Part shown: one piece after another, positions 1 through 64,000 of the stretch
Position numbering within the stretch: the first letter of the stretch is position 1
How the letters are laid out: every line of letters begins with the position of its first letter
Origin: Patescibacteria group bacterium
Lineage (GTDB): Bacteria; Patescibacteriota; UBA1384; XYA2-FULL-43-10; 1-14-0-10-43-13
Length of the DNA stretch: 64,000 nt
Reading direction: 5' to 3'
Assembly (NCBI GenBank): GCA_041671645.1
Contig: JBAZBD010000001.1
Span: 799,234 to 863,233 of the forward strand
Notes under the pieces: model-generated
Told to the model about the DNA's origin: nothing
The model's input: the letters and a program-made list of their open reading frames with translations, nothing else
Databases searched by the model: none
Translations under genes and position numbers: made by a program

Positions 1-16
1 GCTGTTTTTTTGATAT

Positions 17-41
17 AAAAATCCCCGCCGGAGAGGCGAGG
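17..41 (-). terminator. Rho-independent terminator on the minus strand (CCTCGCC-TCTCC-GGCGGGG followed by AUUUUUAU), downstream of CDS 56..1720
   Basis: GC hairpin with one G·U pair, followed on the minus strand by a T-run. A 27-bp copy identical to it lies at 1789..1815. Confidence 0.55.
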
Positions 42-55
42 AGAGGCAGGTAGTA

Positions 56-1720
56 TCAAACGCGTCTGGCGTTAAAACGCCATTGAATCATCAAGTGAAT
101 TCGCCTATAGAGTTTGATTGGCCGCTTGAGCGCCATTCTTAAATCATAGGGCAATTGTGAAAAAATGAGAATTTGCTTGCCACGATCACCAGCAGCGATA
201 ACAATTCTCTCAGCCCAGGCAGAGCCTAGACTTGGTGCATCGTCATGCCAACGAATTGACCCGGCTACCGAAAGGAGGAAAAAGTTTAGATCTAGCGATT
301 CTTTGCGGATACTTTCGAGCGCTTTCTTGGTCCTTTCAAAATCAAATTGAGTGATCGATCGCAAGATTATCCGCCATTTTTCCCTTGGCCAAGCATGCAA
401 TAGTTTGTGTAATTCTGAATCATTTTCGCAACGCAACAACGCTCCCGAAAAATCGAGTCGAAGTTCTCTTCTGATTCGACTGAGTGACTGAATCGCCTCC
501 TGACGGCCAAAAACTGTTTTTAATAGATTTCTGATCTTGTAGGTAGGCGGATTTTCGTTCAGAAAATCATTTGAAAAGAGCGGGTTCCTGGCCATACTGC
601 TGATCGCCAGGATTTCCATCGAGGAAAATCCCAGTTTGCGGAAATGCTCCTCAAGTATCTCCAGCACAGCTGGAAATATTTCAATATTGTGTTCTATCCA
701 AAGAATCCGCAGGATTTCTTTTCTGCGAGCTTCATCGCTAAACCAATAGCCCCAGCTTGTTGTAGCTTGGCCCCACCTCAGAAGAGCAAGATGGTTGAAA
801 TCTGAACGAGCGAAAGCGCTGACAACTTCATGCCGCCACAAGGGACGACGATGAAAATTCAGGGCGGACTCAAAAACCCATCCCAAAAACCGAGGTGTAA
901 CCTCAAACTCTTTGGCGTACCGAAGAATTTGAGTGATCTCGGCAATTGTCCCATAACGAGAACGAATTGGCTGAAGAGTAATCTCGGCAAATTCTGGTAC
1001 GGATAATCCGATAGACCGTACCAGGTCAATCGCCAATGATATCTCGGCCTCGTTCTCGGCAGAAGTATTTCGATAATAGTAGCCCGACCTAACAATATGC
1101 TTTAGAAAGGAGACAACTGTTTGGCCGCTAAAGCCTTCTGCATAAAATTGGTCGAAGAGAGATTTTGTTTTCTCATATCCCAAAGCCAGGGTTATGTAGC
1201 AGTATTCTCCCCTGCGATCGTTCCACGCCCTCTCAACATCCCAGTATTTTTGCAAAACCGGTGGTTCGGCAATATCGCTCGGCCTTGGCGCCAAAGCGAT
1301 CCCCCTTTCCATTTCATCTTCACGTTTTTGCTCTATAGCAATTATCAGCTTAGACAGAGGGACATGATGCCGAATGCAACTATGTGAGTAACGAAAATCT
1401 ATGGCTCGATGGACTAATTGACTTCGGCCGGTCGCAAGATACTCTGCGATATCGTCTCCATACCAAGTCAACCAAATATGTTCGTTGACGAGCTTGAGAA
1501 ACTCAACAAATATCGATTTACCATATTTGTTCTTGACTGTACTTAAGCTTTTTCTGGCCTCGTTGATGCCAGATTGCGATGGATGATAGTGGGAAACGAC
1601 ATACTCCACTACTTTATCAAAAATGTCATGCCATTCTGGAAGAAGGGCGGCGACGCCTTCAAACAGATTTTGGAATGCTTTTGTCCGAAGACAATCGTCT
1701 TTCCTGGGCATTGTGCTCAC
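56..1720 (-). CDS. Hypothetical cytoplasmic protein, 554 aa, Trp/Arg-rich, no TM segments, no recognisable motif
   Basis: Long uninterrupted ORF in frame with a plausible start. It is flanked on both sides by identical terminator hairpins. I could not assign a family by eye. Confidence 0.5.
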   Translation of the reverse strand: MSTMPRKDDCLRTKAFQNLFEGVAALLPEWHDIFDKVVEYVVSHYHPSQSGINEARKSLSTVKNKYGKSIFVEFLKLVNEHIWLTWYGDDIAEYLATGRSQLVHRAIDFRYSHSCIRHHVPLSKLIIAIEQKREDEMERGIALAPRPSDIAEPPVLQKYWDVERAWNDRRGEYCYITLALGYEKTKSLFDQFYAEGFSGQTVVSFLKHIVRSGYYYRNTSAENEAEISLAIDLVRSIGLSVPEFAEITLQPIRSRYGTIAEITQILRYAKEFEVTPRFLGWVFESALNFHRRPLWRHEVVSAFARSDFNHLALLRWGQATTSWGYWFSDEARRKEILRILWIEHNIEIFPAVLEILEEHFRKLGFSSMEILAISSMARNPLFSNDFLNENPPTYKIRNLLKTVFGRQEAIQSLSRIRRELRLDFSGALLRCENDSELHKLLHAWPREKWRIILRSITQFDFERTKKALESIRKESLDLNFFLLSVAGSIRWHDDAPSLGSAWAERIVIAAGDRGKQILIFSQLPYDLRMALKRPIKLYRRIHLMIQWRFNARRV

Positions 1721-1790
1721 CTCCTTCTAGATTTCAAAGTCATAATGGTGCTTATTACTTCATACCTTGTATCACGCTCAAAGTCAAAAT

Positions 1791-1815
1791 AAAAATCCCC
1801 GCCGGAGAGGCGAGG
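1791..1815 (-). terminator. Rho-independent terminator, identical copy of the one at 17..41, immediately downstream of the lipase-like gene
   Basis: Same 27-bp sequence ATAAAAATCCCCGCCGGAGAGGCGAGG (1789..1815) as 15..41. It sits 8 nt past the stop of CDS 1823..3607. Confidence 0.55.
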
Positions 1816-1822
1816 ATTAGAA

Positions 1823-3607
1823 TTAGCGCTTGTGCAATCCGGAAAATTTAATAGCCGGATATGCGCCACGAGTTCTAGTTTTTGGGGCAGAAAATCCGAC
1901 ACCTGGAATTGTTAGAACAAGATGTCGATCTACCTTGAGATTATTTCCATGATCATCCTGGTAACAGGCGTTTATAATGAAAGTTCGGGCCTGCAGATTT
2001 GGGCTCAAATCAGAGATCATCAAACTTCCGTCACAGGAGGCCAGCAGGGAAATACCTAACTCTTCAGTATCGCCTGGAGCGATAGCGAAATCCATTTCTA
2101 CTGGAGCTGAAGGAAACACCTCATCCGCAGCTATGCTGGGGTCGTACCAGCTGAGGTAGAGCCAATCGCCCGAACCATCATATTGGTCGAAGGTAATGCT
2201 TTTAACCAGGAGTTCGGAATTACCTCTATTGTTCAAAGCAATCGTCCAATTCCACTCGGTATCTGTGGGAGAGGCTTCTATCCTGGAGCTGGGAGTGATG
2301 GTCAATCCAAGCTGGCCGGTAGCGATCGGCCTAGCGTAATTAAGTAACTCCTTAACGCCACCATCGGTGTCTATCAACCCGTCATGGTCATGGATAGTCG
2401 TGATTTTAGTGATAGTTCCAAGAGTCATCTGGCGCAGATCGGTATGATCGGCTAAAGCACTTGCGTTCCCGACTATTAAGTCACTCCATGCTGCACCGGC
2501 TACCAATATGTAATTTACGTTTCCAAGCTGGACATTGGGCAAACCGGAATTTAGTTGAGTGAGAAAACTGCTATTAGCTGCGATCTGAGCGGTTGAGTAA
2601 GTATCGAATGCCGGCAAATATAGACCAGCACGAGCATTTTCCGGTTTATTGAGATAATCGTCCCTAAGATATGACATGATATTCTCAACTCTTCCCAATA
2701 TTGAGCCTTCGTTCGCCCCACAAATCGAGACGAAGGAACGAACATTTTTGGTAGCCTTGCAATATTCCAGAGCATAACGAGAGACCAGCGCTCCCATCGA
2801 ATGAGCCCAAATGTCCATTCGCCGATTTTTGATAGCTAGTACCTTGATACTGTACCCCAGATACCCGCCAGAACTCTCGATGTAGTCGCACCAGCTGTAT
2901 TCGTAGGCATAAATGTTGGAATACCTCTTGCTCGCAATGACTGCCTCGATAAGTCGATCAAAGACGTGCCTGGTGGCATTCCAACCATGAACAAGTATCA
3001 GATCATGGCCATTGGTCATATCGGGATTGGTATAAACCTGGACAAGATCCATTTTCCTTTCTGGCTTGGCCCAGCCCAACTTGCCTATCACGCCTGTGAC
3101 CTTTTTACCAAAGGTCGAGAAGGCTACTCGGTCAATGACGACTTTGGCACCCCATTTGAGGTACTCTGCCGAAGTCGCAGGCAATTTGCTGATCATAGCC
3201 CATTTACCATCTGACAGTTTGGTAAAAAATCCGTAGATGGCAGTGACGGCAGATGTCCTGCCGCCGTAGAGAAGCACTTCCGATGGAAGGTCGATAACTA
3301 TATCATCGTTGACCTCGGCAGAAACTGTAATAGTAACTTCTGGCTCTGACCCCACAGATTTGAAATTAGAAATCGCCGGAGTGCTAGTAGGAGTAGCACA
3401 GTCAATACGCACAGACGTATCTGACAAGAAAGTACCAGCGGGAACAGTGACAGTAATGCCACCGATTGATTTAGAACTGTCGATTTCGGAGTCGGCAGTG
3501 ACCTGAATTTGGCCGGAAGTGCCCGGCTTTGTCAGGTTAGTGCTATTGTTGGTGCCGCAACCGGCGACCAGAGTGACAAGTAACAATACGAAAAAGCAAC
3601 GTAACAA
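1823..3607 (-). CDS. Secreted lipoprotein with a lipase/esterase α/β-hydrolase domain (class-2 lipase-like: oxyanion LILVHGW, nucleophile elbow AHSMG) plus flanking β-sandwich domains
   Basis: N-terminal lipoprotein signal with lipobox LVAG|C. Motifs HGW...AHSMGA match the Ala-x-Ser-x-Gly variant known from Bacillus LipA-type lipases. 594 aa. Confidence 0.6.
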   Translation of the reverse strand: MLRCFFVLLLVTLVAGCGTNNSTNLTKPGTSGQIQVTADSEIDSSKSIGGITVTVPAGTFLSDTSVRIDCATPTSTPAISNFKSVGSEPEVTITVSAEVNDDIVIDLPSEVLLYGGRTSAVTAIYGFFTKLSDGKWAMISKLPATSAEYLKWGAKVVIDRVAFSTFGKKVTGVIGKLGWAKPERKMDLVQVYTNPDMTNGHDLILVHGWNATRHVFDRLIEAVIASKRYSNIYAYEYSWCDYIESSGGYLGYSIKVLAIKNRRMDIWAHSMGALVSRYALEYCKATKNVRSFVSICGANEGSILGRVENIMSYLRDDYLNKPENARAGLYLPAFDTYSTAQIAANSSFLTQLNSGLPNVQLGNVNYILVAGAAWSDLIVGNASALADHTDLRQMTLGTITKITTIHDHDGLIDTDGGVKELLNYARPIATGQLGLTITPSSRIEASPTDTEWNWTIALNNRGNSELLVKSITFDQYDGSGDWLYLSWYDPSIAADEVFPSAPVEMDFAIAPGDTEELGISLLASCDGSLMISDLSPNLQARTFIINACYQDDHGNNLKVDRHLVLTIPGVGFSAPKTRTRGAYPAIKFSGLHKR

Positions 3608-3687
3608 TTAGTACACCTCCAAAAAGAGATTTTCGTTGTCAAAGGACAACAATTAGTCTTATCTTAGAACAATAACTGGCTGATAGC

Positions 3688-3713
3688 AAACACCTCACAT
3701 ATGTGAGGTGTTT
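3688..3713. terminator. Perfect palindromic hairpin AAACACCTCACAT/ATGTGAGGTGTTT, at the 3' end of the VIT-like gene
   Basis: 26-nt perfect inverted repeat. It belongs to a three-member family with the hairpins at 33159..33184 and 62388..62413. Confidence 0.5.
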
Positions 3714-3720
3714 GGTTGCT

Positions 3721-4188
3721 TTAGAACGATGTTTTGATGAATTGACCGATAACGAATCCAATCACGATCACCACCATACCGATCAGGAGATGCTCAGAAA
3801 TCGTTTCCCATTTTTTATCTTTTGGCGCAATGATGTAGTTCAATAGACCAAGCAGTAATGTGCCCCAAGCAATACAGATGATGAGGGCAACCGTGGAGGA
3901 GAAAAAGGCCAGAGGGATTAGGAATGAGAGAGCGATCACTAACTTTGAGAAATAAGTGCTTAGGGTGGCTGTCCAAATTTCCTTCTTGGTGTGAGTTTCC
4001 TCAGATTCTTCAGAAATATGAATCCCCAAAGCGTCCGAAAAAGCATCGGCGAATGCAATAGTCAAAACGCCGCCGATTACGACCGCCCTAGTGGCATCGC
4101 TTGCAGTCAAGCCCACTATCAATCCGAGCGTTGTAATAATGCCAGAAGTAGCACCGAAGCTGAAACCGATTTTTGATGAGTGATCCAT
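3721..4188 (-). CDS. VIT1/CCC1-family (DUF125-like) membrane protein, putative metal ion transporter
   Basis: 155 aa with 4–5 TM helices. Motif GATSGIITTLGLIVG resembles the G-x-x-DG-hydrophobic-S/T signature of the VIT family. Confidence 0.4.
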   Translation of the reverse strand: MDHSSKIGFSFGATSGIITTLGLIVGLTASDATRAVVIGGVLTIAFADAFSDALGIHISEESEETHTKKEIWTATLSTYFSKLVIALSFLIPLAFFSSTVALIICIAWGTLLLGLLNYIIAPKDKKWETISEHLLIGMVVIVIGFVIGQFIKTSF

Positions 4189-4239
4189 GTGCCTCCCAAT
4201 AATTATGAGCTAACGTTTCCTATGATGTAATTGACTACG

Positions 4240-4262
4240 ACAATCGCCCCGTAAAAAGGGGC
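4240..4262. terminator. Hairpin TCGCCCC-GTAAAAA-GGGGCGA, probable terminator for the minus-strand tRNA-Pro
   Basis: Perfect 7-bp GC stem about 45 nt past the tRNA 3' end on the minus strand. Confidence 0.35.
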
Positions 4263-4304
4263 GACAATTTGAGTATCCAAAATATAAAGTGCGAATAATT
4301 GTGA

Positions 4305-4381
4305 TGGTCGGGGATGCGAGACTCGAACTCACGACCTCTCGGTCCCAAACCGAGCGCTCTACCAACTGAGCCAATCCCCGA
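4305..4381 (-). tRNA. tRNA-Pro (anticodon TGG)
   Basis: Reverse complement TCGGGGATTGGCTCAGTTGGTAGAGCGCTCGGTTTGGGACCGAGAGGTCGTGAGTTCGAGTCTCGCATCCCCGACCA. Cloverleaf folds. Anticodon loop TTTGGGA, 3' CCA encoded. Confidence 0.85.
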
Positions 4382-4446
4382 ACTAAATTATCTTACATTA
4401 AATCAAGAATTTTTTCAATCTTTTCGCGATATTTCTTTGGTATGAA

Positions 4447-6402
4447 CTATTCATACCTCAAAGCTTCCATCGGCGAAAGCTTGCTCGCTCGTCTAGCCGG
4501 ATACACACCAGCCAATAATGAGACTAATGTTGTGACCACAATCATTTCTAAGGCAAAGAGCATTGGGGTAGCGAATATATTGAGACTGCCATCAATTGAG
4601 CTAACCTGCATTAAATAATTGATCAGAGCATTGATCGATTCCCCAAAAATCCAAGCGCCAACAACGCCAGCGATAGAACCAGTCAGACCGAAAAGTAAAA
4701 CTTCATACTCAAAAATCTTTTTGATGTCTCGGTTCGTGGCACCGATCGCCTTCATCGTACCGACCTCGTGTGTCCTCTCAAGCAACGAAATGGTCATGAT
4801 ATTGATAATTCCAATCAAGGCAACCATCAGAGCCACACCGCCGATAATACCTAAGATTATTTCTGTGATAAAAAAGATCTTGTCGACTTTCTTGATTAGA
4901 TCAACGACAGAGGTGGTCTGATAGCCAAGGTCGTCGATAGCATCCCTGGCGGCCTCCACATGCTTCCGATCGCTCACTTTCGCCTTGAGAGAGCTATATA
5001 TCGTGGTCTCATTGATCTTGGCCAATTCGTCGATAGGTAGGAATATCGCCGCGACAAGTTCATCATTGGAAACCCCGACGATTTTCTTTTTTGAGGTAGT
5101 TTCGTGAATGCTGGTCAAATCATTTGTATCCTTCGGCACGACCAAAAACGTAAGGTCCACCGTCTTGTTCAAAGCTGATGTCGGCTCCTTGATATCAAAA
5201 TTTTTGAGTGCTGCTTTGGATATCACTATCTCGTCATTTTCATCAAAACCTTCGCCTGCCACGGCGTACACTCCTTCAAAGGAGAGGGCTGACGCCTCGA
5301 GACCATAGGCGATGACCTGCTGAGCGCTGCTATCAATGGCGATTCTGGCAGTCGAAGTGATCGAAGGACTGACTAGGGTCACGTTTTGCACGTTTTTGAG
5401 CTCGAGGAGGGCGGTCTGATCCAGATGTTTAGTCGAATTTTTGTCGACATTTACATTTATCGTAACGAGAGAATCAAGAGAGGCAAGCTGATTTGAGGTA
5501 ATATTTTGCAAACCCATCCCCAAAGAAACGAGGGTGACGATAGACCCAACCCCCAAAGCTACGCCCAAGGCCGTCAGAAGTGTCCGCATCTTTTTGCTTA
5601 TGAAATGAAGTCGGGAAATCCGCAATATTTCCAGAAAACGAAGAGAGCCCCTCTTCTTTGGCACAAAATATTTCAAGCCATCATCTTCTAGATTATCGGG
5701 TGCAAGCACGCTTCGGGTCGCTTCGCTTTTGACAATCTTGCCATCCTTCATATGCAAAATTTTGTCACCGTAGTGAAGAAAATCCGGATTGTGAGTAACT
5801 AAAACGACCGTCCTGCCCCACTTCGTGCTGATGGTTTTGATCATTCTCATGATTTCAAGCCCCGTCGGCTCGTCCAAATTGCCGGTTGGCTCGTCCACTA
5901 GCAAAATCCAAGGATTGGCGACCAGTGCTCTAGCGATGGCGATCCTTTGTTGCTGTCCCCCAGAGAGTTCCACGGGCTTGTGATTCGCGCGGTCGCTCAA
6001 TTCCACCACAGAGAGCAATTCGCTCGCCCGTACATAAGCTTTTTTGCGGTCAACTCCAGAGAGAATCAGAGGCATTGCGATATTATCAATGGCAGAAAGA
6101 GTAGGAATTAAATTAAATTGCTGGAAAACCATCCCGATTTTGGTCCGACGATATTCCGCGAGTTCTGCCTCGGAAAGTGTGTAGATGTTTTGGTCATGCA
6201 CCCAAACTTGGCCGGCGGTCGGCTTGTCCAGTCCTCCCATCAAGCTAAGCAGGGTCGTCTTGCCGCAACCAGACGGACCGTAAATGACAACAAACTCTCC
6301 CGGCATGATATCAGTCTCAACACCCTTCAAGGCTTCAATATATTGATCTCCTACAAAAAAAGTCTTCTCGAGACCGGAAATTTTGATCACTGGTTTAGTC
6401 AT
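4447..6402 (-). CDS. MacB/FtsX-type ABC transporter, fused N-terminal ATPase and C-terminal permease with a large extracytoplasmic loop
   Basis: Walker A GPSGCGKTT, ABC signature LSGGQQQRIAIARAL, Walker B LLVDEPT. Then one TM helix, a roughly 230-aa extracytoplasmic domain and three C-terminal TM helices (FtsX-like). Start taken at MTKPVIK, which has a GGAAGAGA RBS; the ORF track begins 28 codons earlier. Confidence 0.8.
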   Translation of the reverse strand: MTKPVIKISGLEKTFFVGDQYIEALKGVETDIMPGEFVVIYGPSGCGKTTLLSLMGGLDKPTAGQVWVHDQNIYTLSEAELAEYRRTKIGMVFQQFNLIPTLSAIDNIAMPLILSGVDRKKAYVRASELLSVVELSDRANHKPVELSGGQQQRIAIARALVANPWILLVDEPTGNLDEPTGLEIMRMIKTISTKWGRTVVLVTHNPDFLHYGDKILHMKDGKIVKSEATRSVLAPDNLEDDGLKYFVPKKRGSLRFLEILRISRLHFISKKMRTLLTALGVALGVGSIVTLVSLGMGLQNITSNQLASLDSLVTINVNVDKNSTKHLDQTALLELKNVQNVTLVSPSITSTARIAIDSSAQQVIAYGLEASALSFEGVYAVAGEGFDENDEIVISKAALKNFDIKEPTSALNKTVDLTFLVVPKDTNDLTSIHETTSKKKIVGVSNDELVAAIFLPIDELAKINETTIYSSLKAKVSDRKHVEAARDAIDDLGYQTTSVVDLIKKVDKIFFITEIILGIIGGVALMVALIGIINIMTISLLERTHEVGTMKAIGATNRDIKKIFEYEVLLFGLTGSIAGVVGAWIFGESINALINYLMQVSSIDGSLNIFATPMLFALEMIVVTTLVSLLAGVYPARRASKLSPMEALRYE

Positions 6403-6664
6403 CGTTTCTCTTCCTGGCCAAAATTTGTTTGAGTTGATCCTCGATGAGCAATAAATCATGCATTGACTCGAACACTGAGAAAGCAAGAGCGAAAACGGCG
6501 ATGGCCGATATCAGCAAACCAGCTATGACCAATATTTTCTTGAGCAGCGAGGCGTCAGGGAAATTAACCAACAGCGATATGACGAATATCAATATCAAGG
6601 CGGCGATAATAATGCCTATAATCAAGACGAGGTAAGAGCCAAATTTTATTAGAAATCTTTTCAT
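6395..6664 (-). CDS. Small membrane protein (89 aa, 2 TM), translationally coupled to the ABC transporter
   Basis: Two strong hydrophobic helices. Its stop overlaps the ATG of the ABC gene (ATGACTAA). Confidence 0.45.
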   Translation of the reverse strand: MKRFLIKFGSYLVLIIGIIIAALILIFVISLLVNFPDASLLKKILVIAGLLISAIAVFALAFSVFESMHDLLLIEDQLKQILARKRNDD

Positions 6665-6666
6665 AA

Positions 6667-7386
6667 TTAGCTATTAAACCATTTCGCAAAGCCCTCAAAG
6701 GCACGCGACAACGCATCGATAATCACTTGGAAAATCGAAAGATCTTTGGCTGGATTTTTGGTCACAAACATCTGATCATCTGACTCGGCAGAATCAGTCG
6801 CGCCCTTGTTCACCGCCTTGATCTTCAGATGATATGTAGTAGCTGGTTTGAGTTTGTCCAGAATAATGGTATGACTCTGGTTTAGGCTCTCCTCTACCGC
6901 GGTCTCTGAGCCATATGATAGAGTTTCGCCATAAAACACCTGGCCGGTCGAGAGTATTTCTGTCTTGAAGGTCACAATCGCTTGAGATTCCGTCTTGCTA
7001 GTCGCGCCAGCTTCGATTTTGATTGCGGTGACTAAAGGCCTCCCAATCACGTCAATCGCCGAGGCGGAAGTAAACGAAATATTTGTGTTTGACACACGAT
7101 AAATATACGCGGCCAATGCAGTCACGTTTGAATCCATGTAGAAATTCAAATCGGTTTGGCCAAGCGTTGAATATGTTTTGCCTCCGTCCCCGCTCCTCTC
7201 GACGGTGACTGTGCCCTTGCCTTTCGGCCACGACAGAGCAAAGCCCGCCGTGTCCTTGGTCGAAATATTCGAAACTGTCAATCTGTCTTCAGCCGAAACT
7301 AATCCGATCTGGAAGAGGCTTATCAGTGCAGCAAGACCCAGGGCGACTAACCATTTTTTCTTGTTTAGAAACATATCTTTTTCCAT
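6667..7386 (-). CDS. Secreted protein with a C-terminal fibronectin-III-like β-sandwich domain
   Basis: Signal peptide (KKKWLVALGLAALISLFQIGLVSA). C-terminal region has an FN3-like pattern (...TTYHLKIKAVNKG...). Sits 3 nt downstream of the giant gene. Confidence 0.5.
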   Translation of the reverse strand: MEKDMFLNKKKWLVALGLAALISLFQIGLVSAEDRLTVSNISTKDTAGFALSWPKGKGTVTVERSGDGGKTYSTLGQTDLNFYMDSNVTALAAYIYRVSNTNISFTSASAIDVIGRPLVTAIKIEAGATSKTESQAIVTFKTEILSTGQVFYGETLSYGSETAVEESLNQSHTIILDKLKPATTYHLKIKAVNKGATDSAESDDQMFVTKNPAKDLSIFQVIIDALSRAFEGFAKWFNS

Positions 7387-7389
7387 TTG

Positions 7390-10300
7390 TTATTTATCGC
7401 GATCGATCTCTATCTTCCTTGAAACAGTTTGGAGCTTCTCCTGGGCATCCATATGCGTAGCGTCAGAAGGTTTGTATCCAGCTTTGGCAACCAGGAGTTT
7501 GTATTTGCCCTTTGGCAGGACGGTTGAGAATTTGCCCTTTTCGTTTGTGACTGCTGTTCGAATTAATCTTTTGCCTTCGCCGTCCATGATTCTGACTAAT
7601 GCCAATGAAACTCCCGAGTGATTGACGCTATCTAGGACATTGCCCCAAGGTGAGACTTTGACGAAAGACTTGATGTTGACGTACCAAAGCAGTGGGAAGA
7701 GCAGAGCTGAGACCAGGGTGACCGTGTCACGGTGACTGTGAGCCAAGCTATTCAGGATAGAGACGGTGCCAAAAATCAGGAAGCCGAGGGAAACGTAGAC
7801 CAATACTTTTTCGACAACCCCGATTTTCTCGATAAATGAAAATCTCTTGGCGATGCTCTTGTCGTTCATCGAAAGCAAAATATTTGGTACGATCAGTCCT
7901 TCTTGCTCGCTCTTAACCTCGATGATCTGACCCTTTTTGTAGAAACCTGGGGCTTCAGAAACTTCATATAGATCTTTGGTCACCTCAATCTCATATTTGC
8001 CTGGATCAGCGACAAAGCTGAAGTTGCCTTCGATATCAGAATATGTATTGGCTACCGGCCTCTTTGAGAACGAGCCAGGGAAAGTTTGAGTTAATTTGAA
8101 GAGCGTCAGTTTGGCTTGAGCGATTGGGATATAAGTGCCAACCTCAAGTACTCGGCCCCACTTGCGACGGCTTTTCTTGGTGCCGAGAGAGGCAAGGGCG
8201 AAGATCAAAGAGCGAATGTATTCAGGAAGTGAGAATAGAGTGGCGGCATTGGCCAGTGGAGCGGCGGCGGCAGAGATAATCGCTATGCCAGCGACAGCAG
8301 CGGTGCTGGCTGGAGTAGTTGTCGATGTTGGTATGCCAAAGACTACGGGTTGGCCTGAATTGTTGACGCCCACGATTTGCATCTGACCAATAATATCGCG
8401 AACTTTCATGGCTGTGCCAGAGAGATTGGAGATAACAGTATCTAGGACCGATTGCTCCTTGAAAATATCCTTGGTGGCGAAAGTAAAGTCTGTCGATTCG
8501 GCAGTTTGGCCATATTTATCTTTGGAAATGACAGCGAAATGGTAAGTTTTGTTGAAGTCCAAATCGGACAAAACAACTGTATGGAAAGAGTTGAGCCCAG
8601 TATCAACCTCGGTCGTGTAAGGGTATGGAGCAGAAGCGCCATATTTGACTTGAGTGGTGGCTGGAACGGTAGTTTTCCAAGTGATGGTGGCTTGAGCCTT
8701 CTCTGACATCAACTCGCTAGGAGTTGCCTTCACGTCTGATATCTCCAAAGTGCCCTCGCCTGGCTCATCTGGCGGCAGGATAACACAGCCAGAACAATCT
8801 ACAACCGTAGTTGTCTGGAACTCAGCTGCCATACTAGCTGTCTGGTTCTTGGCTAGATCAAAAGAGAATACGGAGTAGTTGAATTGGGTATTTGGCGTGA
8901 CTGTGTCGACATAAGAAGCGTAGCCAGAAGCGTCGACCTGGACGCCAGAGGTTGATTCAGAAATTATATTGTTGCCGTTTTTGACGATAGTGTAGCCGAG
9001 CAACCCAGAGCCAGTGTCAGTACTGGCCTTCCAGCGAAGCATCACTCGGTAGTCAGAGTTGACCCGATCAGAGATGTCGAAAGCTTCTACCTTTTCTAAT
9101 GATGATGGGAGGACCGTATCTAAGATGAAGGTAAGTTCCTCTGACCAAGCGAACTGATTGCCTAGATTATCGTTTGCGGCCACTCTGACGTAGTAAGTGC
9201 CGTCGGCCAGAGCACTGGCACCATCCAAGGTCAGAGAATTTGAAGGAGAAGTCAGCGTAGAGAGAGACAGAGCGTCATTTGCGTTGGCGCAGCCAGAAGT
9301 CTTGCAGATCTTGATACTGTAATTTAAAATTCCTGAATTTGTATCTGTTGCGGCTGGCCAAGTCAAAGTGACGGCTGGCTGATTGTAATATTCAATGTTG
9401 TCGATAGTGTTGGTCTTACCAGATACCGTTGGCTTGCCAGGAGCTGTTGGCTTGTCGCTGTCTGGCTTGCCAGAAGCTTGATTGGAGGCGGCTGAATAGT
9501 TGTCGACGCTATCGATAGCTTCAACTTTGTAATAGTATGTGACACCGCTTGTGACGTTGCTATCAATGTAAGTGGCAGTCGAAGATAGAGTCGTATAAGC
9601 GATCTTGTTCGTACCGATATTTGGTGTGAAATCGGCCTCGGTGGAACGGAAGATAGCGACATTGGCGAAGTCTGTGTCGGTCGGATTGACCCAAGAGAGC
9701 GAAACAGAAGCGCTAGCAGAGAGAGCGGTCAGATTCGTCGGTGCGGATGGCGCTGTGATATCTAGGATAATTGATGCCGAAGCAGTCGGCGACTCATCAC
9801 CATCGATATCTTTGACTTTCAGGTAAACCGTCTTCATCCCGTCAACAGTAGGAGCGGCCAAAGTCCATGACTTGCTGGTTGAGAATGTTTCATACTCGCT
9901 GCCAGAGAAATCAGGAGAATTTGAGACCTTCATTTGTGTGCCAGTGCTAGAAGAAAGCGTAAGTGTTTGATCTATTTGATTTGTCCTAGCCGAAGAGAAT
10001 GAGATCGTGCCAGTCGGCGGGAACCATTTGTTGGTATTGCCGAGATTGATCGAATTTGAAGGATCGATGACCGCACTGCTTAGATTCTTGGAGTTTTCGA
10101 CAGAAAGATAGGAAGTAGAGGTCGAGCCCTTTGGATCAATCTTCCATTGATCTGTACCTGTGCCGCCAGATCTACTGAGCGTGATATTTCCAGCAGAAGT
10201 TCCGTTCAAGCTTAATGCACCGTTGACCGTCTGAGTCGTATCAGAAGCGAAACTAATTGTTCGAGCCGCAGACGCTGTGGCAGATAGATTATTGAAAGTG

Positions 10301-13300
10301 TTAGATCCAGCGACCGTCTGACCTCCGATGCCATTCAAGGTAATCGTTGATGTGCCAGGATCTACCGTCATGCCAGTGAAATCAATATTCCCGCCGATTG
10401 ATACTGATGACGACTCAAGGTTCAATACGTTGGTGTCGTCAGTCGAACCAGTGTATCTAAAGATTCCATTTGTGAATTCATGAGTACCAGAGCCAAGATT
10501 TGCTGTTCCAACGCCATATACGGGATAGGCAAGATAAAGATTTCTTGCAGTTAGATTGTTGTCAACAGCATTTAACGTTGTCCTCTTGCCAGTAGTTATA
10601 GAATAGGCGTAGATGTCACGAGTCGTCGTCACATCAGATGACAGAGTGATCGCGACATCGTTTGTCACACCGGAATAAGCGACTGACCCTTGGCCGAAGT
10701 TTTGGCCAGCGACCGTGACGTCAGATGATGGTCGATAAACAAGGAAAGTCGAAGCAGTAAAATTTGCGCCTGTGTTGACGACGGCATCGCCGTCTGACTT
10801 GTACATCCTGAACGCATATCTGTTGTCACCGTTCAATGTACCACCCGCGTAAGTGTAGAGAACATTTGAGGTAGTGACCGATGAAATCGCGTTGGTAGTA
10901 TTGCCGTTGTGCGCCAACTTCAGATTATAGAAATCATAGGGAGCCGCAGCATAACCTTTTGATTGCAACGTTCCAGTCCCGGTCAAGTCAACAGTTGAAG
11001 TGCCAGGGGTGACAGTGATATTGCTCGTATCCCAATTCCCGCCAACATTGATCGTTCCTGATCCAAGATCAAGCTTATTGCCGATATTTGAAGCATTGCC
11101 ATGCGAAAGACTGCCGGCAATATTTGTTGTGCCGGATCCTAACTTCAAATAGCCAGGGATTGTAGCGTACTCGTTGGTAGAGGTCGAGCCAATAGTCAAA
11201 TTTTTGCACGTTAGATTGTGCGTACTCATATCGACGTAGCCGGCTGGAGTGGTCGTTCTATCTTTTGCGACTATGACATTGCTGTTGCCAAAGTTGAAAT
11301 TGCCAGTTGCCGTAAGAATCCCTGTCGGATCTTGTTGGAATGAAAAGGTTGTAGCAAAATTACTTGGCAATGTTATCGCCTTCTGTGTCATATCAGCAAT
11401 TTGTGGATATATTGCAAGGACTCCCAGTCTTGAATCAGCAGTCAAGTTGTTCACTGTCACGCTGTCGTTGCTCCTAGAGTACACGATGACAGCTTTGCCA
11501 ATACCCATTAGCGTCCCAGGGCCTACTGTGAACGCGCCAGCAGAGCCAGAACCCAAGCCCACAGAGACACCGGCGGTCATAGTAGAAGTAATCCCGGAGC
11601 CCGCCGCAACCAGGCTACCAAAAGTATTATGCATATCAGGGTTGGCAATATTCCCGCTAGACGACTGGGTCCATACGCCGGTAGAGGCGAGAACGCCGAC
11701 TTTGTTTGCAATAATTATGTCACCAGCAATATTAACCGACTTTCCACCGTCAACTAATGTTCCGGCGTTTGCAGTCAATGATTGGGCCGACACATTATCT
11801 TGGAAAGTCCACCCTGCAGTAAGCGTATGATTCGCAAGCAAAGAGATATTATTATTTAGCAAAGTCACATTCGGGTCGATAACCGCATCAACACCGTTGA
11901 AGATAAGATTTCCAAGTACTTGACCATTTGTCGTAATCGTCTTGCCGGTCGTTGTCGGATTGAAGTTGATAGTGCTAGTACCTTCGTTGAACACTGCGGT
12001 TGGATCGGCGGTCATGGTTAAGGAGCCAGCGATATTTAAGGTTTGAGCATTTGCGGTGAATGTGCCGGCGTTAAGAGTAAAGTCGCCATCATCGTTCAAA
12101 GTAGTATTTGCCGAAATTGTCCCGCTGTAGCCGGTGTTGACTGATAGTGATTTGATGTGACTCGTAAAGCTAGCATCAAGCGTCGAATCTTTGGTTGATG
12201 TAGCGTCGAAAATAACATCGCAAGTTGCGCTTGGGATAATATTTGCCGTCCAGTTATCAGCACTTGACCAATTGTCATCCGCTGCTTGGCCGTCCCAGAC
12301 GCAAGTGTTGTTGGCGGCGAACGACACAGAGATTGAATGAGTTGCAGTTACATTTGTAAATGTATATGACGATGGTAAAGTGCCACTGATTGCGCTGCCA
12401 TCGACGACAACATTTGAGATATAATAGCCGTCGCTAGGCGTGATCGTGTACTCCGGGCTAGTCCCATAATTGGCTAAATTATCTCCGAGAGGAGAGATAG
12501 CCCCGTTACTGCCAGCACTTGAGCTAATAGTGTATGTCTTCAAGGTGAATGTGGCGGTGATGGTCTTGTCAGCAGTAATATTTGTTAGTGCCGCACTACC
12601 TGTGCCAGCGGCATCGCCGCTCCAACCAGTAAAGTCAGAAGATACAGCAGGCGTAGCAGCAACTGTCAAATTAGCGCCGTAAGTCACTACTTGTGTCGAT
12701 TGATCGAGATCACCGGTACCATTGCCAGCCTTGCTGATGGTGACTGTGTAACTTCTGATTGTAAATGTGGCCGTAATTGTCTTGTTAGCTGTGATGTTGG
12801 TGAAAGATGCGTCCCCTGTGCCAGTTGCGTCGCCAGACCAACCAGCGAAGGTAGAAGAAGCCGCTGGTGTGGCCACAACCGTTAGATTGGCGCCATAATT
12901 TACTGTTTGGGTTGCCTGATCCAGATCACCCATGCCAGTACCAGTTGTGTTGATAGTAATAGTATAAGTCTTGATTGTAAATGTGGCCGTAATTGTCTTG
13001 TTAGCTGTGATGTTAGTGAAAGATGCGTCCCCTGTGCCAGTTGCGTCGCCAGACCAACCAGTAAAGGTTGAAGAGATGTCAGCTGTCGCGACAACAGTCA
13101 AATTTGCGCCATAATTGACATCTTGGGTTACTTGGTCCAGATCACCCGTGCCAGTACCGGCTTCGTTGATGGTGATAGTGTAGGTTTTGATTGTGAAGAC
13201 CGCAGTAATGGATCTGTCTGCTGAAACATCAGTCAGATAGCAGATGTTGGTAGCGACTGTATCGCAACCAGTCCAGGAAACAAAGTCCGAGGAGGCTGCA

Positions 13301-16300
13301 GCGGTCGCAGTGGTAGTAACGTCTGCGCCAGCGTCAACAATCTGGGTCACCTGGTCGAGACTGCCCGAACCGCTACCGTCAGAGCTGATTGTCACAGAGA
13401 AGTTGTCTAGCGTTGTAGTATTGTTGGTCGCGCCGAAATCAGTTGCAACATTGTCGCCATTTCTAGCTTTGATCTTATAAATATAATTGGTATTTTTGGT
13501 GAGACCAGTATTCGCAAAACCTGAATCTCCGCCCCAGTCAGCGTAGAGCTGCCAGTCCTCTGAGACCTGGGTCGTACCATCAGCGTTTTTGACATAATTC
13601 CAAGTGCTTCCAGCATCAGCTGAAACGGCAATCGCGTATCGTGTATTTGCATTTGGATTGCCATTCTTGTCAACGGTGATTCTAATGCGAGATGACGACA
13701 ATGTTGTGACCGTAGGCTGGCCAGGAACCGCAGCCAAAGTATAGACGGTATCAGAGTTTGAATCTTGGCTACCGCCGCCGTTGTAGACATTTACGTGACG
13801 AGTGTAACCAGTGTTGGCCGAGAGAGGAGTCTCGTTGTAAGAAGTCGAGCCGGCATCGAGATTTCCAGAAAGGCTAGTGTGGGCAGAGTCCTCAACTTTG
13901 TAACCAGTTTCTTCACTGGTAATATCGCTCCAAGTCCAATTGATCTGCGTTGTCGAAGCGGCTGAGCCAGCAAAATCATCAGGAGATTCGACGCCACAAT
14001 TAGAAGTCTCAAAGCTTGATGGCGCGGCGTATGGGCCGGTACCGTTTGCAGTTGAAGTAGCAGAAGCTTTCCAATAATAGGTAGTGGTGTTTGAGAGTCC
14101 AGTAATCTGCTTGCTGGTCGTCGCTGTTGTCAATGTGCCAATGTTGGTTGCCGCCGTATCAGTACCATAAGAAACCGTATAGCTGTCTGCGCCAGTAGCG
14201 GCTGTCCAGGTCGTGGTAGCTTTGGTAGTACAAATATTCGTTATGTTCAATGCTGTTGGAGCGGCTGGAGGAGTGACATCAGCAACTGAGGTCGAGGTGT
14301 AAATAGTTTCAACATTATCGCCATTCTTGGCCTTCACCTTCATCCAATATTGAGTATTGGCAGCAAGATCAACGTTGTCTTTGTCTTTCTTGAATAGATA
14401 AGTCGTTTCAGTCTGCCAGGCCATCGCATTTGGATCGTAGAAATTGCCAGCACCGGCGCCATCATTGGTCGAGTATTGAATATAATAGTTTGTCCCTGCT
14501 GGATTGGCGCTCGCATTAATAGTAGTATCCAGATGCCAAAGGTCTGCGTCAGAATAGTCCCCTGCGACAGTGGTGAAAGTCGGGACATTGGCCAGAGTAT
14601 ATTTGGGCGCCGCATATGCCGGAGCAGAATCACCGCCGGAATTGGTCGCTACTACCTTGGCACAATATTGAGTATTAACTGATTTACTGGCGATAGCCTG
14701 GCTGACTGCATCAGCCGACGTCGTAGTATCTGGTGTACCAGAATATGAAGCGGCAGAACAATCTGCGTTGCCGTCAGCAGTATAGACCTTGTAGCCAGTC
14801 TCGATCGAAGAATTGTCCGTCCAAGTCACATTAAACGTAGTCGACGAAGTCGGAGTAATAGTGACTCCCGTTGCGCTGGCCGGTGCGTCAAGAGCAAAAC
14901 TAGCAGTCACTGCGATATCACCTGCTACGTTTGAGTCAGTTCGAGCCGCGGTCATGACATCATCAGACCAGGAGACGAAGTGGTAATTGGCGGCAGGAGT
15001 AGCGGTAACTTGGGAGCCATTCGCACCGTAATTGACTGTTTGAGGCGTGGAACCAACGACTGAGCCATTGGCGCCAGCAGAGTAAGTAAGAGTGTGAGTA
15101 TCGATGGCAAAACTAGCAGTCACTGATTTATCGGTGATCACATTGGTTTCCGTTCTCGCTGCAGTTAGAACACCATCAGACCATGAAGTGAAGTGGTAAT
15201 TAGCAGCAGGGGTAGCGGTAACTTCTGACCCGTTCGCGCCATAGTCAACTGTTTGAGGAGTTATGCCAACTATAGAGCCGCCCGAACCGGCCGAGTAAGT
15301 CAAGACGAATGCGCTAGGGCCGCCATCAGTAATTGTCCAAGTGTGAGCACTAACTAGATGAGCTCGGCCGTCAGCCGCCGCTCCAAGAGTATACTTTTTA
15401 GTTGCAGCACCAAGAGTCACGTTGCTCTTCACTGCCTGTGCCGACCAGCCAATCAAAATATTACTATAATTAGCGTTAGAAAGTGCCGAGCTACTAAACA
15501 TATTTGTCATATCCGTCACATTAACCACATTCCAGCTGGCCAAGTTTTGGTTGAAGGCTGCCGCGGAGTAGAACATTTGATTCATATTAGTCACAGCGCC
15601 AGTATTCCAATTGCTGATGTTTTGGTTGAAGGCACTGTTGTTCCAGAACATTTCACGCATAGTGGTCACAGAGCCGGTATTCCAACTGCTGATGTTTTGG
15701 TTGAACGCCCAAGCAGACTCAAACATATAGGCCATATTAATCACGTTAGTTGTATTCCAACTACCGATGTTTTGATTAAATACAAAGGCGTTGTAGAACA
15801 TGGCGTACATACTGGTCACGGCACCAGTATTCCAGCTACTAATGTCTTGATTGAAAAGAGAGGAAGACTCGAACATGCAGTACATATCTGTTACGGCTGA
15901 CATATCCCAGCTATTCATCGAGGGTACAGTGTCAATACCGCTATCTCTAAAGGAATTTTTCATTGTTGTCGTACCAGTCGTATTCAAGACATCGGTGGCG
16001 GTGATTTTAAGATTCTTCGTGCCGGAAAAATAACCGTCGGAGTTACCCAGTCGGAGTGGACCGAATTGACTGATTTGAGAAAGCTTTAACTTGTCACCAG
16101 CGTTGTTAAATCTGAATCCAGTAATTGTCCCACCAATTTTGAGATCATAAATACCGCCGCTGGCGTAGGTGTGAGTGGTTTCAGCTTGGTTCCAGGTAGT
16201 GATGGTACTAGTGGAGCTGTCACCCCAGTCAACGATAAAGTTGTAGGTGCCAGTGGATTCTAGGGGCAGATGAATTTGGGTTGCCGTACTGGAACCGCTT

Positions 16301-19300
16301 GAAGTCTTGCTGGTATCCCACCTGGAGAGGAATTGGAGGGCAAAGTTGGCCGTGACGGTGATATCAACGGTGACATTGGTGTCGGTGCGGGCGGCAGTAG
16401 TATTGGCATCTGACCAGTCTACGAAATAATAGCCAGCTGCTGGGGTAGCGGTAACTTGTGAACCGTTGGCACCGTAGTCAACAGTCTGTGGCGATGTACC
16501 AACAACTGAACCATTCGATCCAGCGTTGTAGGTCAAGGTGTAGGTGTTGATAGCAAATGTAGCCGTAACTGAAATATTATCAGCAACATTGAGATCAGTT
16601 CGAGCCGCGGTCATGACATCATCAGACCAAGATACGAAATGGTAGTTAGCAGCAGGAGTAGCGGTAACTTCTGAGCCGCTTGAGCCATGGTCAACAGTCT
16701 GGGGGGTGGTACCGACAATCGAGCCATTGGCGCCAGCAGAGTAAGTAAGAGTGTGGGTGTCGATGGCAAAACTAGCAGTCACTGCGATATCACCTGCTAC
16801 GTTTGAGTCAGTACGAGCAGCAGTCATGACGTCATCAGACCAAGATACGAAATGGTAGTTCGCAGCAGGAGTAGCGGTAACTTCTGAGCCGCTAGCGCCG
16901 TGATCAATGGTCTGAGGGGTGGTACCGACAATCGAGCCATTGGCGCCAGCAGAGTAAGCCAAAGTATGAGTGTCGATTGCGAAACTAGCCGTTGTCGTAA
17001 TGTTGGCCGTGACGTTGGTATCCGTTCGGACTGGATTAGTAGAGTCATTGTCTGACCATTTGACAAAATGGTAATTGGCGGCAGGAGTGGCAACAACTTC
17101 TGAGCCGCTTGACCCATGGTCAACAGTCTGAGGAGAGCTGCCGATAACTGATCCGTTGGCGCCAGAGTTATAGGTAAGGGTGTAGACGGCCAAGGTTGAT
17201 TGGTCGGCAGTAGCAGAATAAGCAGTCGCAACACTATCGCCATTTGTAGCGGCCACGGAGAAAGTATATAGGGTGTTGGCGGTCAGACCGGTCACGGTCT
17301 TGCTCGAACCCCAGGTCGCATAAGCTTGCCAGACAGCTGAATCGCCGAGTGTGCTGTTGGCTTGAACATATTTCGTCGTAGCGCCGTAGACTACTTTGAT
17401 GGCATAAGTCGTATTGGATGGATTGGAGTTTTGGGCAATCAGGACTGGAATAGTAGTCGAAGTGACTGTACCAAAAGTTGGAGTGCCAGGTACATTAGCC
17501 AAAGTATACTTGGCAGCAGTAGAGCTAAATGCTGTTTCGGTATTGTCACCATTTCTAGCTTTGACTTTGTAGGTGTATTGAACATTTGGACTCAAGGAAA
17601 CATTGTCAAATCCAGAAGCACCACCCCAGGCGGCATAGTTTTGCCAGTCTTCAGAAGCTTGATTGGTGCCGTCTGCATGTTTGACATAATTCCAAGTACT
17701 TCCGCCATCAGCTGAGACAGCGATAGCATAAGTAGTAGAAGAGTTGTCAGTAAGTTTGATATTGATGACGCTAGCAGATGAAGCAGCTAGGGTTGGAGCG
17801 TCAGGGGCGGCGGCAAGGGTGTATTTGGGCGCAGCATATGCTGGAGCAGAATCGCCAATTGCATTGGTGGCGATCACCTTGGCACAATATTGAGTATTGA
17901 TTGATTTACTCGTAATAGCTTGGCTAATAGCGCCAGCGGCAGTCGTATAATCAGGAGTGCCAGAGTAACTGGCGGCCGAACAATCAGCATTGCCAGCGGC
18001 AGTATAGACCTTGAAGCCGGTCTCGTTGCTGGAAGCGTCAGTCCAAGTCACTGTAAATCCAGTGGTAGTCAGCGTCCCAATGGCAACTGTGTTTGGCTCC
18101 GTTGGGGCAACGTCGACTGTGGTCTGAGCAGTTCCGCTAGATAGAGCGGTCTCAACATTGTCTCCGTTCTTGGCTTTAACTTTATAGGTATATTCTGTGT
18201 TGGCGGTGAGGCCAGTATTGGTAACTCCAGAAGCGCCACCCCAGGTAGTATAATCTTGCCAGACAGCAGAAGTATCTGAAGAACCGTCCGCCTGGACATA
18301 TTTGCTCAGAGTATCATTGTAAACGGCATAATTGGTGCCGGCTGGGTTGGAATTCTGGTTAATTTTGACGGTTAGAGAGCTCGAGGAAGTGGCGTCTACT
18401 GTCGGAGCAGAAGGTACATTAGCCAAAGTATACTTGGCAGCAGTAGAGCTAAATGCTGTTTCGGTATTGTCACCATTTCTAGCTTTGACTTTGTAGGTGT
18501 ATTGAACATTTGGACTCAAGGAAACATTGTCAAATCCAGAAGCACCACCCCAGGCGGCATAGTTTTGCCAGTCTTCAGAAGCTTGATTGGTGCCGTCTGC
18601 ATGTTTGACATAATTCCAAGTACTTCCGCCATCAGCTGAGACAGCGATAGCATAAGTAGTAGAAGAGTTGTCAGTAAGTTTGATATTGATGACGCTAGCA
18701 GATGAAGCAGCTAGGGTTGGAGCGTCAGGGGCGGCGGCAAGGGTGTATTTGGAAATCGAGTCGGTAGCTGCTGTGGTCTCTCCGTCTCCGTTTCTAGCCT
18801 GAGCGGTGTAGGAATACTGAGTATTTGGCGAAAGGCCAGTATTGGTAAGGGTATTGTTGTTGGTATTCCAAGAAGCAAAACCCGTGCCAGTTCCGGCAGA
18901 TTTAGTAATGTAGAGGCCAGATGAGCCAACGGACAAGTTGGTAAATGTGCCGGTAGCAGAGACTTGGATCGAATCAGTAGCTATCGTCCCGAAGGTGATA
19001 CCGGAAGCGGCCTCGATAGAGGAGTAGGCAGAAGCAGTAGAGGAAGCCTGGCCCAAAACTCCGTTGTAAGCACGGACGTAATTTGTATATTGAGTATTGG
19101 CTGAGAGTGAACCTTGATCATACGCCGAAGCGGATGGGCTCCCAACGTCTGAATCATCGGAGCTCTTTAGAAGTCTGTAGCTAGAGGCACCTGCGACATC
19201 AGCCCAATCCCAAGATATTTGAGAAGCGGTGTTGGCGGTGTGAGTCAAGCTTGCAGGCTGTGCCGGAGCGGAAGTAGCAGTGCCAGCAGAAGAGGCAGAA

Positions 19301-22300
19301 GTTTCGGTGGTGTCACCGTTTCGAGCCAGCGCTTTGACGGAATACAACGTGTTTGAGGTAAGATTTTTCAGGTAATTGACTGTGCCAGTTTCCCAATTTA
19401 CCTTGGTCTTCCAAACCTTTGATGCGCCGCAAGTGCCATCGCCCTGTAGCCATGAGTCTGGAGTTGCGTTGCAGGAAAGAGCAAACTCAGTCCCGGCTGG
19501 ATTTGAGTTGACATTGATTACCGCGGCCATATTATTTCCGCTGGCTGCGCTCCAATCGTAAGCAGTGACAGTGGGGGCATCTGGCGTATTAGCCAAAGTA
19601 TATTTCGGTGCAGCAAAGGCTGGATCAGAATCCCCGTCTGCATTGGTAGCGATCACTTTGGCGCAATATTGAGTATTGATAGTTTTGCCCGTAATGGCCT
19701 GGCTGGTAGCATCTGCGGCAGTGGTATAGTCTGGGGTGCCAGAATACGAAGCGGCGGAACAATCAGCGTTACCAGCGGCAGTGAAGACTTTGAATCCGGT
19801 CTCGTCGCTGGAATTATCAGTCCAAGTAACGGTAAATAAAGTAGAGTCAATCGAAGTGATCGCCACAGTGCTAGCCGCATTTGGCGGAGCCGAAGCGAAC
19901 CAGTTTACATTATTACCGGCGCTCGTAACGTTTGAACCTGAGTTATCGGTATAGATCGCAGTCGCGTTTGCATTTATCGAATCTTTCACTGAAGCATAAG
20001 AGATTGCTCTTGTGCTCTGAGGATCTATAGACCATGTAGAGCCATCAGAGGAAGAATTTAGAGAGATAACTCGACCAGAAGCTCCAGAAACCGTCAGCGC
20101 ACCTGCGATTGTTTGAGTTTTACTTGCCTCAAATTTCAAGGTTTTTGTTGTTGTCGCCCCAGGCTGTATTGTCACAGCGCTAAAAGTGGTATCGCCTGAA
20201 ATATCCTGGATGGAGCTATCTCCTCCATTGAAGACGACCGTGCCAGAATTGTGGGTGAAAGTACCAGCAGTGTGAGTGAAATCATTCGCAACGCTCATAG
20301 TGGTTGACGGAGCAGCGAAGGTACCGTCAGTTTGGATAAAACTACCCACAGTAACTGCATTTGCGCCAGAAGTGAAAGTGCCAGAGGAAACCGTTAGATT
20401 GTTCGAGGCGACAAGAGCGTCAGAAAGCGTAATTGATCCTGTCCCGCCCTGGCTCAAAACAATTTTTTTGTATGCATAGCCAGTAAAGTCACCAAGAGAA
20501 TACGGCGCTAGTCCTGTGTTTATCGTTGCAGCAACAACATTGGTTGATCCATTTATTTTGGAAACTGAATTTGCGCTGGAATTAGTAACCCAGACAAAAC
20601 CGCTTGCATCCACCGCAACACCGCAAGGAGCGCTTCCAACTGTGACTGTCGCAGCTACAGCATTTGTGGCTGTATTTATCTTGGTTACAGTATTTGTACC
20701 TAAATTTGAGACCCAAACAAAGCCGTTGGCATCAGCCGCAACGCCAAATGCATTCGTCCCCGCAGAAACAGTCGCTACAACTGTGTTTGTTGTTGGATTG
20801 ATTTTCGAAACATCACTTGTGCCATAATTCGGAACCCAGACAAAACCATTCAGATCAACTGCGACACCAGCAGGCTGTGTACCGACCGTAATAGTTGCCA
20901 CAACTGTGTCAGTCGTAGCATTGATTTTTGAAACTGTATTGCTATTAAAGTTTGCAACCCAGACAAAACCACTTGAATCGGCGGCGATTCCATAAGCACG
21001 CGCACCGACGTTCACTGTTGCTGCAATTGCATTTGTTGTCGGATTTATCTTGTACGCTACATTGTTCGTACCGCTAGCTACCCAAACAAACCCATTAGAA
21101 TCTATGGCCACGCCATAGGGATCAGAACCAATCGTAATCGAAGCATCTACGCTATTAGTGGAAGCATTAATTTTTGTTAAAGTACCGTTTGATCTGTTGG
21201 TTTGCCAAATAAACCCAGAATTATCAACAGCCACGCCAAATTCGGCCGCTCCGATTGTATGTGTAGTCACTGCGTTTGAAGATGTATCAATTTTTGTCGT
21301 CGTGGTTGCGCCAGAATTTGCAATCCACGCATAAGGAGTTGAAATCGTACCGGCCTGACCAGCCACAGTAATATTGTAAAAATCGTTGCTATTGCTAGCG
21401 ACTGTAGCAGCTGCTGTACCGTTGAAGTTTACCGTTGAAGTCCCTTTGGTGAATGTGCCACCAGTATTATTCCAGCTTCCACCAATATTTATTGTGTAAT
21501 TTCCCGCACTTAGAGTTCCCTCAGCAAGATTCAACGCTCCATCATCATTCAAATCCGCGCCGAGAGTAACCGTATCCGTGTAGCCAGTATTGATAGAGAG
21601 AGATTTGATGTGAGCAGTGAAACCGCTATCGAGAGTTGACGCCTTGGTCGAGGTGGAGTCAAAGACGACATCGCAAGCAGCATCAGGTACAGTATCAAGA
21701 GTCCAGTTCTCAGCTGTACTCCAATTGTTCCCTGTACCGCCGCCATCCCAAACACAACCAGGCAAAACGTCCCAATTGGTCACATTCACACCCTTGGTCC
21801 AGTTGGTCGGGCTTATTGGATTGGCCGCGTTATTCTTCGAATTTGAGACTGAAACATAGTCGACAGTCCACTGATTATCCATGCTCGTGCTTGGAGTGAT
21901 TTCCCATTGTGCACCAGTACCGTTGCGTTGAAGTGTTAACAAATTATCAGCGATACCGGTAGCGGTCCACTGGCCAGTCACAGTCTGATTCGTGCCTGGA
22001 TTGAAGCTGATCGTCCGAGCAGTCGAAGTCGTCATTGTAAAATTGTAAAATTCAGTCGAGCCGCCAACGACTTGGGCCAAGCTCGCAGAATTGAGCTCTA
22101 CGGTACCGTAGTTGTTGCTGAAAGTACCTCCGTCCCGAATAAAATCACCACTAACTTTCATGGTGCCGTTTGGAGCTGAAAAAGTACCAGTGTCCTGAGC
22201 AAAGTGTTTTGTCTCTACGTTGTAGCCATAAGCATTGAATGTATTCGCGAGCGTAATATTCAGCGAATGCTCGACAAGTAAAGTGTCCTGAGTCACGACT

Positions 22301-25300
22301 GTACCGTTAGCAGAGTTTGCAGATAATTGGTAGAACTGGTTGCTGCCGCATTTAACATAGTATGTGTTGGCAGAGTTGATATTGTTGATCCATACCGCGC
22401 CGTCGTTATTCACAAACGTACCACCGCCAGACATGTCGAAGAGGAAGTCAGTGGCAACATCATTGGCGTCAAGTGTTAGGACCTGGGCAGGCGCGTTAAA
22501 TGTACCGCCATAGAGATAAAAATTGTAACTTTTAATTGTAACGGTGGCTGTGTTGCTGTTGAAGGTGCCCGAGATAATAGTAGTAGAATAACCGTTCAAG
22601 ACCAAGGTTGAAGAATTGGAATTAAAAGTGCCGCCGTTTAAGTATAGTCCGCCTACTGTCACAGTGCCTGTACCAGCATTGAAAACAGCACCAGACTCAA
22701 CATAGAAGCTGCCCATGTCGCTAGAAGTAAATGTGGCAGTGGCATTGATTGTACCGTAAATATATGCGCCAGAAGAACCAACACTTGCACCTGGGGTATA
22801 AACTTTTGAAGCCGGGATATGAAGAGAATAACTAGTCGAGAGTACATTGGAACCATCGACACTGAACAAGATTTTTCCATTCGCGTCAGAACAATTATCA
22901 GCAGTCGCAAGAATAGTATTGGTCATCGGGCCAGAGTCTTCATAGGTGAGAGAAACCAGGTAAGAGTAAAGCGACAAGCCCGTGATGTCGCTAGAGCCGG
23001 CCGCAACAGTCACAATATTACCAGCTGAATAATTGCCATCTTCGAAGAAAATTGTAATAACTGTTCCGGCGGTAACACCGCCGGCGACGAAATCAAAAGC
23101 GCCATTCCCATCGGTTGCCATTGTCTGTTTTGCACCACCATTAACCGAGGCAGAAACATTTTGCCCAGAGCCAACATTCCCCTGCCCAATTCCCTGATAT
23201 GCAGTACCCGAGATATGACTGCCGAGCCAGTTGGTATTATTACTACCAGATGCAGTTGAGTTGGTCGGTGCGATTGGTCGAGAATTTAGATTGTTTGAAT
23301 CAGAATAAGTAACACGATCGACTGTCCAAGGCGACATCCCACTGGTGTTCGCATTTATCTTCCATTGGCCCGAGCCTGCAGTGCCGTTGAGCTTCATGAC
23401 AATGTTATTCCCAGCCGCGCCCTGTATTGTGAGCGCTCCAGAAATAGTCTGGGTTGAGTCTGCTGCAAAAGATAATGTCTTGCCAGCAGTGGCACAAGTA
23501 AAGCTAGAAGGAGCGTTGTCGCCAGAGATCACCGATTCTTGAGCAGTATCAAATGTCACGACATAAGGCGAGAAAGTGCCGCCAGCCGTCGTAGTCAGAT
23601 TGCGTCCGATTGTAATATCGCTACCTGAGAAATAAGCGCCTGAGCTGATAGCCGCATCGCGCCCAACAACAACTGCATAAGACGGCGATAAATAGCCGTT
23701 CGTCACAGAAAAGTCATTCGATACCGTAAAGCCAGCACTATAACCTACTGTCCCATCACCAGTGTTTGCGTAAATATAATTATAGATAGGCGGAACGTTT
23801 GTAAACGTATATGGATTGTAACTGCTATTAGCAGGAATTGAGCCAATTTTGAAAGTACCATTGGCGTTATTGAAAGTACCGCCAGAGATATTCCAAGTAT
23901 AATCACTATAATATCCGTTTGAGTCAGTTGTAATAGTCAATGTGCCCGAAGTAGATGTAAATGTACCACCGCTCATCGCAAATGATGCGTTTAGCATAGT
24001 AATCGTAGCAGTGTCACCATTAAATGTAGCACCGGTGCTAACCGTAATTTGATAATTTGATAAGGTCAAATTTGAAGTGTTAGCATTGAAAGTACCGCCA
24101 GAGAAAGTAGGAGTAGCCAAGATGTGAGTACCGCTACCAGCATTGAACTCGCCGCCAGCCTGATAAAATGAGCTGGAAAGAGTGAGGTTATTGGCTTCCA
24201 TCTCAACAATGCCATCGTTATACATACCATAGGCGTTTACATTGCCGCCAGGAGTAAACATCGTATACTGAGTGACATAAAGATCATACATAGTACTGAG
24301 AGTCGAACCAGAGACCGAGAAATCAGAGAAACAGCCGCAGTCATCAGCAATCGCTAAATCTGCGTTTGTAATAGCCCCTGCGGTATAGTCACTGTAAAGA
24401 GTGGTCTTGTATCGATACATATTGAGACCAGTTTTGTCTATGGCGGATTCAGGCAAATAGACGATACTGCCGGAATTGTAGCTCGGATCATTATCAATAA
24501 AGATGGTGACTGGTTTGCCAGCAACAAGCTCGACCCCGCTAAAGGAAAAAGTACCACCGGAGCCAGTGACGCCCGACATCTTTCCGCCACCGTTTGAGGT
24601 AATGGAAATCGGGATATCAGCGCCCAAAACGCTGCCGCCGATACCATCGTAAATTGTGCCGGAAATCGTATTGCCGCCAGAATATGTAACTGTTAATTTT
24701 GGATCGAGTGCCGTACCATCATTTTCTGCAAAGTAGCCATAGAAGTAGACACTATCATAATCGGCATTTATGGTTGGCTGACTATCTGCAGCATCAGCAG
24801 TGATTCTAAGACCAAGCTTCGTAACACCAGATGTACTAATAGCTGCTAGACCGCTTGCATTCATCGCGAAATCGTTGTATCCCATATCGTTGTAACTGGC
24901 GTACGGAATCGCAGATGCAAATGCAGTTGTTCCGAAAGTGTCGTAATCCGATGCTTGAAGCGAAGTGTTGCTAGAAGGGTTCGAGGAATACAGACCCAAA
25001 CTCGAATTCCAACCCGAAGGGTCACCCATCTTGTATGCGCCATATACGGAAAAATTGGCAGCTGAGATAGTCGCGGTGTTTGGGATGCTAGAAGTATCAA
25101 AGAGAAACGCACTTCTTGAGACGTAAGCCCAAGCAGCGTTGTTGCCAGCGGCGATTGCGGCCATATCACCGCTTGTTCCGTCATCAGCAGCGCTATATCC
25201 GCCAGACCTTATGGAAGCCCAGTCCCAATTGCTCCTACTGCTGTAAGTGTACCCATCAACAGACGTGACTTCAGTATGAGTATTTGGATAATAAATAACA

Positions 25301-27273
25301 TCAGTATCAATCTTCATGTCAGACTTTGGCGCTGTCTCTTGCCAGACAAAGCTTGAATCCAAGCTGCCTTCGATCTTTTTGGCTTCGACTGCGACAACCT
25401 TGTCTTGGCCAGTCTCATCTTTGACGACTTCACCAGTTGAGGCATTTACATCAAAAGCTTCTGGCTTGTCTCTGAATTTGAGATCGTCTTTGACGACGAC
25501 AGTCTTGTTTTCTTTGGTCTCTGGGTCGGTGACGACAACACTTCCTTCTTTCCCGCCATCAGTCTTGGTCACATTCCACTGGAAATTCTTCGGCGCGTCT
25601 TCGCCCTTGATTGTCTTCCAGAGACGTACACCATACTCAGAGATGTCAAATTCAAATTTGAGGTTACCGTCATCGGTTGTGACCTGGCTATCCTCAGCCA
25701 AAATCTGTGGTGCAATCCATTTGGAAAGCGCGTTTCTGGTATCTTCGGCCATCTTCTGGTCAGGAGTGTTGATATCGGCCCAAGCCACTTTGCTGTCAGT
25801 TCCCTTTGATTTTGATAAAACTGGATTGCCATCGACGTCTTTCAGGGTCACCGTATATTTGTCGCCAGTTTGTCGAGACTCGATTTCATAGCCAATCTTG
25901 TCTTTGAAAACTTTGACAGTAGAGGGCATCTGGTCAAAAAGCACATATTCGGGCGTATCGATGGAATGATTTGGGTTGATATCCTTCCAGCTTGAGTCAG
26001 CCTTGGCATAATCTTCTTTGTAGTGGACAAGGCCGGTATAGGACTCTAGAGTCTTGGTGCCGTTCTTGTTGTCGATTGTCTTGGTAGTCTCTGTGCGATC
26101 AGCGACAATCTCATTTGGATTGGCCAAAATCTGGTCAGTGCCGTTGTTTGAAATAGTAGTATTCTTCTGGCCCTCTTCTTTGGCGATGACAAATGAATAT
26201 TCCTGGCTCCATGGCGACCAAGCGCCAACAGAGTCCTGATAGCGAACGCGAGAGTAGTAGGTTCCTTCGGTGAGTAGAGTTGTTAGCTTGATATTTGTCA
26301 GTTCGTCTTTGGGCTCTGTCTTTGTCTGATCGAAGATCGGAGAAGCATAATCGCCAGATTTGGTCGAAATCTGCCACTCTGAAGCGTTTTGCGTGTCATT
26401 GTCGATATCAAGATAAGAGCTAGCGCTTAGGGTCTGAGTATTTCTAAACAAGCTTTTGTCAGCAGTGAACGAGAGACCGGTTGGTGTATTTGGAAGTCTA
26501 GAGTAGAGCAAGGTCAAAGAGTGCAAAACAGGCGAAAGACTAGCGTCGCCAGTCGAAAGGGTCAAGCGTATGTAGAGAGTCTCGGAATCGGCCATCTCAA
26601 GGACATCGCTCGAAAACAAAATGTTGTCAGTAGAAAATTCCTTTTTGACAGCACCGCCGTTGAGTACTTCGCTGGCCTCGATCGAAAGCCAATCGACAAA
26701 CTCACCCTTGGCCGGGGTGTAGGCCAAAATCGCGTTGCCAGATTCCTGGTACTGATTTTGTGTAATATCTGAGTCTAACTTCGCACTTTGGGAAAGAGAG
26801 AGAGAATTGGGGTTATCGGCTGTCGAAAGTCCAGAAATAGTCCAACTCTGCCAAGCTTCCTGTGTGCCCCAAGCCACTTGTGAAGAGGCGAAAGTGCGAA
26901 TGACGCTGGTAGCAAAAACGGAGGTGAAGATAAGGGCCACGATGCCAGACATGTAGCCGGAGAGTGAAACCCAGTGAATTGCAGAAGCAAACGGGCTCAT
27001 GTGCCACTTGTAGTACCATCTGAATTTCATCCGAAGATTGTTGTGGAGGGTGGCGAAGACTGGAAAAGTAACCTTGGTCGAACGCTGGATCAAAATGATT
27101 TCACGTTCAAGCTGAGCTTCCTTCTTTTGGAGCTCTTTTTGCTTCTCCGCGACAATCACCTCTTCTTTGGTGAGACCTTCAATCGCTGCCTTGTCCTGAG
27201 GCAACAAAGTGTACTTCTCCAAAGGTGCTTTTTTGGAAAAATGACTGCGGAAAAATTTGCGTAGGCCCTTCAA
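7390..27273 (-). CDS. Giant (6627 aa) membrane-anchored multi-domain cell-surface protein. Domains: FN3, YVTN β-propeller, DUF285/BspA-like 25-aa repeats, InlB-B/Flg_new repeats, β-helix-like Gly/Thr/Asn repeats, and a C-terminal TM segment with CarboxypepD_reg-like domains.
   Basis: Single uninterrupted 19.9-kb ORF. N-terminal ~100-aa cytoplasmic segment, then a TM helix (MSGIVALIFTSVFATSVI). YVTN repeats (…GFVWVAN…SKIN…) fall in nt ~20480-21400. DUF285-type repeats (…MF…FNQNIS.WNT..VT.M…) in nt ~15440-15900. Flg_new-type ~70-aa repeats in nt 14880-15300 and 16380-17220. Duplicated FN3 modules and CVWDG…NW modules. C-terminus (nt ~7390-8700) has TM helices and GxFxFxxxPGKYEI-type carboxypeptidase-regulatory-like domains. 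Confidence 0.85.
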   Translation of the reverse strand: MKGLRKFFRSHFSKKAPLEKYTLLPQDKAAIEGLTKEEVIVAEKQKELQKKEAQLEREIILIQRSTKVTFPVFATLHNNLRMKFRWYYKWHMSPFASAIHWVSLSGYMSGIVALIFTSVFATSVIRTFASSQVAWGTQEAWQSWTISGLSTADNPNSLSLSQSAKLDSDITQNQYQESGNAILAYTPAKGEFVDWLSIEASEVLNGGAVKKEFSTDNILFSSDVLEMADSETLYIRLTLSTGDASLSPVLHSLTLLYSRLPNTPTGLSFTADKSLFRNTQTLSASSYLDIDNDTQNASEWQISTKSGDYASPIFDQTKTEPKDELTNIKLTTLLTEGTYYSRVRYQDSVGAWSPWSQEYSFVIAKEEGQKNTTISNNGTDQILANPNEIVADRTETTKTIDNKNGTKTLESYTGLVHYKEDYAKADSSWKDINPNHSIDTPEYVLFDQMPSTVKVFKDKIGYEIESRQTGDKYTVTLKDVDGNPVLSKSKGTDSKVAWADINTPDQKMAEDTRNALSKWIAPQILAEDSQVTTDDGNLKFEFDISEYGVRLWKTIKGEDAPKNFQWNVTKTDGGKEGSVVVTDPETKENKTVVVKDDLKFRDKPEAFDVNASTGEVVKDETGQDKVVAVEAKKIEGSLDSSFVWQETAPKSDMKIDTDVIYYPNTHTEVTSVDGYTYSSRSNWDWASIRSGGYSAADDGTSGDMAAIAAGNNAAWAYVSRSAFLFDTSSIPNTATISAANFSVYGAYKMGDPSGWNSSLGLYSSNPSSNTSLQASDYDTFGTTAFASAIPYASYNDMGYNDFAMNASGLAAISTSGVTKLGLRITADAADSQPTINADYDSVYFYGYFAENDGTALDPKLTVTYSGGNTISGTIYDGIGGSVLGADIPISITSNGGGKMSGVTGSGGTFSFSGVELVAGKPVTIFIDNDPSYNSGSIVYLPESAIDKTGLNMYRYKTTLYSDYTAGAITNADLAIADDCGCFSDFSVSGSTLSTMYDLYVTQYTMFTPGGNVNAYGMYNDGIVEMEANNLTLSSSFYQAGGEFNAGSGTHILATPTFSGGTFNANTSNLTLSNYQITVSTGATFNGDTATITMLNASFAMSGGTFTSTSGTLTITTDSNGYYSDYTWNISGGTFNNANGTFKIGSIPANSSYNPYTFTNVPPIYNYIYANTGDGTVGYSAGFTVSNDFSVTNGYLSPSYAVVVGRDAAISSGAYFSGSDITIGRNLTTTAGGTFSPYVVTFDTAQESVISGDNAPSSFTCATAGKTLSFAADSTQTISGALTIQGAAGNNIVMKLNGTAGSGQWKINANTSGMSPWTVDRVTYSDSNNLNSRPIAPTNSTASGSNNTNWLGSHISGTAYQGIGQGNVGSGQNVSASVNGGAKQTMATDGNGAFDFVAGGVTAGTVITIFFEDGNYSAGNIVTVAAGSSDITGLSLYSYLVSLTYEDSGPMTNTILATADNCSDANGKILFSVDGSNVLSTSYSLHIPASKVYTPGASVGSSGAYIYGTINATATFTSSDMGSFYVESGAVFNAGTGTVTVGGLYLNGGTFNSNSSTLVLNGYSTTIISGTFNSNTATVTIKSYNFYLYGGTFNAPAQVLTLDANDVATDFLFDMSGGGTFVNNDGAVWINNINSANTYYVKCGSNQFYQLSANSANGTVVTQDTLLVEHSLNITLANTFNAYGYNVETKHFAQDTGTFSAPNGTMKVSGDFIRDGGTFSNNYGTVELNSASLAQVVGGSTEFYNFTMTTSTARTISFNPGTNQTVTGQWTATGIADNLLTLQRNGTGAQWEITPSTSMDNQWTVDYVSVSNSKNNAANPISPTNWTKGVNVTNWDVLPGCVWDGGGTGNNWSTAENWTLDTVPDAACDVVFDSTSTKASTLDSGFTAHIKSLSINTGYTDTVTLGADLNDDGALNLAEGTLSAGNYTINIGGSWNNTGGTFTKGTSTVNFNGTAAATVASNSNDFYNITVAGQAGTISTPYAWIANSGATTTTKIDTSSNAVTTHTIGAAEFGVAVDNSGFIWQTNRSNGTLTKINASTNSVDASITIGSDPYGVAIDSNGFVWVASGTNNVAYKINPTTNAIAATVNVGARAYGIAADSSGFVWVANFNSNTVSKINATTDTVVATITVGTQPAGVAVDLNGFVWVPNYGTSDVSKINPTTNTVVATVSAGTNAFGVAADANGFVWVSNLGTNTVTKINTATNAVAATVTVGSAPCGVAVDASGFVWVTNSSANSVSKINGSTNVVAATINTGLAPYSLGDFTGYAYKKIVLSQGGTGSITLSDALVASNNLTVSSGTFTSGANAVTVGSFIQTDGTFAAPSTTMSVANDFTHTAGTFTHNSGTVVFNGGDSSIQDISGDTTFSAVTIQPGATTTKTLKFEASKTQTIAGALTVSGASGRVISLNSSSDGSTWSIDPQSTRAISYASVKDSINANATAIYTDNSGSNVTSAGNNVNWFASAPPNAASTVAITSIDSTLFTVTWTDNSSDETGFKVFTAAGNADCSAASYSGTPDYTTAADATSQAITGKTINTQYCAKVIATNADGDSDPAFAAPKYTLANTPDAPTVTAYDWSAASGNNMAAVINVNSNPAGTEFALSCNATPDSWLQGDGTCGASKVWKTKVNWETGTVNYLKNLTSNTLYSVKALARNGDTTETSASSAGTATSAPAQPASLTHTANTASQISWDWADVAGASSYRLLKSSDDSDVGSPSASAYDQGSLSANTQYTNYVRAYNGVLGQASSTASAYSSIEAASGITFGTIATDSIQVSATGTFTNLSVGSSGLYITKSAGTGTGFASWNTNNNTLTNTGLSPNTQYSYTAQARNGDGETTAATDSISKYTLAAAPDAPTLAASSASVINIKLTDNSSTTYAIAVSADGGSTWNYVKHADGTNQASEDWQNYAAWGGASGFDNVSLSPNVQYTYKVKARNGDNTETAFSSTAAKYTLANVPSAPTVDATSSSSLTVKINQNSNPAGTNYAVYNDTLSKYVQADGSSDTSAVWQDYTTWGGASGVTNTGLTANTEYTYKVKAKNGDNVETALSSGTAQTTVDVAPTEPNTVAIGTLTTTGFTVTWTDASSNETGFKVYTAAGNADCSAASYSGTPDYTTAAGAISQAITSKSINTQYCAKVIATNAIGDSAPAYAAPKYTLAAAPDAPTLAASSASVINIKLTDNSSTTYAIAVSADGGSTWNYVKHADGTNQASEDWQNYAAWGGASGFDNVSLSPNVQYTYKVKARNGDNTETAFSSTAAKYTLANVPGTPTFGTVTSTTIPVLIAQNSNPSNTTYAIKVVYGATTKYVQANSTLGDSAVWQAYATWGSSKTVTGLTANTLYTFSVAATNGDSVATAYSATADQSTLAVYTLTYNSGANGSVIGSSPQTVDHGSSGSEVVATPAANYHFVKWSDNDSTNPVRTDTNVTANITTTASFAIDTHTLAYSAGANGSIVGTTPQTIDHGASGSEVTATPAANYHFVSWSDDVMTAARTDSNVAGDIAVTASFAIDTHTLTYSAGANGSIVGTTPQTVDHGSSGSEVTATPAANYHFVSWSDDVMTAARTDLNVADNISVTATFAINTYTLTYNAGSNGSVVGTSPQTVDYGANGSQVTATPAAGYYFVDWSDANTTAARTDTNVTVDITVTANFALQFLSRWDTSKTSSGSSTATQIHLPLESTGTYNFIVDWGDSSTSTITTWNQAETTHTYASGGIYDLKIGGTITGFRFNNAGDKLKLSQISQFGPLRLGNSDGYFSGTKNLKITATDVLNTTGTTTMKNSFRDSGIDTVPSMNSWDMSAVTDMYCMFESSSLFNQDISSWNTGAVTSMYAMFYNAFVFNQNIGSWNTTNVINMAYMFESAWAFNQNISSWNTGSVTTMREMFWNNSAFNQNISNWNTGAVTNMNQMFYSAAAFNQNLASWNVVNVTDMTNMFSSSALSNANYSNILIGWSAQAVKSNVTLGAATKKYTLGAAADGRAHLVSAHTWTITDGGPSAFVLTYSAGSGGSIVGITPQTVDYGANGSEVTATPAANYHFTSWSDGVLTAARTETNVITDKSVTASFAIDTHTLTYSAGANGSVVGSTPQTVNYGANGSQVTATPAANYHFVSWSDDVMTAARTDSNVAGDIAVTASFALDAPASATGVTITPTSSTTFNVTWTDNSSIETGYKVYTADGNADCSAASYSGTPDTTTSADAVSQAIASKSVNTQYCAKVVATNSGGDSAPAYAAPKYTLANVPTFTTVAGDYSDADLWHLDTTINASANPAGTNYYIQYSTNDGAGAGNFYDPNAMAWQTETTYLFKKDKDNVDLAANTQYWMKVKAKNGDNVETIYTSTSVADVTPPAAPTALNITNICTTKATTTWTAATGADSYTVSYGTDTAATNIGTLTTATTSKQITGLSNTTTYYWKASATSTANGTGPYAAPSSFETSNCGVESPDDFAGSAASTTQINWTWSDITSEETGYKVEDSAHTSLSGNLDAGSTSYNETPLSANTGYTRHVNVYNGGGSQDSNSDTVYTLAAVPGQPTVTTLSSSRIRITVDKNGNPNANTRYAIAVSADAGSTWNYVKNADGTTQVSEDWQLYADWGGDSGFANTGLTKNTNYIYKIKARNGDNVATDFGATNNTTTLDNFSVTISSDGSGSGSLDQVTQIVDAGADVTTTATAAASSDFVSWTGCDTVATNICYLTDVSADRSITAVFTIKTYTITINEAGTGTGDLDQVTQDVNYGANLTVVATADISSTFTGWSGDATGTGDASFTNITANKTITATFTIKTYTITINTTGTGMGDLDQATQTVNYGANLTVVATPAASSTFAGWSGDATGTGDASFTNITANKTITATFTIRSYTVTISKAGNGTGDLDQSTQVVTYGANLTVAATPAVSSDFTGWSGDAAGTGSAALTNITADKTITATFTLKTYTISSSAGSNGAISPLGDNLANYGTSPEYTITPSDGYYISNVVVDGSAISGTLPSSYTFTNVTATHSISVSFAANNTCVWDGQAADDNWSSADNWTANIIPSATCDVIFDATSTKDSTLDASFTSHIKSLSVNTGYSGTISANTTLNDDGDFTLNAGTFTANAQTLNIAGSLTMTADPTAVFNEGTSTINFNPTTTGKTITTNGQVLGNLIFNGVDAVIDPNVTLLNNNISLLANHTLTAGWTFQDNVSAQSLTANAGTLVDGGKSVNIAGDIIIANKVGVLASTGVWTQSSSGNIANPDMHNTFGSLVAAGSGITSTMTAGVSVGLGSGSAGAFTVGPGTLMGIGKAVIVYSRSNDSVTVNNLTADSRLGVLAIYPQIADMTQKAITLPSNFATTFSFQQDPTGILTATGNFNFGNSNVIVAKDRTTTPAGYVDMSTHNLTCKNLTIGSTSTNEYATIPGYLKLGSGTTNIAGSLSHGNASNIGNKLDLGSGTINVGGNWDTSNITVTPGTSTVDLTGTGTLQSKGYAAAPYDFYNLKLAHNGNTTNAISSVTTSNVLYTYAGGTLNGDNRYAFRMYKSDGDAVVNTGANFTASTFLVYRPSSDVTVAGQNFGQGSVAYSGVTNDVAITLSSDVTTTRDIYAYSITTGKRTTLNAVDNNLTARNLYLAYPVYGVGTANLGSGTHEFTNGIFRYTGSTDDTNVLNLESSSVSIGGNIDFTGMTVDPGTSTITLNGIGGQTVAGSNTFNNLSATASAARTISFASDTTQTVNGALSLNGTSAGNITLSRSGGTGTDQWKIDPKGSTSTSYLSVENSKNLSSAVIDPSNSINLGNTNKWFPPTGTISFSSARTNQIDQTLTLSSSTGTQMKVSNSPDFSGSEYETFSTSKSWTLAAPTVDGMKTVYLKVKDIDGDESPTASASIILDITAPSAPTNLTALSASASVSLSWVNPTDTDFANVAIFRSTEADFTPNIGTNKIAYTTLSSTATYIDSNVTSGVTYYYKVEAIDSVDNYSAASNQASGKPDSDKPTAPGKPTVSGKTNTIDNIEYYNQPAVTLTWPAATDTNSGILNYSIKICKTSGCANANDALSLSTLTSPSNSLTLDGASALADGTYYVRVAANDNLGNQFAWSEELTFILDTVLPSSLEKVEAFDISDRVNSDYRVMLRWKASTDTGSGLLGYTIVKNGNNIISESTSGVQVDASGYASYVDTVTPNTQFNYSVFSFDLAKNQTASMAAEFQTTTVVDCSGCVILPPDEPGEGTLEISDVKATPSELMSEKAQATITWKTTVPATTQVKYGASAPYPYTTEVDTGLNSFHTVVLSDLDFNKTYHFAVISKDKYGQTAESTDFTFATKDIFKEQSVLDTVISNLSGTAMKVRDIIGQMQIVGVNNSGQPVVFGIPTSTTTPASTAAVAGIAIISAAAAPLANAATLFSLPEYIRSLIFALASLGTKKSRRKWGRVLEVGTYIPIAQAKLTLFKLTQTFPGSFSKRPVANTYSDIEGNFSFVADPGKYEIEVTKDLYEVSEAPGFYKKGQIIEVKSEQEGLIVPNILLSMNDKSIAKRFSFIEKIGVVEKVLVYVSLGFLIFGTVSILNSLAHSHRDTVTLVSALLFPLLWYVNIKSFVKVSPWGNVLDSVNHSGVSLALVRIMDGEGKRLIRTAVTNEKGKFSTVLPKGKYKLLVAKAGYKPSDATHMDAQEKLQTVSRKIEIDRDK
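14880..15320. repeat. Tandem ~210-bp coding repeats (Flg_new/InlB-B-like) inside the giant gene, cluster 1
   Basis: Repeated DNA blocks, e.g. ...gttcgagccgcggtcatgacatcatcagaccag..., shared at about 85–95% with 16380-17220. Confidence 0.7.
16380..17220. repeat. Tandem ~210-bp coding repeats (Flg_new/InlB-B-like) inside the giant gene, cluster 2, four units
   Basis: Four consecutive units of about 90% identity at the DNA level (16380-16590, 16590-16790, 16790-16990, 16990-17220). Confidence 0.7.
17489..17828. repeat. 340-bp perfect direct repeat, copy A, encoding a duplicated FN3 module of the giant protein
   Basis: By my base-by-base reading, identical to 18413..18752. The flanks diverge immediately. 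Confidence 0.85.
18413..18752. repeat. 340-bp perfect direct repeat, copy B (924 bp from copy A)
   Basis: Identical to 17489..17828. Encodes APDAPTLAASSASVINIKLTDNSSTTYAIAVSADGGSTWNYVKHADGTNQASEDWQNYAAWGGASGFDNVSLSPNVQYTYKVKARNGDNTETAFSSTAAKYTLANVP twice. Confidence 0.85.
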
Positions 27274-27429
27274 CTTCCCTCCTGCGACAACCAGTCTTAT
27301 TATTATGAGTATATTTTAACAAGAGAAGTGAACTCGTTCAAGGGCAAAAGAGGGTCTTGGCTGTTGATAAGATACAGAAAAATAGAACAAATTTATTTGC
27401 CTCATATTTGTCTTTGCTAGACTAGATAA

Positions 27430-28158
27430 TTAGTAAATTTTCTTTTGCAAATTTTGACGGATTTTCCACGAATCAACTATCATTTTGAGCCCATCTTTCA
27501 ATGGGTTGACAGTCGAATGTGGATCATCGTGCCAGGTGATCCCCTCCTCCTTTATTTTGTATCCTAATTTTTTGGCAATAGCTAAAACTTCAATATCGAA
27601 AGAGAAGTCAAATATGGTCAGCTTCTCGAAAATCGCTCCGGCCGCCTCTTTCGAAAATAATTTGAAACCGCACTGTGTGTCTTTGATCCCAGGCGTCACA
27701 AGGGCTTGGATCATCCAGTTCAAAGCTCGGCTGCCCGCTCTTCGAGTGAATGACTGTGGGATGGCTAATTTGCCACCTTTGCAGTATCTGGAGCCGATGA
27801 CGACATCGTATTTATCGATATGGGCAAGAAGTTTGTCGACCTGTTCGATTGGGGTAGAATTATCAGCATCGGCGAATAACACATACTGGCCCTTTGCCAA
27901 TTTGATTCCGTCCTGCACTGCACCACCCTTCCCGCGGTTCTGTTCGCCTTCGTAGATCACCAGATTCGGAATTCTGTCCACAAAATGTTCGGCGGAGCCA
28001 ACCGTGTCATCAGGGGATGCATCAATTGCAACTATCGTTTCGACGATGAAGTCTTTGGTTTTAACATATTTTTCTATCGCTTCCAGAATAACGTGGATCC
28101 GTTTTTCTTCACGATATGCCGGAATCACAATTGATAAATAGATTTTCTCGTCCATCAA
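27430..28158 (-). CDS. GT2-family glycosyltransferase, dolichyl/polyprenyl-phosphate sugar synthase (DPM1/Ppm1-like)
   Basis: LSIVIPAYREE…; DAD motif (VLFADADNSTP); QCGFK. Soluble, ~240 aa, typical of polyprenol-P-hexose synthases. Overlaps the next gene by 4 nt. Confidence 0.7.
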   Translation of the reverse strand: MMDEKIYLSIVIPAYREEKRIHVILEAIEKYVKTKDFIVETIVAIDASPDDTVGSAEHFVDRIPNLVIYEGEQNRGKGGAVQDGIKLAKGQYVLFADADNSTPIEQVDKLLAHIDKYDVVIGSRYCKGGKLAIPQSFTRRAGSRALNWMIQALVTPGIKDTQCGFKLFSKEAAGAIFEKLTIFDFSFDIEVLAIAKKLGYKIKEEGITWHDDPHSTVNPLKDGLKMIVDSWKIRQNLQKKIY

Positions 28159-29993
28159 AGTCCTATTTTGTGATTAATATTTGGTCTGGGATAATCAAGA
28201 TATTTGATCGGATACGGAGATTTGGGCGGATGTTGCTTCAAGTCTTCCGGAGTAATGTTGTAGACCAGGATAGAGCCACCAATAATCGCCTTTGGCTTAA
28301 TATCGTCAAGCCAGTTGTACGACCATTTGCCCTCTTCTGGACCACGTAATTTTGACAATTGATAGAAAGTCGCAGAGACAGCCAACCAGCCCGTAGTGGG
28401 TCCGTAGCTAGAATGCCAGTCTGTACGACTTGGCAAGTAATAGGTGGGGACTGAACCGAAATAATCCACCTTAATATTCGTGATATTATTGTCGCCTACG
28501 TATTTCTTGAGTCGGAGAAAGTCCTGGCCCCAATCAAGTGAAGAGTCAACTAGCCTGGTGTAGCGCTTGTCTTTGGGGGTGAGTTCATTGAAATACGCGA
28601 TGAAATTAGGGAAATTTGAGATTGTTGAAACAGCTAAATATGCCAGAAGAATAACTAGGGCGATCTGCATCCGACCCAGTTTCCGCCAATTCCAGCTGGG
28701 ATTCACAATTGGATAAATTGCATAACCGATCATCAATAATACGAAGGGAATCGTTGGCATGAGATGACGAATACCAATGTTCAGCGAACCCTGCAATGTG
28801 ATAGCCCAGTAAATAACCCATGGCACGATTAGGAGCGAGAGCATCCATTTGATTTCTTTTTGCTTTGGCCAATTACGAATTATCGAATAAACAGAAAAGA
28901 AAAACATAGCTATGATTGGTAAGGGAGTTTTGAGCAACCAAGCGACCGGGAAATACCAGGGGATTGATTTGTCAGAAAGATGACCCCAAATAAAGGTTGC
29001 ATTGCCACCGCCAACACGGCCGATAACTAGGAATATTCCCAGGATATAGTGGCCAAGTGCTCGCAAGTACGGATTATTTTCAAATAAGTGGAGAAAGTTT
29101 CTAAGGGGCAAAGTCCTCGCATCGGACGTCATATTTGTGTCTATCAATTGATGCTCGATAGCAGGCGGAGTCTTCCAAACCAAAGGTAGGTAAACCAACC
29201 AGACGACCACCAATGAGATCAGACTGACATATACTAGAGGCATGAAATTTGCAACAAAATTATGCCGGAAGCCTTTCTCCTTTCTATCCAAAACGGCCCG
29301 AACTACCACGAGAATGAAGAAAATCGGGAACAGCAAAACCCCAGAAAACTTTAGGAGTTCAGCTATCCCGAGCGCAACTCCGGCAAGCAAAATGCTCGAC
29401 AAAGTTTTCTTAGTGACCGCCTTGTCAAAGGCATACGTCGCCAAGACAAAACCAAATGCCGCCGCTACGTCGGTAGTGACTAGCCGGCCGTGAGCGATGA
29501 CGTCAGGGTAAAGCGCATATAGGAAAAGGATGACTACGCCGACTTTCCAGCCGAAGAGCTCAATCGCCCACTTGAAGAGCAACAGGCCCAGCCCAATCAT
29601 GAGCAGCATCATCGGAAGTCTGGCAAGAGAGAATACTTCGGCAGGATCGTTGCCTTGACGATAAATCATGCTCCAGCCCGATTCCCATTGGTTTATGTCT
29701 TTGAAGCTTGAATCGTCCTCTGGACCCTTGATCTTACTATTCATGACGAGAGGAACACCGGCCAGAACTTTCGCCAGAGGCGGATGCTCTGGATTCAATC
29801 GATAATCTTGATCTTTTAAGTAGGTATAGCCAGCGGGAATATGTGCGATTTCATCGACAATAGCAGAATCACCCGGCGTGTTTCCGATCCCTCGGGAGGA
29901 AAATAGGGCGAGCAAGAACATAAACAGGAGAATCCCCGCAGGCACGAAATATTTATATTGTATTTTACTGCAGATCCTCTTTAGCAATTTCAT
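28155..29993 (-). CDS. GT-C-fold, polyprenyl-phosphate-sugar-dependent glycosyltransferase (PMT/ArnT-like, family 39/83)
   Basis: 612 aa with more than 10 TM helices. Conserved first-loop acidic motif DEIAHIPAGYTY and NPEHPPLAKVL, as in protein O-mannosyltransferases and ArnT. Paired with a DPM1-like GT2. Confidence 0.55.
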   Translation of the reverse strand: MKLLKRICSKIQYKYFVPAGILLFMFLLALFSSRGIGNTPGDSAIVDEIAHIPAGYTYLKDQDYRLNPEHPPLAKVLAGVPLVMNSKIKGPEDDSSFKDINQWESGWSMIYRQGNDPAEVFSLARLPMMLLMIGLGLLLFKWAIELFGWKVGVVILFLYALYPDVIAHGRLVTTDVAAAFGFVLATYAFDKAVTKKTLSSILLAGVALGIAELLKFSGVLLFPIFFILVVVRAVLDRKEKGFRHNFVANFMPLVYVSLISLVVVWLVYLPLVWKTPPAIEHQLIDTNMTSDARTLPLRNFLHLFENNPYLRALGHYILGIFLVIGRVGGGNATFIWGHLSDKSIPWYFPVAWLLKTPLPIIAMFFFSVYSIIRNWPKQKEIKWMLSLLIVPWVIYWAITLQGSLNIGIRHLMPTIPFVLLMIGYAIYPIVNPSWNWRKLGRMQIALVILLAYLAVSTISNFPNFIAYFNELTPKDKRYTRLVDSSLDWGQDFLRLKKYVGDNNITNIKVDYFGSVPTYYLPSRTDWHSSYGPTTGWLAVSATFYQLSKLRGPEEGKWSYNWLDDIKPKAIIGGSILVYNITPEDLKQHPPKSPYPIKYLDYPRPNINHKIGL

Positions 29994-31500
29994 TTTGTCC
30001 CTCCAAAATATTTGACCTCTTTGTTGATTTCGTAGTCACTCTGAAAACTTCAAGATATTTACCAAACATCAGCCGAGTCTGTGATTCCATAGCTGGGATG
30101 GAAGAAAAGAAAATGTTGGAAATCGGCATTACAAATGGGGTCAGGCACCAGTCGAGTAGAATTCGACCAAATGGTTTCCTGCCTTGTCTCTTCGGCATCA
30201 GAAGGGTAGAAATCACAAGTGTGACAATCATACCGAGCCATGCGATAGTCAGCATTTTGATATACACTCCGCGAAAGCTATATGCCAAAATGTCTCCCTG
30301 AAAGGCAGAGCCGAAAAAAACCGGAATCCAGGCTGAAGTGATCAGGACCAACGATGTCGTCGACCAGGAGATATGTGATTCCCATAATATCAAAGCGTTC
30401 GCCCACCTGTCAAAAAACGGTATTTTGTGGTTTCCTATCGTATTTTCCATCACAAAAGGGATGTCTGACACACCCCAAGCCCAACGTTTTTTCTGCAAAT
30501 ACTGCTCACGCATAGTATTCCTGAAAGTGTCAGCCAAGACTGCGTCCTGATAGATTGGAGTATACATCGGTACCACTTCGTGACAGCCGTCAAACCGATA
30601 ATAAGTTCGCCAAAACTGATGGCCGTCTTCCACAATCGTCTTGGTCGACCAGAAATCTGTTTGGACTAGTGCGGCTAGACTCTGTGCATGGGCAGAGAAA
30701 TTACGAAGCCGAGAAGGTCTTGTCGTAACAATTAATTGCCAAAAAGACGAACCCATCGCCATCAACCGATTCATCATCGGCACGTCCCAAATATTGTTGA
30801 AAAACATAGGCAACGGCTGAAAACTTTTGTGGATGGGATCGGGATCAGTGACATATTTATAAGTCAGATCGAGGAGATAATTTTTGTCCATGATATGGTC
30901 CGAATCCATCGTTGTCACGACCACATTTTCGTAAGGAATTTTCTCTTTGTCGATTTGTTCGAGTACCTTTCTGGCCGCGTAGGTGATGTTCCCACCTTTA
31001 CCGATCACTTCACCGGGAATATCCTTGGGATGCATTACGGTCATGAAAAGATGAAACTTCTTGCCGTGCTTTTCGGTTAATATTTTGGAATACTCCCCTG
31101 CCCGTTCTTTGTCGCGCTCCTCCGTCCCCAAGACATAAATAACATGATCCTGCGGGTAATTCGAAGTGAGAACGGAACGAATAGATGATTCTAGAATTTC
31201 AATATCTTCCTTGTATGTCGGAACAATCACAAGATGATATATCTCCTTCCATTTGCCGTCCGTCTGGTCTAATTTTGCTTGCCAATCAGTTTTCATGTCA
31301 CGTCGATAATTTCGATAACCCAGGATTAACCGATAAGACATCACAAATGTTCTTATCAACCAGTAAGTTAGATAAAAAATCATGTAAATAGCAAATACTT
31401 TTGGCGAGACTAGGACAACGACGAAAGGCAAAAGCAATATTGACCAAGAAATCAAACCGGGGAGTACTTCAAACAATCTTTTGTATTTCCAGGTGTTCAT
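29965..31500 (-). CDS. Membrane-embedded processive GT2 glycosyltransferase (cellulose/chitin/hyaluronan-synthase-like; D,D,D,QxxRW)
   Basis: TMDSDH (DxD), VEDGHQFW (ED), QKKRWAWG (QxxRW). TM helices at both termini. Confidence 0.6.
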   Translation of the reverse strand: MNTWKYKRLFEVLPGLISWSILLLPFVVVLVSPKVFAIYMIFYLTYWLIRTFVMSYRLILGYRNYRRDMKTDWQAKLDQTDGKWKEIYHLVIVPTYKEDIEILESSIRSVLTSNYPQDHVIYVLGTEERDKERAGEYSKILTEKHGKKFHLFMTVMHPKDIPGEVIGKGGNITYAARKVLEQIDKEKIPYENVVVTTMDSDHIMDKNYLLDLTYKYVTDPDPIHKSFQPLPMFFNNIWDVPMMNRLMAMGSSFWQLIVTTRPSRLRNFSAHAQSLAALVQTDFWSTKTIVEDGHQFWRTYYRFDGCHEVVPMYTPIYQDAVLADTFRNTMREQYLQKKRWAWGVSDIPFVMENTIGNHKIPFFDRWANALILWESHISWSTTSLVLITSAWIPVFFGSAFQGDILAYSFRGVYIKMLTIAWLGMIVTLVISTLLMPKRQGRKPFGRILLDWCLTPFVMPISNIFFSSIPAMESQTRLMFGKYLEVFRVTTKSTKRSNILEGQNEIAKEDLQ

Positions 31501-31832
31501 TGGTGAGATAGATAATAAATTTCCAAAATCATTACAAGTGCTACTGCCAAGATATTGCCGATGAAGAGGAGATAGCCAATTTCGCGTTCTCTTTTGAAGG
31601 AAGAAAAGGCCAAAACAGTGTTGAGAATCAGAATGATGAAAAGCAGTTTGATTGGGTAAACACCGATTCTGATATAGACAAAAATGTCTGGAGAGCTAAG
31701 CAAGAAATGCCAGATAAGATAATCTACAAACGACCAGATTAGGGAAATAGAAAACAAATACCGATTCACGATATCGTCAACCAGAAATTCCTTCAGGAAC
31801 GGACCAAGGGTGGTTATATATTTTTTCATATT
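31497..31832 (-). CDS. Small 4-TM membrane protein, GtrA-like (possible polyprenyl-P-sugar flippase/accessory)
   Basis: About 111 aa from MKKYITTLGPF. Hydrophobic 4-helix pattern, and positioned first in the glycosylation operon. Family assignment is tentative. Confidence 0.35.
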   Translation of the reverse strand, partial: NMKKYITTLGPFLKEFLVDDIVNRYLFSISLIWSFVDYLIWHFLLSSPDIFVYIRIGVYPIKLLFIILILNTVLAFSSFKREREIGYLLFIGNILAVALVMILEIYYLSHQ

Positions 31833-31842
31833 TTTTGTATTT

Positions 31843-31918
31843 TGGAGCCGCATTCGAGATTCGAACTCGAGACCTCCACTTTACGAAAGTGTTGCTCTAC
31901 CAGCTGAGCTAAAGCGGC
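31843..31918 (-). tRNA. tRNA-Thr (anticodon CGT)
   Basis: Reverse complement GCCGCTTTAGCTCAGCTGGTAGAGCAACACTTTCGTAAAGTGGAGGTCTCGAGTTCGAATCTCGAATGCGGCTCCA. Anticodon loop TTCGTAA. One U·U mismatch in the acceptor stem. CCA encoded. Confidence 0.75.
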
Positions 31919-31919
31919 A

Positions 31920-31993
31920 TGGAGCGGGTAGTGGGAATCGAACCCGCGACTCATCCTTGGGAAGGATACATTTTACCACTAAACTATACCCGC
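31920..31993 (-). tRNA. tRNA-Gly (anticodon CCC)
   Basis: Reverse complement GCGGGTATAGTTTAGTGGTAAAATGTATCCTTCCCAAGGATGAGTCGCGGGTTCGATTCCCACTACCCGCTCCA. Anticodon loop TTCCCAA. Only 1 nt separates it from tRNA-Thr. Confidence 0.8.
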
Positions 31994-32145
31994 ATTAATA
32001 ACGACGATATTATCTACTACTAGAAAATTTATCACTTTGGGGTTGAAAAAACAATCGCTTGCCAATATTTTGTGTAAATAGAAATTCCAAGCTTGAAGAT
32101 CACTCAGAAAAATTGTATAGTTATTGCAAATCAAGAAAGGATTTC

Positions 32146-33153
32146 ATGGAACAGAAAAAAGTTATATTGACAGGAGACAGACCGACAGGCAAACTTCACC
32201 TCGGTCATTTTGTCGGTTCACTCCAAAATCGAGTCAAATTGCAACATGAGTATGAACAATTCATACTGATAGCCGACCTCCAGGCCCTGACAGACAACTC
32301 TGAAAATCCGGAAAAAATTAGGTCAAATGTCCTCGAAGTAGCCCTAGACTACCTAGCGGTTGGAATAGACCCGGAGATTTCCACAATATGTATTCAGTCC
32401 GAACTGCCCGCACTTTCTGATTTGACAATGTACTACTTAAATCTCGTCTCGCTTGCCCGACTTCAACGCAATCCTACAGTTAAAGATGAAATGAATCAAA
32501 AAGGCTTTGGAGCTGAAGTCCCTGCCGGATTTTTGACATATCCGATCAGCCAAGCCGCCGATATATCTGCATTTAAGGCAACTTTGGTACCAGTCGGCGC
32601 TGACCAGCTCCCGATGATTGAGCAAACCAACGAGATCGTTCGCAAATTTAATCGTGTTTACAATTCCAACGCATTAGTTGAATGTGAAGCACTAGTATCC
32701 GAAACTGGTCGACTTCCTGGTATCGACGGTAGCAACAAGATGTCCAAGTCCCTTGGCAACTGCATATATCTCTCAGATTCAGCTGAGGAGATCAAACAAA
32801 AAGTCATGAATATGTACACCGACCCGGATCACATCCATGTCGAAGATCCAGGAAAAGTTGAGGGGAATACTGTATTCGCCTATCTCGACATTTTTGATGA
32901 AAACAAAGACGAGATCGCGAAATTAAAAGAAGAGTACAAAAAGGGCGGCCTTGGCGACGTAACACTTAAGAATCGTTTGAATGATATTTTGCAGGAATTG
33001 CTCAATCCAATCAGAGCAAAGCGCGAAGAATTGGCCAAAGACCCAGATGCAATTATGAAAATTTTGGAAAAAGGCTCAGAGAAAGCTCGGGCAATTACTG
33101 GCAAAACGTTAGAGGAAATTAAATCTGCGATGAAGCTGGATTATTTCGCATAA
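32146..33153 (+). CDS. trpS: Tryptophan--tRNA ligase
   Basis: HIGH-type motif TGKLHLGH and KMSKS motif present. Start chosen at MEQKKVIL, which has an AAAGGA RBS; the ORF track starts 29 codons upstream. Confidence 0.9.
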
Positions 33154-33158
33154 GATTC

Positions 33159-33184
33159 AAACGCCTCATATGTCTGAGGTGTTT
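33159..33184. terminator. Hairpin AAACGCCTCA-TATGTC-TGAGGTGTTT, trpS terminator, member of the CCTCA…TGAGG palindrome family
   Basis: 10-bp stem including one G·U pair, 6 nt after the trpS stop. Confidence 0.5.
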
Positions 33185-33240
33185 CCGATATCCACTTCAT
33201 TGATTTTTGAGTCCAAATTTGTTATAATCCATTCTATTGC

Positions 33241-33252
33241 GGGGGCGTAGTT
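33241..33252 (+). repeat. 12-nt duplicate of the tRNA-Asp 5' end (GGGGGCGTAGTT), followed by two short hairpins, 320 bp upstream of the tRNA
   Basis: Exact 12-mer identity with 33564..33575. The downstream sequence AGCCAAAGGCT / CAGCCTCTGGCTG forms hairpins. Confidence 0.5.
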
Positions 33253-33294
33253 TCAGCCAAAGGCTGATCAGCCTCTGGCTGACAGTTGGAAAAT

Positions 33295-33573
33295 ATGCAT
33301 TTTGTTTATTTCTTAAAAAGTATTACCAACGGAAAGTATTACGTCGGTCAGACAGATCGCGAACCTTCTGTACGTTTACAAGAGCATAATTCTGGCCATA
33401 ATTCATGGACAAAAAAGAATGGCCCCTTCGAACTGATTTACCACGAAAGTTATGCATGCAAAGAAGATGCTAGGAGGAGAGAAAACTTTTATAAATCTGG
33501 TATTGGCAAAAGGGTTATGAAAGCGATAATCGAGATATTTGTTAATAAGGAAAAACCAACTACGGGGGCGTAG
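33295..33573 (+). CDS. Small GIY-YIG domain protein (UPF0213/YhbQ-like nuclease family)
   Basis: Motif F-VYFLKS…NGKYYVGQT…R…EHN matches the GIY-YIG signature. About 93 aa. Its last 10 nt overlap the 5' end of tRNA-Asp. Confidence 0.6.
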   Translation: MHFVYFLKSITNGKYYVGQTDREPSVRLQEHNSGHNSWTKKNGPFELIYHESYACKEDARRRENFYKSGIGKRVMKAIIEIFVNKEKPTTGA

Positions 33574-33640
33574 TTCAGTTGGTTAGAACGCCACACTGTC
33601 ACTGTGGAGGTCGCCGGTTCGAGCCCGGTCGCTCCCGCCA
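33564..33640 (+). tRNA. tRNA-Asp (anticodon GTC)
   Basis: GGGGGCGTAGTTCAGTTGGTTAGAACGCCACACTGTCACTGTGGAGGTCGCCGGTTCGAGCCCGGTCGCTCCCGCCA. Anticodon loop CTGTCAC. CCA encoded. Confidence 0.85.
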
Positions 33641-33679
33641 TATGTTGGTTTTTCCTTAAGAATAATGTCTCTCTAGCAG

Positions 33680-33723
33680 GTCTGGGGCAGAGGCCCGCCC
33701 ATCCTCGACTGGGCTCCCGCCAT
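33680..33723 (+). repeat. Degenerate copy of the tRNA-Asp 3' half ending in GCTCCCGCCATA, about 70 bp downstream of the intact tRNA
   Basis: GAGGCCCGCCCATCCTCGACTGGGCTCCCGCCATA compared with the tRNA 3' half GAGGTCGCCGGTTCGAGCCCGGTCGCTCCCGCCATA. The terminal 12 nt are identical. Confidence 0.5.
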
Positions 33724-33825
33724 AAAAAAGGATAGCTCTTCGAGCTATTTTTTTGTTGCAGAGCCGTCAAGACTCGCACGAGATTAGCGTATTTGATATA
33801 ATCAAAAAAATAAATTGGAGTTAGA

Positions 33826-34815
33826 ATGTCTGAGCATAATCTTGGCGCGAGTAAAAGCGATACAAAATTTTCAGCATCGGATGAACAAGTTAATCCAATA
33901 CAACCTGGCGGTCCTTTGCCAGACCATATGCTATGGGAAACCAGTGTAGATCAGAATGATCCATCAATAGAATTGGGTATTACAACACCTGATGGCGATT
34001 ATTTTCCATTCGATCATGGCGAATCGCTAATTATGATCATGATGGCAGATGGCCAGAGACAACCATTTGTTAGACTGAAAAGTGGCCAGGAAGTCAGGTT
34101 TGAATCTTGGAGATTATCAAGAAGACAAGAATTTGCTGAAGTATTAGACAATGTCGACGAAGATTATAAGGCAGCATATCTCGCGGCACTGGAAGACTTC
34201 CCCCATCTTGACCAGATGCAAGTCGAATTGGCAACTTCCCAGCAATATCCAAATCTGAAGTATACTGGCGGCTTTTGGCGAAAACCTCAAAGCGACGCAG
34301 ATGCTCCAAAAATTGTTGTTATTATGGGGCAAAATGGGCTATATGAACAGCTACTAATCGATCGAGAGCTCTCGGCCAGAAAAAGTGCTGAGATAATCGG
34401 TATCGATTTCGAGGTGATGAAAGAACACCCAAATATTTTAAAACTTTTTATTTTCCTCCATGAAATCGGCCATGTTGAGGATTATATAACAAACTTTCGC
34501 AAGAAAAGTGAATTAGACGGTTCTGATCCAGTGCAGGCAAAACGAGAAAAACGCAATCGAGAAATGGTCACTTTGCCTATTCCTGGAGTAAGTCCAGATT
34601 TGGCGAGACGAATGTACGACAGCGGAGAGCTCCAAACATACTACGCAAAATATCAACAAAATTACCAAAGGATTAGAGGGTTAATGTCGGTTGAAGAATT
34701 GCTAGATGCCAACGAGATTGCTTACCATGAGCTCCCGTCAGAGAGATATGCTGATCAACGGGCAGGAGAGATATTAAGAAAACATTGGAACGTATTAATC
34801 AATCACACCAAATAG
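33826..34815 (+). CDS. Hypothetical protein (329 aa) with an HExxH motif (FLHEIGHVEDY), possible zinc-metallopeptidase-like
   Basis: ORF with an AT-rich promoter-like upstream region. Motif only, no family assignment. No TM segments. Confidence 0.45.
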   Translation: MSEHNLGASKSDTKFSASDEQVNPIQPGGPLPDHMLWETSVDQNDPSIELGITTPDGDYFPFDHGESLIMIMMADGQRQPFVRLKSGQEVRFESWRLSRRQEFAEVLDNVDEDYKAAYLAALEDFPHLDQMQVELATSQQYPNLKYTGGFWRKPQSDADAPKIVVIMGQNGLYEQLLIDRELSARKSAEIIGIDFEVMKEHPNILKLFIFLHEIGHVEDYITNFRKKSELDGSDPVQAKREKRNREMVTLPIPGVSPDLARRMYDSGELQTYYAKYQQNYQRIRGLMSVEELLDANEIAYHELPSERYADQRAGEILRKHWNVLINHTK

Positions 34816-34994
34816 TGATGTATTAATTCGAGATAAAAATGTATTCAGACCGATAGTTCTAACTTCCGCCACTATGCCCCGCCGTTAAGAATCACCAATC
34901 TTTGTAAAAATTGGTGATTCTTTATTTGCTAATACTCTTGCATTTAGGTCAAGATCGTTGTACTGTGGAGCTGATAATTAATAGAAAGGGTGTT

Positions 34995-35750
34995 ATGTCC
35001 TATTGGCTCATTCCGATCGCGATCTTGGTCTTTTCTGCCCTCAGAGTCGTTCAGCAATATGAAAAAGGTGTCGTTTTCCGCCTTGGTAAGGTCATCGGCG
35101 AGCGAGGCCCAGGTTGGCGAATTATGATTCCGATCATAGACATTATGCGCAAAGTTTCCTTGCAGATAATCACCATGCCGATTCCTTCACAGAAAATTAT
35201 CACGAAAGACAATGTTTCGATCGATGTAGCCGCTGTCGCCTACTTTCAGATCGTTGACGCGACCAAATCCTTGGTTGCAATTCAGAATGTTGTCTCAGCC
35301 GTGAATCAAATTTCCCAGACCACGATTAGAAATTTTGTTGGACAATTCACACTTGATGAAGTATTGTCCGAGACCGATAAGATAAATAAGAAGGTCAAGA
35401 ATATCATCGACACTCACACTGAGGCCTGGGGCGTTTCAGTCAAAACTGTAGAGATCAAAGATATTCAACTCCCAGACACAATGCAACGAGCGATGGCCAA
35501 ACAGGCCGAAGCTGAGAGAGAAAAGCGGGCCAAAATCATCGCAGCTGAAGGTGAATTTCAATCAGCAGATCAGCTTGGCAAGGCCGCCGATGTCATAGCT
35601 AAGCATCCAATTGCTCTGCAACTTCGCAATCTCCAGGTCTTGTCCGAAATAGCAGTGGAGAAGAATTCGACAATTGTCTTCCCATCCCAACTATTCTCAA
35701 GCGTTGATAACTTGAAAAAATTCGTGGGCGACGAGATAAGTTCTAAATAG
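34995..35750 (+). CDS. SPFH/band-7 (stomatin/prohibitin-like) membrane protein
   Basis: N-terminal TM helix, then the SPFH core (…[13 protein letters not shown]…[20 protein letters not shown]…) and a coiled-coil [17 protein letters not shown]. Start taken at MSYWLIP, with a GAAAGGG RBS. Confidence 0.75.
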
Positions 35751-35774
35751 TTCATACAATTTCATACATAGAAA

Positions 35775-35805
35775 ATTGCCCCGCCACACTGGGGCAATTT
35801 TTTTG
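35775..35805 (+). terminator. Rho-independent terminator (ATTGCCCC-gccacact-GGGGCAAT followed by TTTTTTG)
   Basis: 8-bp GC stem followed by a T-run, after the SPFH gene. Confidence 0.7.
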
Positions 35806-35807
35806 TC

Positions 35808-35837
35808 TTGAAATTTATAGTAAGAAATTGGTAAGAT
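35808..35837 (+). promoter_or_regulatory. Candidate sigma70-type promoter (TTGAAA, 18-nt spacer, TAAGAT) for the eno-gpmI operon
   Basis: Hexamers read directly from the sequence, about 35 nt upstream of the eno start. Confidence 0.35.
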
Positions 35838-35870
35838 GAGTGAGCATTATTATTTATTGGAAGGCATTGA

Positions 35871-37157
<1,287 letters not shown>

Positions 37158-37171
37158 TCGAATCTAATATT

Positions 37172-38689
37172 ATGAAACAGAGCGACAGAAAAGTTGCGCT
37201 GATTATTTTGGATGGCTGGGGATATAGTCCAGACACAGAGCACAATCCGATCAGTATCGCCGAGACTCCATGTTTTGATCGTTTGTGGGGAAAATGTCCT
37301 CATGCTTTTCTGGAAGCTAGCGGCGAGGCAGTCGGTCTGCCCGCTGGGCAAATGGGTAATAGCGAGGTTGGCCATACCGTAATTGGAGCTGGCAAAATAG
37401 TCTACACTGATCTGGCAAAAATTTCTAAGGCCGCAAGAGAAAAAGAACTTTCAACAAATTCAGCTTTGATTGCACTCTTTGACCACGTGAAAGAATACGA
37501 CTCGGTACTCCATGTTGCAGGACTGATTGGTCCTGGCGGAGTCCACAGCCATTCGGAGCACCTCTACGCTTTCCTCCGAGCCGCCGACAGAGCCGGGATT
37601 AAGAAGATAGCCATCCACGCCTTCATGGACGGCCGCGATACTCCTCCCCAAAGCGGACGACAATACTTGAAGGAACTAGAAGAAGTAGTCGACGAGATTG
37701 GAATTGGTTTTATTGCCACAGCTTCAGGAAGGTTTTACGCTATGGACCGAGACAACAACTGGGATCGGCTCCAAATGGTGGAGAATATGATATTTGATGG
37801 CAAGAGCGGTCGGCGCGAAAGTCGAAAACCGTCAGAAGTAATTGCTGAGCTATACGAACATGGTATTATAGACGAACATATTGAACCAACAATGTTCTTG
37901 GATGATTCTGGGATAAGTTACCAAATCGGCAAGAATGATGGCGTATTTTTGTTTAATTTCAGAAAAGATCGGGCCAAGATGATGACGAGCAAAATCATCG
38001 AAAGAGGCAGGGGCAATAACAACTTTTTGGTTACTATGACAGAATATGATAAAAGCTTCCCCTGTCTACATGCGTTTACCGAAGAAATCATCGAAACTAC
38101 CGTTGCCAAGGAGATCTCGAGAGCAGGGATGAGACAGGCTCATATCGCAGAAACCGAGAAATTCGCCCATTGCACATATTACTTGAATGGCGGGAAGAAG
38201 GAGCCATATCCCGGAGAAGAACATATCCTTGTCGAGAGTCGAAAGGACATCAAGACTCACGACCAGGCCCCAGAAATGAAAGCAGAGGAAATAACGGAAA
38301 AAGCTATCGAGCAGATAGAGATTGACACAAATTTCATCTTCATAAACTACGCAAACCCAGATATGATCGGTCACACCGGCAATAGAAGTGCGGCCGTTAA
38401 GGCCATCGAATCCCTCGATTGCCAATTGGGAAGGCTCGTTCAAAGAGCCGAAAAATCAGGTTACAATATTCTAATTACCGCTGACCATGGAAATGCTGAG
38501 GTTATCTTCGACGCCGTCACGAAGCAACCTCATACGGCTCATACCACAAACAAAGTCCCCATCATCTATTCGGGTGGAGAGGGGCACACACTTTCGGACG
38601 GGAATCTAAGTGATATCGCGCCCACAGTGCTATCCTTGCTGAAGATACCAATCCCCGAAAGCATGACTGGCAAAATATTGCTTAAATAA
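37172..38689 (+). CDS. gpmI: 2,3-bisphosphoglycerate-independent phosphoglycerate mutase
   Basis: N-terminus KVALIILDGWGYS, and the metalloenzyme phosphotransferase domain (ADHGNAE). Confidence 0.9.
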   Translation: MKQSDRKVALIILDGWGYSPDTEHNPISIAETPCFDRLWGKCPHAFLEASGEAVGLPAGQMGNSEVGHTVIGAGKIVYTDLAKISKAAREKELSTNSALIALFDHVKEYDSVLHVAGLIGPGGVHSHSEHLYAFLRAADRAGIKKIAIHAFMDGRDTPPQSGRQYLKELEEVVDEIGIGFIATASGRFYAMDRDNNWDRLQMVENMIFDGKSGRRESRKPSEVIAELYEHGIIDEHIEPTMFLDDSGISYQIGKNDGVFLFNFRKDRAKMMTSKIIERGRGNNNFLVTMTEYDKSFPCLHAFTEEIIETTVAKEISRAGMRQAHIAETEKFAHCTYYLNGGKKEPYPGEEHILVESRKDIKTHDQAPEMKAEEITEKAIEQIEIDTNFIFINYANPDMIGHTGNRSAAVKAIESLDCQLGRLVQRAEKSGYNILITADHGNAEVIFDAVTKQPHTAHTTNKVPIIYSGGEGHTLSDGNLSDIAPTVLSLLKIPIPESMTGKILLK

Positions 38690-38691
38690 CG

Positions 38692-38720
38692 AAAAATCGA
38701 CCCTGAATGGTCGATTTTTC
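38692..38720. terminator. Bidirectional terminator hairpin (AAATCGACC-ctgaat-GGTCGATTT) between the convergent gpmI and PPIase genes
   Basis: 9-bp stem with an A-run on one side and a T-run on the other. Confidence 0.7.
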
Positions 38721-38739
38721 TAGTGTAGGATATTTGTGT

Positions 38740-39645
38740 CTATTTTATATCATACATTTTCAAAATAAAACTTTTGTCCTTGAGCTCAGAAATCCAATCA
38801 GCAAATTTTTTCTGTAAAATCCCACCCCTGCTTTCTACTTTGATAATGTGCCAGCCGTAGATAGTCTTGACCGGTTCAGACACTTCTCCAACTTTTGTGC
38901 CGAAGGCGACGTCGGAGAATTCCTGAACCATCTCACCGTCTGCAAATGGCTCAAGTTTGCCCCCGTTTGGAGCGCTACTTGAGTCTTCTGAGTATTTCTT
39001 GGCCGCTTCTGCGAAATCAAGTCCGCCGCTAATTTCTGCTTTTATGGAATCTGCCTTGACTTTGGCTTTTGCGATATCGTCAGCAGAGGCGTTTTCAGCC
39101 ACTCTGATCAAGATATGGTCAACCGTAACCTTTGCGATAACTTTCTCATTTAGTTTGTCTCTCATAATCTGGATTCTGACTAATTGCCTAAACCTTTTCA
39201 GATTTATTCCGTACATTTCGTTCAGTATTTTTTCAACTTTGTCCTGGCCACCATTTTGCTGAACAATACCGTCGATAACTTGGTCTTCGTCCTGCTTGGT
39301 AACTTTGACTTTGTATTTGACAGCCTGGATCTGGATAATTTTATTTTCGATTAATTGGTCTACAATTTGCTGATCAATTTCCTTGAAATCTACTGAGGTC
39401 TCCATCTGAGTTGCCTCATAGAAATGATGGATATAATCAGACTCCGCCGTGTACGAGTCGTAAGTGATGAACTGATAATTCACGACCGCAATTGGATAAG
39501 GAATAAAACTAGTTGCGAATTTTACATTTTTCGACTGCGATTTGAATCCGTAGATCATAACTCCTGTCACAACAACGTAAGCGACAAATATGACAATAAA
39601 TATCCCGACAATCACCGATGTTTTCTTGTAGAGCGGGCTGGCCAT
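38740..39645 (-). CDS. Membrane-anchored PpiC/parvulin-type peptidyl-prolyl isomerase (PrsA/SurA-like foldase)
   Basis: N-terminal TM helix, and a parvulin domain (…DFAEAAKKYSEDSSSAPNGGKLEPF…GWHIIKVE…). Start taken at MASPLYKK, preceded by an AAGGAG RBS; the ORF track starts 46 codons earlier. Confidence 0.65.
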   Translation of the reverse strand: MASPLYKKTSVIVGIFIVIFVAYVVVTGVMIYGFKSQSKNVKFATSFIPYPIAVVNYQFITYDSYTAESDYIHHFYEATQMETSVDFKEIDQQIVDQLIENKIIQIQAVKYKVKVTKQDEDQVIDGIVQQNGGQDKVEKILNEMYGINLKRFRQLVRIQIMRDKLNEKVIAKVTVDHILIRVAENASADDIAKAKVKADSIKAEISGGLDFAEAAKKYSEDSSSAPNGGKLEPFADGEMVQEFSDVAFGTKVGEVSEPVKTIYGWHIIKVESRGGILQKKFADWISELKDKSFILKMYDIK

Positions 39646-39828
39646 AAACTCCTTGCATTTGATCGCTCGGATTTTCGTCCAGCATGCAGAACAAAAACTA
39701 GAAACTGGTTTTGGTATTTTAATCTTATCAACCCAAATAAATAACTTTTTCAATCTCTTAAATACGTCCTTATCAATCTTCATATAGCTTCCTTTTAATG
39801 TGAGTTTATTATAGTTTCTTTGTCTTCT

Positions 39829-40398
39829 CTACACAAGCCCACCCCAGCTGGAGGTCAAGAAGACTATCGTGATGGCTAGCACAGTAATCGTCGCGTAAGT
39901 AAAAAACTTGTTGTCTGTATGCTTAGCCAGAACAGTATAGCAAAATCCGACGAAAAGATAAGAAACCGCTGCGATTATCAATCCCTGGCTAGTTGGATCG
40001 ACCAAAAAATAACTCAATATCAGGAAAACCTCGAGGATAATCAGAGAAAAAAGTACAAGATAAATCAACCGCTTGTCTCCGAGAATACCGATCTTTTGCT
40101 CGACATATGTGAATAAGTATGAAAATATGATCAGTGTTCCGATCATCGCGAACCAAAGGGGCAGGGACATTTGATATAAGACAGAATATAGGGCATGGCC
40201 AGATGTAAATGAAAGCAAGATTAGCGTAAATATTGGTGAAAGTTCCCGCCATATGACAAAAAGACCAAAAACAGAAATCCCGATCATCGTATACAAAAGA
40301 AAATCGCTAGACACATTTTGGGCATAGGTGAAAACACCCCAGGCCAAAATGGCTGTGAGCATAGATTTTCTAGTAAATTGACTCTTCAGAAAAGCCAT
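39829..40398 (-). CDS. Hypothetical polytopic membrane protein (189 aa, about 6 TM)
   Basis: Hydrophobic profile only. Its start overlaps the stop of the LCP gene (ATGA). Confidence 0.45.
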   Translation of the reverse strand: MAFLKSQFTRKSMLTAILAWGVFTYAQNVSSDFLLYTMIGISVFGLFVIWRELSPIFTLILLSFTSGHALYSVLYQMSLPLWFAMIGTLIIFSYLFTYVEQKIGILGDKRLIYLVLFSLIILEVFLILSYFLVDPTSQGLIIAAVSYLFVGFCYTVLAKHTDNKFFTYATITVLAITIVFLTSSWGGLV

Positions 40399-41822
40399 TA
40401 ATTTTTGGTCGAATTATAATCTTTACCAATATAGATCGCAATTTCGGAGGAAGGATTTGCTGGCGCAGTTTTGCCTGCAGTAACCCCAACCTTGAGGAGA
40501 GAAGAAAGATCGTCGAGCGCTTTCTTCTTGTTTCCATTTGAATAGTCGTAAATAACCGTTTTCTCCATCACTGACTTGGCATTTGAGACTGTCAGCACAT
40601 CAACTTCCCCCGATCGAGCTAACTCTTTGGACAGATTTGTGGCCAGGCCGGGCGTGCCAGAAGCGTTATAAATTTCTATCTTTGCAGTCGTACCCGCCGG
40701 TTCATCAAAAATGTTTTTGATCATGCTATTGATTTTGATGTAATTACCACCCTTCGGCAGAAGGTGATAGGTCCCGTCAGATGAACTCTCCAAATAACCA
40801 TCTTTGCCGGTGTTCAACACCTTGGTGCTCATATTGTTCCTGTCAATTTTTGAAGCTAGCGAAAGAAATTCTTTTAGTTCTGGCAGGGACATATTCGTTT
40901 TCATAGAATCGCCGAGTGTGTTAATTAAATCCAATATCTTCTTGGGGTTAGCCAAGGTACCGCCAGCCGTTGCCTTCTCCTTTACGGCAGTCAAAATTTG
41001 TTGTTGTCTAGCCGCTCGGTCGAAATCGCCTCCGCTAGTCCCATGGCGAGATCTGGCATATTTGAGAGCAGTTTTGCCGTCCAAATGATGCTGCCCGGCT
41101 TTGATATAAAATGGAGCGTATCCCTCCATTTTGTCGTCTGGGAACTCAGGATCGTAGATATCGCTCGCCACTGTGACGTCAATTCCGCCCAATTGATCAA
41201 TTAGCTTTTCGAATCCGCTGAAATCGGTGGATACGTAATAATGAATTGGAATATCAAAAAGTTTTGAAATTACGTCGCTTTCGTAATTGGCGCCAGATGT
41301 AAGCGCCTCACCTCTACACTGGCTAAGCTTCTTTTTGGTGCAATTCTTCGCCAGATAGGAATTATAGCCGATCGAGAGTGCGGAATTTATCTTGGCTTCC
41401 CCACCACTTGGCATTTTGACCCAGAGATCACGAGGAATCGAAATCATAGCGGCTTTGTTGTCAGAAGGTCTAACGCTCAGAATCATAATCGAGTCAGTAA
41501 GCAACCCTCCGTCATGGCCGACTCCGCCTGATCCGAATAGCAGGATGTTGATTCTATTTTCTTTTTGTCCCTTGAGGATATCTTTGCTGCCGTATATGGT
41601 TTTGATCAGGTCTGCTCCGTTGCCAAACCCATTCTCAAAAATTTTTGATCCTGAGGAAATAGCATAAGATATGACCGATATTCCGAGTACAACAATAATT
41701 CCCAATATGATAAAGAAAATTTTCCAGAGCCTTTTCTTCTTTGATTGAGCTACAACTGGTTGGTCTTCGGTCTTTCTGACTTTTCGTCTCAAAAACATTA
41801 AAATATCCGCTATTTGTTTCAC
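40398..41822 (-). CDS. LCP-family (LytR-CpsA-Psr) cell-envelope glycopolymer phosphotransferase
   Basis: N-terminal TM helix, and an LCP core (NILLFGSGGVGHDGGLLTDSIMILSV…ISIPRDLWV…) followed by a LytR_C-like tail. Confidence 0.7.
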   Translation of the reverse strand: MKQIADILMFLRRKVRKTEDQPVVAQSKKKRLWKIFFIILGIIVVLGISVISYAISSGSKIFENGFGNGADLIKTIYGSKDILKGQKENRINILLFGSGGVGHDGGLLTDSIMILSVRPSDNKAAMISIPRDLWVKMPSGGEAKINSALSIGYNSYLAKNCTKKKLSQCRGEALTSGANYESDVISKLFDIPIHYYVSTDFSGFEKLIDQLGGIDVTVASDIYDPEFPDDKMEGYAPFYIKAGQHHLDGKTALKYARSRHGTSGGDFDRAARQQQILTAVKEKATAGGTLANPKKILDLINTLGDSMKTNMSLPELKEFLSLASKIDRNNMSTKVLNTGKDGYLESSSDGTYHLLPKGGNYIKINSMIKNIFDEPAGTTAKIEIYNASGTPGLATNLSKELARSGEVDVLTVSNAKSVMEKTVIYDYSNGNKKKALDDLSSLLKVGVTAGKTAPANPSSEIAIYIGKDYNSTKN

Positions 41823-41854
41823 TAATCAATAGTATCAAAAACGAGGGCGAAGGT

Positions 41855-42217
41855 CTAGCTTTTGGGCTGTGAAATCTTTGGTGCAAAAGCATAGACTGGC
41901 AGAACAGGCTTTTCAAAATTTCTGGTTTGAATGTCAGACATTTGAGCAACAACTGGAATATCCAGACTAAATGCCAAACTATTTGCAACACTAACCCCAA
42001 CTCTTACTCCCGTGTATGGCCCAGGGCCTGGATTAACTACAATTGCTGAGAGATCTGACTTTTTTTTGCCAGCGTCTTTCAAAATACGCTCAATGTTGGA
42101 GAGCAACTCTTCGGTATGATTGTGTACCACTCGCCAATTTAATGAGCCGACTAAACTTTCTCTGTCATAGAGACAAAGTCTGGCTTCCCAATCTGCTGTA
42201 TTTATCTCAAGTATCAT
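41855..42217 (-). CDS. tsaB: tRNA threonylcarbamoyladenosine biosynthesis protein TsaB (short form)
   Basis: MILEINTADWEARLCLYD…IVVNPGPGPYTGVRVGVSVANSLAF matches the YeaZ/TsaB N-terminal domain. Start overlaps the tsaE stop. Taken at MILEI rather than the longer upstream ORF. Confidence 0.65.
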   Translation of the reverse strand: MILEINTADWEARLCLYDRESLVGSLNWRVVHNHTEELLSNIERILKDAGKKKSDLSAIVVNPGPGPYTGVRVGVSVANSLAFSLDIPVVAQMSDIQTRNFEKPVLPVYAFAPKISQPKS

Positions 42218-42636
42218 CGGTATTCTACCTCTCTTGAATTTTCGTCGATGTATTTGAACATAATGGTTTTCGTTCGCTCTTTGGGAATTAACTTGGATAT
42301 TTTCTCTGGCCACTCAATTACACAAATGCTTTTGCCGTCCGCAAAATATTCCTCGAGCCCAATTGAAATTGCATCATCCTCGTTTGCAAGCCGGTAACAA
42401 TCTACATGCACCATTTTACGGTCCGTAGCTTCAATCTCATACTTTTTCATAATAGTGAAGGTCGGGCTTGTGACTGGGTTGGTAATACCCAACGCCTCGG
42501 CAAAAAATTTCGTAAACGTGGTTTTCCCAGATCCGAGATCGCCTTCCAGGGCCAAGATTTGGCCATCGCAAACCTCACCAGCTATGTCAGCGGCGAATTC
42601 AGACATCTCACCCAAATTATTCAGAACTTTTTTCAT
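42214..42636 (-). CDS. tsaE: tRNA threonylcarbamoyladenosine biosynthesis ATPase TsaE
   Basis: P-loop GDLGSGKTTF, plus the TsaE/YjeE-specific motifs (SPTFTI…Y…HVDCYRL). Confidence 0.8.
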   Translation of the reverse strand: MKKVLNNLGEMSEFAADIAGEVCDGQILALEGDLGSGKTTFTKFFAEALGITNPVTSPTFTIMKKYEIEATDRKMVHVDCYRLANEDDAISIGLEEYFADGKSICVIEWPEKISKLIPKERTKTIMFKYIDENSREVEYR

Positions 42637-42681
42637 TTGGTATTCAAATAATCAATGCAAAGAGGATTTCGACAAATATGA

Positions 42682-43422
42682 TTATAACTTAATCTCCTTC
42701 CCCTCTTCCAACTCCCCATTTCTTTTTTTTTCTTCGCCCCTGTTCAAATCACCAAATATTTTTTTGGACTCTTCACTTTCGAAAACGGGACTCTTCATTC
42801 TTTCGGACAAGTTCTTCTTTTTTATCAGAGTCTTGGCCTCTCTTTCAAGATGTTCATACTTTTTATGAGTTCCTGGCTTTTGGTCTGGCAGGTTCTCTAT
42901 GTGATGCTCGTGGAGATTTATAATTCTCTTTGCCACTAAATATGGGTTGGGAATCGACAAGAACTGAAAGTTTTCCCTCTCTCCTGCGGTCTGAATCATC
43001 ACGTCACCGAAATGTAACAGAGTCGGAAAAATTCCATTAATTCGTGCATTCACATCCTGGACCTGATGCAAATGTAATTCTGAGATCTGGCGATGGAAGA
43101 ATCCGGCTTGATCAATATCGACAATCCTTCTGTCAGTGACGATATAAACATCTAGATAGTAGGAAATAAAACCATAAAGCTGAAGGCCTATGGTAAACAA
43201 TAGATAGATACTCAAAAGTAGCATAAGCGAAAGTCTGAGCAGGCCGTCTAGCGATTGGCCGTAGGCAATGAAATAGTAAATCGCGAAAATTGCAGGCACG
43301 ATCATAAACAAACCAATCCCGGCAAACGGGACATAGTTGAACCAGTGTTTCCTGATCAGCAGAAAAACTTTTTCTTCTTTTTCTTGGCTAGGGAATAATT
43401 TGTCTTCGTCTGTTTTGGCCAT
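42682..43422 (-). CDS. Membrane protein with a bacterial PH-like (YdbT/DUF304-type) domain
   Basis: Two TM helices followed by a …YIVTDRRIVDIDQ… pattern typical of bPH_2 domains. Lys/Glu-rich tail. Confidence 0.4.
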   Translation of the reverse strand: MAKTDEDKLFPSQEKEEKVFLLIRKHWFNYVPFAGIGLFMIVPAIFAIYYFIAYGQSLDGLLRLSLMLLLSIYLLFTIGLQLYGFISYYLDVYIVTDRRIVDIDQAGFFHRQISELHLHQVQDVNARINGIFPTLLHFGDVMIQTAGERENFQFLSIPNPYLVAKRIINLHEHHIENLPDQKPGTHKKYEHLEREAKTLIKKKNLSERMKSPVFESEESKKIFGDLNRGEEKKRNGELEEGKEIKL

Positions 43423-43423
43423 T

Positions 43424-43624
43424 TTAGGGTAATTCGACTATTGCGAATATTAATGTTGTCACAATGATAGCGACAGAAACGATAGAATAAATCACTATGG
43501 CAAGCTTGGAAAGGTCACCCGAGTAGCCAAAACGCCAGAGATGATAAATCCCCACGCCGCTGTAGATAACGAAGGCGAGGACAACACAAAGATAGATTAC
43601 GATAACAGCATAATTATAATTCAT
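43424..43624 (-). CDS. Small membrane protein (about 66 aa, 2 TM)
   Basis: Start MNYNYAVIV overlaps the queH stop (ATGA). Two hydrophobic helices. Confidence 0.35.
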   Translation of the reverse strand: MNYNYAVIVIYLCVVLAFVIYSGVGIYHLWRFGYSGDLSKLAIVIYSIVSVAIIVTTLIFAIVELP

Positions 43625-44205
43625 TCTAGGCGTCCTTCCGCTTTTGAATCCTTGCATCCGCAAAAAGTTGGAGACTCCAAATCATGATTTTTGGCATAAT
43701 TTCTTCCCTTCCAGTAACCTTTGCGGAAATCTTGATAATAAAACGTCAAACCATAGTCGAGAGCCCTCTCGTTGCAAATCTCGACAATTTCGTCGTGGTC
43801 TTTGTACGGAGAACAAAGTAAGGTGGTAGTAAAATAATTAATCTTCAGCTGTTTGGCCTGTTCAACTGTCTGCTGTATTAGAAGAGAGTTGCAAAAGCGA
43901 CAGCGGCGTCGGCGGTATCGATCAATCTCAGTAATATATTTGATTGAACTCTTGTCCTTGTACGGGGCTATGATATCGAGGAGGTCATCTGGATGATGCT
44001 CTGGCAGAATAAGCTGAATGTCATTCTCCTGGCAATAATTTTCGATATTTTCTCGCCTTTTCTGGTATTCCTCGTGCCCATCGATTTCGGGATTGTAAAA
44101 GAAGGCTACAGGCACAAATCCGGCCTTTTGGAGCTCAGCAAAAACATAGCTGGCGCACGAGGCGCAACAGGTATGAACAAGAATTTTCCGAATTTTGCTG
44201 GTCAT
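43621..44205 (-). CDS. queH: Epoxyqueuosine reductase QueH (DUF208)
   Basis: LVHTCCASCASYV and C-terminal CRFC…CGCK cysteine clusters, characteristic of QueH. Confidence 0.65.
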   Translation of the reverse strand: MTSKIRKILVHTCCASCASYVFAELQKAGFVPVAFFYNPEIDGHEEYQKRRENIENYCQENDIQLILPEHHPDDLLDIIAPYKDKSSIKYITEIDRYRRRRCRFCNSLLIQQTVEQAKQLKINYFTTTLLCSPYKDHDEIVEICNERALDYGLTFYYQDFRKGYWKGRNYAKNHDLESPTFCGCKDSKAEGRLE

Positions 44206-44207
44206 CT

Positions 44208-45257
44208 TTAGAAAAGACTATTCTTCTGGCTATTCTTTATTTTTAAATGGTCGAATGCCAGTGGTGTCACGATTCTACCACGATTTGTCCGATTTATGAA
44301 GCCTAGCTGTAACAAATATGGCTCGATCACATCCTCAATCGTATCCTTGTCCTCCGAAAGTGCGGCCGCAATTGTTTCAAGCCCCACTGGTCCGCCGCCG
44401 AATTTTTCGATAATGCAGTTGAGATATTCTCTATCATTTCGGTCGAGACCGATTTCATCAATATTGAGCTTGGAGATCGCTTCGCGAGCAATCGGCTGGT
44501 CGATCTTGCCATGATGTTTCACCTCCGCGTAGTCCCTGACCCGCTTCAAGATACGGTTGGCAATTCGAGGAGTGCGACGCGATCTCTTGGCAATCTCACC
44601 CTTGCCCTCATTGTCGATAGAAACATTTAGTAAATCAGCTGAGCGATTGATGATTTCAGAAAGTTCAGGATCAGAGTAAAATTCCAGCCGATGAACCAAA
44701 CCAAACCGATCACGCAAAGGAGACGAAAGAGAGCCAAATTTGGTGGTGGCGCCGATAAAGGTAAATGGTTCGAGATTGATTCTCATGCTACGGGCCGACG
44801 GGCCCTTGCCAACAACCAAATCAACGACATAATCTTCCATCGAAGAGTATAATACCTCTTCGAGATTGCGATTCAGTCGATGAATTTCATCAATAAATAG
44901 GACGTCGCCCTTCTGAAGATTGGTTAAAATTGCCACTAAGTCGCCCGCTCGCTGAATAGCGGGGCCAGAAGTAACCTTGATCCCGACACCAAGCTCATTG
45001 GCGATAATGTGGGCCAAGGTTGTCTTGCCAAGTCCTGGAGGGCCGTAGAGTAAAATATGTTCGATTGAATCGCCCCTTCTTCGCGCTGCTTCAATCACGA
45101 TTGCCAGATTGCTCTTGATCTCATCTTGGCCGACATAATCTTTCAGCGCTCTCGGGCGTAGGGAGCTATCGAACCTTTCGTCCTCAGAAGAAGCCTCTTC
45201 GCCGGAGACGAGGGTAGAAATATCAGTTTCTAAATTTTGTTCTAGATCTCTATCCAT
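44208..45257 (-). CDS. ruvB: Holliday junction branch-migration helicase RuvB
   Basis: AAA+ Walker [10 protein letters not shown], RuvB N- and C-terminal domains. 349 aa. Confidence 0.9.
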
Positions 45258-45330
45258 GAGGCCATTATAACAAAAAGAGAGCTCAATACTAGCTCCCTGC
45301 TCCTATTTGATCTCCATCCGTAAATAAAGC

Positions 45331-45897
45331 CTAGCTTTTCGCTAGTTTTTTGAGACACCAGCGAATTTTCTCCTCCGTGGTAATAATTTCGGCTGGAATT
45401 TTGTTGATGAAAGATGCAATCTCGTTTTTCTTGTAGCCGAGAGACTCTAATGCATCGAAAAGGTCGTTGTTTTCTCCGCCAGCGAGGACATTGATATTCT
45501 GATCTCCCGACAACTTCGACTTCAATTCAAGGATTATTTTGGCCGCCACTTTCTTGCCGATTCCTGGAACGGCTGTAAAGAAATTTAAGTCGTCAGAAAT
45601 GATAGCACGAATTATCTTGTCCGACTTGCCTGATGACATAATATTCAATCCAGCCTTCGGTCCAACCCCCGATACAGTGATCAATTTCTCGAACATATTT
45701 AGCTCGTCGAATGACTGGAAGCCGTAAAGATCATCTAGATCTTCGCGAATATGTTGGTGGATGAATAATTCCGTTGACTCGCCGTTGGCCAAGACGGTAG
45801 CTGAGTCGACATTGACGCCATAACCAACCCCGCCAGTTTCTAGAATAATGAAACCGGTCCGGCTGACCACAACTTTTCCTTTCAAATATGAAATCAT
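45331..45897 (-). CDS. ruvA: Holliday junction DNA helicase RuvA
   Basis: MISYLKGKV… OB-fold, and the HhH motifs (LITVSGVGPKAGL…; FTAVPGIGKKVAAKII). Confidence 0.85.
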   Translation of the reverse strand: MISYLKGKVVVSRTGFIILETGGVGYGVNVDSATVLANGESTELFIHQHIREDLDDLYGFQSFDELNMFEKLITVSGVGPKAGLNIMSSGKSDKIIRAIISDDLNFFTAVPGIGKKVAAKIILELKSKLSGDQNINVLAGGENNDLFDALESLGYKKNEIASFINKIPAEIITTEEKIRWCLKKLAKS

Positions 45898-47018
45898 TTT
45901 CGCAACAGCTCGATAAACAACCGTTCATAGCTATCAACCATTTTCTCGATATCAAATTTTTCTCGGGCATGATTATGAGAAGCGACGGCCATTCCTTCGT
46001 ACTCAGCGTCGCCAAGAGAATCAATTTTGCGAATCGCTTGCTCGAGACCGCCAACACCAGTCTTGGCTATCACCCTTCCTCGATCAACTTTCCCCTCTGC
46101 CGGATCAATTAAATATCCGGTTTTCCCGTCGATGATGAGTTCGGGCGCTGAGCCGTTCGCATATACAATCGCTGGCTTTCCAGCCGCCATACTTTCCGCC
46201 ATCACTAGACCGAACGCTTCTTCCACTTGCATCGGATTTACCAACGCGATACTTCCAGCCAACAATTCGCTCTTCTCCGCATCATTCACTTCGCCCACAT
46301 AAAAAATCTGCTGATTATCAATTTGCGGCTTTATTCTTTCCTCAAAATATAATTTGTCCTCGAGACGAGGATAGCCCCCTGCGATTTTCAATTGAACGCC
46401 TGCCTTCTTGGCTGCTTCAATCGCAAGATGGACACCTTTCTCCTCGGTGATACGGCCCAGAAAAACGAAATAATTACCTTTTTCAGTTGTGAACTTTATT
46501 TTTGAGAGGTCTATCCCATTGTAAACGAAATTGTGGTATTCAATGGAGTCGAATATTTCTTGTTGGTGTTTGCTAACCGTAACCAAAGAGACATTCTTCA
46601 TTTTGCTTATTTCAGTATATATCCTAGCACGGTAAGGTGGGGAACCAACAGGAGCATGGATGGTTGAGACGATTGGTTTATTTATCAGACTTGCGTGCAT
46701 GAGAAAACGCCACCCTATGTTGTCGTGGATAACATCAAAATCTTCTTGAAGCCGGACTATCTCATCTAACGCCTTATTCTTGTAATGCTCATTCAGGGCC
46801 TCAAACCCAGAGGAGCACAGTTCGGCGTCTTCTCGAATACTCTTTTCGATAACGGGTACAAGTTTGGCGCTGGTTTCTGAATTAGAAGATGCGAAAAGTG
46901 TGACGTTATGACCGCGCTTGACTAGGCCCTCGGCCAACCAAAAAGCTATTCTATTGACCCCGCCACTCTTCGAAGGAGGAACCGGATCCAATAATTCGGC
47001 CAATATCGCAATTTTCAT
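45894..47018 (-). CDS. GT4-family glycosyltransferase (GT-B fold, retaining)
   Basis: N-terminal …GGVNRIAFWLAEGLVKRGHNVT… and C-terminal E-x7-E-type motif (EAFGLVMAESMAAGKP). Confidence 0.7.
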   Translation of the reverse strand: MKIAILAELLDPVPPSKSGGVNRIAFWLAEGLVKRGHNVTLFASSNSETSAKLVPVIEKSIREDAELCSSGFEALNEHYKNKALDEIVRLQEDFDVIHDNIGWRFLMHASLINKPIVSTIHAPVGSPPYRARIYTEISKMKNVSLVTVSKHQQEIFDSIEYHNFVYNGIDLSKIKFTTEKGNYFVFLGRITEEKGVHLAIEAAKKAGVQLKIAGGYPRLEDKLYFEERIKPQIDNQQIFYVGEVNDAEKSELLAGSIALVNPMQVEEAFGLVMAESMAAGKPAIVYANGSAPELIIDGKTGYLIDPAEGKVDRGRVIAKTGVGGLEQAIRKIDSLGDAEYEGMAVASHNHAREKFDIEKMVDSYERLFIELLRK

Positions 47019-47020
47019 TT

Positions 47021-48196
47021 TTAATTCGCAATTAATGATTTGTAGAGTTTCTCAATTTTCTTCGAAATTTCTGGCCATTGGAATTTTTCGACTGCCCGCT
47101 TGTGGCCAGCTTCGCCCAATTTTAATCTCAATTTTTCATCCGAGAGCAGACGAATAGCATATTTGGCGAAGCCGTGGATGCTATTGTAACCACTAACTAG
47201 ATACCCGTGTTCACCGTGTTGGAGCACGTATGGTACTCCCCCACATTTAGTGGCTACTACTGGGACCTTAGAATACATCGCCTCGGCCAATACGATACCG
47301 AAGGCTTCATAGATGGTTGGTGAGATCAACACTTGTGACATCCTATAGAAAGCAACTTTTTCTCGGACATTGGAAATATAGCCACAAGCAGTCACCCTCT
47401 TCTCAAGTCCGTATGAGCTTATCATCTCTTTCAGTTCAGGCGAGGTGTCTGTGTAGGCCCCAATAATTAACAGATGCGCGTCAGGGATCTTTTTGGCGAT
47501 CAGATCAAAAGCTTTGATCGATCTGTCCAAGCCCTTCCGAAGATCAGTCATCGATCCGAAAACCAGGACATATTTCTTGTTTTCAGGGATTTTGAATTTC
47601 TTCCTTACGTCTCTTCTCGGTTCCGATTCACTCACGATATTAATATCGATGCCATTTGGGATTATTCGGAGTCGATCGATATTGATCTCTGGATATTTCC
47701 GCTTCAGCAACGCCTTCTCGTAGTCGGAGACACAGATGGTAGCAGAGGAATTTCTGATGACTGGAACGGTCAGCATCCGCTCAAAATATTTTCGAATATT
47801 TTTGACTTTCTCGGTATCAAAAACGTTCCAAGGATGATAATGAGGCGTGAAAACATATGGCTTCTTCTTGCATTTGGCCGCAATGGCGCCGACCTGGGAG
47901 GATTGGCAAAGTGTGCCATGAACATGGAGCACATCAAAGTCATGCTCTAACAAATAGGATAATAGAGTTGGAAAAACGACTTGATTGGCCGGCTCATCGA
48001 GTGGATAGGCTGGCAACACTACAATTTTGACCCCTTCAAGCTTGAGCGACTTCTTGAAGCTGGCCAATTCTCCGATATCACTAGTAATGATCGTGACGCT
48101 GTGGCCCAACTTGACCAAGTTTTTTGAAATATTAAAGACGTGACGCTCCTGGCCACCACCGTAATAAAATCTTTGACAAATTTGAATAATTTTCAT
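47021..48196 (-). CDS. GT4-family glycosyltransferase
   Basis: …GGGQERHVFNISKNLVKLGHSVT… and EAFGIVLAEAMYSKVPVVA. Confidence 0.7.
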   Translation of the reverse strand: MKIIQICQRFYYGGGQERHVFNISKNLVKLGHSVTIITSDIGELASFKKSLKLEGVKIVVLPAYPLDEPANQVVFPTLLSYLLEHDFDVLHVHGTLCQSSQVGAIAAKCKKKPYVFTPHYHPWNVFDTEKVKNIRKYFERMLTVPVIRNSSATICVSDYEKALLKRKYPEINIDRLRIIPNGIDINIVSESEPRRDVRKKFKIPENKKYVLVFGSMTDLRKGLDRSIKAFDLIAKKIPDAHLLIIGAYTDTSPELKEMISSYGLEKRVTACGYISNVREKVAFYRMSQVLISPTIYEAFGIVLAEAMYSKVPVVATKCGGVPYVLQHGEHGYLVSGYNSIHGFAKYAIRLLSDEKLRLKLGEAGHKRAVEKFQWPEISKKIEKLYKSLIAN

Positions 48197-48213
48197 GTTT
48201 GCTTCCCTGACTC

Positions 48214-49290
48214 CTATTTATTCTCAGTTGATGTAGTATTATTTCTAATCTTGTTAATTTCTCTCGCTCTTCTTAATACTTCTGCGGCGTAGGCGACGCT
48301 GTGCGGACCCTTACGACCCTTTTTCTCGACATAAAACAACGCATGTTCTCCTTGATTTGTCGGCACGTATTTAAAGCTACCCGCTCCAGTTACATCTTCT
48401 TTATTGACAATATCGTCTATGGCCTCATCAAGTTCTGGCTTTGACCCACCAACTTTTACTTTAGCAACTTTATCGATACTATTTTCGAACATCGGAATAT
48501 CATTTCCACTATCACCCGCTACGATCCCAGAGTCAATATCTAATTCTTCAACTAAGTAATTGATCGCGTCCGCTTTATCAAGTGCCAATAGATCCACATA
48601 GTAGAGGCTTTTGCCCCCGTCTAATTTCTGGATTTGACAAACTGAGACCCTGAATTTTGGAAATAATTCCGTGAATCTATCACGGACACTCTGCATCTTC
48701 TGAATATTACCTTCGAACTGAAGGCTAACTTTGAACTCTTGGTTCTCTAGATATGGTGCTCCGTCCAGGAACGCTTGTTCTTCGGCTGGCCACTGGAATT
48801 GTAATTTTAATTCTTGGTCGGAAGCTGACTCACCATCAATTTCTTCTTTGGCAGTCTCTACCACTTCCTTGCGGTTGAATCCTGTTGCCAACACGCGTTC
48901 TCGATATTTTGAATCCGGGACATAAAACAATTTATCTCCCTCTCGCTTTAATACCCAGATCTGTGAACCCACCGAACTACAAATCGCTTGGAAATAGGGC
49001 AGTTCTCCTTTGGCGATTCTTTCCCCCACTACCTGAATTTGATTTCCTGTATCAGCAATAATTGGGTAGTTCTCTCTCTTGGCCCCGTCAAACAGTATTT
49101 TGGTTGTTTCTGGTTCGCTCGGGAGAAAAGCTGTGTCATCAATATCGGTAAAAACCGCCACGGATTCTCCGTTGCTTTTCCTCTGGGCGTCTAGCATCGC
49201 GACCAATTCAGAATCAGTATAAGCTGACGGCGCTTCCTCGGCTGGGCTTTCTAGATCGATGCCATAGTTTACTTCGCCACGGTCTATCAT
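48214..49290 (-). CDS. HAD-superfamily IIB sugar-phosphate phosphatase (sucrose-6-P / mannosyl-3-PG phosphatase-like)
   Basis: Motif I FTDIDDT and motif IV GDSGNDIPMF, with a cap domain. 358 aa. Confidence 0.6.
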   Translation of the reverse strand: MIDRGEVNYGIDLESPAEEAPSAYTDSELVAMLDAQRKSNGESVAVFTDIDDTAFLPSEPETTKILFDGAKRENYPIIADTGNQIQVVGERIAKGELPYFQAICSSVGSQIWVLKREGDKLFYVPDSKYRERVLATGFNRKEVVETAKEEIDGESASDQELKLQFQWPAEEQAFLDGAPYLENQEFKVSLQFEGNIQKMQSVRDRFTELFPKFRVSVCQIQKLDGGKSLYYVDLLALDKADAINYLVEELDIDSGIVAGDSGNDIPMFENSIDKVAKVKVGGSKPELDEAIDDIVNKEDVTGAGSFKYVPTNQGEHALFYVEKKGRKGPHSVAYAAEVLRRAREINKIRNNTTSTENK

Positions 49291-50279
49291 TTATCTTTCC
49301 CTTTTAAGTAGTGTGAGGCCTCTTCTGGCGGCATAGTATTGATGATGATTTCGCTACCCAATTCAAATCCTCCGTAGCGTGAAACCCTGGGCGCAATTTC
49401 CATGTGCCAGTGATATGAAGCTGAGTCATCAAATATGGTCGGTAGTGTATGAATATAGAAGTTTAGAGGTGGATTGTCAAGAGTTTTGTCGATCATTTGG
49501 AGCACCTTGTGGGCCGCTTCGGAGAATTCTTTCATGCTAACTTTCGAAGTCATCTCAAATTGGCTCTCATGACTCTTCGGCATTATCCAAGTTTCAAATG
49601 GAAATCGGGAGGCATAAAAGTTGAAGGCAATAAATCGGTCATTTTCATAAACAATTCTCATCTTCTCTTTCTTCTCGTGCCGAATCATGTCGCAATAGAC
49701 ACAGGTACCATTGATACCAAAATATGTATCAGAGCCGTTCAACTCTCGGCCGACCATGTTAGAGACAACTCCTGAGGCAAAAATCTGGGCATGAGGGTGA
49801 TCTATCGAAGCACCTGCCTCAGCTCCATGATTGTAAATTGGCACAATCGAAGAAATCTTCTCGTGATCCTTCATCCAGATATAACGGTCGCGGATAACTT
49901 CGAACAATTCGTCCAGTATAGCCTGCGGCATCTTGAACAGGGTCATCTCGTGCTCTTTGACGATGACGACTTCATGGTCGCCTACCGAAGCCCGAGCGCG
50001 ATAAAATCCTTCCTCGGGATAGAAGCTTCGAACGCTCTTGTGCGATTCGTCCTCAAGGAAAGCCGGAAAACGATTCTCTACAACATAGACGTGAGGAGTC
50101 TGGCATTTTCGTACTTTTTCGTTTTGTTTGTAGCCCTCGGAATCGACGCAAAAAGGACAATTCGTCTTGTCGGCTACCTTAACACTTTTGGGGATAATAA
50201 AATCACGAGGCCGTTTGGCACGCTCCGGCGCTACAACAACCCAGTCACCGGTGATAATATTTTGACGTAATTCAGGCAT
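49287..50279 (-). CDS. GalT-family (HIT-like) hexose-1-phosphate nucleotidyltransferase (UDP-/ADP-glucose:hexose-1-P uridylyl/adenylyltransferase-like)
   Basis: GDWVVVAPERAKRP N-terminus, Zn-site CPFC, active site HPHAQI (HxHxQ). Confidence 0.7.
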   Translation of the reverse strand: MPELRQNIITGDWVVVAPERAKRPRDFIIPKSVKVADKTNCPFCVDSEGYKQNEKVRKCQTPHVYVVENRFPAFLEDESHKSVRSFYPEEGFYRARASVGDHEVVIVKEHEMTLFKMPQAILDELFEVIRDRYIWMKDHEKISSIVPIYNHGAEAGASIDHPHAQIFASGVVSNMVGRELNGSDTYFGINGTCVYCDMIRHEKKEKMRIVYENDRFIAFNFYASRFPFETWIMPKSHESQFEMTSKVSMKEFSEAAHKVLQMIDKTLDNPPLNFYIHTLPTIFDDSASYHWHMEIAPRVSRYGGFELGSEIIINTMPPEEASHYLKGKDK

Positions 50280-50377
50280 GATTCCCTCCGGTCAAATGTT
50301 CAATGATCAAGTGTCAATTTTCAACTAATTTTGAAATTAAAAAAATGAAATGATCATTGATAACTGATACTTGATAA

Positions 50378-50899
50378 TTAATCGGCCTTTAGCCGATTGT
50401 TGGTTTGTGCGTGTGTAATCGCAACTGCCAGGGCGTCTGCCGCATCATCTGGCTTGGGGCAATCTTTCAGATCGCAGACGACCCGCACCATCTCCTGCAT
50501 CTGCTTCTTGTCCGCCCTGCCATACCCAGTCAGGGCTTGCTTGACCTGGAGAGGCGTATACTCGAAAACTGGCAGACCATATTTCAATCCGGTCACGACT
50601 GCCACGCCTCGCGCCTCTGCCACCGATATGACCGTAGTCGCGTTCTTGAAAAAGAACAGCTCCTCCACAGCCATTTCGTCTGGTCGGTTCTTTTCAATTA
50701 TATCACAAAGAGAGGTGTAAATATGAAGTAACCGCTTCATTTTGTCGGTCTTGGGCGGGGTAATAACACAGCCATATTTGAGCGGTTTGATCTTGTCGCC
50801 GCTCTTCTCGATCAGCCCCCAGCCAAGAATTCCGGTGCCAGGATCAATTCCTAGAATCCTGACGGATTTAGTTTTCAGTTTACAGTTTACAGTTTCCAT
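50378..50899 (-). CDS. ruvC: Crossover junction endodeoxyribonuclease RuvC
   Basis: ILGIDPGTGILGWG…, catalytic E (AVEELFF) and the D/H region. A terminator hairpin ATCGGCCTTTAGCCGAT overlaps the stop. Confidence 0.85.
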   Translation of the reverse strand: METVNCKLKTKSVRILGIDPGTGILGWGLIEKSGDKIKPLKYGCVITPPKTDKMKRLLHIYTSLCDIIEKNRPDEMAVEELFFFKNATTVISVAEARGVAVVTGLKYGLPVFEYTPLQVKQALTGYGRADKKQMQEMVRVVCDLKDCPKPDDAADALAVAITHAQTNNRLKAD

Positions 50900-50965
50900 T
50901 TATTTTTTGTAATTAAAAATTATTAATTGATAACTAATTGAAAACTGCTAACTGACAATTGCTAA

Positions 50966-51694
50966 CTATAAGTTCGCGTTGCTATATACATTGTTCACAT
51001 CATCGAGGTCGTCTAAATGATCGATAATTCTTTCGATCATTTCTTTCTTGTCATCAGCCAAATCAATATAATTGGAAGCAATTTGTACTGCCTCGGCTGA
51101 ATCAACCTTGATGCCAGCAGACTCTAAATTAACTTTGACTGAATGGATATCAGTGAAGGCGCAGGTGACAACGATCAGATTCTCTTCTTTGTCAAAATCT
51201 TCTGCCCCAGAGTCGAGAATTGCCATTTCAATATCATCGGGACTGATTGAATTTTTACTGAGATCAATAATCATCTGGCCTGTTTTCTTGAACAAATATG
51301 AGACCGAGCCGGCCGAAGCGAGAGAACCGCCATTTTTGTTCAAAACCGTTTTGATTTCCCCAAGCGCTCTGTTTTTGTTGTCAGTCAAGCATTCGATAAG
51401 GATGGCAACCCCTGCTGGACCGTATGCCTCGTACGTAATTTCTTCGAGTGCTGCGCCACCGTCAAGACCGCCAAGACCACGCTTGATCGCTCGATCAATA
51501 TTGTCCTTCGGCATCGAAACAGACTTGGCATTATCAACGGCAACTTTAAGCCCTGGGTTCATCGTCACATCGCCAGATTTGCCATCACGAGCCGCAATAG
51601 TGACCAACTTCGCCGCTTTAGTGAAAACTTTGGCCCGCTTGGCGTCGATCACGCCCTTCTTATGTTTGGTCGTCGCCCATTTACTATGTCCTGA
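50966..51694 (-). CDS. yebC: YebC/PmpR-family DNA-binding transcriptional regulator
   Basis: MSGHSKWATTKHKKG… hallmark N-terminus. AAGGAAAT RBS. The ORF track has 17 extra N-terminal codons. Confidence 0.85.
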   Translation of the reverse strand, partial: SGHSKWATTKHKKGVIDAKRAKVFTKAAKLVTIAARDGKSGDVTMNPGLKVAVDNAKSVSMPKDNIDRAIKRGLGGLDGGAALEEITYEAYGPAGVAILIECLTDNKNRALGEIKTVLNKNGGSLASAGSVSYLFKKTGQMIIDLSKNSISPDDIEMAILDSGAEDFDKEENLIVVTCAFTDIHSVKVNLESAGIKVDSAEAVQIASNYIDLADDKKEMIERIIDHLDDLDDVNNVYSNANL

Positions 51695-51803
51695 CATAAT
51701 TTCCTTGTCATCCCGAACTTGTTTCGGGATCTTAATTACAAACAATAGCGCCCATCTCTGGACACTATTGTTATAACAAACTTCAAACTATAAATCTATC
51801 TAG

Positions 51804-53609
51804 CTAATTGGTGAATTGGAAAGTAGAAGTGATTTTATCCTGAGTTGCCGATAGTTCGCCCGGACTGAAATGAATCCAATATACCTTGGAATTATGTTCT
51901 GCAGCTATTTGATAATATGCATCGCCGATTCCACCAGTTAAATATTTGTAGGCCTTTTCTCCATCTAATGTTGTGACGGCTATCTCTGAATTCGTAACAT
52001 CATTTCGGATAAAGCTATCTAAAGTCTTATCGTCGTTGTTAAATTTTGTAAATTCGGCAAGAGAGCTAACTGTCTGAACAATGATATTTGGTGAATAGGC
52101 TTCATTTTGCGTACCACTATTTTTTATAGCTTCATTCTTAGGAGAATTAAACGTGGCAGAGTCTGCTAAGACTCCTTTGGTCCAGTCAGCGGGGTATTTT
52201 ACAGAGTAGCCAAAAGCTGTGTCTGTATATGTCTTCCAAGTCAGAGTTTCGTCGTAAGTCAACGAATCGGCAATCAAACGAGCTGTCTCGATCTTTGCAT
52301 TTAGGTCAGAATAATCACCATTTTTAATCTTCTCCGCGATCTGTCTCGAGGATCCAACTCCGTCACATACATCTTCCTTGAGGGCAAGGCGCGCCGCCGC
52401 CGAGTCAGCAGTCATAGCCGCAGAAGATGAAGTGATACTTATTTCAATATTTGGAAATTCACTGTTAAGCGCAGTAACAACCTTCAGAGAACTACTCGGA
52501 GAACACTCACTGTTGAAATAATCGTAGACCAGCAGACTCTTATTGCTTAACTTTTTGACCATCAATACCTCCGGTATGGCTTGCGCACCGAACATGTTCG
52601 TTTGCAAATCTGCAACCGACCAAGAAGTATCTACCTTGACCTGGCTATAGGATGTATTAATTACAGGCAGTCCTTGAATATAAGCCTTTGCTTGGGCGCT
52701 TATGTCAAAAGATTTATCAGGGTCAAAATGAACAATTCCATTTTTGCCGTCAGAACTAGATATAAATTTGCCACCATATCCATCTTTTAGATTGTCGATC
52801 AGGTTAAGCTTCATGCTGGACCAATCTTGCGGATATTTAAGAGTGAATCCGACTTCTGTATTTGTATATGTCTTCCAGCCGAGGGTAGGATCAATCGCAA
52901 ATGTATTCAAAATATTCTTTTCCGTGGTGGTCAGATCGCTATCTACTTTTTTGTTCAATGAACTAATTTTATAAATATGACCGCTGCTTTCTAAAACAAT
53001 TACATATCCGCTGACATCTCCCGCTTGTGTCGCCGAATATGCGGTCTGACCAGCAAAAGTAATTTGTTTACTGTCGGAGAAACCAGATGTTTTCACATAA
53101 TCAGCAAGAGTCGCGGGCTTCGCTCCACCCAGACCGCCATAAGTGTCGCTAATACTAGCGTAGTAAGTCACCCCCATATTCGGGAAGACGGCTGCTCTTG
53201 AGGTAGGGTTTGCGACAGCATAATCATCGTTTGTTTTTTTGGTTTCTGGACTAGTTAGAGCGATAGAATTGGCGCCGAATACCGTTGCGGCATCAGCAAG
53301 CGTCCAATCAGTTGGGTATTTGATTGAATAACTAAACGCGGTGCTAGTGTATGTCTTCCAATCTGCAGTCGCGTCTACTGCTGTTGTCGTTGTGGTCGTG
53401 TCAGTCGTGGTAACCGTTGAAGCTGTGTCATCGCTTGATTTGGAGTTGATATAGCGATAGTAATAGGCGCCGGCAGCGACTACGAGAAGGAGGACGACGA
53501 GAGCCAATAATAGAATTACTTTGCTTCGTACTTTGGTCGATAGCACAAAACTTTTGTGCGATTCTGTCTTCTCCGTTTTTTGATCCATATTAATCTCTCC
53601 CTCTTTCAT
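51804..53609 (-). CDS. Membrane-anchored extracytoplasmic protein with three copies of a PsbP/DUF1795-like repeat (W-K-T-Y-T-x-T-x-F-x-Y-S-I/V-K-Y-P-x-D-W)
   Basis: N-terminal TM helix, Thr-rich linker, and three ~150-aa units each starting WKTYT…KYP.DW. Confidence 0.5.
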   Translation of the reverse strand: MKEGEINMDQKTEKTESHKSFVLSTKVRSKVILLLALVVLLLVVAAGAYYYRYINSKSSDDTASTVTTTDTTTTTTAVDATADWKTYTSTAFSYSIKYPTDWTLADAATVFGANSIALTSPETKKTNDDYAVANPTSRAAVFPNMGVTYYASISDTYGGLGGAKPATLADYVKTSGFSDSKQITFAGQTAYSATQAGDVSGYVIVLESSGHIYKISSLNKKVDSDLTTTEKNILNTFAIDPTLGWKTYTNTEVGFTLKYPQDWSSMKLNLIDNLKDGYGGKFISSSDGKNGIVHFDPDKSFDISAQAKAYIQGLPVINTSYSQVKVDTSWSVADLQTNMFGAQAIPEVLMVKKLSNKSLLVYDYFNSECSPSSSLKVVTALNSEFPNIEISITSSSAAMTADSAAARLALKEDVCDGVGSSRQIAEKIKNGDYSDLNAKIETARLIADSLTYDETLTWKTYTDTAFGYSVKYPADWTKGVLADSATFNSPKNEAIKNSGTQNEAYSPNIIVQTVSSLAEFTKFNNDDKTLDSFIRNDVTNSEIAVTTLDGEKAYKYLTGGIGDAYYQIAAEHNSKVYWIHFSPGELSATQDKITSTFQFTN

Positions 53610-53698
53610 CTTGTTCCTCTCAGTCAGTTAGTGAACACATTGATTTTAAAATTGTATCTAGCTTTTATTGTACAACAAAAATAGTTTGGACAATAGTT

Positions 53699-54565
53699 TT
53701 ATAAGCTGTTTCCAAGTTTTGATCGCGATAATTTACCCGCCTTGTCGATTTCGAAGCAGATGTCCCCGTCCTGATCGGTGCGGGAGATTTGGATATTGTG
53801 CTGATTCAGCCCATCGAGCGTTTCCTGGTTGGGATGACCGAATTGATTGTTTAGCCCATCTGAAATGACAGCAAACTCTGGATTTGCTTTATCATAGACA
53901 GAGCTTAAATAAGCATTTTTGGAGCCGTGATGGGCGACTTTGACGACTGACTCCTTGGACAAATTCGGAAGCAGATCAGACTGTCTATCCGCTTCGATGT
54001 CACCAGTAAGGAGGAAACAATTTTCTTGGGCGCAAAAATCCAAGACGAGCGAAGAGTTGTTGAGATTGTCAATTTTCTGCTTCACATATTCTCCTCCCGG
54101 ATAGAGAAAGCGAATCTGGCCAGGTGGGACTTCAATTGTTGAATCAATTTGTGGCACCGACAGGGACAGATTTTTGTCCTTCAAACTGTTCAAAAACTTT
54201 AGATATTGATCTGACTCAGCCACCACTCCAGTGCCGTAAACCTGACCAACGGTGTAGCGAGCTAAGACTTCATTGATCCCGACAATGTGATCGGCGTGTG
54301 GATGAGGAAGTATGATGAGATCGATTTTTCTGTCTTCCAGAGCCATCATTTTCGGTAATTTTTCCAAGACTTTGGCATCTGGCCCGCCGTCAATTAGTAT
54401 TTGGAAATCGCCCTTGGATATCATGGCCGCGTCTCCTTGGCCAACGTCGAAATAACAAACTTTGGTCAAGTCTGTGGCTGGAGAATTGAAAATCAGAAAG
54501 ATAAAGGAAATCGGCAGGAGCAAAGATACCATGATTATTTTTTTGGCGTGTTTTCTCATGATCAA
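53699..54565 (-). CDS. ComEC C-terminal metallo-β-lactamase-fold domain protein (separate ORF)
   Basis: Signal/TM helix, then DVGQGDAAMISKGDFQILIDGGPD…ILPHPHADHIVG (the HxHxDH MBL motif). 4-nt overlap with the upstream ComEC channel ORF. Start may be TTG at 54565 or ATG at 54559. Confidence 0.7.
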   Translation of the reverse strand: MIMRKHAKKIIMVSLLLPISFIFLIFNSPATDLTKVCYFDVGQGDAAMISKGDFQILIDGGPDAKVLEKLPKMMALEDRKIDLIILPHPHADHIVGINEVLARYTVGQVYGTGVVAESDQYLKFLNSLKDKNLSLSVPQIDSTIEVPPGQIRFLYPGGEYVKQKIDNLNNSSLVLDFCAQENCFLLTGDIEADRQSDLLPNLSKESVVKVAHHGSKNAYLSSVYDKANPEFAVISDGLNNQFGHPNQETLDGLNQHNIQISRTDQDGDICFEIDKAGKLSRSKLGNSL

Positions 54566-56001
54566 AAAGTTAGCGAAGCTAGCGGAACACGAGCTAAATA
54601 ATGAATTGCCAAGATAACGTATTCGAGCATCGGCCAGAGCAGGAGGGCAATGGCTTGAGCGAAAGGCGCCCAGATGAAGCCCAAAATTATGGCGACAAAA
54701 GTGAATAGCATGATCCAGGCCACGCTCCAGACGACCAAGAGATTGGCAATCGGCGAGATCAATGAAATTGTTCGGAAATTGTAGAAAATGATCGGAATTA
54801 CGGCGAGCTGAGCCGCCAGAGTCTCACAGGTCATCTTGGCGAAGTCAGGTGTTTCGGAACGCTTCGAGATTTTTTGATACAAATCAGAGAGCAATGGAGC
54901 GAGATATATGATACCGATGAAAGCGGCGAATGAAAGTTGGAAGCCGAGATCATAGAATAATAGATACGGATTTTGCAGCAACATAACAAGCGCAGTCAGA
55001 GTCAAAATATTGAGCTGATCAGCCCTCCGGCCGTAAGTCGTGCCGAAAAGAATCAGCATCGAGAAGATTCCGGCTCGGACAACCGAAGCGGAGCATCCGG
55101 TCGCCAAGATGAAAATGATGACGAAGATTAGTCCGGCCCAAAACGATCTCTTCTTGCCCAGAAACCCAGCAAGGACCCAGGCTAGAGCGATCGTAATGAT
55201 AGTGACGTTAAATCCCGAAAGAGCCACGATGTGAGTCAGCCCCGTTTTCTGGAGATCATCCTTCAGCCCCTGGCTCATATTGGATTGGCTGCCAAGCAAG
55301 ATTCCACTAGCGAGCGAGGCGTGTGGCTCAGGCAGGGATCGGCTGATCAGACTGGCTGATTTCTCTATTGCCAAGAAGAGCGCACCCTTAACCGTCACCC
55401 AGATAGAGCTATCCTGCCCAACGATCGTAATCTGCTCGCTCTCTAAGATGCCATAAATCCCCTTCCCTTTGAGATATCCTGGATAATCAAAATCTTCAAT
55501 TTTCTCTGGTTTGACTATTTTCCCATTAATCTCTAATTTGTCGCCATATCGATAAATCGGAAAAACTGGAGCCTTCAGAAGCAAACGAGTTTTCTTGCCT
55601 GCCTCGGCGGCAGACGGGCCATTTATATCCGCCAGTACTGTCAATTTTTGATTGGTCGCCGTCACCGCCGGTCGCTCCGCCACGACGACATTAAAGCTCG
55701 CGCTTTGGTCAAAAATGAGGCTGGGCGTGCTTTTGTAGGAAAAATATGATAAATAGAAAAGTCCAAGGGAGAAAAATAAAAAGGCAAAGGAGATCAGGAC
55801 CAGCCCCCGTAATTTAAGAAGAAAATTGATGAAAGCGGTCAGAATGAGAGCGCAAAATAGAAAAATAAACAGACGGAAATCTGCTAAATAATTGAGAGTC
55901 AGGAAATTCGCAAAAGTTAGGCCAACCAAAAATGAGATCGCAAGAACTGTGAAAAGACGAAAGGGATAAAATAAATTCTCCCACCAATCTTTGAAAAGCA
56001 T
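54562..56001 (-). CDS. comEC: ComEC/Rec2 DNA-uptake channel, N-terminal part (OB/DUF4131 plus the Competence domain), lacking the MBL domain
   Basis: More than 8 TM helices. Conserved Competence-domain motif LTHIVALSGFNVT and OB-fold region (VVVAERP…KLTVLADI…). Confidence 0.7.
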   Translation of the reverse strand: MLFKDWWENLFYPFRLFTVLAISFLVGLTFANFLTLNYLADFRLFIFLFCALILTAFINFLLKLRGLVLISFAFLFFSLGLFYLSYFSYKSTPSLIFDQSASFNVVVAERPAVTATNQKLTVLADINGPSAAEAGKKTRLLLKAPVFPIYRYGDKLEINGKIVKPEKIEDFDYPGYLKGKGIYGILESEQITIVGQDSSIWVTVKGALFLAIEKSASLISRSLPEPHASLASGILLGSQSNMSQGLKDDLQKTGLTHIVALSGFNVTIITIALAWVLAGFLGKKRSFWAGLIFVIIFILATGCSASVVRAGIFSMLILFGTTYGRRADQLNILTLTALVMLLQNPYLLFYDLGFQLSFAAFIGIIYLAPLLSDLYQKISKRSETPDFAKMTCETLAAQLAVIPIIFYNFRTISLISPIANLLVVWSVAWIMLFTFVAIILGFIWAPFAQAIALLLWPMLEYVILAIHYLARVPLASLTF

Positions 56002-56061
56002 ATTGATTTAGGATTTGAGAATACTATATCATAAACGAAGGGATTAATAAGGAATACCAAT

Positions 56062-56538
56062 ATGAAAAGCAAAAAAGTACAACCAGATACAACAATAGAA
56101 TCAGAGCAAAAGATTGCCGAGCTGACCCTTGGCTGGCAGAGAACTCAAGCTGATTTTCAGAATTTCCGACGCCAGGTCGAGTTAGATCGGCAGAAACTGC
56201 TCAAGACGGCTAGCGCCCAGGTGCTGGAAGATATTTTGCCGGTGTTGGACAACTTCCAGCTTGCGGCCAAGCACGCTCCGGCAGAATTGGAAAATAATAA
56301 TTGGGTTATCGGCATCAAACAGATCGAGAAACAGCTCGAAGGCATCCTGGCCAACGAGGGCTTGGTAAAAATAGAAACAATCGGCCAACAATTTAACCCA
56401 GAATTTCATGAAGCAATCGAGCATCTCTCCTCCGACAAACCAGAAAATGAAATTGTGGAAGAAGTTTCGTCTGGCTACACTTACGAGACCATCGTCCTCC
56501 GACCAGCAAAGGTAAAGGTCTCTTCAGGAAAACAATAA
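56062..56538 (+). CDS. grpE: Nucleotide exchange factor GrpE
   Basis: Coiled-coil N-terminus and GrpE C-terminal β-domain. 158 aa. Confidence 0.85.
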   Translation: MKSKKVQPDTTIESEQKIAELTLGWQRTQADFQNFRRQVELDRQKLLKTASAQVLEDILPVLDNFQLAAKHAPAELENNNWVIGIKQIEKQLEGILANEGLVKIETIGQQFNPEFHEAIEHLSSDKPENEIVEEVSSGYTYETIVLRPAKVKVSSGKQ

Positions 56539-56562
56539 GCCCTAATTTACAGAAGAACCAAA

Positions 56563-56588
56563 AAAGTCGGCCTAGCCGTCTTTTTTGA
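56563..56588 (+). terminator. grpE terminator (imperfect hairpin GTCGGC-cta-GCCGTC followed by TTTTTTGA)
   Basis: Read directly from the sequence, 25 nt after the grpE stop. Confidence 0.45.
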
Positions 56589-56664
56589 TAGGGGGTCTTG
56601 ATCCGTCCTTCGTTAAAACTACGGAGGATCAACCCCTCCGTAGCTCCTGCGGAGCAAAGGGGGG

Positions 56665-56694
56665 TTGACAAAATGTAAAGTCTACTTTACATTT
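56665..56694 (+). promoter_or_regulatory. dnaK promoter region: TTGACA -35 box immediately followed by a perfect 10-4-10 palindrome AAATGTAAAG-TCTA-CTTTACATTT (candidate heat-shock operator, not CIRCE)
   Basis: TTGACA at 56665-70. The palindrome 56671-56694 overlaps the spacer and -10 region, 34 nt upstream of the dnaK ATG. Confidence 0.5.
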
Positions 56695-56727
56695 TAGATA
56701 GTATTATTTTATTAACAAGGAGTTCAT

Positions 56728-58632
56728 ATGTCCAAAATCATCGGTATCGACTTAGGTACCACCAACTCAGCTGTCGCTATTATGGAAGGTGGCGAAGCCA
56801 AGATTATCACTTCCTCAGAAGGCGGACGAACCGTCCCCTCAATCGTGACTGAGACCAAAAAGGGCGACCGATTAGTCGGTCAATTGGCCAAGAGACAAGC
56901 TGTCACAAATGCAGAAAACACTGTTTTCTCGATCAAACGTTTCATCGGTCGTAAGTTCGACGATGCTGACGCACAGGCAGATATCAAGAAAATGCCTTAT
57001 GGCGCCAAGAAGGCCTCTGATGGATCGATCCGAGTCAGCATGATCGGTCAAGAGTACAGCCCACAAGAAATCTCTGCCTTCATCTTGCAGAAATTAAAGA
57101 CCGATGCTGAGACCTATCTCGGCGAGAAAGTAACAGAAGCCGTCATTACTGTGCCTGCCTATTTTAATGATGCTCAGCGCCAAGCGACCAAAGATGCTGG
57201 CAAAATTGCAGGTCTCGAAGTCAAAAGAATTATCAACGAGCCGACCGCGGCCGCTCTTGCTTACGGACTAGACAAACAGAAGAATGAAAAAATCGCTGTT
57301 TACGACCTCGGTGGCGGAACATTTGATATTACCATTTTGGAGCTGGGCGATGGCGTTTTCGAAGTCAAAGCAACCAACGGTGACACTCATCTCGGCGGCG
57401 ACGACTTTGATCAGCGAATCATGGACTACATTATCGATGAGTTCAAGAAGGATCAGGGCGTCGATCTACACGCCGACAAAGCAGCAGTCCAAAGAGTCAA
57501 GGAAGCAGCCGAAAAAGCCAAAATTGAGCTCTCGACCGCTCTTGAGACTGAAATCAACCTACCTTTCATCACCGCTGATGCCTCCGGTCCAAAACATTTG
57601 ACCCTGACAATCAAACGCGCTGATCTCGAAAAAATGGTTGGCGAGTTGATCGAAAAGACGATGAAGCCATGCCAGAAGGTCTTGGACGACGCTAAGATGA
57701 AAAAAGAGGATATCAATGAAGTGATCCTGGTCGGTGGCATGACACGTATGCCAGCCGTTCGTGAGGCAGTCAAGAAATTCTGGGGCAAAGAGCCAAACCA
57801 TTCCGTCAATCCTGACGAGGCCGTCGCTATCGGTGCCGCTATTCAGGGCGGAGTCTTGGCTGGAGATGTCAAAGATTTGCTCCTGCTAGACGTGACTCCA
57901 CTCTCTCTTGGAATCGAAACTTTGGGCGGTGTCTCGACCAAATTGATCGAGCGCAATACTACTATCCCAACCAGCAAATCACAGATTTTCTCTACCGCAG
58001 CTGACAATCAAACTTCTGTAGAAATTCATGTCTTGCAGGGCGAGCGCGAAATGGCCGCCGACAACAAGACGCTTGGCCGATTCATGCTTGATGGCATTCC
58101 ACCTGCCCCACGCGGCATTCCACAGGTCGAAGTTTCCTTCGACATTGACGCCAACGGCATTGTGAATGTCAAAGCTACCGACAAAGCAACCAACAAAGAG
58201 CAGAGAATCACTATTACTGCTTCGAGCGGACTATCTGAATCTGAAATTGAAAGAATGAGAAAAGAAGCCGAAGAGCATGCTGACGAAGACAAGAAGAAAA
58301 AAGAGGCTGTCGAAGTCAAAAATATGGCTGACACATTGATCTATACTGCTGAAAAGACACTAAAAGACGCAGGAGACAAAGTTGATTCTAACTTGAAATC
58401 TGATGTCGAGCAGAAAATCCAAGCCTTGAAGGACGTCAAAGACAAAGATAATCTCGAAGAGATCAAGACCCAGACAGAATCTCTCAGCACTGCTCTGCAG
58501 GAAATTGGCAAGAAGATGTACGAACAGGCTGCCAAAGAGCAACCAAAAGCCGACGGTGCGAAGGAAGAGGAAAAGGCCGAAGAACCCAAAAATAATCCGC
58601 CAGCTGGCGGAGATGAGCCAAAAGCTGAATAA
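56728..58632 (+). CDS. dnaK: Molecular chaperone DnaK (Hsp70)
   Basis: [10 protein letters not shown]…, DLGGGTFD, and a full Hsp70 architecture. 634 aa. Confidence 0.95.
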
Positions 58633-58646
58633 TTTGCTTCCATATT

Positions 58647-58672
58647 TGCCCTCTATTGCTTAGAGGGCAAGA
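58647..58672 (+). terminator. dnaK terminator hairpin (TTGCCCTCTA-ttgc-TTAGAGGGCAA)
   Basis: 10-bp stem 15 nt after the stop. Confidence 0.55.
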
Positions 58673-58748
58673 TGGAGTTAAAATTATAGAGATCTGGTTT
58701 TGTCCGATTTCAACTTAACATGGAGGGTCCCCTCAGGGGGAAAGTTTT

Positions 58749-59408
58749 GTGAATTTGTTTCGTAATCCTATCTTTATACTTTTCTTCGTCGTCGCCCTAA
58801 TCGTGTCGATCGTCTGGAGTTATATTTCGAACAAGAAAACTAATACTCCGGTCACGACCGAGACGACTGAGACGACAACAACAGACACACCCAAGGTGAC
58901 CAATCTGACAAACCTTGACCCTGTCGACTTCGACTCGACCTTGAAGGGATATCTCGATATCGCAGCCACTAAGTCAGCGGAGATCAACAAGGATTACAAG
59001 TTGGCCGATATCGAAGTAGAGATAGGCCAATCCCTCCAACCAGCCGACGCCACTATTCGATATGCGTACAATCTCGGGGCCACAGACACAAGCAATTGGA
59101 TAATTTCATTTGCCCAGGACACCGGCAGTTATGTTCGTTCGCTTATCCCAAGTGAGGATTATCTCGGCCACCCCAAGCAGATTGACACGACACTCTGGAA
59201 ATTTAATTACGTCACCGCTCTGCAATTGGCTGAGAAGAATGGCGGCCTCGAATACCGTGAGAAAAATTCTGACTTTTCCAGCGTCAAAATGAGTTTGAAA
59301 CATACTGGCGAAAAAGCCTGGCTCCTCTGGAGTGTGGAGTACAAAGGTACGACCAGCGGCCTAACTGTCCTAATCGACGCAAACTCAGGTGACAAAGTCA
59401 CTCAATAA
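58749..59408 (+). CDS. Hypothetical membrane-anchored extracytoplasmic protein (219 aa) inserted between dnaK and dnaJ
   Basis: GTG start with a GGGGGAAAG RBS. N-terminal TM helix, Thr/Glu-rich linker, globular C-terminal domain. Confidence 0.5.
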   Translation: MNLFRNPIFILFFVVALIVSIVWSYISNKKTNTPVTTETTETTTTDTPKVTNLTNLDPVDFDSTLKGYLDIAATKSAEINKDYKLADIEVEIGQSLQPADATIRYAYNLGATDTSNWIISFAQDTGSYVRSLIPSEDYLGHPKQIDTTLWKFNYVTALQLAEKNGGLEYREKNSDFSSVKMSLKHTGEKAWLLWSVEYKGTTSGLTVLIDANSGDKVTQ

Positions 59409-59493
59409 AGCAGTAATATATAAGCTTATAAGTCCGATAAGCGCTCTGCTACTTGCTTACCAACTTAGGATTTATAGCTAATTGCTTATTTTT

Positions 59494-60144
59494 ATGTCAA
59501 CAGATTATTACAAAACTTTGGGTGTCTCAAAATCGGCCTCGGCCGAGGAAATCAAAAAAGCTTATCGAAAGCTTGCTTTGGAGCACCATCCTGATCGAGG
59601 CGGCGGCAACAATTCCGACGCCAAGTTCAAGGAGGTCAACGAGGCCTATCAGGTCCTCTCTGACCCCGAGAAACGCAAGACATACGATCAGTTTGGCGAT
59701 GCCGCCTTCAAAAACGGTGGAGCTGGGGCTGGAGGCTTTGGCGGATATCGACAGGGCGGATTCCAGGGCGACTTTTCTGATTTTGACTTCTCTGGATTCG
59801 GATTTGGTGGAGGAATTGGAGATATTTTTGAAGACTTTTTCGGCGCCCAGATGTCTCAGGTCCAAGCCGAATTACAAATTTCCCCTGCTCAGGCCGTACT
59901 TGGGGATAAAGTTTCCGTCCAGATCAATGGCGAGAATCTGGAGTTCTCTCTTCCCGCAGGCACAAACGATGGCACTTCATTCCGTTTTCAGGGCAAGGGT
60001 CGTGCAACACGAAATGGCCGCAAAGGAGATCTCATCCTAACAATCAAAATTGTAATGCCAAAACACCTGACAAAGGAACAGCAAGAACTCTGGCAACGTC
60101 TCCGCGACGAAGAATCCAAGAAAAAAGGTTGGTGGGGCGCTTAG
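59494..60144 (+). CDS. dnaJ: J-domain co-chaperone (short DnaJ/CbpA-like: J domain plus Gly/Phe region, no CxxCxGxG zinc finger)
   Basis: DYYKTLGV…HPD tripeptide…G/F-rich segment. Only about 217 aa. ATG at 59494; the ORF track begins at an upstream TTG. Confidence 0.75.
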
Positions 60145-60287
60145 CGCCCCCTTAACCACGCTAAGCGTGGTGGCGGTAGGCCAAAAAAGGATTACCCCGC
60201 AGGGGACCCTTTGGGTCAAATTTTCCTAATTACAGATATTAATTTGATATTCGTAATTTGAACGATCCGTAATCCGTTATGTTGTTT

Positions 60288-60316
60288 CTTGACTTGAAAC
60301 AAGAAAAAACCGATAA
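60288..60316 (+). promoter_or_regulatory. Candidate promoter TTGACT, 17-nt spacer, GATAAT. The -35 box lies in the loop of a TGTTTC/GAAACA hairpin.
   Basis: Hexamers and spacing read directly. About 40 nt upstream of the CDS at 60355. Confidence 0.4.
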
Positions 60317-60354
60317 TAGAAGAAACAAAAAGGTAAGTTAGAGGGGTAAAAAGA

Positions 60355-60864
60355 GTGCAGCTTCCTAGTGTGGATGTTTTTATCGGGTTGTTATTCTTAG
60401 TCGGCATCGCCTACGGCTTTATTTTGCAACGAGAAAAAACGATCACGACACTGATTTCTGTCTACATCGGGCTGGTCGTTGCATCGAGCTTCTCCGGAAC
60501 AGTATTTGACTTCTTCAATGGCAACAAGGTGATTGCCAATCAGATTTGGATCAGAGGCAACGCTTCAAATCCGACAATAGCGATCGTAATATTCTTGATC
60601 ACTACTTTCCTCGTCTCGGGAGCAATCAACTCAAAATCAAAAAAAGGTGACGGCAGTATTTCTCTCCTCGAGACGATTGTCTACAGCGCTCTGATGATGG
60701 CCCTAATCCTCTCCTCCATCTTGGGATTCCTCCCCGAAGCGACCAGAACCCACTATATCGAAACTTCTATGTCCGCAAAATATCTTTGGAATATGCGGAC
60801 ATTATTTGTAGTTTTACCCCCGATCATGTTGGTCTTCCTGAATTGGAAAAGAAAAGAGAAATAG
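60355..60864 (+). CDS. CvpA-like (colicin V production family) polytopic membrane protein
   Basis: GTG start with a GAGGGG RBS. 4-TM profile and an N-terminus (VDVFIGLLFLVGIAYGF…) reminiscent of CvpA. Tentative. Confidence 0.4.
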   Translation: MQLPSVDVFIGLLFLVGIAYGFILQREKTITTLISVYIGLVVASSFSGTVFDFFNGNKVIANQIWIRGNASNPTIAIVIFLITTFLVSGAINSKSKKGDGSISLLETIVYSALMMALILSSILGFLPEATRTHYIETSMSAKYLWNMRTLFVVLPPIMLVFLNWKRKEK

Positions 60865-60978
60865 CAGAAAATTATTACTTATTAGTTCTTAATTTTTATT
60901 CAATTATTAATTAATAATTATAAATTGATTAGAAATTAAGCCGAAGGCTCCCCTTCGGGGGAAATCAATTATTAGAAA

Positions 60979-61350
60979 TTGAGGAATATGCTTTTACTTC
61001 GTTGGATCTTAAATACTTTGGTTCTTTTGCTAGTTAGCTACCTTGTGCCTGGTGTAAAATTTTCAGGGTTTTGGGCCGCTTTGATCACTGCACTAGTCTT
61101 AGGTTTACTGAACGCTCTAGTAAGACCGCTGATCATCTTACTCACCTTGCCTGTCAATTTCCTGACCCTTGGTTTCTTCACTTTGGTCATCAACGCTCTC
61201 ATGTTCTGGCTCGCCAGCACCATCGTCAAAGGATTTGATATCGCAGGATTCTGGCCCGCTTTCATCGGCGCTTTGGTCTATTCGATCATCATCATGATCA
61301 TAAATATGATGACACTCAAACAACCGCCTAAGCAAACGATCAAAAAATAG
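60979..61350 (+). CDS. DUF360 / phage-holin-family-4-like small membrane protein
   Basis: 123 aa, 4 TM. Pattern GxxxAL.TALVLGLLNALVRPL…LTLGFFTLVINALMFWLAS is typical of Phage_holin_4_2-family proteins, which are widespread as chromosomal genes. Confidence 0.5.
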   Translation: MRNMLLLRWILNTLVLLLVSYLVPGVKFSGFWAALITALVLGLLNALVRPLIILLTLPVNFLTLGFFTLVINALMFWLASTIVKGFDIAGFWPAFIGALVYSIIIMIINMMTLKQPPKQTIKK

Positions 61351-61434
61351 TTCTGATCTATTTTCACCTGATATCAAAACATTGCTTTCAGAGTTGATTT
61401 TTTGTTGGAAATTATGTATTATAACAGCTAATGT

Positions 61435-61509
61435 GGGCTGTTAGCTCAATGGTAGAGCAGTGGCCTTTTAAGCCATTGGTTCTGGGTTCGAGTCCCAGGC
61501 GGCCCACCA
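61435..61509 (+). tRNA. tRNA-Lys (anticodon TTT)
   Basis: GGGCTGTTAGCTCAATGGTAGAGCAGTGGCCTTTTAAGCCATTGGTTCTGGGTTCGAGTCCCAGGCGGCCCACCA. Anticodon loop CTTTTAA. CCA encoded. Confidence 0.8.
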
Positions 61510-61515
61510 AAAAAA

Positions 61516-61542
61516 GTTTCTGATTCGTCAGAGACTTTTTTT
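61516..61542 (+). terminator. Terminator hairpin after tRNA-Lys (GTTTCTGA-ttcg-TCAGAGAC followed by TTTTTTT)
   Basis: 8-bp stem with one G·U pair, followed by a T-run. Confidence 0.6.
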
Positions 61543-61543
61543 A

Positions 61544-61572
61544 TTGACCAAATCAATCAATAATGATATAGT
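61544..61572 (+). promoter_or_regulatory. Candidate sigma70 promoter TTGACC, 17-nt spacer, TATAGT
   Basis: Good hexamers and spacing. Followed by an ~80-nt leader with a small hairpin (CACGC-tggaa-GCGTG) and a GGAGG RBS before the CDS at 61650. Confidence 0.5.
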
Positions 61573-61649
61573 TCTATACATCTTAAAGCTTTCAAAGAAA
61601 GCCTTGGGAAGCACGCTGGAATGCGTGACACTACTCCGGAGGGTCTCAA

Positions 61650-62240
61650 ATGACCACATTATCAGTAGCACAAGTTGCAGAAACAGGTGCCCTTGAAGCT
61701 GGCGTAATTTATAATTATGCGACCAGCGCCGCTATCAAAGCGGCTCGACTACGACTTGCTAACATGCGCGATCAGTTGGCAGGAATTATCGCTGAAACAG
61801 ATTTGTCCGATACCGCACATGGTGATGTTGACGCAGGTGTCGTGAATGATGCGATACAGTGCGGCGCCCTTTTGACAGCGATCGACAATCTTGACTTTGA
61901 GATTAGCAATCCGAATCTCATAATAGTCGACTGGATGGACCACGGGCCAGAACCCAAGGTTGTCCCCGGGACGGAAATCACCGCCCTTTTGGATGGAGAA
62001 GAAAAGTCCTGGATATTCCTGGATTCGCTGGACTTGACGTACGGAGAGCATTCGCCAGAGATTACCAGCCGATTAATTACAATTAGTAGCACCATCGGCG
62101 AAGCGATCTTCGGCAGTTCAGCCGAAGATGAGATTACCATTCTGAAGCCCATCAGAGGGCAAAGGAACAGAAAGGTGAAAATCCTTTCAATCGAACCGTG
62201 GCCACCCCGAGCCACAAAAAAACGCAGTAACAAAGATTAA
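61650..62240 (+). CDS. GreA/GreB-family-like protein (FKBP-like C-terminal domain) with a divergent N-terminal region
   Basis: C-terminal …ITISSTIGEAIFGSSAEDEITI…RGQRNRKVKILSIE resembles the GreA/Rnk C-terminal domain. The N-terminus is predicted helical but is not the canonical Gre coiled-coil. Confidence 0.4.
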   Translation: MTTLSVAQVAETGALEAGVIYNYATSAAIKAARLRLANMRDQLAGIIAETDLSDTAHGDVDAGVVNDAIQCGALLTAIDNLDFEISNPNLIIVDWMDHGPEPKVVPGTEITALLDGEEKSWIFLDSLDLTYGEHSPEITSRLITISSTIGEAIFGSSAEDEITILKPIRGQRNRKVKILSIEPWPPRATKKRSNKD

Positions 62241-62270
62241 CTGCTTCCCCAAATAGTTCGTATTTAGCCC

Positions 62271-62304
62271 GGCACCGTCCCCAAGACGGTGCCTCGCTTT
62301 TTTT
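62271..62304 (+). terminator. Rho-independent terminator (GGCACCGTC-cccaa-GACGGTGCC followed by TCGCTTTTTTT)
   Basis: 9-bp GC stem followed by a T-run, 30 nt after the stop at 62240. Confidence 0.75.
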
Positions 62305-62387
62305 GTATAGCTCAATTCGCTTCGGAGGACACTTCGACACGACTGACCGATCTGTCGACTCGTCTACAAGGAGCTAATCATTTCTTT

Positions 62388-62413
62388 AAACGCCTCACAT
62401 ATGTGAGGCGTTT
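62388..62413. terminator. Perfect palindromic hairpin AAACGCCTCACAT/ATGTGAGGCGTTT, at the 3' end of the cohesin-like gene
   Basis: 26-nt perfect inverted repeat. Differs from the 3688..3713 copy only by a compensatory A/G:T/C pair change. Confidence 0.5.
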
Positions 62414-62450
62414 AACACAGTGCCCGTATCGGATAGAGAACGAAATAATG

Positions 62451-63812
62451 TTAGTTGAAATGGTTAATATCGTTGTTATTGTCCACGACAGGATTCTCTG
62501 TTTCTGGAGTCGGAGTCGAAATTGGAGGTGCAGTTGAGGTAAAGGTGGAAATTGGGGTAGCTGTGATTGTAGCAGGGGTGGATCCTTGAGCGCGGCCTGT
62601 CATTTTCAGATCTATTTTTCTGTTTCGATAGAGAAAGAATCCCAGCAATAGCAATCCGAGTAAAAGAGCGACGCTGCTCCAAAACCAAGGGTTCTGAAGT
62701 AATCCGGAAGACCAATCATTCTGAATCACGATTGGAGTTGCATAGGCTTTCTCTGGATCGACCTGAAAGGTAAGTTCGTCTGCCGCTTTGGTCGTCTCTG
62801 TCGCTGTAGTAGAGAGTGCATATGCTTTATGGACGCCCGCTTCTATGCCGTCGCTGACTGTGATACTCCATTTGCCCTCTGCATCGGTTGTGACAGATTT
62901 TGTGATCAGTGTGCTAAAGACATAGACTGTCACAAGAGAGTTCGGCTTGGATATACCCTTAAAGGTTAGATTGGTTAGAGATTTTTTGTCTTGAATGTTG
63001 GCGACAACTGCTTGGTCAGAATTTAATAATATTGTGGTTTCTGAACTAGCGCTAATCTTTTTGATTTCTTTTTGAAATTTCTTCTCGCTATCTGGCATTG
63101 TCGGCGCGACTAGTACGGGCGCCTCTGCTGTAGCTGGAACTGGCGTCTCTGTCATGACGGCTGGTGTCTCTGCTGTCGCGGCGGGTGTCGTAGCAGCAGG
63201 GGTAGCAGTTGTGGCAGAGCTTGGAGTGGTGGTCTTTTTGGTTGTGCTTGGAGTTGTGGGTGTAGTATCGGCTGGGTTGGTAGCTGGGACATCTGGTGTT
63301 GTCGGAGTATCTGGTATCGGGTCTGGGATGACTGGTGCTGCCGCTATGGTGTAGCTACCTCCTGAGACAGAAGACAAAATATTGGCTGGTTCATCGCCTG
63401 AGCTGACGACTTGGCCACCCGACAAGGAAATTGTGGCTGTGCCGGCATTCGTGCCTTTGACTACCAAAGTGTAAACGGTAATGGTACCAACACCATCACC
63501 AGTCGAACCACAGCTGAAACTTAGCGATGGGGTGCTTGGGTCGGTAGTACACATAGAAACGGAGCCTTTGGTCAGGCTCACCACGGTCAAGTTGCTGACT
63601 GATACGCTTGCCTTGTAAACCGACATATTTTGGCCGCCGCCATCTGCAACGATACCAACTGAAAATTCCTCGCCGACAGTATGGCTACCTGTTGCTGAGC
63701 TCACCGAAATTGTGGCTGTGTTTGCTGCCCGTATAGGGGTAATTGCTCCAAAGATAGCAACTATCGCTGAGATAGTGACAATAGCACTAGTTTTTTGTAT
63801 TACGTTGAACAT
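62451..63812 (-). CDS. C-terminally membrane-anchored surface protein with an N-terminal cohesin-like domain, Pro/Thr-rich linker and an Ig/CarboxypepD_reg-like domain
   Basis: Signal peptide. A ~130-aa β-sandwich (ISVSSATGSHTVGEEFSVGIVADG…TGDGVGTITVYTLVVKGTNAGTATISLSGGQVV) fits the cohesin pattern. Then a PT-rich linker, a TM helix (WFWSSVALLLGLLLLGFFLY) and a cytoplasmic tail. ATG at 63812 with a GGGAG RBS; the ORF track starts at a GTG two codons upstream. Confidence 0.5.
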   Translation of the reverse strand: MFNVIQKTSAIVTISAIVAIFGAITPIRAANTATISVSSATGSHTVGEEFSVGIVADGGGQNMSVYKASVSVSNLTVVSLTKGSVSMCTTDPSTPSLSFSCGSTGDGVGTITVYTLVVKGTNAGTATISLSGGQVVSSGDEPANILSSVSGGSYTIAAAPVIPDPIPDTPTTPDVPATNPADTTPTTPSTTKKTTTPSSATTATPAATTPAATAETPAVMTETPVPATAEAPVLVAPTMPDSEKKFQKEIKKISASSETTILLNSDQAVVANIQDKKSLTNLTFKGISKPNSLVTVYVFSTLITKSVTTDAEGKWSITVSDGIEAGVHKAYALSTTATETTKAADELTFQVDPEKAYATPIVIQNDWSSGLLQNPWFWSSVALLLGLLLLGFFLYRNRKIDLKMTGRAQGSTPATITATPISTFTSTAPPISTPTPETENPVVDNNNDINHFN

Positions 63813-63826
63813 ATCCACTCCCTAAA

Positions 63827-64000
63827 TTATTTATTCCAGTTTGTAAGTAAGGTCGCAAAGTCTAGTTCATCCACAACCCTATCTCTATTGTAGTCAGCCA
63901 TTACATTCTTTGGTGCACCCCAGTTTCCAAGCATACTAGCAAAGTCAAGCTCATCGATGGCGCCATCATTATTTATATCGCCACTTTTGTGGATGATGAG
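63827..64000 (-). CDS. C-terminal end of a dockerin-containing protein (partial; the gene continues beyond the window)
   Basis: Translated C-terminus …GDINNDGAIDELDFASMLGNWGAPKNVMADYNRDRVVDELDFATLLTNWNK*. Two calcium-binding loops, each followed by a helix, form a canonical type-I-like dockerin. Confidence 0.6.
   Translation of the reverse strand, partial: LIIHKSGDINNDGAIDELDFASMLGNWGAPKNVMADYNRDRVVDELDFATLLTNWNK

What the first reader, a model, noticed from the sequence alone, without database searches (positions are those of the whole stretch)
4447..27273. Giant 6627-aa mosaic surface protein with a dedicated downstream operon (FN3 protein, micro-membrane protein, MacB/FtsX-type ABC transporter)
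A single 19.9-kb ORF encodes a protein with an N-terminal cytoplasmic segment plus TM anchor. Its ectodomain chains together FN3 modules, a YVTN β-propeller, DUF285/BspA-like repeats, InlB-B/Flg_new repeats and β-helix-like repeats. The C-terminal region has further TM helices followed by carboxypeptidase-regulatory-like domains. Downstream in the same orientation, with 3-nt gaps, lie a secreted FN3 protein, an 89-aa 2-TM protein and a fused ATPase-permease of the MacB/FtsX family with a ~230-aa extracytoplasmic domain. The stop/start overlap ATGACTAA between the last two suggests translational coupling. MacB/FtsX transporters act as mechanotransmitters on extracytoplasmic partners. Pairing one with a giant adhesin-like protein may represent a surface-remodelling, episymbiont attachment or protein-release apparatus.
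Basis: partly seen in the sequence, partly recalled or inferred. Interest (0 to 1): 0.6.

Follow-up and report, generated by a model that had tools for sequence, protein, structure and literature searches.

The report
Giant two-end-anchored surface protein with MacB cassette
A tiny-genome Patescibacterium (candidate phyla radiation) spends 2.3% of its DNA on one 6,627-residue membrane-anchored surface protein whose gene is followed by a small partner protein, a mini membrane protein and a MacB-type ATP-driven machine, and this four-gene set recurs in distant relatives, which makes it a concrete but untested lead for how these bacteria build or operate their attachment surface.

Summary
There is a 6,627-aa ORF (7390..27273, minus strand), followed by a secreted two-FN3 protein, an 89-aa two-TM protein and a fused MacB-type ABC protein. 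The junctions are 3 nt, 2 nt and an 8-nt ATGACTAA overlap.

New findings:
- The giant belongs to an apparently undescribed Patescibacterial family. Members share an N-terminal cytoplasmic motif plus TM and a collinear ~870-aa C-terminal base that ends in a TM / CarboxypepD_reg / 2-TM / CarboxypepD_reg anchor. The mosaic middle is shuffled between members.
- The small FN3 protein is a free-standing paralogue of the giant's membrane-proximal FN3-plus-helix module (hhalign 99.3%).
- The four-gene cassette recurs at 43-56% identity in a contig with different flanks. However, FN3-2TM-MacB also occurs without a giant beside it, and giants occur without FN3 or MacB.

So 'dedicated operon' is overstated. 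FN3 is the shared element between two separable modules. The most likely mechanism is that a type VII ABC machine acts outside the membrane on the FN3 protein, and through it on the giant's base. That mechanism is inferred, not shown.

Verdict: new variant of a known kind; moderate interest.

The parts
27313..27341 (-). Promoter-like site (TTGAAC, 17-nt spacer, TAAAAT with upstream TG) in the 156-nt gap upstream of the giant gene
   Evidence: Consensus scan. The sequence is shown. It is a consensus match only.
7390..27273 (-). Giant gene, 6,627 aa (deposited as MFA6963897.1). TTG start lies 4 nt after AGGAGG.
26974..27087 (-). Conserved N-terminal cytoplasmic motif, aa ~63-100 (IQRSTKVTFPVFATLHNNLRMKFRWYYKWHMSPFASAIHW)
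   Evidence: The same motif occurs in 12 of the 39 anchor-family relatives whose sequences were read (43 examined by regex). The N-terminal block aa 4-148 is 39-46% identical to P0031, P0024 and P0028.
26887..26970 (-). TM1 / signal-anchor, aa ~102-129
   Evidence: Kyte-Doolittle scan.
10018..26886 (-). Variable mosaic ectodomain, aa ~130-5752. Contents in order: unassigned repeat regions; YVTN/NHL propeller (~aa 1990-2260); fn3 arrays (~2460-3360 and 4130-4620); Flg_new_2/Flg_new repeats (~3360-3650, 3990-4130, 4620-4990); DUF285/PARCEL (~3650-3990).
   Evidence: Pfam and NCBIfam. This region is shuffled relative to homologues. Internal DNA repeats include a 300-nt pair at 98% identity.
8407..10017 (-). 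Conserved 'base' of Ig/FN3-like domains, aa ~5753-6289, collinear in all relatives compared
   Evidence: blastp HSPs covering q5753-6627 at 38-45% identity to P0031, P0024, P0022, P0023 and P0028; tblastn.
8473..8697 (-). Last FN3 domain (Pur_ac_phosph_N type), aa ~6193-6267, paralogous to the second FN3 of the small protein
   Evidence: Pfam. BLASTP 37% identity, E 7e-14. hhalign 99.3%, E 5e-20.
8383..8472 (-). Juxtamembrane helix, aa ~6268-6297 (KDIFKEQSVLDTVISNLSGTAMKVRDIIGQ). It is the counterpart of the small protein's C-terminal helix.
   Evidence: The hhalign alignment runs through this segment. The motif is present only in giants that have an FN3 gene downstream: 4 of 4 against 0 of 3.
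7393..8406 (-). C-terminal anchor module, aa 6290-6627. Order: TM (~6322-6347), KKSRRKWG, CarboxypepD_reg-like domain 1 (~6373-6460), TM3-TM4 (~6490-6538), CarboxypepD_reg domain 2 (~6544-6612).
   Evidence: The exhaustive HMMER search gave 2,357 proteins at E<=1e-3 and 44 at E<=1e-30; among the strongest hits with near full-length coverage the match lies at or within about 30 residues of the C-terminus.
6667..7386 (-). Secreted FN3 protein, 239 aa: a signal peptide with a VSA|ED site, two beta-sandwich domains, and a highly conserved C-terminal amphipathic helix (IFQVIIDALSRAFEGFAKWFNS)
   Evidence: AlphaFold2 model with pLDDT 73. Foldseek finds tandem FN3 structures.
6395..6664 (-). 89-aa two-TM protein with a short cytoplasmic tail (conserved AVFESM motif)
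   Evidence: Homologues occupy the same position in L082 (43% identity), L098 (36%), L089 (49%) and L091 (37%). No Pfam or NCBIfam hit.
4447..6402 (-). Fused MacB-type (type VII) ABC protein, 651 aa: NBD, TM1, ~222-aa MacB_PCD, and three TM helices (FtsX domain). Its start overlaps the stop of the 89-aa gene (ATGACTAA).
   Evidence: Aligns end to end with solved E. coli MacB 5nik_J (4-649 against 3-646, E 3e-74).
4305..4380 (-). tRNA-Pro(UGG). Marks the downstream end of the block; it is not part of the system.

Best explanation
The locus joins two separable modules through one shared component.

Module 1 is a surface protein anchored in the membrane at both ends.
- A short cytoplasmic N-terminus with a conserved motif is followed by a signal-anchor helix.
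- About 6,190 residues lie outside the cell: a variable mosaic of binding-type repeats sits on a constant ~540-aa stalk base.
- Three more TM helices follow, placing two CarboxypepD_reg beta-sandwich domains in the cytoplasm.
- The variable part is most likely a ligand- or host-binding surface. The constant ends are the mounting.

Module 2 is a type VII (MacB-type) ABC machine made of the fused ATPase-permease, an 89-aa two-TM accessory protein and a Sec-exported two-FN3 protein.

The FN3 protein is a free-standing copy of the giant's membrane-proximal FN3-plus-helix unit. I propose that it docks on that unit of the giant, helix to helix, and is either held or expelled by the outside domain of MacB. 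ATP hydrolysis inside the cell would then be converted into a conformational stroke outside. That stroke would load, position or release the FN3 partner at the giant's base, and so assemble, stiffen or free the surface fibre.

Shown:
- gene order and junctions;
- domain content;
- homology of FN3 to the giant's base;
- recurrence and separability of the modules;
- family-wide conservation of both termini.

Inferred:
- membrane topology;
- co-transcription;
- every physical contact;
- the direction and purpose of the stroke.
For: Junctions and transcription signals:
- The junctions are 3 nt, 2 nt and an 8-nt overlap. Only one promoter-like site was found, upstream of the giant.

MacB identity and mechanism:
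- MacB architecture is complete and collinear with solved MacB.
- The family works by mechanotransmission on extracytoplasmic cargo, including Sec-exported proteins such as STII and dispersin (PMC8277102).

Conservation of FN3-(2TM)-MacB:
- FN3-2TM-MacB is conserved in the window, the P0004 contig, L098 and L082-L086. L089 shows it with FN3 cut by the contig end. L091 shows only FN3-2TM. L002 has FN3-MacB without the 2TM gene.

Conservation of giant-FN3 adjacency:
- Adjacency is verified in the window, L092, L096/L097 and L098, with overlapping or near-abutting junctions and unrelated flanks.
- In the P0004 contig a large partial ORF sits upstream of FN3, but its homology to the giant was not checked.

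FN3 as a paralogue of the giant's base:
- The second FN3 domain and C-terminal helix of the small protein are homologous to the giant's last FN3 and juxtamembrane helix (hhalign 99.3%, E 5e-20).
- The juxtamembrane helix motif is present in all 4 giants that have a downstream FN3 gene, and absent in all 3 that do not.
- The C-terminal helix is the most conserved part of the FN3 family.

Family structure and background:
- The N-terminal block and the ~870-aa C-terminal block are conserved while the middle is shuffled.
- Giant membrane proteins are a recognised feature of candidate-phyla-radiation surfaces and are thought to mediate host attachment (PMC8080830).
Against: - The trio exists with no giant beside it in L082-L086.
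- Giants exist with no FN3 or MacB beside them in L094, L095 and L099. L096 has giant-FN3 but no MacB within 10 kb.
- Adjacency could be a relic of FN3 arising by duplication of the giant's 3' end.
- The helix/FN3 correlation rests on 7 loci that are not phylogenetically independent.
- No interaction, transcript or phenotype was tested.
- The single-sequence AlphaFold2 model of the anchor was unusable (pLDDT 35), so the topology rests on hydropathy and the positive-inside rule only.
- I could not see whole genomes, so I cannot say whether genomes carrying the trio always carry such a giant somewhere else.
Confidence: 0.4

Rival explanations
1. Independent neighbours. FN3-2TM-MacB is a self-contained envelope system. 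It might push the FN3 protein, or some other Sec-exported cargo, lipid or peptide, out through the wall, or it might protect against antimicrobial peptides. It lies next to the giant only because the FN3 gene originated as a duplicate of the giant's 3' end and the gene order has persisted.
For: - The trio stands alone between mnmA and recG in L082-L086.
- FN3-MacB-recG-comEA order occurs in L002.
- Giants occur without the trio in L094, L095 and L099.
- The FN3 homology to the giant's base is exactly what a duplication origin predicts.
- MacB-family pumps are known to handle diverse, unrelated cargo (PMC8277102).
Against: - Tight junctions between giant and FN3 (3 nt here, a 4-nt overlap in L098 and in the P0004 contig) persist down to ~40% protein identity, with different flanking genes.
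- FN3 stays beside the giant even where MacB is absent (L092, L096).
- The giant's juxtamembrane helix co-varies with the presence of the FN3 gene.
Confidence: 0.35
2. Biogenesis or quality-control helper. The MacB machine assists membrane integration or clearance of the giant. For example, it could extract the N-terminal signal-anchor or a stalled translocation intermediate from the outer leaflet, by analogy with LolCDE extracting lipoproteins. In this reading FN3 acts as a chaperone-like mimic of the giant's base.
For: - A ~6,190-residue ectodomain threaded through Sec between two anchors is an extreme substrate.
- The MacB family includes membrane extractors such as LolCDE (established knowledge; PMC8277102).
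- FN3 mimics the giant's last extracellular module.
Against: - Equally large relatives (at least 5,960 aa and 3,847 aa) have no adjacent FN3 or MacB.
- The trio occurs without a giant next to it.
- FN3 has no lipobox, and nothing in the sequences points to extraction.
Confidence: 0.1
3. FtsEX-like control of cell-wall hydrolysis. The ABC protein activates a peptidoglycan hydrolase through an extracellular adaptor (FN3), opening the wall so that the giant fibre can pass or turn over.
For: - FtsEX-type proteins activate hydrolases through extracytoplasmic adaptors (established knowledge).
- LysM/CHAP hydrolase genes follow giant genes in L094, L095 and L096.
Against: - No hydrolase gene lies in or next to the cassette in the window, L098 or L082.
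- FN3 has no coiled-coil-plus-hydrolase architecture.
- The protein is a fused MacB, not a split FtsE/FtsX pair.
- The LysM/CHAP genes sit in a conserved obg-rpoBC neighbourhood, so they may be unrelated to the giant.
Confidence: 0.07

Closest known systems
MacB of the MacAB-TolC pump (type VII ABC transporters; solved structures 5NIK, 5LIL, 5GKO)
   Same: Same fused architecture from end to end: an N-terminal ATPase, four TM helices, and a ~220-aa periplasmic core domain between TM1 and TM2. It presumably uses the same mechanotransmission stroke and acts on material already outside the membrane (PMC8277102).
   Different: - It is not an orthologue (297 bits against the 966-bit equivalog cut-off).
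- No MacA-type adaptor or TolC-type duct is present in the window, and Patescibacteria are not known to have an outer membrane.
- Its conserved partners are instead a secreted two-FN3 protein and a two-TM mini-protein.
AatPABCD / dispersin system of enteroaggregative E. coli
   Same: A MacB-like pump is paired with a small Sec-exported surface protein. According to my own knowledge of the literature, that protein modifies how an adhesin is displayed. The review PMC8277102 describes the pump and its 10-kDa cargo.
   Different: Aat uses a split permease and ATPase, a TolC-like AatA and further subunits, and it works across an outer membrane. Dispersin is unrelated to FN3. The E. coli adhesin is a fimbria, not a membrane-anchored giant.
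FtsEX with extracytoplasmic partners (EnvC, PcsB, CwlO with SweC/SweD)
   Same: A type VII ABC protein transmits ATP hydrolysis to a helical element of an outside partner. Small membrane cofactors occur, such as SweC/SweD (own knowledge).
   Different: Here ATPase and permease are fused. The partner has no hydrolase or hydrolase-activator domain, and there is no cell-division context.
Giant membrane proteins of candidate-phyla-radiation bacteria (for example the 1,392-4,163-aa proteins of Vampirococcus lugosii, PMC8080830)
   Same: Very large, membrane-localised mosaics containing fibronectin and other binding domains in a reduced genome, thought to mediate host recognition and attachment.
   Different: - This one is larger (6,627 aa).
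- It has defined, family-wide conserved modules at both termini.
- It is genetically linked to an ABC machine.
- None of these features is described in the papers I could search.
Giant RTX adhesins with type I secretion and retention control (LapA with LapBCE and LapG/LapD; SiiE)
   Same: A giant repetitive adhesin is encoded beside an ABC system that determines its surface display (own knowledge; SiiE review listed).
   Different: Those adhesins are exported C-terminus first by a HlyB-type ABC exporter with an adaptor and an outer-membrane duct, and they have no TM anchors. Here the giant has an N-terminal signal-anchor and a three-TM C-terminal anchor, and the ABC protein is of the MacB type, which does not carry substrates across its own membrane.

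Membership tests
MacB / type VII ABC transporter superfamily | ABC ATPase domain with Walker A, signature and Walker B motifs | tested here: met
   PF00005, 113.9 bits. GPSGCGKTT, LSGGQQQR and LLVDEPT can be read directly in the translation.
MacB / type VII ABC transporter superfamily | Four TM helices with a large extracytoplasmic core domain between TM1 and TM2, and a C-terminal FtsX permease domain | tested here: met
   TM helices at 274-292, 515-533, 568-586 and 615-633. PF12704 covers 274-491 (65.7 bits) and PF02687 covers 519-644 (72.3 bits).
MacB / type VII ABC transporter superfamily | Full-length collinearity with structurally solved MacB | tested here: met
   5nik_J: residues 4-649 align to 3-646, E 3.2e-74. 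5gko and 5lil give similar results.
MacB proper (macrolide exporter orthologue, MacAB-TolC) | Score above the NCBIfam equivalog cut-off | tested here: not met
   NF007826 scores 297 bits against a cut-off of 966.
MacB proper (macrolide exporter orthologue, MacAB-TolC) | Adjacent membrane-fusion protein (MacA/HlyD type) and outer-membrane duct | tested here: not met
   The large ORFs of the window that were scanned (about 34 proteins) give no HlyD, MFP or OEP family hit. The neighbours are the FN3 and two-TM proteins. The rest of the genome was not seen.
MacB / type VII ABC transporter superfamily | ATP-driven mechanotransmission to the outside domain | not testable with these tools
   Needs biochemistry or structures. 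Inferred only from family membership (PMC8277102).
FtsEX-hydrolase activator systems | Separate FtsE and FtsX genes, and a coiled-coil partner that is or controls a peptidoglycan hydrolase | tested here: not met
   Here the protein is fused. The FtsE model matches only the ATPase part, below its cut-off. FN3 has two beta-sandwich domains and one short helix, with no hydrolase domain.
LolCDE-type lipoprotein extraction | Lipoprotein cargo with a lipobox cysteine | tested here: not met
   The window's FN3 signal peptide has no cysteine. The aligned FN3 signal regions show Ala-X-Ala-type sites rather than a lipobox.
Type I-secreted giant RTX adhesins (LapA/SiiE type) | No N-terminal signal, a C-terminal secretion signal, and a HlyB-type ABC exporter with adaptor and duct | tested here: not met
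   The giant has an N-terminal TM anchor and three C-terminal TM helices. The ABC protein is MacB-type.
BspA-like / PARCEL (DUF285) surface proteins (the name given in GenBank) | DUF285 / PARCEL repeat region | tested here: met
   PF03382, 162-168 bits; TIGR02167, 61.8 bits. This covers only about 340 of the 6,627 residues, so the GenBank name describes one insert and not the protein.
Two-end-anchored Patescibacterial surface proteins (family delineated here; not found described in the literature searched) | C-terminal module: TM, basic stretch + WG, CarboxypepD_reg, two TM helices, CarboxypepD_reg, at the extreme C-terminus | tested here: met
   Query aa 6290-6627: 44 cluster representatives at E<=1e-30 and 593 at E<=1e-10. 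Among the strongest hits with near full-length coverage the match lies at or within about 30 residues of the C-terminus of proteins 238-5,960 aa long. PF13620 scores above its cut-off.
Two-end-anchored Patescibacterial surface proteins (family delineated here; not found described in the literature searched) | N-terminal cytoplasmic motif (xSTxxxFxxFxxxHxxLRxKFxWYYxWH) followed by a TM helix | tested here: met
   Present in the window giant and in 12 of the 39 anchor-family relatives whose sequences were read (43 examined by regex). The N-terminal block is 39-46% identical to three relatives.

The most novel reading that the evidence does not exclude
The cassette could encode a new kind of type VII ABC machine. 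A MacB-type motor, acting through a secreted FN3-plus-helix adaptor that mimics and engages the giant's membrane-proximal module, would mechanically actuate a ~6,000-residue surface loop tethered at both ends. Actuation could mean erecting, tensioning, retracting or shedding the loop. The result would be an ATP-powered attachment or detachment device for ultrasmall episymbiotic bacteria. The conserved cytoplasmic N-terminal motif and the two cytoplasmic CarboxypepD_reg domains would then be the inside handles of the same apparatus.
Probability: 0.15. Interest if true: 0.85.

Novelty: new variant of a known kind. Interest (0 to 1): 0.55.

Why it matters
Patescibacteria make up a large share of bacterial diversity, and the cultivated ones live attached to host cells. 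Apart from type IV pili, their attachment hardware is largely unknown.

This locus offers three concrete handles:
- A widely distributed family of surface proteins with constant membrane mountings at both ends and an exchangeable, mosaic outer part. That layout is what one would expect for host- or ligand-recognition proteins under diversification.
- A small secreted paralogue of the giant's base, which links it genetically to a MacB-type motor.
- A MacB relative that works without the usual adaptor and outer-membrane duct. This bears on what type VII ABC machines do in cells that have no outer membrane.

If the link is physical, it would be a new use of mechanotransmission. If it is not, the family definition and the FN3/MacB trio are still useful annotation for thousands of 'hypothetical' or misnamed ('BspA family') genes.

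Tried and rejected
- The word-index homologue search with the FN3 protein found only 8 proteins. It missed true orthologues later seen in L096 and L098, so its counts understate the family.
- The same tool, run with the C-terminal 478 aa, returned only generic Pur_ac_phosph_N-type FN3 hits. Run with the anchor alone it returned nothing. The exhaustive HMMER search was needed.
- The genome-contig scan with MacB gave mostly ATPase-only LolD-like hits in Bacteroidota. Only two full-length relatives came back.
- The metagenome scan with the FN3 alignment gave just 5 loci.
- The AlphaFold2 model of the giant's last 458 aa, made from a single sequence, was unusable (pLDDT 35). The anchor fold and topology therefore remain predictions from hydropathy and Pfam.
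- Foldseek on the FN3 model returned only generic tandem FN3 structures, which says nothing about function.
- Five literature searches and targeted reading found no description of this cassette or family.
- I considered and rejected these classifications: type I-secreted RTX adhesin, FtsEX, LolCDE, and a true MacAB-TolC orthologue (see the membership tests).
- I considered an assembly artefact and rejected it.
- The P0025 context look-up was uninformative because the contig ends 42 nt after the gene.
- The upstream glycosyltransferase cluster is not conserved next to the other giants, so I did not include it in the system.
Full report

Yes. The six-frame ORF list shows four consecutive ORFs on the minus strand:
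- 7390..27273 (6,627 aa);
- 6667..7386 (239 aa);
- 6395..6664 (89 aa);
- 4447..6486, for which the sensible start is the ATG at 6402 (651 aa).

The giant starts at a TTG that lies 4 nt after AGGAGG. A promoter-like TTGAAC-17-TAAAAT site sits in the 156-nt gap upstream (27341..27313). The scans found no promoter-like or terminator-like site at the internal junctions. tRNA-Pro follows MacB directly.

The protein is deposited as MFA6963897.1 ('BspA family leucine-rich repeat surface protein') from a Patescibacteria-group MAG, on an 867,751-bp contig. The gene is therefore about 2.3% of that contig. A Logan assembly of run SRR18595301 (whether it is an independent sample is not known) carries the last 1,797 codons and the three downstream genes at 100% identity.

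**2. Domain content**

- fn3 arrays;
- a YVTN/NHL beta-propeller (TIGR02276);
- a DUF285/PARCEL block;
- at least a dozen Flg_new_2 (InlB B-repeat) units, plus Flg_new;
- a Pur_ac_phosph_N-type FN3 near the end;
- CarboxypepD_reg above its cut-off, in two stretches at the extreme C-terminus.

That call is unverified.

The composition is Thr/Ser/Ala/Gly/Asn-rich.

Hydropathy places TM helices at about 102-129, 6322-6347, 6490-6508 and 6520-6538. The N-terminus is basic, and KKSRRKWG follows the second helix. The most economical topology therefore has three features:
- the N-terminus is inside the cell;
- about 6,190 residues are outside;
- both CarboxypepD_reg domains are inside.

This would be a surface loop tethered at both ends. 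It is an inference. My single-sequence structure prediction of this region failed (pLDDT 35).

**3. The ABC protein**

It has ABC_tran, MacB_PCD and FtsX domains and four TM helices, with about 222 residues outside between TM1 and TM2. It aligns from end to end with solved E. coli MacB (5nik_J, residues 4-649 against 3-646, E 3e-74). It falls far below the MacB equivalog cut-off (297 against 966 bits). So it is a MacB-type (type VII) ABC protein but not a MacB orthologue.

None of the window's other ORFs that I scanned is a MacA-type adaptor or a TolC-type duct.

**4. The small FN3 protein**

It has these parts:
- a signal peptide with an Ala-X-Ala-type site and no lipobox;
- two beta-sandwich domains;
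- a C-terminal amphipathic helix, the most conserved stretch of the family (IIDALSRAFxGFxKWFxS).

An AlphaFold2 model from an 8-sequence alignment (pLDDT 73) shows exactly this layout. Foldseek returns generic tandem FN3 structures.

Its second FN3 domain and helix are homologous to the giant's last FN3 domain and the helix that precedes the giant's C-terminal TM. BLASTP gives 37% identity, E 7e-14. The profile-profile comparison gives 99.3% probability, E 5e-20, and the alignment runs through the helix. The small protein is thus a free-standing paralogue of the giant's membrane-proximal module.

**5. The giant belongs to a family with two constant ends**

An exhaustive HMMER search with residues 6290-6627 found 2,357 proteins at E<=1e-3, 593 at E<=1e-10 and 44 at E<=1e-30. 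The weaker hits are probably CarboxypepD_reg matches only. Among the strongest hits with near full-length coverage, the match lies at or within about 30 residues of the C-terminus of proteins 238 to 5,960 aa long.

Reading 39 of these proteins (43 examined by regex), 12 also carry the giant's N-terminal motif (xSTxxxFxxFxxxHxxLRxKFxWYYxWH) followed by a TM helix.

Pairwise BLAST shows two things:
- The conserved C-terminal block is about 870 aa (5753-6627). It is collinear at 38-45% identity in the five relatives compared.
- The N-terminal block (4-148) is 39-46% identical in three of them, while the middle is shuffled.

Named members come from Candidatus Berkelbacteria and the 'Patescibacteria group'. 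I found no description of this family in the literature I could search.

**6. Is the link to the downstream genes conserved?**

Contexts recovered:

| Type | Locus | Gene order |
|---|---|---|
| a | window / L001 | giant - FN3 - 2TM - MacB |
| a | P0004 contig | partial ORF of at least 1,507 aa (homology to the giant not checked; no DNA held) - FN3 - 89 aa - MacB |
| a | L098 | 4,681-aa giant - FN3 (43%) - 2TM (36%) - MacB (56%), 4-nt overlaps, unrelated flanks |
| b | L092/L093 | giant - FN3, then a prepilin/LamG gene |
| b | L096/L097 | giant - FN3, then cdaA-ybbR-LysM/CHAP-obg-rpoBC |
| c | L094, L095 | giant - LysM/CHAP, no FN3 or MacB |
| c | L099 | giant between rplA and rplJ, no FN3 or MacB |
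| d | L082-L086 | mnmA - FN3 - 2TM - MacB - recG, no giant |
| d | L002 | contig starts 77 nt before FN3, then MacB - recG - comEA |
| d | L089, L091 | cut inside FN3, upstream unknown |

Three conclusions follow:
- The cassette recurs.
- The two modules are separable.
- FN3 is the element common to both.

The juxtamembrane helix motif (SVLDTVIxNLS) is present in the four giants that have an FN3 gene downstream and absent in the three that do not. This fits an FN3-giant helix contact. However, the sample is small and the loci are not phylogenetically independent.

**7. Mechanism**

MacB-family proteins do not carry substrates across their own membrane. ATP binding is transmitted through the stalk helices to the outside domain, which then acts on material already exported. 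That material includes Sec-exported proteins such as enterotoxin STII and the 10-kDa dispersin. Homologues in cells without an outer membrane are thought to push cargo through the wall (PMC8277102).

The best-supported reading is therefore that MacB and the 2TM protein act on the secreted FN3 protein as adaptor or cargo. FN3 in turn engages the homologous FN3-helix unit at the giant's base, which affects assembly, stiffness or release of the fibre. I give this reading 0.4.

The main rival, at 0.35, is that the trio is an independent envelope system and that adjacency reflects FN3's origin by duplication of the giant's 3' end. Biogenesis or quality-control roles and FtsEX-like wall-remodelling roles are less likely (see the rival explanations).

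The giant's variable mosaic on a constant base, together with what is reported for candidate-phyla-radiation giant membrane proteins (PMC8080830) and for essential FN3- and lectin-domain envelope proteins in Southlakia (PMC10633639), makes a ligand- or host-binding role plausible. That role is unproven.

**8. Verdict**

The locus is a new variant of known kinds: a type VII ABC machine with unusual partners, joined to a giant candidate-phyla-radiation surface protein of a family that appears undescribed. Interest is moderate (0.55). The genomic pattern is solid and gives testable contacts, but no functional step has been shown.

Noticed in passing
window 27430..31500 (minus strand): Three genes lie directly upstream of the giant in the same orientation: a GT2 glycosyltransferase (242 aa), a PMT_2/GT39-type membrane glycosyltransferase (612 aa; GenBank calls it 'glycosyltransferase family 39') and a second GT2-like membrane protein (511 aa). 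They have overlapping junctions. A polyprenol-phosphate sugar synthase plus a PMT-like enzyme could O-glycosylate the Thr/Ser-rich giant. This cluster is not found next to the other giants examined (L096, L098, L099).
   Followed up: partly
window 4305..4380 and 31843..31993: The 27-kb block made of the glycosyltransferases, the giant and the trio is bracketed by tRNA genes on the same strand (tRNA-Pro on one side, tRNA-Thr and tRNA-Gly on the other). Its G+C content (0.45-0.50) is higher than that of the next 12 kb (0.42). This may simply reflect the giant's amino-acid composition; I did not test for an island.
   Followed up: no
window 17477..17776 and 18401..18700: A 300-nt direct repeat at 98% identity lies inside the giant's FN3 array, 924 nt apart. 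It encodes an identical ~110-aa stretch twice. It is a likely substrate for in-frame expansion or contraction of the array.
   Followed up: partly
L099 10001..19495: A 3,164-aa member of the same family (P0028, MFA7253443.1) is inserted between rplA (L1) and rplJ (L10), inside the normally tight L11-L1-L10-L7/L12 ribosomal gene cluster.
   Followed up: no
L094 20553..21419; L095 11810..12892; L096 22314..23393: LysM+CHAP peptidoglycan-hydrolase genes lie just downstream of giant family members in three contigs, followed in L095 and L096 by obg and rpoBC. This could be functional (opening the wall for the fibre) or just conserved gene order.
   Followed up: no
L092 2180..3307: In one relative, the gene after giant-FN3 is a prepilin-type (N_methyl) protein with a Laminin_G_3 domain instead of 2TM-MacB. 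This is a possible link between this surface system and type IV pilus components.
   Followed up: no
window 53699..56001 (minus strand): ComEC appears split into two overlapping ORFs: DUF4131+Competence (479 aa) and the metallo-beta-lactamase domain (288 aa).
   Followed up: no
window 1823..3607 (minus strand): A 594-aa protein with a lipoprotein-type signal (LVAGC) and weak alpha/beta-hydrolase/lipase matches lies just beyond the cassette. So the organism does appear to make lipoproteins, even though the cassette's FN3 protein is not one.
   Followed up: no
L082 20544..20720: A bAvd / 23S_rRNA_IVP family gene, typical of diversity-generating retroelement accessory proteins, lies about 7.5 kb from the stand-alone FN3-2TM-MacB trio. 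No such element was seen in the window.
   Followed up: no
L082 13024..13236 (also L084-L086): In the giant-less version of the trio, an extra 70-aa two-TM glycine-rich protein follows MacB. It has no counterpart in the window, where tRNA-Pro follows instead.
   Followed up: no

What the first reader, a model, noticed from the sequence alone, without database searches (positions are those of the whole stretch)
33241..34815. Scarred tRNA-Asp locus: duplicated 5' and 3' tRNA fragments, an overlapping GIY-YIG gene and an HExxH orphan, likely a remnant of integration or homing events
The first 12 nt of tRNA-Asp (GGGGGCGTAGTT) recur 320 bp upstream at 33241, followed by two small hairpins. A degenerate copy of the tRNA 3' half, ending in the identical 12-mer GCTCCCGCCATA, lies 70 bp downstream at 33680-33723. 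Between the upstream fragment and the tRNA sits a ~93-aa GIY-YIG nuclease-family gene whose last 10 nt overlap the mature tRNA 5' end. Immediately downstream is an orphan 329-aa protein with a HEIGH motif. Partial tRNA duplications are the hallmark att scars of tRNA-targeting integrative elements. GIY-YIG genes are typical homing or selfish cargo. No integrase is present, which points to a decayed element.
Basis: seen in the sequence. Interest (0 to 1): 0.5.

Follow-up and report, generated by a model that had tools for sequence, protein, structure and literature searches.

The report
Small nuclease element splitting tRNA-Asp gene
A 92-residue GIY-YIG nuclease gene and a pair of tiny DNA hairpins sit inside the tRNA-Asp gene of an uncultured Patescibacteria genome, with the old 5' stump left on the promoter and a complete tRNA following the gene; the same design recurs at 17 or more kinds of tRNA gene in other bacteria, which points to a family of tRNA-gene-invading selfish elements that I could not find described.

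Summary
The repeats are real. The upstream fragment is longer than reported. It consists of tRNA-Asp positions 1-12, a 30-nt double hairpin, then positions 13-19, and it sits exactly where the tRNA starts in a relative that lacks the insertion (L004). An intact GIY-YIG ORF follows (92 aa, dN/dS 0.12), and its TAG stop is the tRNA's own U8-A9-G10. After the ORF comes a complete tRNA-Asp.

This is not a decayed integrase island. Among 48 distinct loci encoding relatives of the ORF, 25 of the 43 with enough sequence have a co-oriented tRNA starting within -40 to +60 nt of the stop (17 anticodon classes). Upstream there is nearly always a stump of that same tRNA, which starts at position +1 and is interrupted by a palindromic hairpin module. 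The hairpin stems covary strongly, and the module type tracks the ORF clade. Other relatives sit in 16S rRNA genes.

Close relatives of the window differ in state: empty (L004), stump plus hairpins without ORF (L002), and full (window, L001). The 3' fragment is an older pseudo-copy that all relatives share. The HEIGH gene is an unrelated conserved neighbour.

Best reading: a compact nuclease-plus-hairpin selfish element that invades tRNA genes, duplicates the target and rides the tRNA promoter. The architecture is shown; the mechanism is inferred. I found no description in the searched literature.

The parts
33200..33228 (+). Sigma-70-type promoter (TTGATT, 17 nt, TG-n-TATAAT). It is the native tRNA-Asp promoter, now upstream of the stump and the nuclease gene.
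   Evidence: 10/12 match with extended -10. The same TTGTTATAAT plus about 12 nt plus ATTGC directly precedes the intact tRNA-Asp in the empty-site relative L004.
33241..33252 (+). Stump of the resident tRNA-Asp, positions 1-12 (GGGGGCGTAGTT).
   Evidence: It occupies the position of the tRNA start relative to the promoter, as in L004.
33253..33282 (+). Palindromic double-hairpin module (two 6-bp stems with 3-nt loops, AAA then TCT), inserted precisely into the stump.
   Evidence: Sixteen homologous modules show 98.4% pairing, and 8 of 12 pairs show compensatory changes, with 0/500 shuffles as high. L001 carries compensatory changes in hairpin 1.
33283..33289 (+). Continuation of the stump, tRNA positions 13-19 (CAGTTGG). 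Homology fades towards the ATG.
   Evidence: Direct reading against the tRNA. L001 keeps 13 of 16 matches through to the start codon.
33295..33573 (+). GIY-YIG nuclease gene (92 aa; SLX1/UPF0213-like catalytic domain only). The stop codon TAG is tRNA U8-A9-G10.
   Evidence: Pfam PF01541, E = 1.4e-15. Closest solved structures are UPF0213 BH0048/EF2693 and SLX1. dN/dS is 0.12 against L001. Y5, Y16, R27, H31 and E63 are conserved.
33539..33560 (+). 5' arm of an inverted repeat that brackets the intact tRNA. It lies inside the ORF's 3' end.
   Evidence: 22 nt, 86% complementary. The RNA fold puts the tRNA on a stem of about 20 bp, z = -4.6. The 14-nt core is identical in L001.
33564..33640 (+). 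Complete tRNA-Asp(GTC), the functional copy, starting right after the ORF body.
   Evidence: ARAGORN; Rfam tRNA 67.9 bits.
33644..33665 (+). 3' arm of the inverted repeat that brackets the tRNA.
33680..33724 (+). Remnant of an older tRNA-Asp pseudo-copy. Only the last roughly 14 nt (acceptor 3' strand plus CCA; exact 12-mer at 33713-33724) are still clearly tRNA-like.
   Evidence: Same-position remnants in L002, L004 and L069 each match that genome's own acceptor variant.
33726..33754 (+). Terminator-like hairpin followed by a T run, closing the stump-ORF-tRNA transcription unit.
   Evidence: (I3) and direct reading. The hairpin is conserved in L002, L004 and L069.

Best explanation
The locus holds an intact member of a widespread family of very small selfish elements. 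Each consists of a nuclease gene of about 90 aa (SLX1/UPF0213-type GIY-YIG) plus a cognate palindromic hairpin module, nested in a tRNA gene.

**Shown.**
- The resident tRNA-Asp has been split. Its 5' stump (positions 1-19, carrying the hairpin module) remains on the native promoter.
- The nuclease ORF follows the stump. A complete tRNA-Asp copy, whose repeat with the stump begins at position +1, follows the ORF.
- The same layout recurs at many tRNA identities.
- Module type co-evolves with the ORF clade.
- Close relatives differ in occupancy of this site.

**Inferred.**
1. The element is transcribed from the captured tRNA promoter as one unit (stump and hairpin leader, nuclease mRNA, tRNA). 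The essential tRNA now depends on transcription through the element, which makes the element hard to lose.
2. RNase P cleavage at +1 removes the ORF's stop codon, which would keep nuclease output low.
3. The nuclease has no DNA-binding domain and recognises structure: the hairpin module and/or the hairpin-prone tRNA gene. It makes the break that seeds insertion.
4. Repair duplicates the tRNA segment from +1 to the break, so a working tRNA is regenerated. This lets the element invade single-copy essential tRNA genes and move between different tRNAs.
5. Spread between strains then proceeds by ordinary homologous recombination (homing-like).

My confidence is about 0.65-0.7 that this is a tRNA-nested mobile nuclease/hairpin element, and about 0.4 for the target-duplication mechanism specifically.
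For: **Architecture in the window.** Searches give the layout described above.

**Native position of the stump.** The empty-site relative L004 has the same promoter and leader running straight into an intact tRNA-Asp. L002 has stump, module, a 27-nt spacer and the tRNA, with no ORF. L001 has the full layout, with compensatory changes in hairpin 1.

**Family-wide recurrence.**
- Of 48 distinct loci, 43 have at least 100 nt after the stop. In 25 of those a co-oriented tRNA starts -40 to +60 nt from the stop.
- From the tRNA density of the window, about 0.4% per locus would be expected by chance.
- Seventeen anticodon classes are involved.

**Stump and module.**
- A stump of the same tRNA carrying a palindromic module lies upstream in almost all of them. 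The module sits in or near the D-loop, the anticodon loop or the T-loop.
- The repeat starts exactly at +1 in 19 of 20 loci.
- Mirror forms and tandem forms also exist.

**Hairpin covariation.** Pairing is 98.4%. There are 28 double-change cells against 5.1 +/- 2.2 in shuffles, and only 2 G-U cells.

**Co-evolution and target switching.** Module type follows the ORF clade, whereas tRNA identity is scattered within a clade.

**Selection.**
- The ORF is under purifying selection: dN/dS 0.12, pS 0.63.
- The leader at 33241-33297 differs from L001 at only 11 of 57 positions.

**Family placement.**
- The closest solved structures are UPF0213 and the structure-specific nuclease SLX1.
- Relatives of the ORF are inserted in 16S rRNA genes. 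This matches the published GIY-YIG-bearing, non-intron insertions in CPR rRNA genes (PMC11270868).

**tRNA presentation.** The tRNA sits on a conserved stem formed by the ORF's 3' end and the trailer.
Against: - There is no biochemical or expression evidence. Cleavage, target and mobility are all inferred from comparative anatomy.
- No two ORFs in different tRNA genes are closer than 74% nt identity, and the window holds a single copy. Recent jumps are therefore not demonstrated.
- L004 could be a secondary loss by recombination between the stump and the tRNA, rather than a never-occupied site.
- If the tRNA gene is the target, it is unclear how the regenerated tRNA escapes cutting.
- The hairpin module lies inside the stump with tRNA sequence resuming after it. 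Module and ORF may therefore be separate insertions, and a single simple event does not explain everything.
- About a third of loci also carry a 3' pseudo-copy downstream. A pure 5' target duplication does not predict that.
- L034's stump does not match its downstream tRNA.
- The loci were retrieved with peptide patterns from close relatives, so the sample is not unbiased.
- No hits were found in viral contigs.
Confidence: 0.65

Rival explanations
1. Cargo (gene-replacement homing) model. The mobile unit is [ORF + a complete tRNA copy + short trailer]. It is pasted into the resident tRNA by break repair. The resident gene is split into a 5' stump and a 3' remnant that flank the cassette, as with mitochondrial endonuclease ORFs that bring a replacement gene piece and displace the resident piece.
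For: In the best-preserved loci the stump and a downstream 3' pseudo-copy together reconstitute one tRNA, either contiguous or with a short overlap:
- L001: positions 1-28 and 20-end.
- L022: positions 1-41 and 30-88, sharing a 62-nt repeat.
- L048 and L060 show the same pattern.

In the window and L001 the live tRNA is bracketed by its own inverted repeat, as if it were a unit. The stumps of L057 and L060 differ from the live copy at several positions.
Against: - ORFs of a single clade sit at 10 or more different tRNA identities, and stump and live tRNA are always of the same identity and usually identical (72/72 nt in L012, 67/67 in L049). A carried tRNA would have to be exchanged at every target switch.
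- Most loci have no 3' remnant.
- In the window lineage the 3' remnant is also present in L004, which has neither stump nor ORF.
- The model does not explain why the repeat begins exactly at +1.
Confidence: 0.2
2. Domesticated or host-serving operon. The nuclease is a tRNA-linked host gene (for example RNA or DNA repair, tRNA processing, or a toxin-antitoxin-like addiction pair). The pseudo-tRNA and hairpin leader is a regulatory or antitoxin RNA rather than an insertion scar.
For: - The ORF and the leader are both under constraint (11 of 57 leader differences).
- The hairpins are maintained by compensatory change.
- The unit appears to be co-transcribed with an essential tRNA.
- GIY-YIG domains also occur as toxin domains (general knowledge; PMC3482391 was listed but not read).
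Against: - Presence is patchy among close relatives at the same locus.
- Many different tRNA partners are used.
- Decayed stumps, tandem arrays and mirror forms occur.
- Relatives are inserted inside 16S rRNA genes.
- G-U pairs are almost absent, and the two units of each module are arranged as inverted copies. Both point to a DNA site rather than an RNA structure.
Confidence: 0.1
3. One reading: att-type scars of a tyrosine-integrase island that targeted tRNA-Asp and has since decayed, with the GIY-YIG and HEIGH genes as leftover cargo.
For: Direct repeats of tRNA ends flank the region, and tRNA genes are classic integration sites (general knowledge).
Against: - No integrase is present in the window neighbourhood, whose genes are TrpS, HEIGH, SPFH and enolase. 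None is present within 1.5 kb of the ORF in the 55 related loci either.
- The repeat upstream is of the tRNA 5' end, and the interval it encloses is a single 92-aa ORF.
- The 3' repeat encloses only 72 nt.
- The HEIGH gene lies outside both repeats and is conserved in other contexts.
- The ORF is not decayed.
Confidence: 0.03

Closest known systems
GIY-YIG ORFs in non-intron insertion sequences of CPR/Patescibacteria rRNA genes (Brown 2015, from memory and not read; Tsurumaki et al. 2024, PMC11270868)
   Same: Same host phylum and the same small GIY-YIG protein family. Some ORFs retrieved here (L042, L050, L053) are exactly such 16S rRNA insertions. They sit inside a structured-RNA gene with no ribozyme.
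   Different: In rRNA the ORF sits at a helix tip, bracketed by an inverted repeat, and the host gene is not duplicated. Here the host is a tRNA gene, the target is partly duplicated so that a live tRNA is regenerated, and a separate palindromic module marks the dead copy. [quoted passage not shown]
Free-standing GIY-YIG homing endonucleases of T4-like phages (Seg proteins, e.g. SegB in the tRNA gene cluster; PMC2330249)
   Same: An intron-less GIY-YIG gene lies next to tRNA genes, and spread is proposed through a break in the unoccupied allele followed by recombinational repair.
   Different: Seg and I-TevI proteins are 200-250 aa and carry DNA-binding modules. The window protein is the bare 92-aa catalytic domain and scores below the TIGR01453 cutoff (21.5 against 56 bits). 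Seg genes lie between genes and create no target duplication and no hairpin module. No relative was found in viral contigs.
Mobile endonuclease ORFs of fungal mitochondria that insert into genes together with a replacement gene piece (Allomyces atp6), and mitochondrial double-hairpin elements (from memory; related papers were listed but not read)
   Same: An intron-less endonuclease ORF sits inside an essential gene. Function is kept by a duplicated gene segment, and the displaced piece is left as a pseudo-fragment. Small mobile double hairpins occupy the same genomes.
   Different: Those cases involve organelles, protein-coding targets and in-frame fusions. No link has been shown there between the hairpins and the endonuclease. 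Here the hairpin module co-evolves with the ORF clade, and the duplicated piece is on the 5' side and starts at tRNA +1.
SLX1 / UPF0213 (YhbQ-type) single-domain GIY-YIG proteins
   Same: These are the best sequence matches among solved structures: 1zg2 and 1ywl at E about 1e-10 to 1e-11, and SLX1 at E = 5e-5. SLX1 is a structure-specific nuclease, which fits a protein lacking a DNA-binding domain paired with a hairpin site.
   Different: UPF0213 proteins have no assigned mobile-element role, and SLX1 needs SLX4. The tRNA-nested context and the hairpin module are not part of what is known for either.
[quoted passage not shown]
   Same: Same phylum and the same target gene (tRNA-Asp). Both are selfish insertions in tRNA genes.
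   Different: Those are self-splicing ribozymes at position 35/36, mostly without endonuclease genes. Here no intron model matches at E <= 1, the tRNA is uninterrupted, and function is kept by duplication rather than splicing. That paper does not mention GIY-YIG, duplication or hairpins.

Membership tests
GIY-YIG nuclease superfamily (Pfam PF01541) | Domain match above the curated threshold | tested here: met
   57.8 bits against a cutoff of 22.6, E = 1.4e-15, covering residues 1-68.
GIY-YIG nuclease superfamily (Pfam PF01541) | Conserved catalytic-core residues (the two Tyr of GIY and YIG, then Arg, His and Glu) | tested here: met
   Y5 and Y16 are invariant, and R27, H31 and E63 are at least 90% conserved in 40 homologues. 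All are present in the window protein. Mapping them to catalytic roles rests on knowledge of the family.
GIY-YIG nuclease superfamily (Pfam PF01541) | Nuclease activity | not testable with these tools
   Requires biochemistry.
Classical GIY-YIG homing endonucleases (I-TevI / Seg type) | Catalytic domain joined to a C-terminal DNA-binding region; match to the group I intron endonuclease model | tested here: not met
   The protein is 92 aa, catalytic domain only. TIGR01453 scores 21.5 bits against a cutoff of 56.05.
Classical GIY-YIG homing endonucleases (I-TevI / Seg type) | Occupied and unoccupied alleles of one conserved target among relatives | tested here: met
   The window and L001 are occupied. 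L004 and L005 are unoccupied with the same promoter and leader. L002 and L003 have stump plus module without an ORF.
Classical GIY-YIG homing endonucleases (I-TevI / Seg type) | Site-specific cleavage of the unoccupied allele | not testable with these tools
   Requires an in vitro cleavage assay on the L004-type sequence.
tRNA-targeting integrative elements (tyrosine-integrase islands) | Integrase gene next to the tRNA, within the repeat-bounded island | tested here: not met
   ORFs around the locus are TrpS, GIY-YIG, HEIGH, SPFH and enolase. No integrase flanks the related loci fetched with 1.5-kb flanks.
tRNA-targeting integrative elements (tyrosine-integrase islands) | Direct repeat of the tRNA 3' part bounding a block of foreign genes | tested here: not met
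   The 3' 12-mer repeat encloses only 72 nt and no gene. It also exists in the relative that lacks the ORF.
Group I intron in a tRNA gene | Ribozyme core detectable, interrupting the tRNA | tested here: not met
   An Rfam scan of 31500-35500 at E <= 1 finds only tRNAs and two weak chance hits. The tRNA is continuous.
CPR rRNA-type GIY-YIG insertion sequences | ORF inserted within an rRNA gene and bracketed by an inverted repeat that extends a helix | tested here: not met
   The window element is in a tRNA gene. Its inverted repeat brackets the tRNA, not the ORF. Relatives L042, L050 and L053 do meet this feature.
Proposed tRNA-nested GIY-YIG/hairpin elements (defined here) | Stump of the same tRNA starting at +1, then a palindromic module, an ORF of about 90 aa, and a complete co-oriented tRNA within a few nt of the stop | tested here: met
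   Window coordinates 33241-33640. The same layout occurs in L001, L009-L013, L015-L017, L022, L026, L028, L031, L032, L035, L036, L040, L047-L049, L052, L054, L057 and L060.

The most novel reading that the evidence does not exclude
A bare 90-aa GIY-YIG domain and its cognate palindromic hairpin module form a new class of structure-directed transposable element. It would recognise the folded (cloverleaf or hairpin) form of tRNA and rRNA genes rather than a sequence, and insert at loop positions. It would regenerate the essential target by copying it from exactly position +1, possibly using the mature tRNA itself as repair template or a cut at the base of the acceptor stem. That would explain the +1 boundary seen in 19 of 20 loci.
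Probability: 0.25. Interest if true: 0.88.

Novelty: new variant of a known kind. Interest (0 to 1): 0.72.

Why it matters
- **How a selfish element can live in an essential gene.** If this reading is right, tRNA genes of genome-reduced bacteria (Patescibacteria and several other phyla) host a previously overlooked family of minimal selfish elements. They solve the problem of occupying a single-copy essential RNA gene without a self-splicing intron: they duplicate the target and take over its promoter.
- **Annotation.** Many short 'GIY-YIG family' annotations, pseudo-tRNA fragments and odd N- or C-terminal extensions in metagenome proteins would be explained. Examples are PEADQPLAE-type peptides, which are translated hairpins, and AQLVSA-type tails, which are translated tRNA.
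- **Function of UPF0213/YhbQ-type proteins.** It gives a functional context to this large, uncharacterised branch of the GIY-YIG superfamily.
- **A testable enzyme-site pair.** The 90-aa nuclease with its co-evolving 30-nt site makes a compact system for studying structure-specific DNA recognition.
- **The +1 boundary.** This precise boundary is a mechanistic clue that can be tested directly.

Tried and rejected
- **Locus search with broad alignments.** A 3-sequence alignment worked.
- **Word-indexed homologue search.** It returned only 2 proteins for the 92-aa query. The exhaustive search was needed.
- **Exact look-up of the window protein.** It is not on record.
- **Viral contigs.** No relatives were found.
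- **Known RNA families.** The stump, the hairpins and the tRNA-to-HEIGH spacer gave nothing in Rfam beyond tRNAs. A conserved structured RNA in the spacer was considered, but the alignment of five relatives shows only the last roughly 17 nt and the terminator conserved. I treat it as an old pseudo-copy.
- **HEIGH protein as part of the element.** Rejected. Its distant homologues lie in unrelated contexts with no tRNA-Asp.
- **Four-locus MAFFT alignment.** The upstream parts were misaligned, so I compared them by eye.
- **Very recent transposition.** No pair of ORFs in different tRNA genes exceeds 74% nt identity.
- **Second copy in the window.** None was found.
- **Literature.** None turned up a description of GIY-YIG/hairpin/tRNA-duplication elements. 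The library is limited to open-access papers and bioRxiv, so absence there is not proof of novelty.
Full report
**1. The observation**

The window encodes tRNA-Asp(GTC) at 33564-33640.

- The 13-mer CGGGGGCGTAGTT occurs at 33240 and 33563, and nowhere else in the 64 kb.
- The 12-mer GCTCCCGCCATA occurs at 33631 and 33713.
- Two 15-nt hairpins follow the upstream copy: TCAGCCAAAGGCTGA and TCAGCCTCTGGCTGA, at 33253-33282.
- Directly after the hairpins the sequence CAGTTGG (33283-33289) resumes the tRNA at position 13. The upstream fragment is therefore tRNA 1-19 with a precise 30-nt insertion.
- The ORF 33295-33573 is a GIY-YIG domain (PF01541, E = 1.4e-15). It ends on TAG, which is tRNA U8-A9-G10.
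- A strong promoter (TTGATT, 17 nt, TGtTATAAT; 33200-33228) lies just upstream of the fragment.
- A 22-nt inverted repeat brackets the live tRNA. In an RNA fold this places the tRNA on a stem of about 20 bp, z = -4.6.
- A terminator-like hairpin at 33726-33754 closes the unit.

**2. Orthologous loci**

The host is a Patescibacteria MAG with an 868-kb contig. I used homologues of the neighbouring HEIGH protein to reach orthologous loci.

- **L004/L005** (HEIGH 81% identical): the same promoter and leader (TTGTTATAAT ... ATTGC) run directly into an intact tRNA-Asp. There is no stump, no hairpins and no ORF.
- **L002/L003** (85%): the stump GGGGGCGTAGCTCAGTT, a double hairpin, GGTTAGAGCGC, a 27-nt spacer, then the intact tRNA. 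There is no ORF.
- **L001** (ORF 75% identical): the full window layout, with hairpin 1 changed on both strands (TCGTCC/GGACGA). It also has a long 3' pseudo-copy, from tRNA position 20 onward, 39 nt after the live tRNA.

The stump therefore sits in the native position of the tRNA, and occupancy varies among relatives.

A 3' acceptor-like fragment plus CCA, just before the terminator, is present in the window, L002, L004 and L069. This includes the relative without stump or ORF. It is therefore an older pseudo-copy and not the partner of the 5' stump.

**3. The wider family**

An exhaustive search found 3405 cluster representatives at E <= 1e-3. Many carry C-terminal tails that read as translated tRNA 5' halves, and extensions that read as translated hairpins.

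Scans of species genomes and metagenomes gave 55 loci. Together with the window and L001 these make 48 distinct loci.

- **tRNA adjacency.** Of the 43 loci with at least 100 nt after the stop, 25 have a co-oriented tRNA starting -40 to +60 nt from the stop, across 17 anticodon classes. From the window's tRNA density the chance expectation is about 0.4% per locus.
- **Borrowed stop codon.** Several ORFs use the tRNA's TAG at positions 8-10 as their stop.
- **Stump and module.** Upstream of the ORF there is almost always a stump of that same tRNA interrupted by a palindromic module. tRNA sequence resumes after the module and runs up to the ATG.
- **Module positions.** After T8, at 12/13, in the D-loop (16-18), at about 23/24, in the anticodon loop, and at T-loop G57/A58.
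- **Boundary.** The repeat between stump and live copy begins exactly at tRNA +1 in 19 of 20 loci, with 0-3 nt of upstream match.
- **Variants.**
  - Mirror form: live tRNA, then ORF, then a module-bearing pseudo-tRNA (L027, L045).
  - Tandem arrays (L039).
  - 3' pseudo-copies downstream in about a third of loci. These are sometimes contiguous with the stump (L001, L022, L048, L060).
- **Loci without a tRNA.**
  - Three are insertions in 16S rRNA genes.
  - Six have the ORF bracketed by long inverted repeats.
  - The rRNA cases match the published non-intron GIY-YIG insertions of CPR rRNA genes (PMC11270868).

**4. Constraint and co-evolution**

- In 16 modules of the window's type, 98.4% of cells pair, and 8 of 12 pairs show compensatory change. 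There are 28 double-change cells against 5.1 +/- 2.2 in shuffles (0/500 as high).
- Only 2 G-U cells occur. Hairpin 1 has a purine loop and hairpin 2 a pyrimidine loop, so the module is a unit followed by its inverted copy. This two-fold symmetry, with Watson-Crick pairing on both strands, favours a DNA site over an RNA structure. That is an inference.
- An NJ tree of the ORFs groups loci by module type, whereas tRNA identity is scattered within the window's clade: Asp, Pro, Val, Ala, His, Ile, Phe and Asn. Module and ORF therefore co-evolve, and targets have switched.
- The ORF is under purifying selection (dN/dS 0.12, pS 0.63 against L001).
- The 57-nt leader differs from L001 at 11 positions, 4 of which are the two compensatory pairs.
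- The closest solved structures are UPF0213 proteins and the structure-specific nuclease SLX1.
- The protein has no DNA-binding extension and fails the intron-endonuclease model.

**5. Interpretation**

*Shown.*
- The window carries an intact copy of a recurrent tRNA-nested element made of stump, module, ORF and regenerated tRNA.
- The stump occupies the native promoter position.
- Relatives differ in occupancy.

*Inferred.*
- The unit is transcribed from the tRNA promoter.
- tRNA maturation at +1 would cut off the ORF's stop codon.
- The nuclease recognises structure and initiates insertion.
- Repair duplicates the tRNA from +1 to the break.

*Alternatives.*
- The main mechanistic rival is a cargo model, in which the element brings a whole tRNA copy. 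It explains the 3' remnants. It fits poorly with the many tRNA identities used, with stumps that are identical to the live copy, and with the +1 boundary.
- A host-serving operon or toxin-antitoxin-like reading is less likely, given the patchiness, decay products and rRNA insertions.
- The integrase-island reading is effectively excluded.

**6. The HEIGH gene**

The gene at 33826-34815 has 13 homologues with H-E-x-G-H and a following D invariant. It has no Pfam or NCBIfam match. In more distant relatives it lies in unrelated contexts. It is a neighbour, not part of the element.

**7. Novelty**

Ten literature searches found T4 Seg endonucleases, CPR rRNA insertions, group I introns in Patescibacteria tRNA-Asn/Asp (PMC13011429, a different phenomenon) and mitochondrial double-hairpin elements. 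None described this architecture.

I rate it a new variant of a known kind (intron-less endonuclease-driven selfish DNA). There is a real possibility of something more novel if the structure-directed, +1-templated mechanism holds.

**Caveats.**
- All evidence is comparative.
- The locus sample is biased toward relatives of the window ORF.
- No very recent jumps were seen.
- The literature library is incomplete.

Noticed in passing
window 33826-34815: The 'HEIGH orphan' belongs to an uncharacterised protein family confined (in my search) to Patescibacteria metagenomes. It has 13 homologues, with H212, E213, G215, H216 and D219 invariant, and no Pfam or NCBIfam match. It is a candidate novel zinc metallopeptidase.
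   Followed up: partly
window 32059-35750 versus L004 1-3009: The block [tRNA-Asp + HEIGH gene] is inverted relative to its flanking TrpS and SPFH genes between the window and relative L004. In L004, SPFH is upstream and divergent, and TrpS is downstream and convergent. The rearrangement breakpoints therefore lie at this tRNA locus.
   Followed up: partly
L042, L050, L053 (about 1380-1800 in each locus): Relatives of the GIY-YIG ORF are inserted in 16S rRNA genes just before the GGAAGG...GATGACGTCAA region. They are bracketed by the inverted repeat CCCCGCCCTTTTGGC / GCCAAAAGGGCGGGG.
   Followed up: partly
window 33713-33724; L002 ~527-543; L004 ~545-560; L069 ~45-60: The old 3' pseudo-fragment keeps each genome's own acceptor-stem variant (GCTCCC, GATCCC, GACCCC) plus CCA, although the rest of the pseudo-copy has decayed and is full of small hairpins. 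This could be gene conversion with the live tRNA or an unknown function. It remains unexplained.
   Followed up: partly
window 50382-50396: A single hairpin unit of the same type (TCGGCCTTTAGCCGA, one mismatch to the pattern) lies in an AT-rich intergenic spot. It could be a solo module or chance: 4 pattern matches were found against 0.5 expected, and two of the four are the module itself.
   Followed up: no
L034 ~720-1135: This is an exception to the rule. The stump before the ORF (GGGCGATTAGCTCAGTT + module) does not match the tRNA that follows the ORF (GAGCCTGTAGCTCAG..., anticodon GAC, cut by the contig end).
   Followed up: no
L039 1-640; L022 1299-1930: L039 has a tandem array: stump + module + ORF, then stump + module + truncated ORF, then tRNA-Ser. 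In L022 a 62-nt repeat sits in the anticodon loop of both the stump and the 3' pseudo-copy, which hints at recombination between copies.
   Followed up: partly
protein hits P0019, P0026, P0036, P0039, P0047: Database proteins of this family carry artefactual extensions. 'PEADQPLAE/PPKADPPQAE'-type peptides are translated hairpin modules, and '...AQLVSAPR / VAQSVRASGS' tails are translated tRNA 5' halves. These strings are useful for finding further elements.
   Followed up: no

Follow-up and report, generated by a model that had tools for sequence, protein, structure and literature searches.

Single- or few-cohesin anchoring scaffoldins are known from cellulosomes, with SdbA and OlpA/OlpC of Clostridium thermocellum and ScaE of Ruminococcus flavefaciens as examples. 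Cohesins are also found outside plant-cell-wall degradation, as in the case of the Archaeoglobus fulgidus cohesin 2xdh, and the cohesin-like modules of Clostridium perfringens glycoside hydrolases (2jh2, 2vo8, and 2w1n) use the cohesin fold for protein-protein assembly outside cellulosomes. In candidate phyla radiation (CPR) bacteria, an essential envelope protein with a dockerin domain, SEML1_0315, has been described in the Saccharibacterium Southlakia epibionticum (Wang et al. 2023, PMC10633639). The word "cohesin" has 0 occurrences in that paper, which names no partner of this kind for SEML1_0315. Our literature search found no paper tying a cohesin domain to CPR taxa, the nearest being the passing mention of a dockerin in PMC10633639.

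The locus described here lies at one end of a 64-kb stretch of DNA from a tiny-celled Patescibacteria bacterium (the window) and consists of two adjacent genes, one for a protein ending in a dockerin (the cargo) and one for a membrane protein with a divergent cohesin domain (the anchor). We consider it likely that together they form a two-gene surface-tethering module, in which the cohesin anchor is predicted to bind the dockerin cargo. As with the anchoring scaffoldins of cellulosomes, the anchor appears to be a secreted, cell-bound protein with its cohesin on a Pro/Thr-rich linker, while the partner that it is predicted to capture has its dockerin at the C-terminus; the cohesin fold (TM 0.6-0.74) and a two-Ca-loop dockerin with internal symmetry are further features in common. 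Unlike those scaffoldins, the window protein is predicted to be anchored by a C-terminal transmembrane (TM) helix with a cytoplasmic tail rather than by SLH repeats or a sortase (LPxTG) signal, its cohesin is too divergent for the Pfam model PF00963, anchor and cargo form a conserved adjacent pair, the cargo proteins of its relatives have no detected carbohydrate-active enzyme module, and the host is a CPR bacterium. With the A. fulgidus and C. perfringens modules, the window domain shares a cohesin fold outside plant-cell-wall degradation, and 2xdh is its fourth best structural match (E 8.7e-7, TM 0.65). In contrast with both A. fulgidus, an archaeon, and the C. perfringens modules, which come from a toxin/glycosidase setting, the window holds a gene for a TM-anchored single-cohesin protein together with a cargo gene, an arrangement conserved across Patescibacteria lineages.

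The cargo gene runs off the window past position 64000, and only its C-terminal 57 codons are readable, as an open frame from 64000 to 63830 on the minus strand (LIIHKSGDINNDGAIDELDFASMLGNWGAPKNVMADYNRDRVVDELDFATLLTNWNK) that is closed by a stop codon at 63829-63827. These residues matched Pfam Dockerin_1 (PF00404) over aa 7-51 of 57 with 29.5 bits (E 8.6e-7), above the GA of 22.9, while the NCBIfam model dockerin_GC, with 25 bits, fell short of its cut-off of 29. A dockerin comprises two tandem segments of ~22 residues, each with an EF-hand-like 12-residue Ca2+ loop and then a helix, and both segments are found in the window protein. The two 12-residue loops, in DINNDGAIDELD and DYNRDRVVDELD, have Asp or Asn at positions 1, 3, 5, 9, and 12, and each is followed by a helix, with DINNDGAIDELD running on into FASMLGNW and DYNRDRVVDELD into FATLLTNW. 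The symmetry of the two halves is pronounced in that the 21-residue repeats are identical at 12 of 21 positions, including DELDFA..L.NW. The textbook dockerin with two Ca loops and helices that had been recognized in the sequence-only reading is confirmed by the PF00404 match.

All 57 residues of the window dockerin align with the C-termini of orthologous cargo proteins, and the segment is colinear with the ends of full-length orthologues of 301-2455 aa, including the β-strand that precedes the dockerin ("L.VHKSG"). An independent read set (SRR18595301) contains an identical copy of the dockerin segment. When the 57-aa dockerin was used as a protein query, no match was returned; an exact 52-mer from the locus likewise had no match in the metagenome contigs searched, and a peptide scan of genome contigs was also empty. 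A giant 6627-aa ORF in the window was considered as another dockerin cargo and was set aside as having no dockerin.

The anchor gene, read from 63812 to 62451 on the minus strand, encodes a 453-aa protein that NCBI labels "Ig-like domain-containing protein" and that comprises a signal peptide, a β-sandwich of ~135 aa, an 80-aa linker, an Ig-like domain, a TM helix followed by RNRK, and a tail (Table 1). Its only hydrophobic segments are at aa 9-27 and 376-395, with RNRK after the second. In the full-length AlphaFold model, a helix (aa 2-21) precedes a β-sandwich (33-157), a disordered stretch (165-240), a second β-sandwich (254-361), another helix (375-404), and a disordered tail. This architecture is kept in the 11 orthologues compared: the N-terminal hydrophobic segment is retained, a low-complexity linker of variable length occupies the same place, and the TM helix with its basic cluster is common to orthologues, including the distant P0153, while the tail varies in both length and sequence.

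Table 1. Features of the locus in the window and related loci with the same gene pair.
Feature	Position	Strand	Basis or remark
Signal peptide, aa 1-29, MFNVIQKTSAIVTISAIVAIFGAITPIRA|AN	63726..63812	(-)	Hydropathy peak aa 9-27; AF2 helix 2-21; predicted cleavage site
Divergent cohesin domain, aa 30-163	63324..63725	(-)	Family profile, AF2 fold
Pro/Thr/Ala-rich linker, aa 164-243, predicted disordered	63084..63323	(-)	Composition, pLDDT
Ig-like β-sandwich "stalk" domain, Big_13-like, aa 254-361	62730..63053	(-)	Pfam, model
Single C-terminal transmembrane helix, aa 376-395, WFWSSVALLLGLLLLGFFLY, then RNRK	62628..62687	(-)	Hydropathy 2.14; model helix 375-404
Predicted cytoplasmic tail, aa 396-453, T/P/N-rich, disordered, and stop codon	62451..62627	(-)	Positive-inside rule, pLDDT
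3' end of dockerin-bearing cargo gene, last 57 codons and TAA stop	63827..64000	(-)	Translation, Pfam Dockerin_1
Intergenic spacer, 14 nt, Shine-Dalgarno-like AGGGAG	63813..63826	(-)	Read from sequence
Perfect 26-nt palindrome AAACGCCTCACATATGTGAGGCGTTT, 37 nt past anchor stop, between convergent genes	62388..62413	.	Read from sequence
Paired locus L002/L011			Patescibacteria group
Paired locus L003			
Paired locus L004			Ca. Berkelbacteria; 2455-aa cargo
Paired locus L005/L013			Ca. Berkelbacteria
Paired locus L008			
Paired locus L009			Distant family member
Paired locus L012			Ca. Berkelbacteria; cargo with Vgb_lyase-type β-propeller
Paired locus L014			Ca. Saccharibacteria

The linker (aa 164-243) is 30% Thr, 21% Pro, and 17% Ala; it has no secondary structure in the full-length model, where its pLDDT is 39-52 over aa 171-230 and higher at both ends. 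The Ig-like β-sandwich that follows is modeled with a pLDDT of 83-90 over most of its length. Pfam Big_13 matched aa 280-352 of this domain with 25.9 bits, slightly below the GA of 27, and was found in 12 of 100 homologues (best E 2.8e-10). The pLDDT of the tail is < 50, and because of the positive-inside rule the RNRK..K side of the TM helix is predicted to lie in the cytoplasm. No LPxTG-type sorting motif is present in the anchor protein, Pfam and NCBIfam gave no SLH match in it, and no glycoside hydrolase, carbohydrate-binding module (CBM), SLH, or sortase signal was detected. The PT linker, Ig-like domain, and C-terminal TM segment attributed to this protein earlier are thus borne out by its composition, the 25.9-bit Big_13 match, hydropathy, and the full-length model.

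That the N-terminal β-sandwich is cohesin-like had also been proposed. Pfam Cohesin (PF00963) did not match the 453/455-aa anchor protein even at E<=10, so the domain is assigned to the cohesins from its family profile and its fold. A word-index search for homologues of the N-terminal domain was empty, and the family surfaced only in an exhaustive HMMER scan, which returned 259 homologues at E<=1e-3. Searched against the PDB as a single sequence with phmmer, the anchor domain gave chance matches only (E>0.2). A profile built from 45 family domains, by comparison, matched the R. flavefaciens ScaB cohesins 5m2o_A (E 1.1e-4) and 5aoz_A (E 1.4e-4) in alignments spanning positions 15-134 of the 138 in the profile. 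PF00963 matched 4 of the 100 closest homologues, and the family members P0154 and P0156-P0159 pass its GA, with 27.4-34.3 bits against 24.1. In P0154 and P0156-P0158 the Pfam Cohesin region is the same as that of the single family-profile match, while P0159 was matched by the family profile in fragments only.

The cohesin fold is a β-sandwich (jelly-roll) of about 140 residues, nine-stranded in the solved cohesins, and the AF2 model of the window domain is a β-sandwich of this kind, with eleven strand segments by DSSP, a pLDDT of 95.5, and a pTM of 0.87. When this model was compared with the PDB using Foldseek, ranks 1-40 were all cohesins, the best being 5n5p_A (E 1.5e-7, TM 0.74, rmsd 2.9 Å over 139 columns), and the cohesin-only top ranks were reproduced with the full-length model. 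The cohesin-dockerin complexes 5n5p, 5m2o, 4dh2, and 3ul4 are among the fold matches, and non-cohesin β-sandwiches, namely the CLIPPER adhesin domain 9ifr, YcnI 8um6, and GH123 N-domains, appear lower in the list. Sequence identity of the anchor domain to solved cohesins is 10-20%. The cohesin proposal therefore holds on the fold (40 of the 40 top PDB matches) and on the family profile, but not on a direct PF00963 match. ORF 6667..7386(-) was considered as another cohesin of the window on a weak match of 14 bits to the family HMM, but was dropped because Pfam shows it to be fn3-like.

The cargo and anchor genes are adjacent and on the same (minus) strand, and are probably co-transcribed. The terminator scan found no terminator-like site between them, and in relatives the gap between the dockerin gene and the anchor gene is 16-45 nt according to gene calls. 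The anchor start codon is the ATG at 63812, with AGGGAG ahead of it; the 453-aa product of this ATG is an exact public record, whereas the 455-aa product from a GTG start is absent. The exact public copy of the 453-aa product sits on a 2.46-kb Logan contig. The palindrome AAACGCCTCACATATGTGAGGCGTTT beyond the anchor gene may terminate transcription of the gene pair; the consensus terminator scan made no call on it because it has no long T run, and a terminator role is therefore only suggested. Across all six frames of the window there is one dockerin and one clear cohesin-family match, and these lie in the adjacent genes.

The pairing extends well beyond the window. In every locus with upstream sequence visible, the ORF directly 5' of the cohesin-TM gene shares its strand and ends in a dockerin, and the dockerin gene beside a cohesin-anchor gene that had been noted at this locus recurs, in the same order, in 8 further independent loci from Berkelbacteria, Saccharibacteria, and other Patescibacteria (Table 1). 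The sole strong dockerin match at each locus is the neighbor of the cohesin-anchor gene. Dockerin and anchor are constant between loci, whereas the N-terminal parts of the cargo differ, with modules that include PKD/Big_6, fn3, Rax2/Glug, β-propellers (Vgb_lyase/SGL/Reg_prop), and Bact_surface_Ig-like. The relatives' cargo proteins showed no carbohydrate-active enzyme domain (GH or CBM), and their only enzyme-family match is the Vgb_lyase-type β-propeller of L012. An N-terminal hydrophobic segment is present in 4 of the 5 relatives' cargo ORFs examined.

Cohesins and dockerins also meet within single proteins of the family. One or more cohesins are joined to a C-terminal dockerin in 27 of 150 family representatives (18%), Pfam Dockerin_1 was found in 16 of 100 homologues of the anchor, and the family further includes multi-cohesin proteins and adaptor-like proteins with both cohesin and dockerin. 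In the window and in L004, DELDFA in the dockerin helix goes with "SV(Y/A)(K/R)A" in the cohesin strand, while elsewhere DNDDFT goes with "TSFGA", although with <10 pairs this co-variation is inseparable from phylogeny. Adjacency of the two genes is not universal in CPR bacteria, since SEML1_0315 has no cohesin-anchor gene beside it; its neighbors are an α/β hydrolase gene and a tRNA gene.

Since conserved gene order and fusions are the pattern that a functional cohesin-dockerin link predicts, they bear, if indirectly, on whether the domain binds dockerin at all. It could instead have the cohesin fold but serve as a structural, adhesive, or glycan-binding module, with the neighboring dockerin protein merely co-expressed and binding a cell-wall glycan or another protein. 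Dockerins without a known cohesin partner are common outside cellulosomal bacteria, and the lack of a direct Pfam Cohesin match, the 10-20% identity to solved cohesins, and the presence of 9ifr, 8um6, and the GH123 N-domains further down the fold list would fit such a module. We nevertheless regard it as unlikely, given that the 40 best fold matches are all cohesins before any other family appears, that profile homology connects the family to solved cohesins, that the strict dockerin-to-cohesin order is kept in 8 further loci despite divergent cargo, and that 18% of representatives carry both domains in one chain. A different possibility is that the cohesin is real but serves as a general hub, tethering several dockerin proteins whose genes lie in other parts of the 868-kb genome, or that the dockerin mainly binds other cohesins, so that the pair is not exclusive. 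One cohesin type in classical systems usually takes many dockerins of the same species, the adaptor-like and multi-cohesin members of the family suggest networks, and the dockerin/cohesin census covered 64 kb of the genome. Although the hub is a possibility to be taken seriously, we think it less probable than not: one-to-one adjacency with short gaps across lineages argues that the neighbor is at least the primary partner, and the window holds no second dockerin or cohesin.

A minimal cellulosome, in which an anchoring scaffoldin displays a polysaccharide-degrading enzyme, is suggested by cellulosomes being the best-known setting of cohesin-dockerin pairs and by the closest solved structures, which are R. 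flavefaciens scaffoldin cohesins. This is very improbable for an anchor with no GH, CBM, SLH, or sortase signal, orthologous cargo equally devoid of such modules, and a small-genome CPR host; since no domain of a carbohydrate-active enzyme turned up in the cargo of relatives, we conclude that the module is not a cellulosome. The reading that the pair does not function in this genome, its dockerin ORF being a fragment or the remnant of a pseudogene, is just as improbable. Although only 57 codons of the ORF are visible, no stop codon interrupts them up to the edge of the window and every Ca-ligand position is preserved; the segment also lines up with the C-terminal ends of the 301-2455-aa orthologues, and its copy in SRR18595301 is identical.

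Taken together, these data support the surface docking module of the sequence-only reading, with putative cohesin-dockerin binding; its term "mini-scaffoldin" is best taken to mean an anchoring protein with one cohesin. In the two-gene tethering module that we favor, the anchor would be a type-I membrane protein, exported by Sec, freed of its signal peptide, and held in the cytoplasmic membrane by its C-terminal helix, with RNRK and the disordered tail predicted on the cytoplasmic side. The Ig-like stalk and the ~80-residue Pro/Thr linker would hold the single divergent cohesin off the membrane. The cargo would be an exported multi-domain surface protein whose last 57 residues form a calcium-binding dockerin of two nearly symmetrical halves, and this dockerin may plug non-covalently into the cohesin encoded next door, displaying the large protein on the cell surface. 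With eight other CPR loci showing the two genes side by side, a plug-and-socket system for large surface proteins is probable. The cargo is probably not an enzyme that degrades polysaccharides but an adhesin or a protein that binds a host or a substrate, since the cargo proteins of relatives are PKD/Ig-rich, β-propeller, or giant proteins. By its description, SEML1_0315 can be set alongside them as a CPR surface protein of Ig/fn3-like domains that is said to bear a dockerin.

What is new here with respect to known cohesin-dockerin systems is a pair that is non-cellulosomal and whose cohesin protein, predicted to be anchored by a TM helix, is annotated only as an "Ig-like domain-containing protein". 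The locus reveals a cohesin subfamily that standard annotation misses, both in the NCBI label and in Pfam Cohesin. CPR bacteria (Patescibacteria) account for much of bacterial diversity and for the most part live on other cells, but little is known of how their surface proteins are assembled and kept in place. If the pair binds, variable and giant surface proteins could be displayed non-covalently by a simple mechanism, and cohesin-dockerin biology would come to include an enzyme-free setting with a transmembrane anchor. Such binding would also supply extra orthogonal cohesin-dockerin pairs for protein engineering, as well as candidate binding partners for essential dockerin proteins of a cultivated Saccharibacterium, such as SEML1_0315. 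More tentatively, docking on a TM-anchored single cohesin might be a general CPR mount for large, fast-evolving surface proteins (adhesins, host-contact proteins, and giant proteins), with interchangeable cargo and with cohesin+dockerin adaptors leading to larger assemblies; it would then also provide the missing partner of dockerin proteins such as SEML1_0315 and have a bearing on how episymbionts attach to their hosts. If general, such a mount would amount to a non-cellulosomal "surface-ome" scaffold in CPR bacteria.

Both genes of the pair lie on the minus strand, with the dockerin-ending gene (whose product, like its counterparts in relatives, we call the cargo) directly upstream of the gene for a predicted membrane protein (the anchor). 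The two are separated by 14 nt, with a Shine-Dalgarno-like AGGGAG ahead of the anchor ATG, and a terminator scan returned no terminator-like site between them. An automatic ORF call opens the anchor gene at a GTG two codons before this ATG, while public gene calls record only the 453-aa ATG product, NCBI MFA6963933.1, which is encoded on the same 867,751-bp contig as DnaK and a GreA-like neighbour. The neighbour's product matches the GreA/GreB C-terminal domain weakly (19 bits, cut-off 26.9) and is labelled a GreA/GreB family factor by JGI and hypothetical by NCBI. The palindrome between these convergent genes lies 37 nt beyond the anchor stop, has no T tract, and is a candidate terminator or protein-binding site.

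Features of the window, the anchor protein and the loci of anchor relatives (numbered L002-L014)
Feature	Position	Strand	Description
Cargo gene, 3' end	64000->63830	-	open frame, 57 codons, LIIHKSGDINNDGAIDELDFASMLGNWGAPKNVMADYNRDRVVDELDFATLLTNWNK; gene enters from window edge
Cargo stop codon	63829-63827	-	TAA
Anchor gene	63812->62451	-	453 codons from ATG
Palindrome	62388-62413		perfect, 26 nt, AAACGCCTCACATATGTGAGGCGTTT
Terminator	62271..62293	+	separate canonical hairpin and T-run, serving the plus-strand gene
GreA-like gene	61650..62240	+	196 aa, convergent with anchor gene
Two small membrane proteins	60355..61350	+	one with a weak Colicin_V-production-like match (22.8 bits, below threshold); the other with a strong Phage_holin_4_2 family match (124.8 bits)
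dnaK region	56728..60144	+	dnaK (634 aa), unannotated 219-aa secreted/TM protein, short 220-aa DnaJ
Giant ORF	7390..27273	-	6627 aa; fn3, NHL, Flg_new, two DUF285 regions, ten Flg_new_2 units (divergent InlB B-repeat)
fn3-like ORF	6667..7386	-	239 aa, directly after giant ORF
Anchor, N-terminal helix			full-length AlphaFold model
Anchor, first β-sandwich	residues 33-157		full-length AlphaFold model
Anchor, disorder	residues 165-240		full-length AlphaFold model
Anchor, second β-sandwich	residues 254-361		full-length AlphaFold model; pLDDT 83-90 over most
Anchor, long helix	residues 375-404		full-length AlphaFold model
Anchor, disordered tail	C-terminus		full-length AlphaFold model
L002/L011, Patescibacteria group			cargo 533 aa (L002: Big_6, K319L-like PKD domain); anchor 486 aa
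L003, Logan SRR34572458			cargo cut at contig end, 286 aa visible; anchor 483 aa
L004, Ca. Berkelbacteria			cargo 2455 aa (fn3, Glug); anchor 440 aa
L005/L006/L013, Ca. Berkelbacteria			cargo 670 aa; anchor 348 aa
L005 cargo ORF	5733..7968	+	no N-terminal hydrophobic segment; separate 72-aa gene called just upstream
L008, JGI 3300036978			cargo cut at contig end, 83 aa visible; anchor 434 aa
L009, GCA_023229825.1, distant member (28% identity)			cargo 301 aa (Bact_surface_Ig-like, CHB_HEX_C_1); anchor 252 aa
L009 surface protein	1..5056	+	>2055 aa; Big_1, Big_5, Bact_surface_Ig-like; directly upstream of small dockerin protein
L012, Ca. Berkelbacteria			cargo ~606 aa (Vgb_lyase/SGL-type β-propeller, 231 bits); anchor ~349 aa
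L014, Ca. Saccharibacteria			cargo ~1091 aa (Rax2/Reg_prop propeller, Glug); anchor ~503 aa

The sequence-only reading had the edge protein ending in a dockerin with two calcium-binding loops, and the Pfam search bore this out. The 57-aa cargo tail matched Dockerin_1 (PF00404) at 29.5 bits (E 8.6e-7; curated cut-off 22.9), and EF-hand families matched it only under their thresholds. Both 12-residue loops, DINNDGAIDELD and DYNRDRVVDELD, retain acidic or amide residues at ligand positions 1, 3, 5, 9 and 12. Between the tail's two 21-residue halves, 12 of 21 positions are identical, DELDFA..L.NW included, a symmetry that would fit a dual binding mode if symmetrical type I dockerins are taken as a guide. 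A six-frame search of the 64 kb found no second dockerin motif.

Hydropathy analysis of the anchor identified just two hydrophobic segments: residues 9-27, a signal peptide ending in IRA ahead of AN, and residues 376-395, WFWSSVALLLGLLLLGFFLY, followed by RNRK. Thr makes up 30%, Pro 21% and Ala 17% of residues 164-243. The sole Pfam match was Big_13 at residues 280-352 (25.9 bits, slightly below the cut-off of 27), an NCBIfam search of the anchor returned low-complexity noise only, and its sequence contains no LPxTG-type motif. Together with an AlphaFold model of the full-length protein, made from an alignment with 11 orthologues, composition and hydropathy back the PT linker, Ig-like domain, C-terminal TM anchor and tail originally proposed. 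Because of this domain layout, the anchor is predicted to have a type I topology that runs inward from the cohesin through the linker and Ig-like stalk to the membrane helix and cytoplasmic tail; we infer its membrane orientation from the positive-inside rule together with the presence of a signal peptide.

The proposal that the anchor's N-terminal ~130-aa β-sandwich fits a cohesin failed the direct test, since the Pfam cohesin model (PF00963) did not match the anchor even at E<=10, but was upheld by profile homology and fold. Single-sequence searches with the domain likewise gave no link to cohesins. An exhaustive HMMER search of 1.84 billion representatives with anchor residues 26-163 yielded 259 proteins at E<=1e-3 and 35 at E<=1e-10. 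When compared with the PDB, a family profile of 45 domain sequences (alignment A2) matched the R. flavefaciens ScaB cohesins 5m2o_A (E 1.1e-4) and 5aoz_A (E 1.4e-4) over nearly the full domain, followed by 5m2s_A (E 0.0076), with no other match under E 0.05. The profile also retrieved the homologues P0154 and P0156-P0159 at database-wide E values of 1e-10 to 2e-4, each of which passes Pfam Cohesin (27.4-34.3 bits vs 24.1); the two matches coincide in P0154 and P0156-P0158, with P0159 matched only in fragments. Among the 100 closest full-length homologues, PF00963 matches four.

The AlphaFold model of the N-terminal domain (pLDDT 95.5, pTM 0.87) has eleven β-strand segments by DSSP. In a Foldseek comparison with the PDB, cohesins filled positions 1-40, the first non-cohesin ranking 41st, with 5n5p_A at the top (E 1.5e-7, TM 0.74, rmsd 2.9 Å); the full-length model gave the same cohesin fold matches. 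The fourth match was 2xdh, a non-cellulosomal A. fulgidus cohesin, in agreement with non-cellulosomal cohesins and dockerins reportedly being known in all domains of life. Taken together, three independent lines (profile against structures, transitive homology and fold) tie the anchor family to cohesins, and profile homology and predicted fold place the N-terminal domain in a divergent subfamily of the cohesin superfamily despite the Pfam miss. A conserved D/N-GGGQ loop, DGGGQ at residues 57-61 of the window protein, characterises this subfamily and is nearly invariant among its close members (alignments A2 and A3). Several relatives (P0006, P0015, P0018, P0041, P0058, P0021 and P0123) carry more than one cohesin-family domain, some with two to three full domains in tandem, while P0021 (796 aa) and P0123 (2003 aa) contain 6 and 11 evenly spaced partial repeats, respectively (period ~112-115 aa), which suggests that the family includes multi-cohesin, scaffoldin-like proteins.

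The side-by-side arrangement is kept in relatives: wherever upstream sequence was visible, a same-strand gene lies immediately 5' of the anchor gene and ends in a dockerin aligning with that of the window. L007, with too short an upstream sequence, was left out of this comparison. The loci are independent, since their anchors represent different 50%-identity clusters, and the neighbour is the only strong dockerin match within each 12-17-kb locus. Named relatives belong to Ca. Berkelbacteria (P0004, P0007), a Patescibacteria MAG (P0009), Ca. Paceibacterota (P0153) and Ca. Saccharibacteria (L014). These names suggest a family confined to CPR, though most of the 259 homologues are unnamed. Each anchor examined begins with a signal sequence and carries a C-terminal TM helix that leads into basic residues. 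Of the five cargos examined, four show a hydrophobic export signal at the N-terminus. The L005 cargo gene may be split, frameshifted or mis-called at its start.

Between loci the N-terminal parts of the cargo vary and the C-terminal dockerin does not. Ahead of the dockerin there is usually a PKD-like domain and a strand 'L.V(Y/H)K.G', a pattern with which the visible 'LIIHKSG' of the window cargo agrees. Domain searches of the L002, L004, L009, L012 and L014 cargos found no GH or CBM domains. At L009, the >2055-aa protein, dockerin protein and cohesin anchor form a three-gene surface cluster. The window's giant ORF, in which no dockerin was found, is probably another large surface/adhesin protein of the same CPR genome. 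In the dnaK region, the DnaJ has a J domain and part of the C-terminal domain, its zinc-finger region went undetected, and no grpE lies between the dnaK and DnaJ genes.

Of 150 family representatives, 27 carry a C-terminal dockerin recognised by a custom HMM of six locus cargo C-termini, and in every one of these chains one or two cohesin-family domains come before it; Pfam independently matched Dockerin_1 to 16 homologues among the top 100. Such adaptor-like chains would be the expected product of a working cohesin-dockerin network. In the window and L004, cohesins with 'SV(Y/A)(K/R)A' after the D/N-GGGQ loop are paired with DELDFA dockerins, and in other loci 'TSFGA' cohesins pair with DNDDFT dockerins, a correspondence that may reflect interface co-variation or just shared ancestry.

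The domain identities, architecture, operon-like spacing and conservation of the pair observed here, together with the fusions, support and extend the reading of the pair as a docking module, whose binding, specificity, topology and role we infer. Both proteins would be exported, with the C-terminal helix keeping the anchor in the membrane and the Ig-like stalk and ~80-residue Pro/Thr linker projecting the cohesin; if extended, the linker would be long enough to cross a Gram-positive-like envelope. The cargo's dockerin would bind the cohesin in a Ca2+-dependent manner, so that the cargo is shown on the cell. Since the cargo is variable and non-enzymatic, its role would lie in adhesion, host contact or a surface layer, not polysaccharide breakdown.

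We consider it likely that the anchor's cohesin binds its neighbour's dockerin. A domain with the cohesin fold that binds no dockerin is improbable, as both the synteny and the cohesin/dockerin fusions speak against it. The anchor could possibly, if somewhat doubtfully, serve as a hub instead of one half of an exclusive pair, which would be compatible with its binding the neighbour. A mini-cellulosome is contradicted by the lack of any carbohydrate-active module seen and is highly implausible. Equally hard to credit is that the dockerin ORF is a pseudogene fragment, since its calcium ligands are intact, the dockerin segment is colinear with full-length orthologues, and an independent read set contains a copy identical to it.

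The anchor's closest functional analogue is a cellulosome anchoring scaffoldin with a single cohesin, from which it differs in its attachment through a TM helix rather than SLH repeats or sortase, in its non-enzymatic cargo (domains read from relatives' cargos), in its CPR host and in its divergent cohesin sequence. Our literature search found no paper tying a cohesin domain to CPR taxa. Wang et al. 2023 (PMC10633639) described SEML1_0315 of the Saccharibacterium S. epibionticum, an essential envelope protein that carries a dockerin domain, and speculated that it targets glycans, with cohesin unmentioned; none of the SEML1_0315 neighbour genes examined is cohesin-like. The pair is not a new principle but an unannotated lineage-wide module, and it offers a concrete, testable answer to the question of how large surface proteins are mounted in CPR bacteria.
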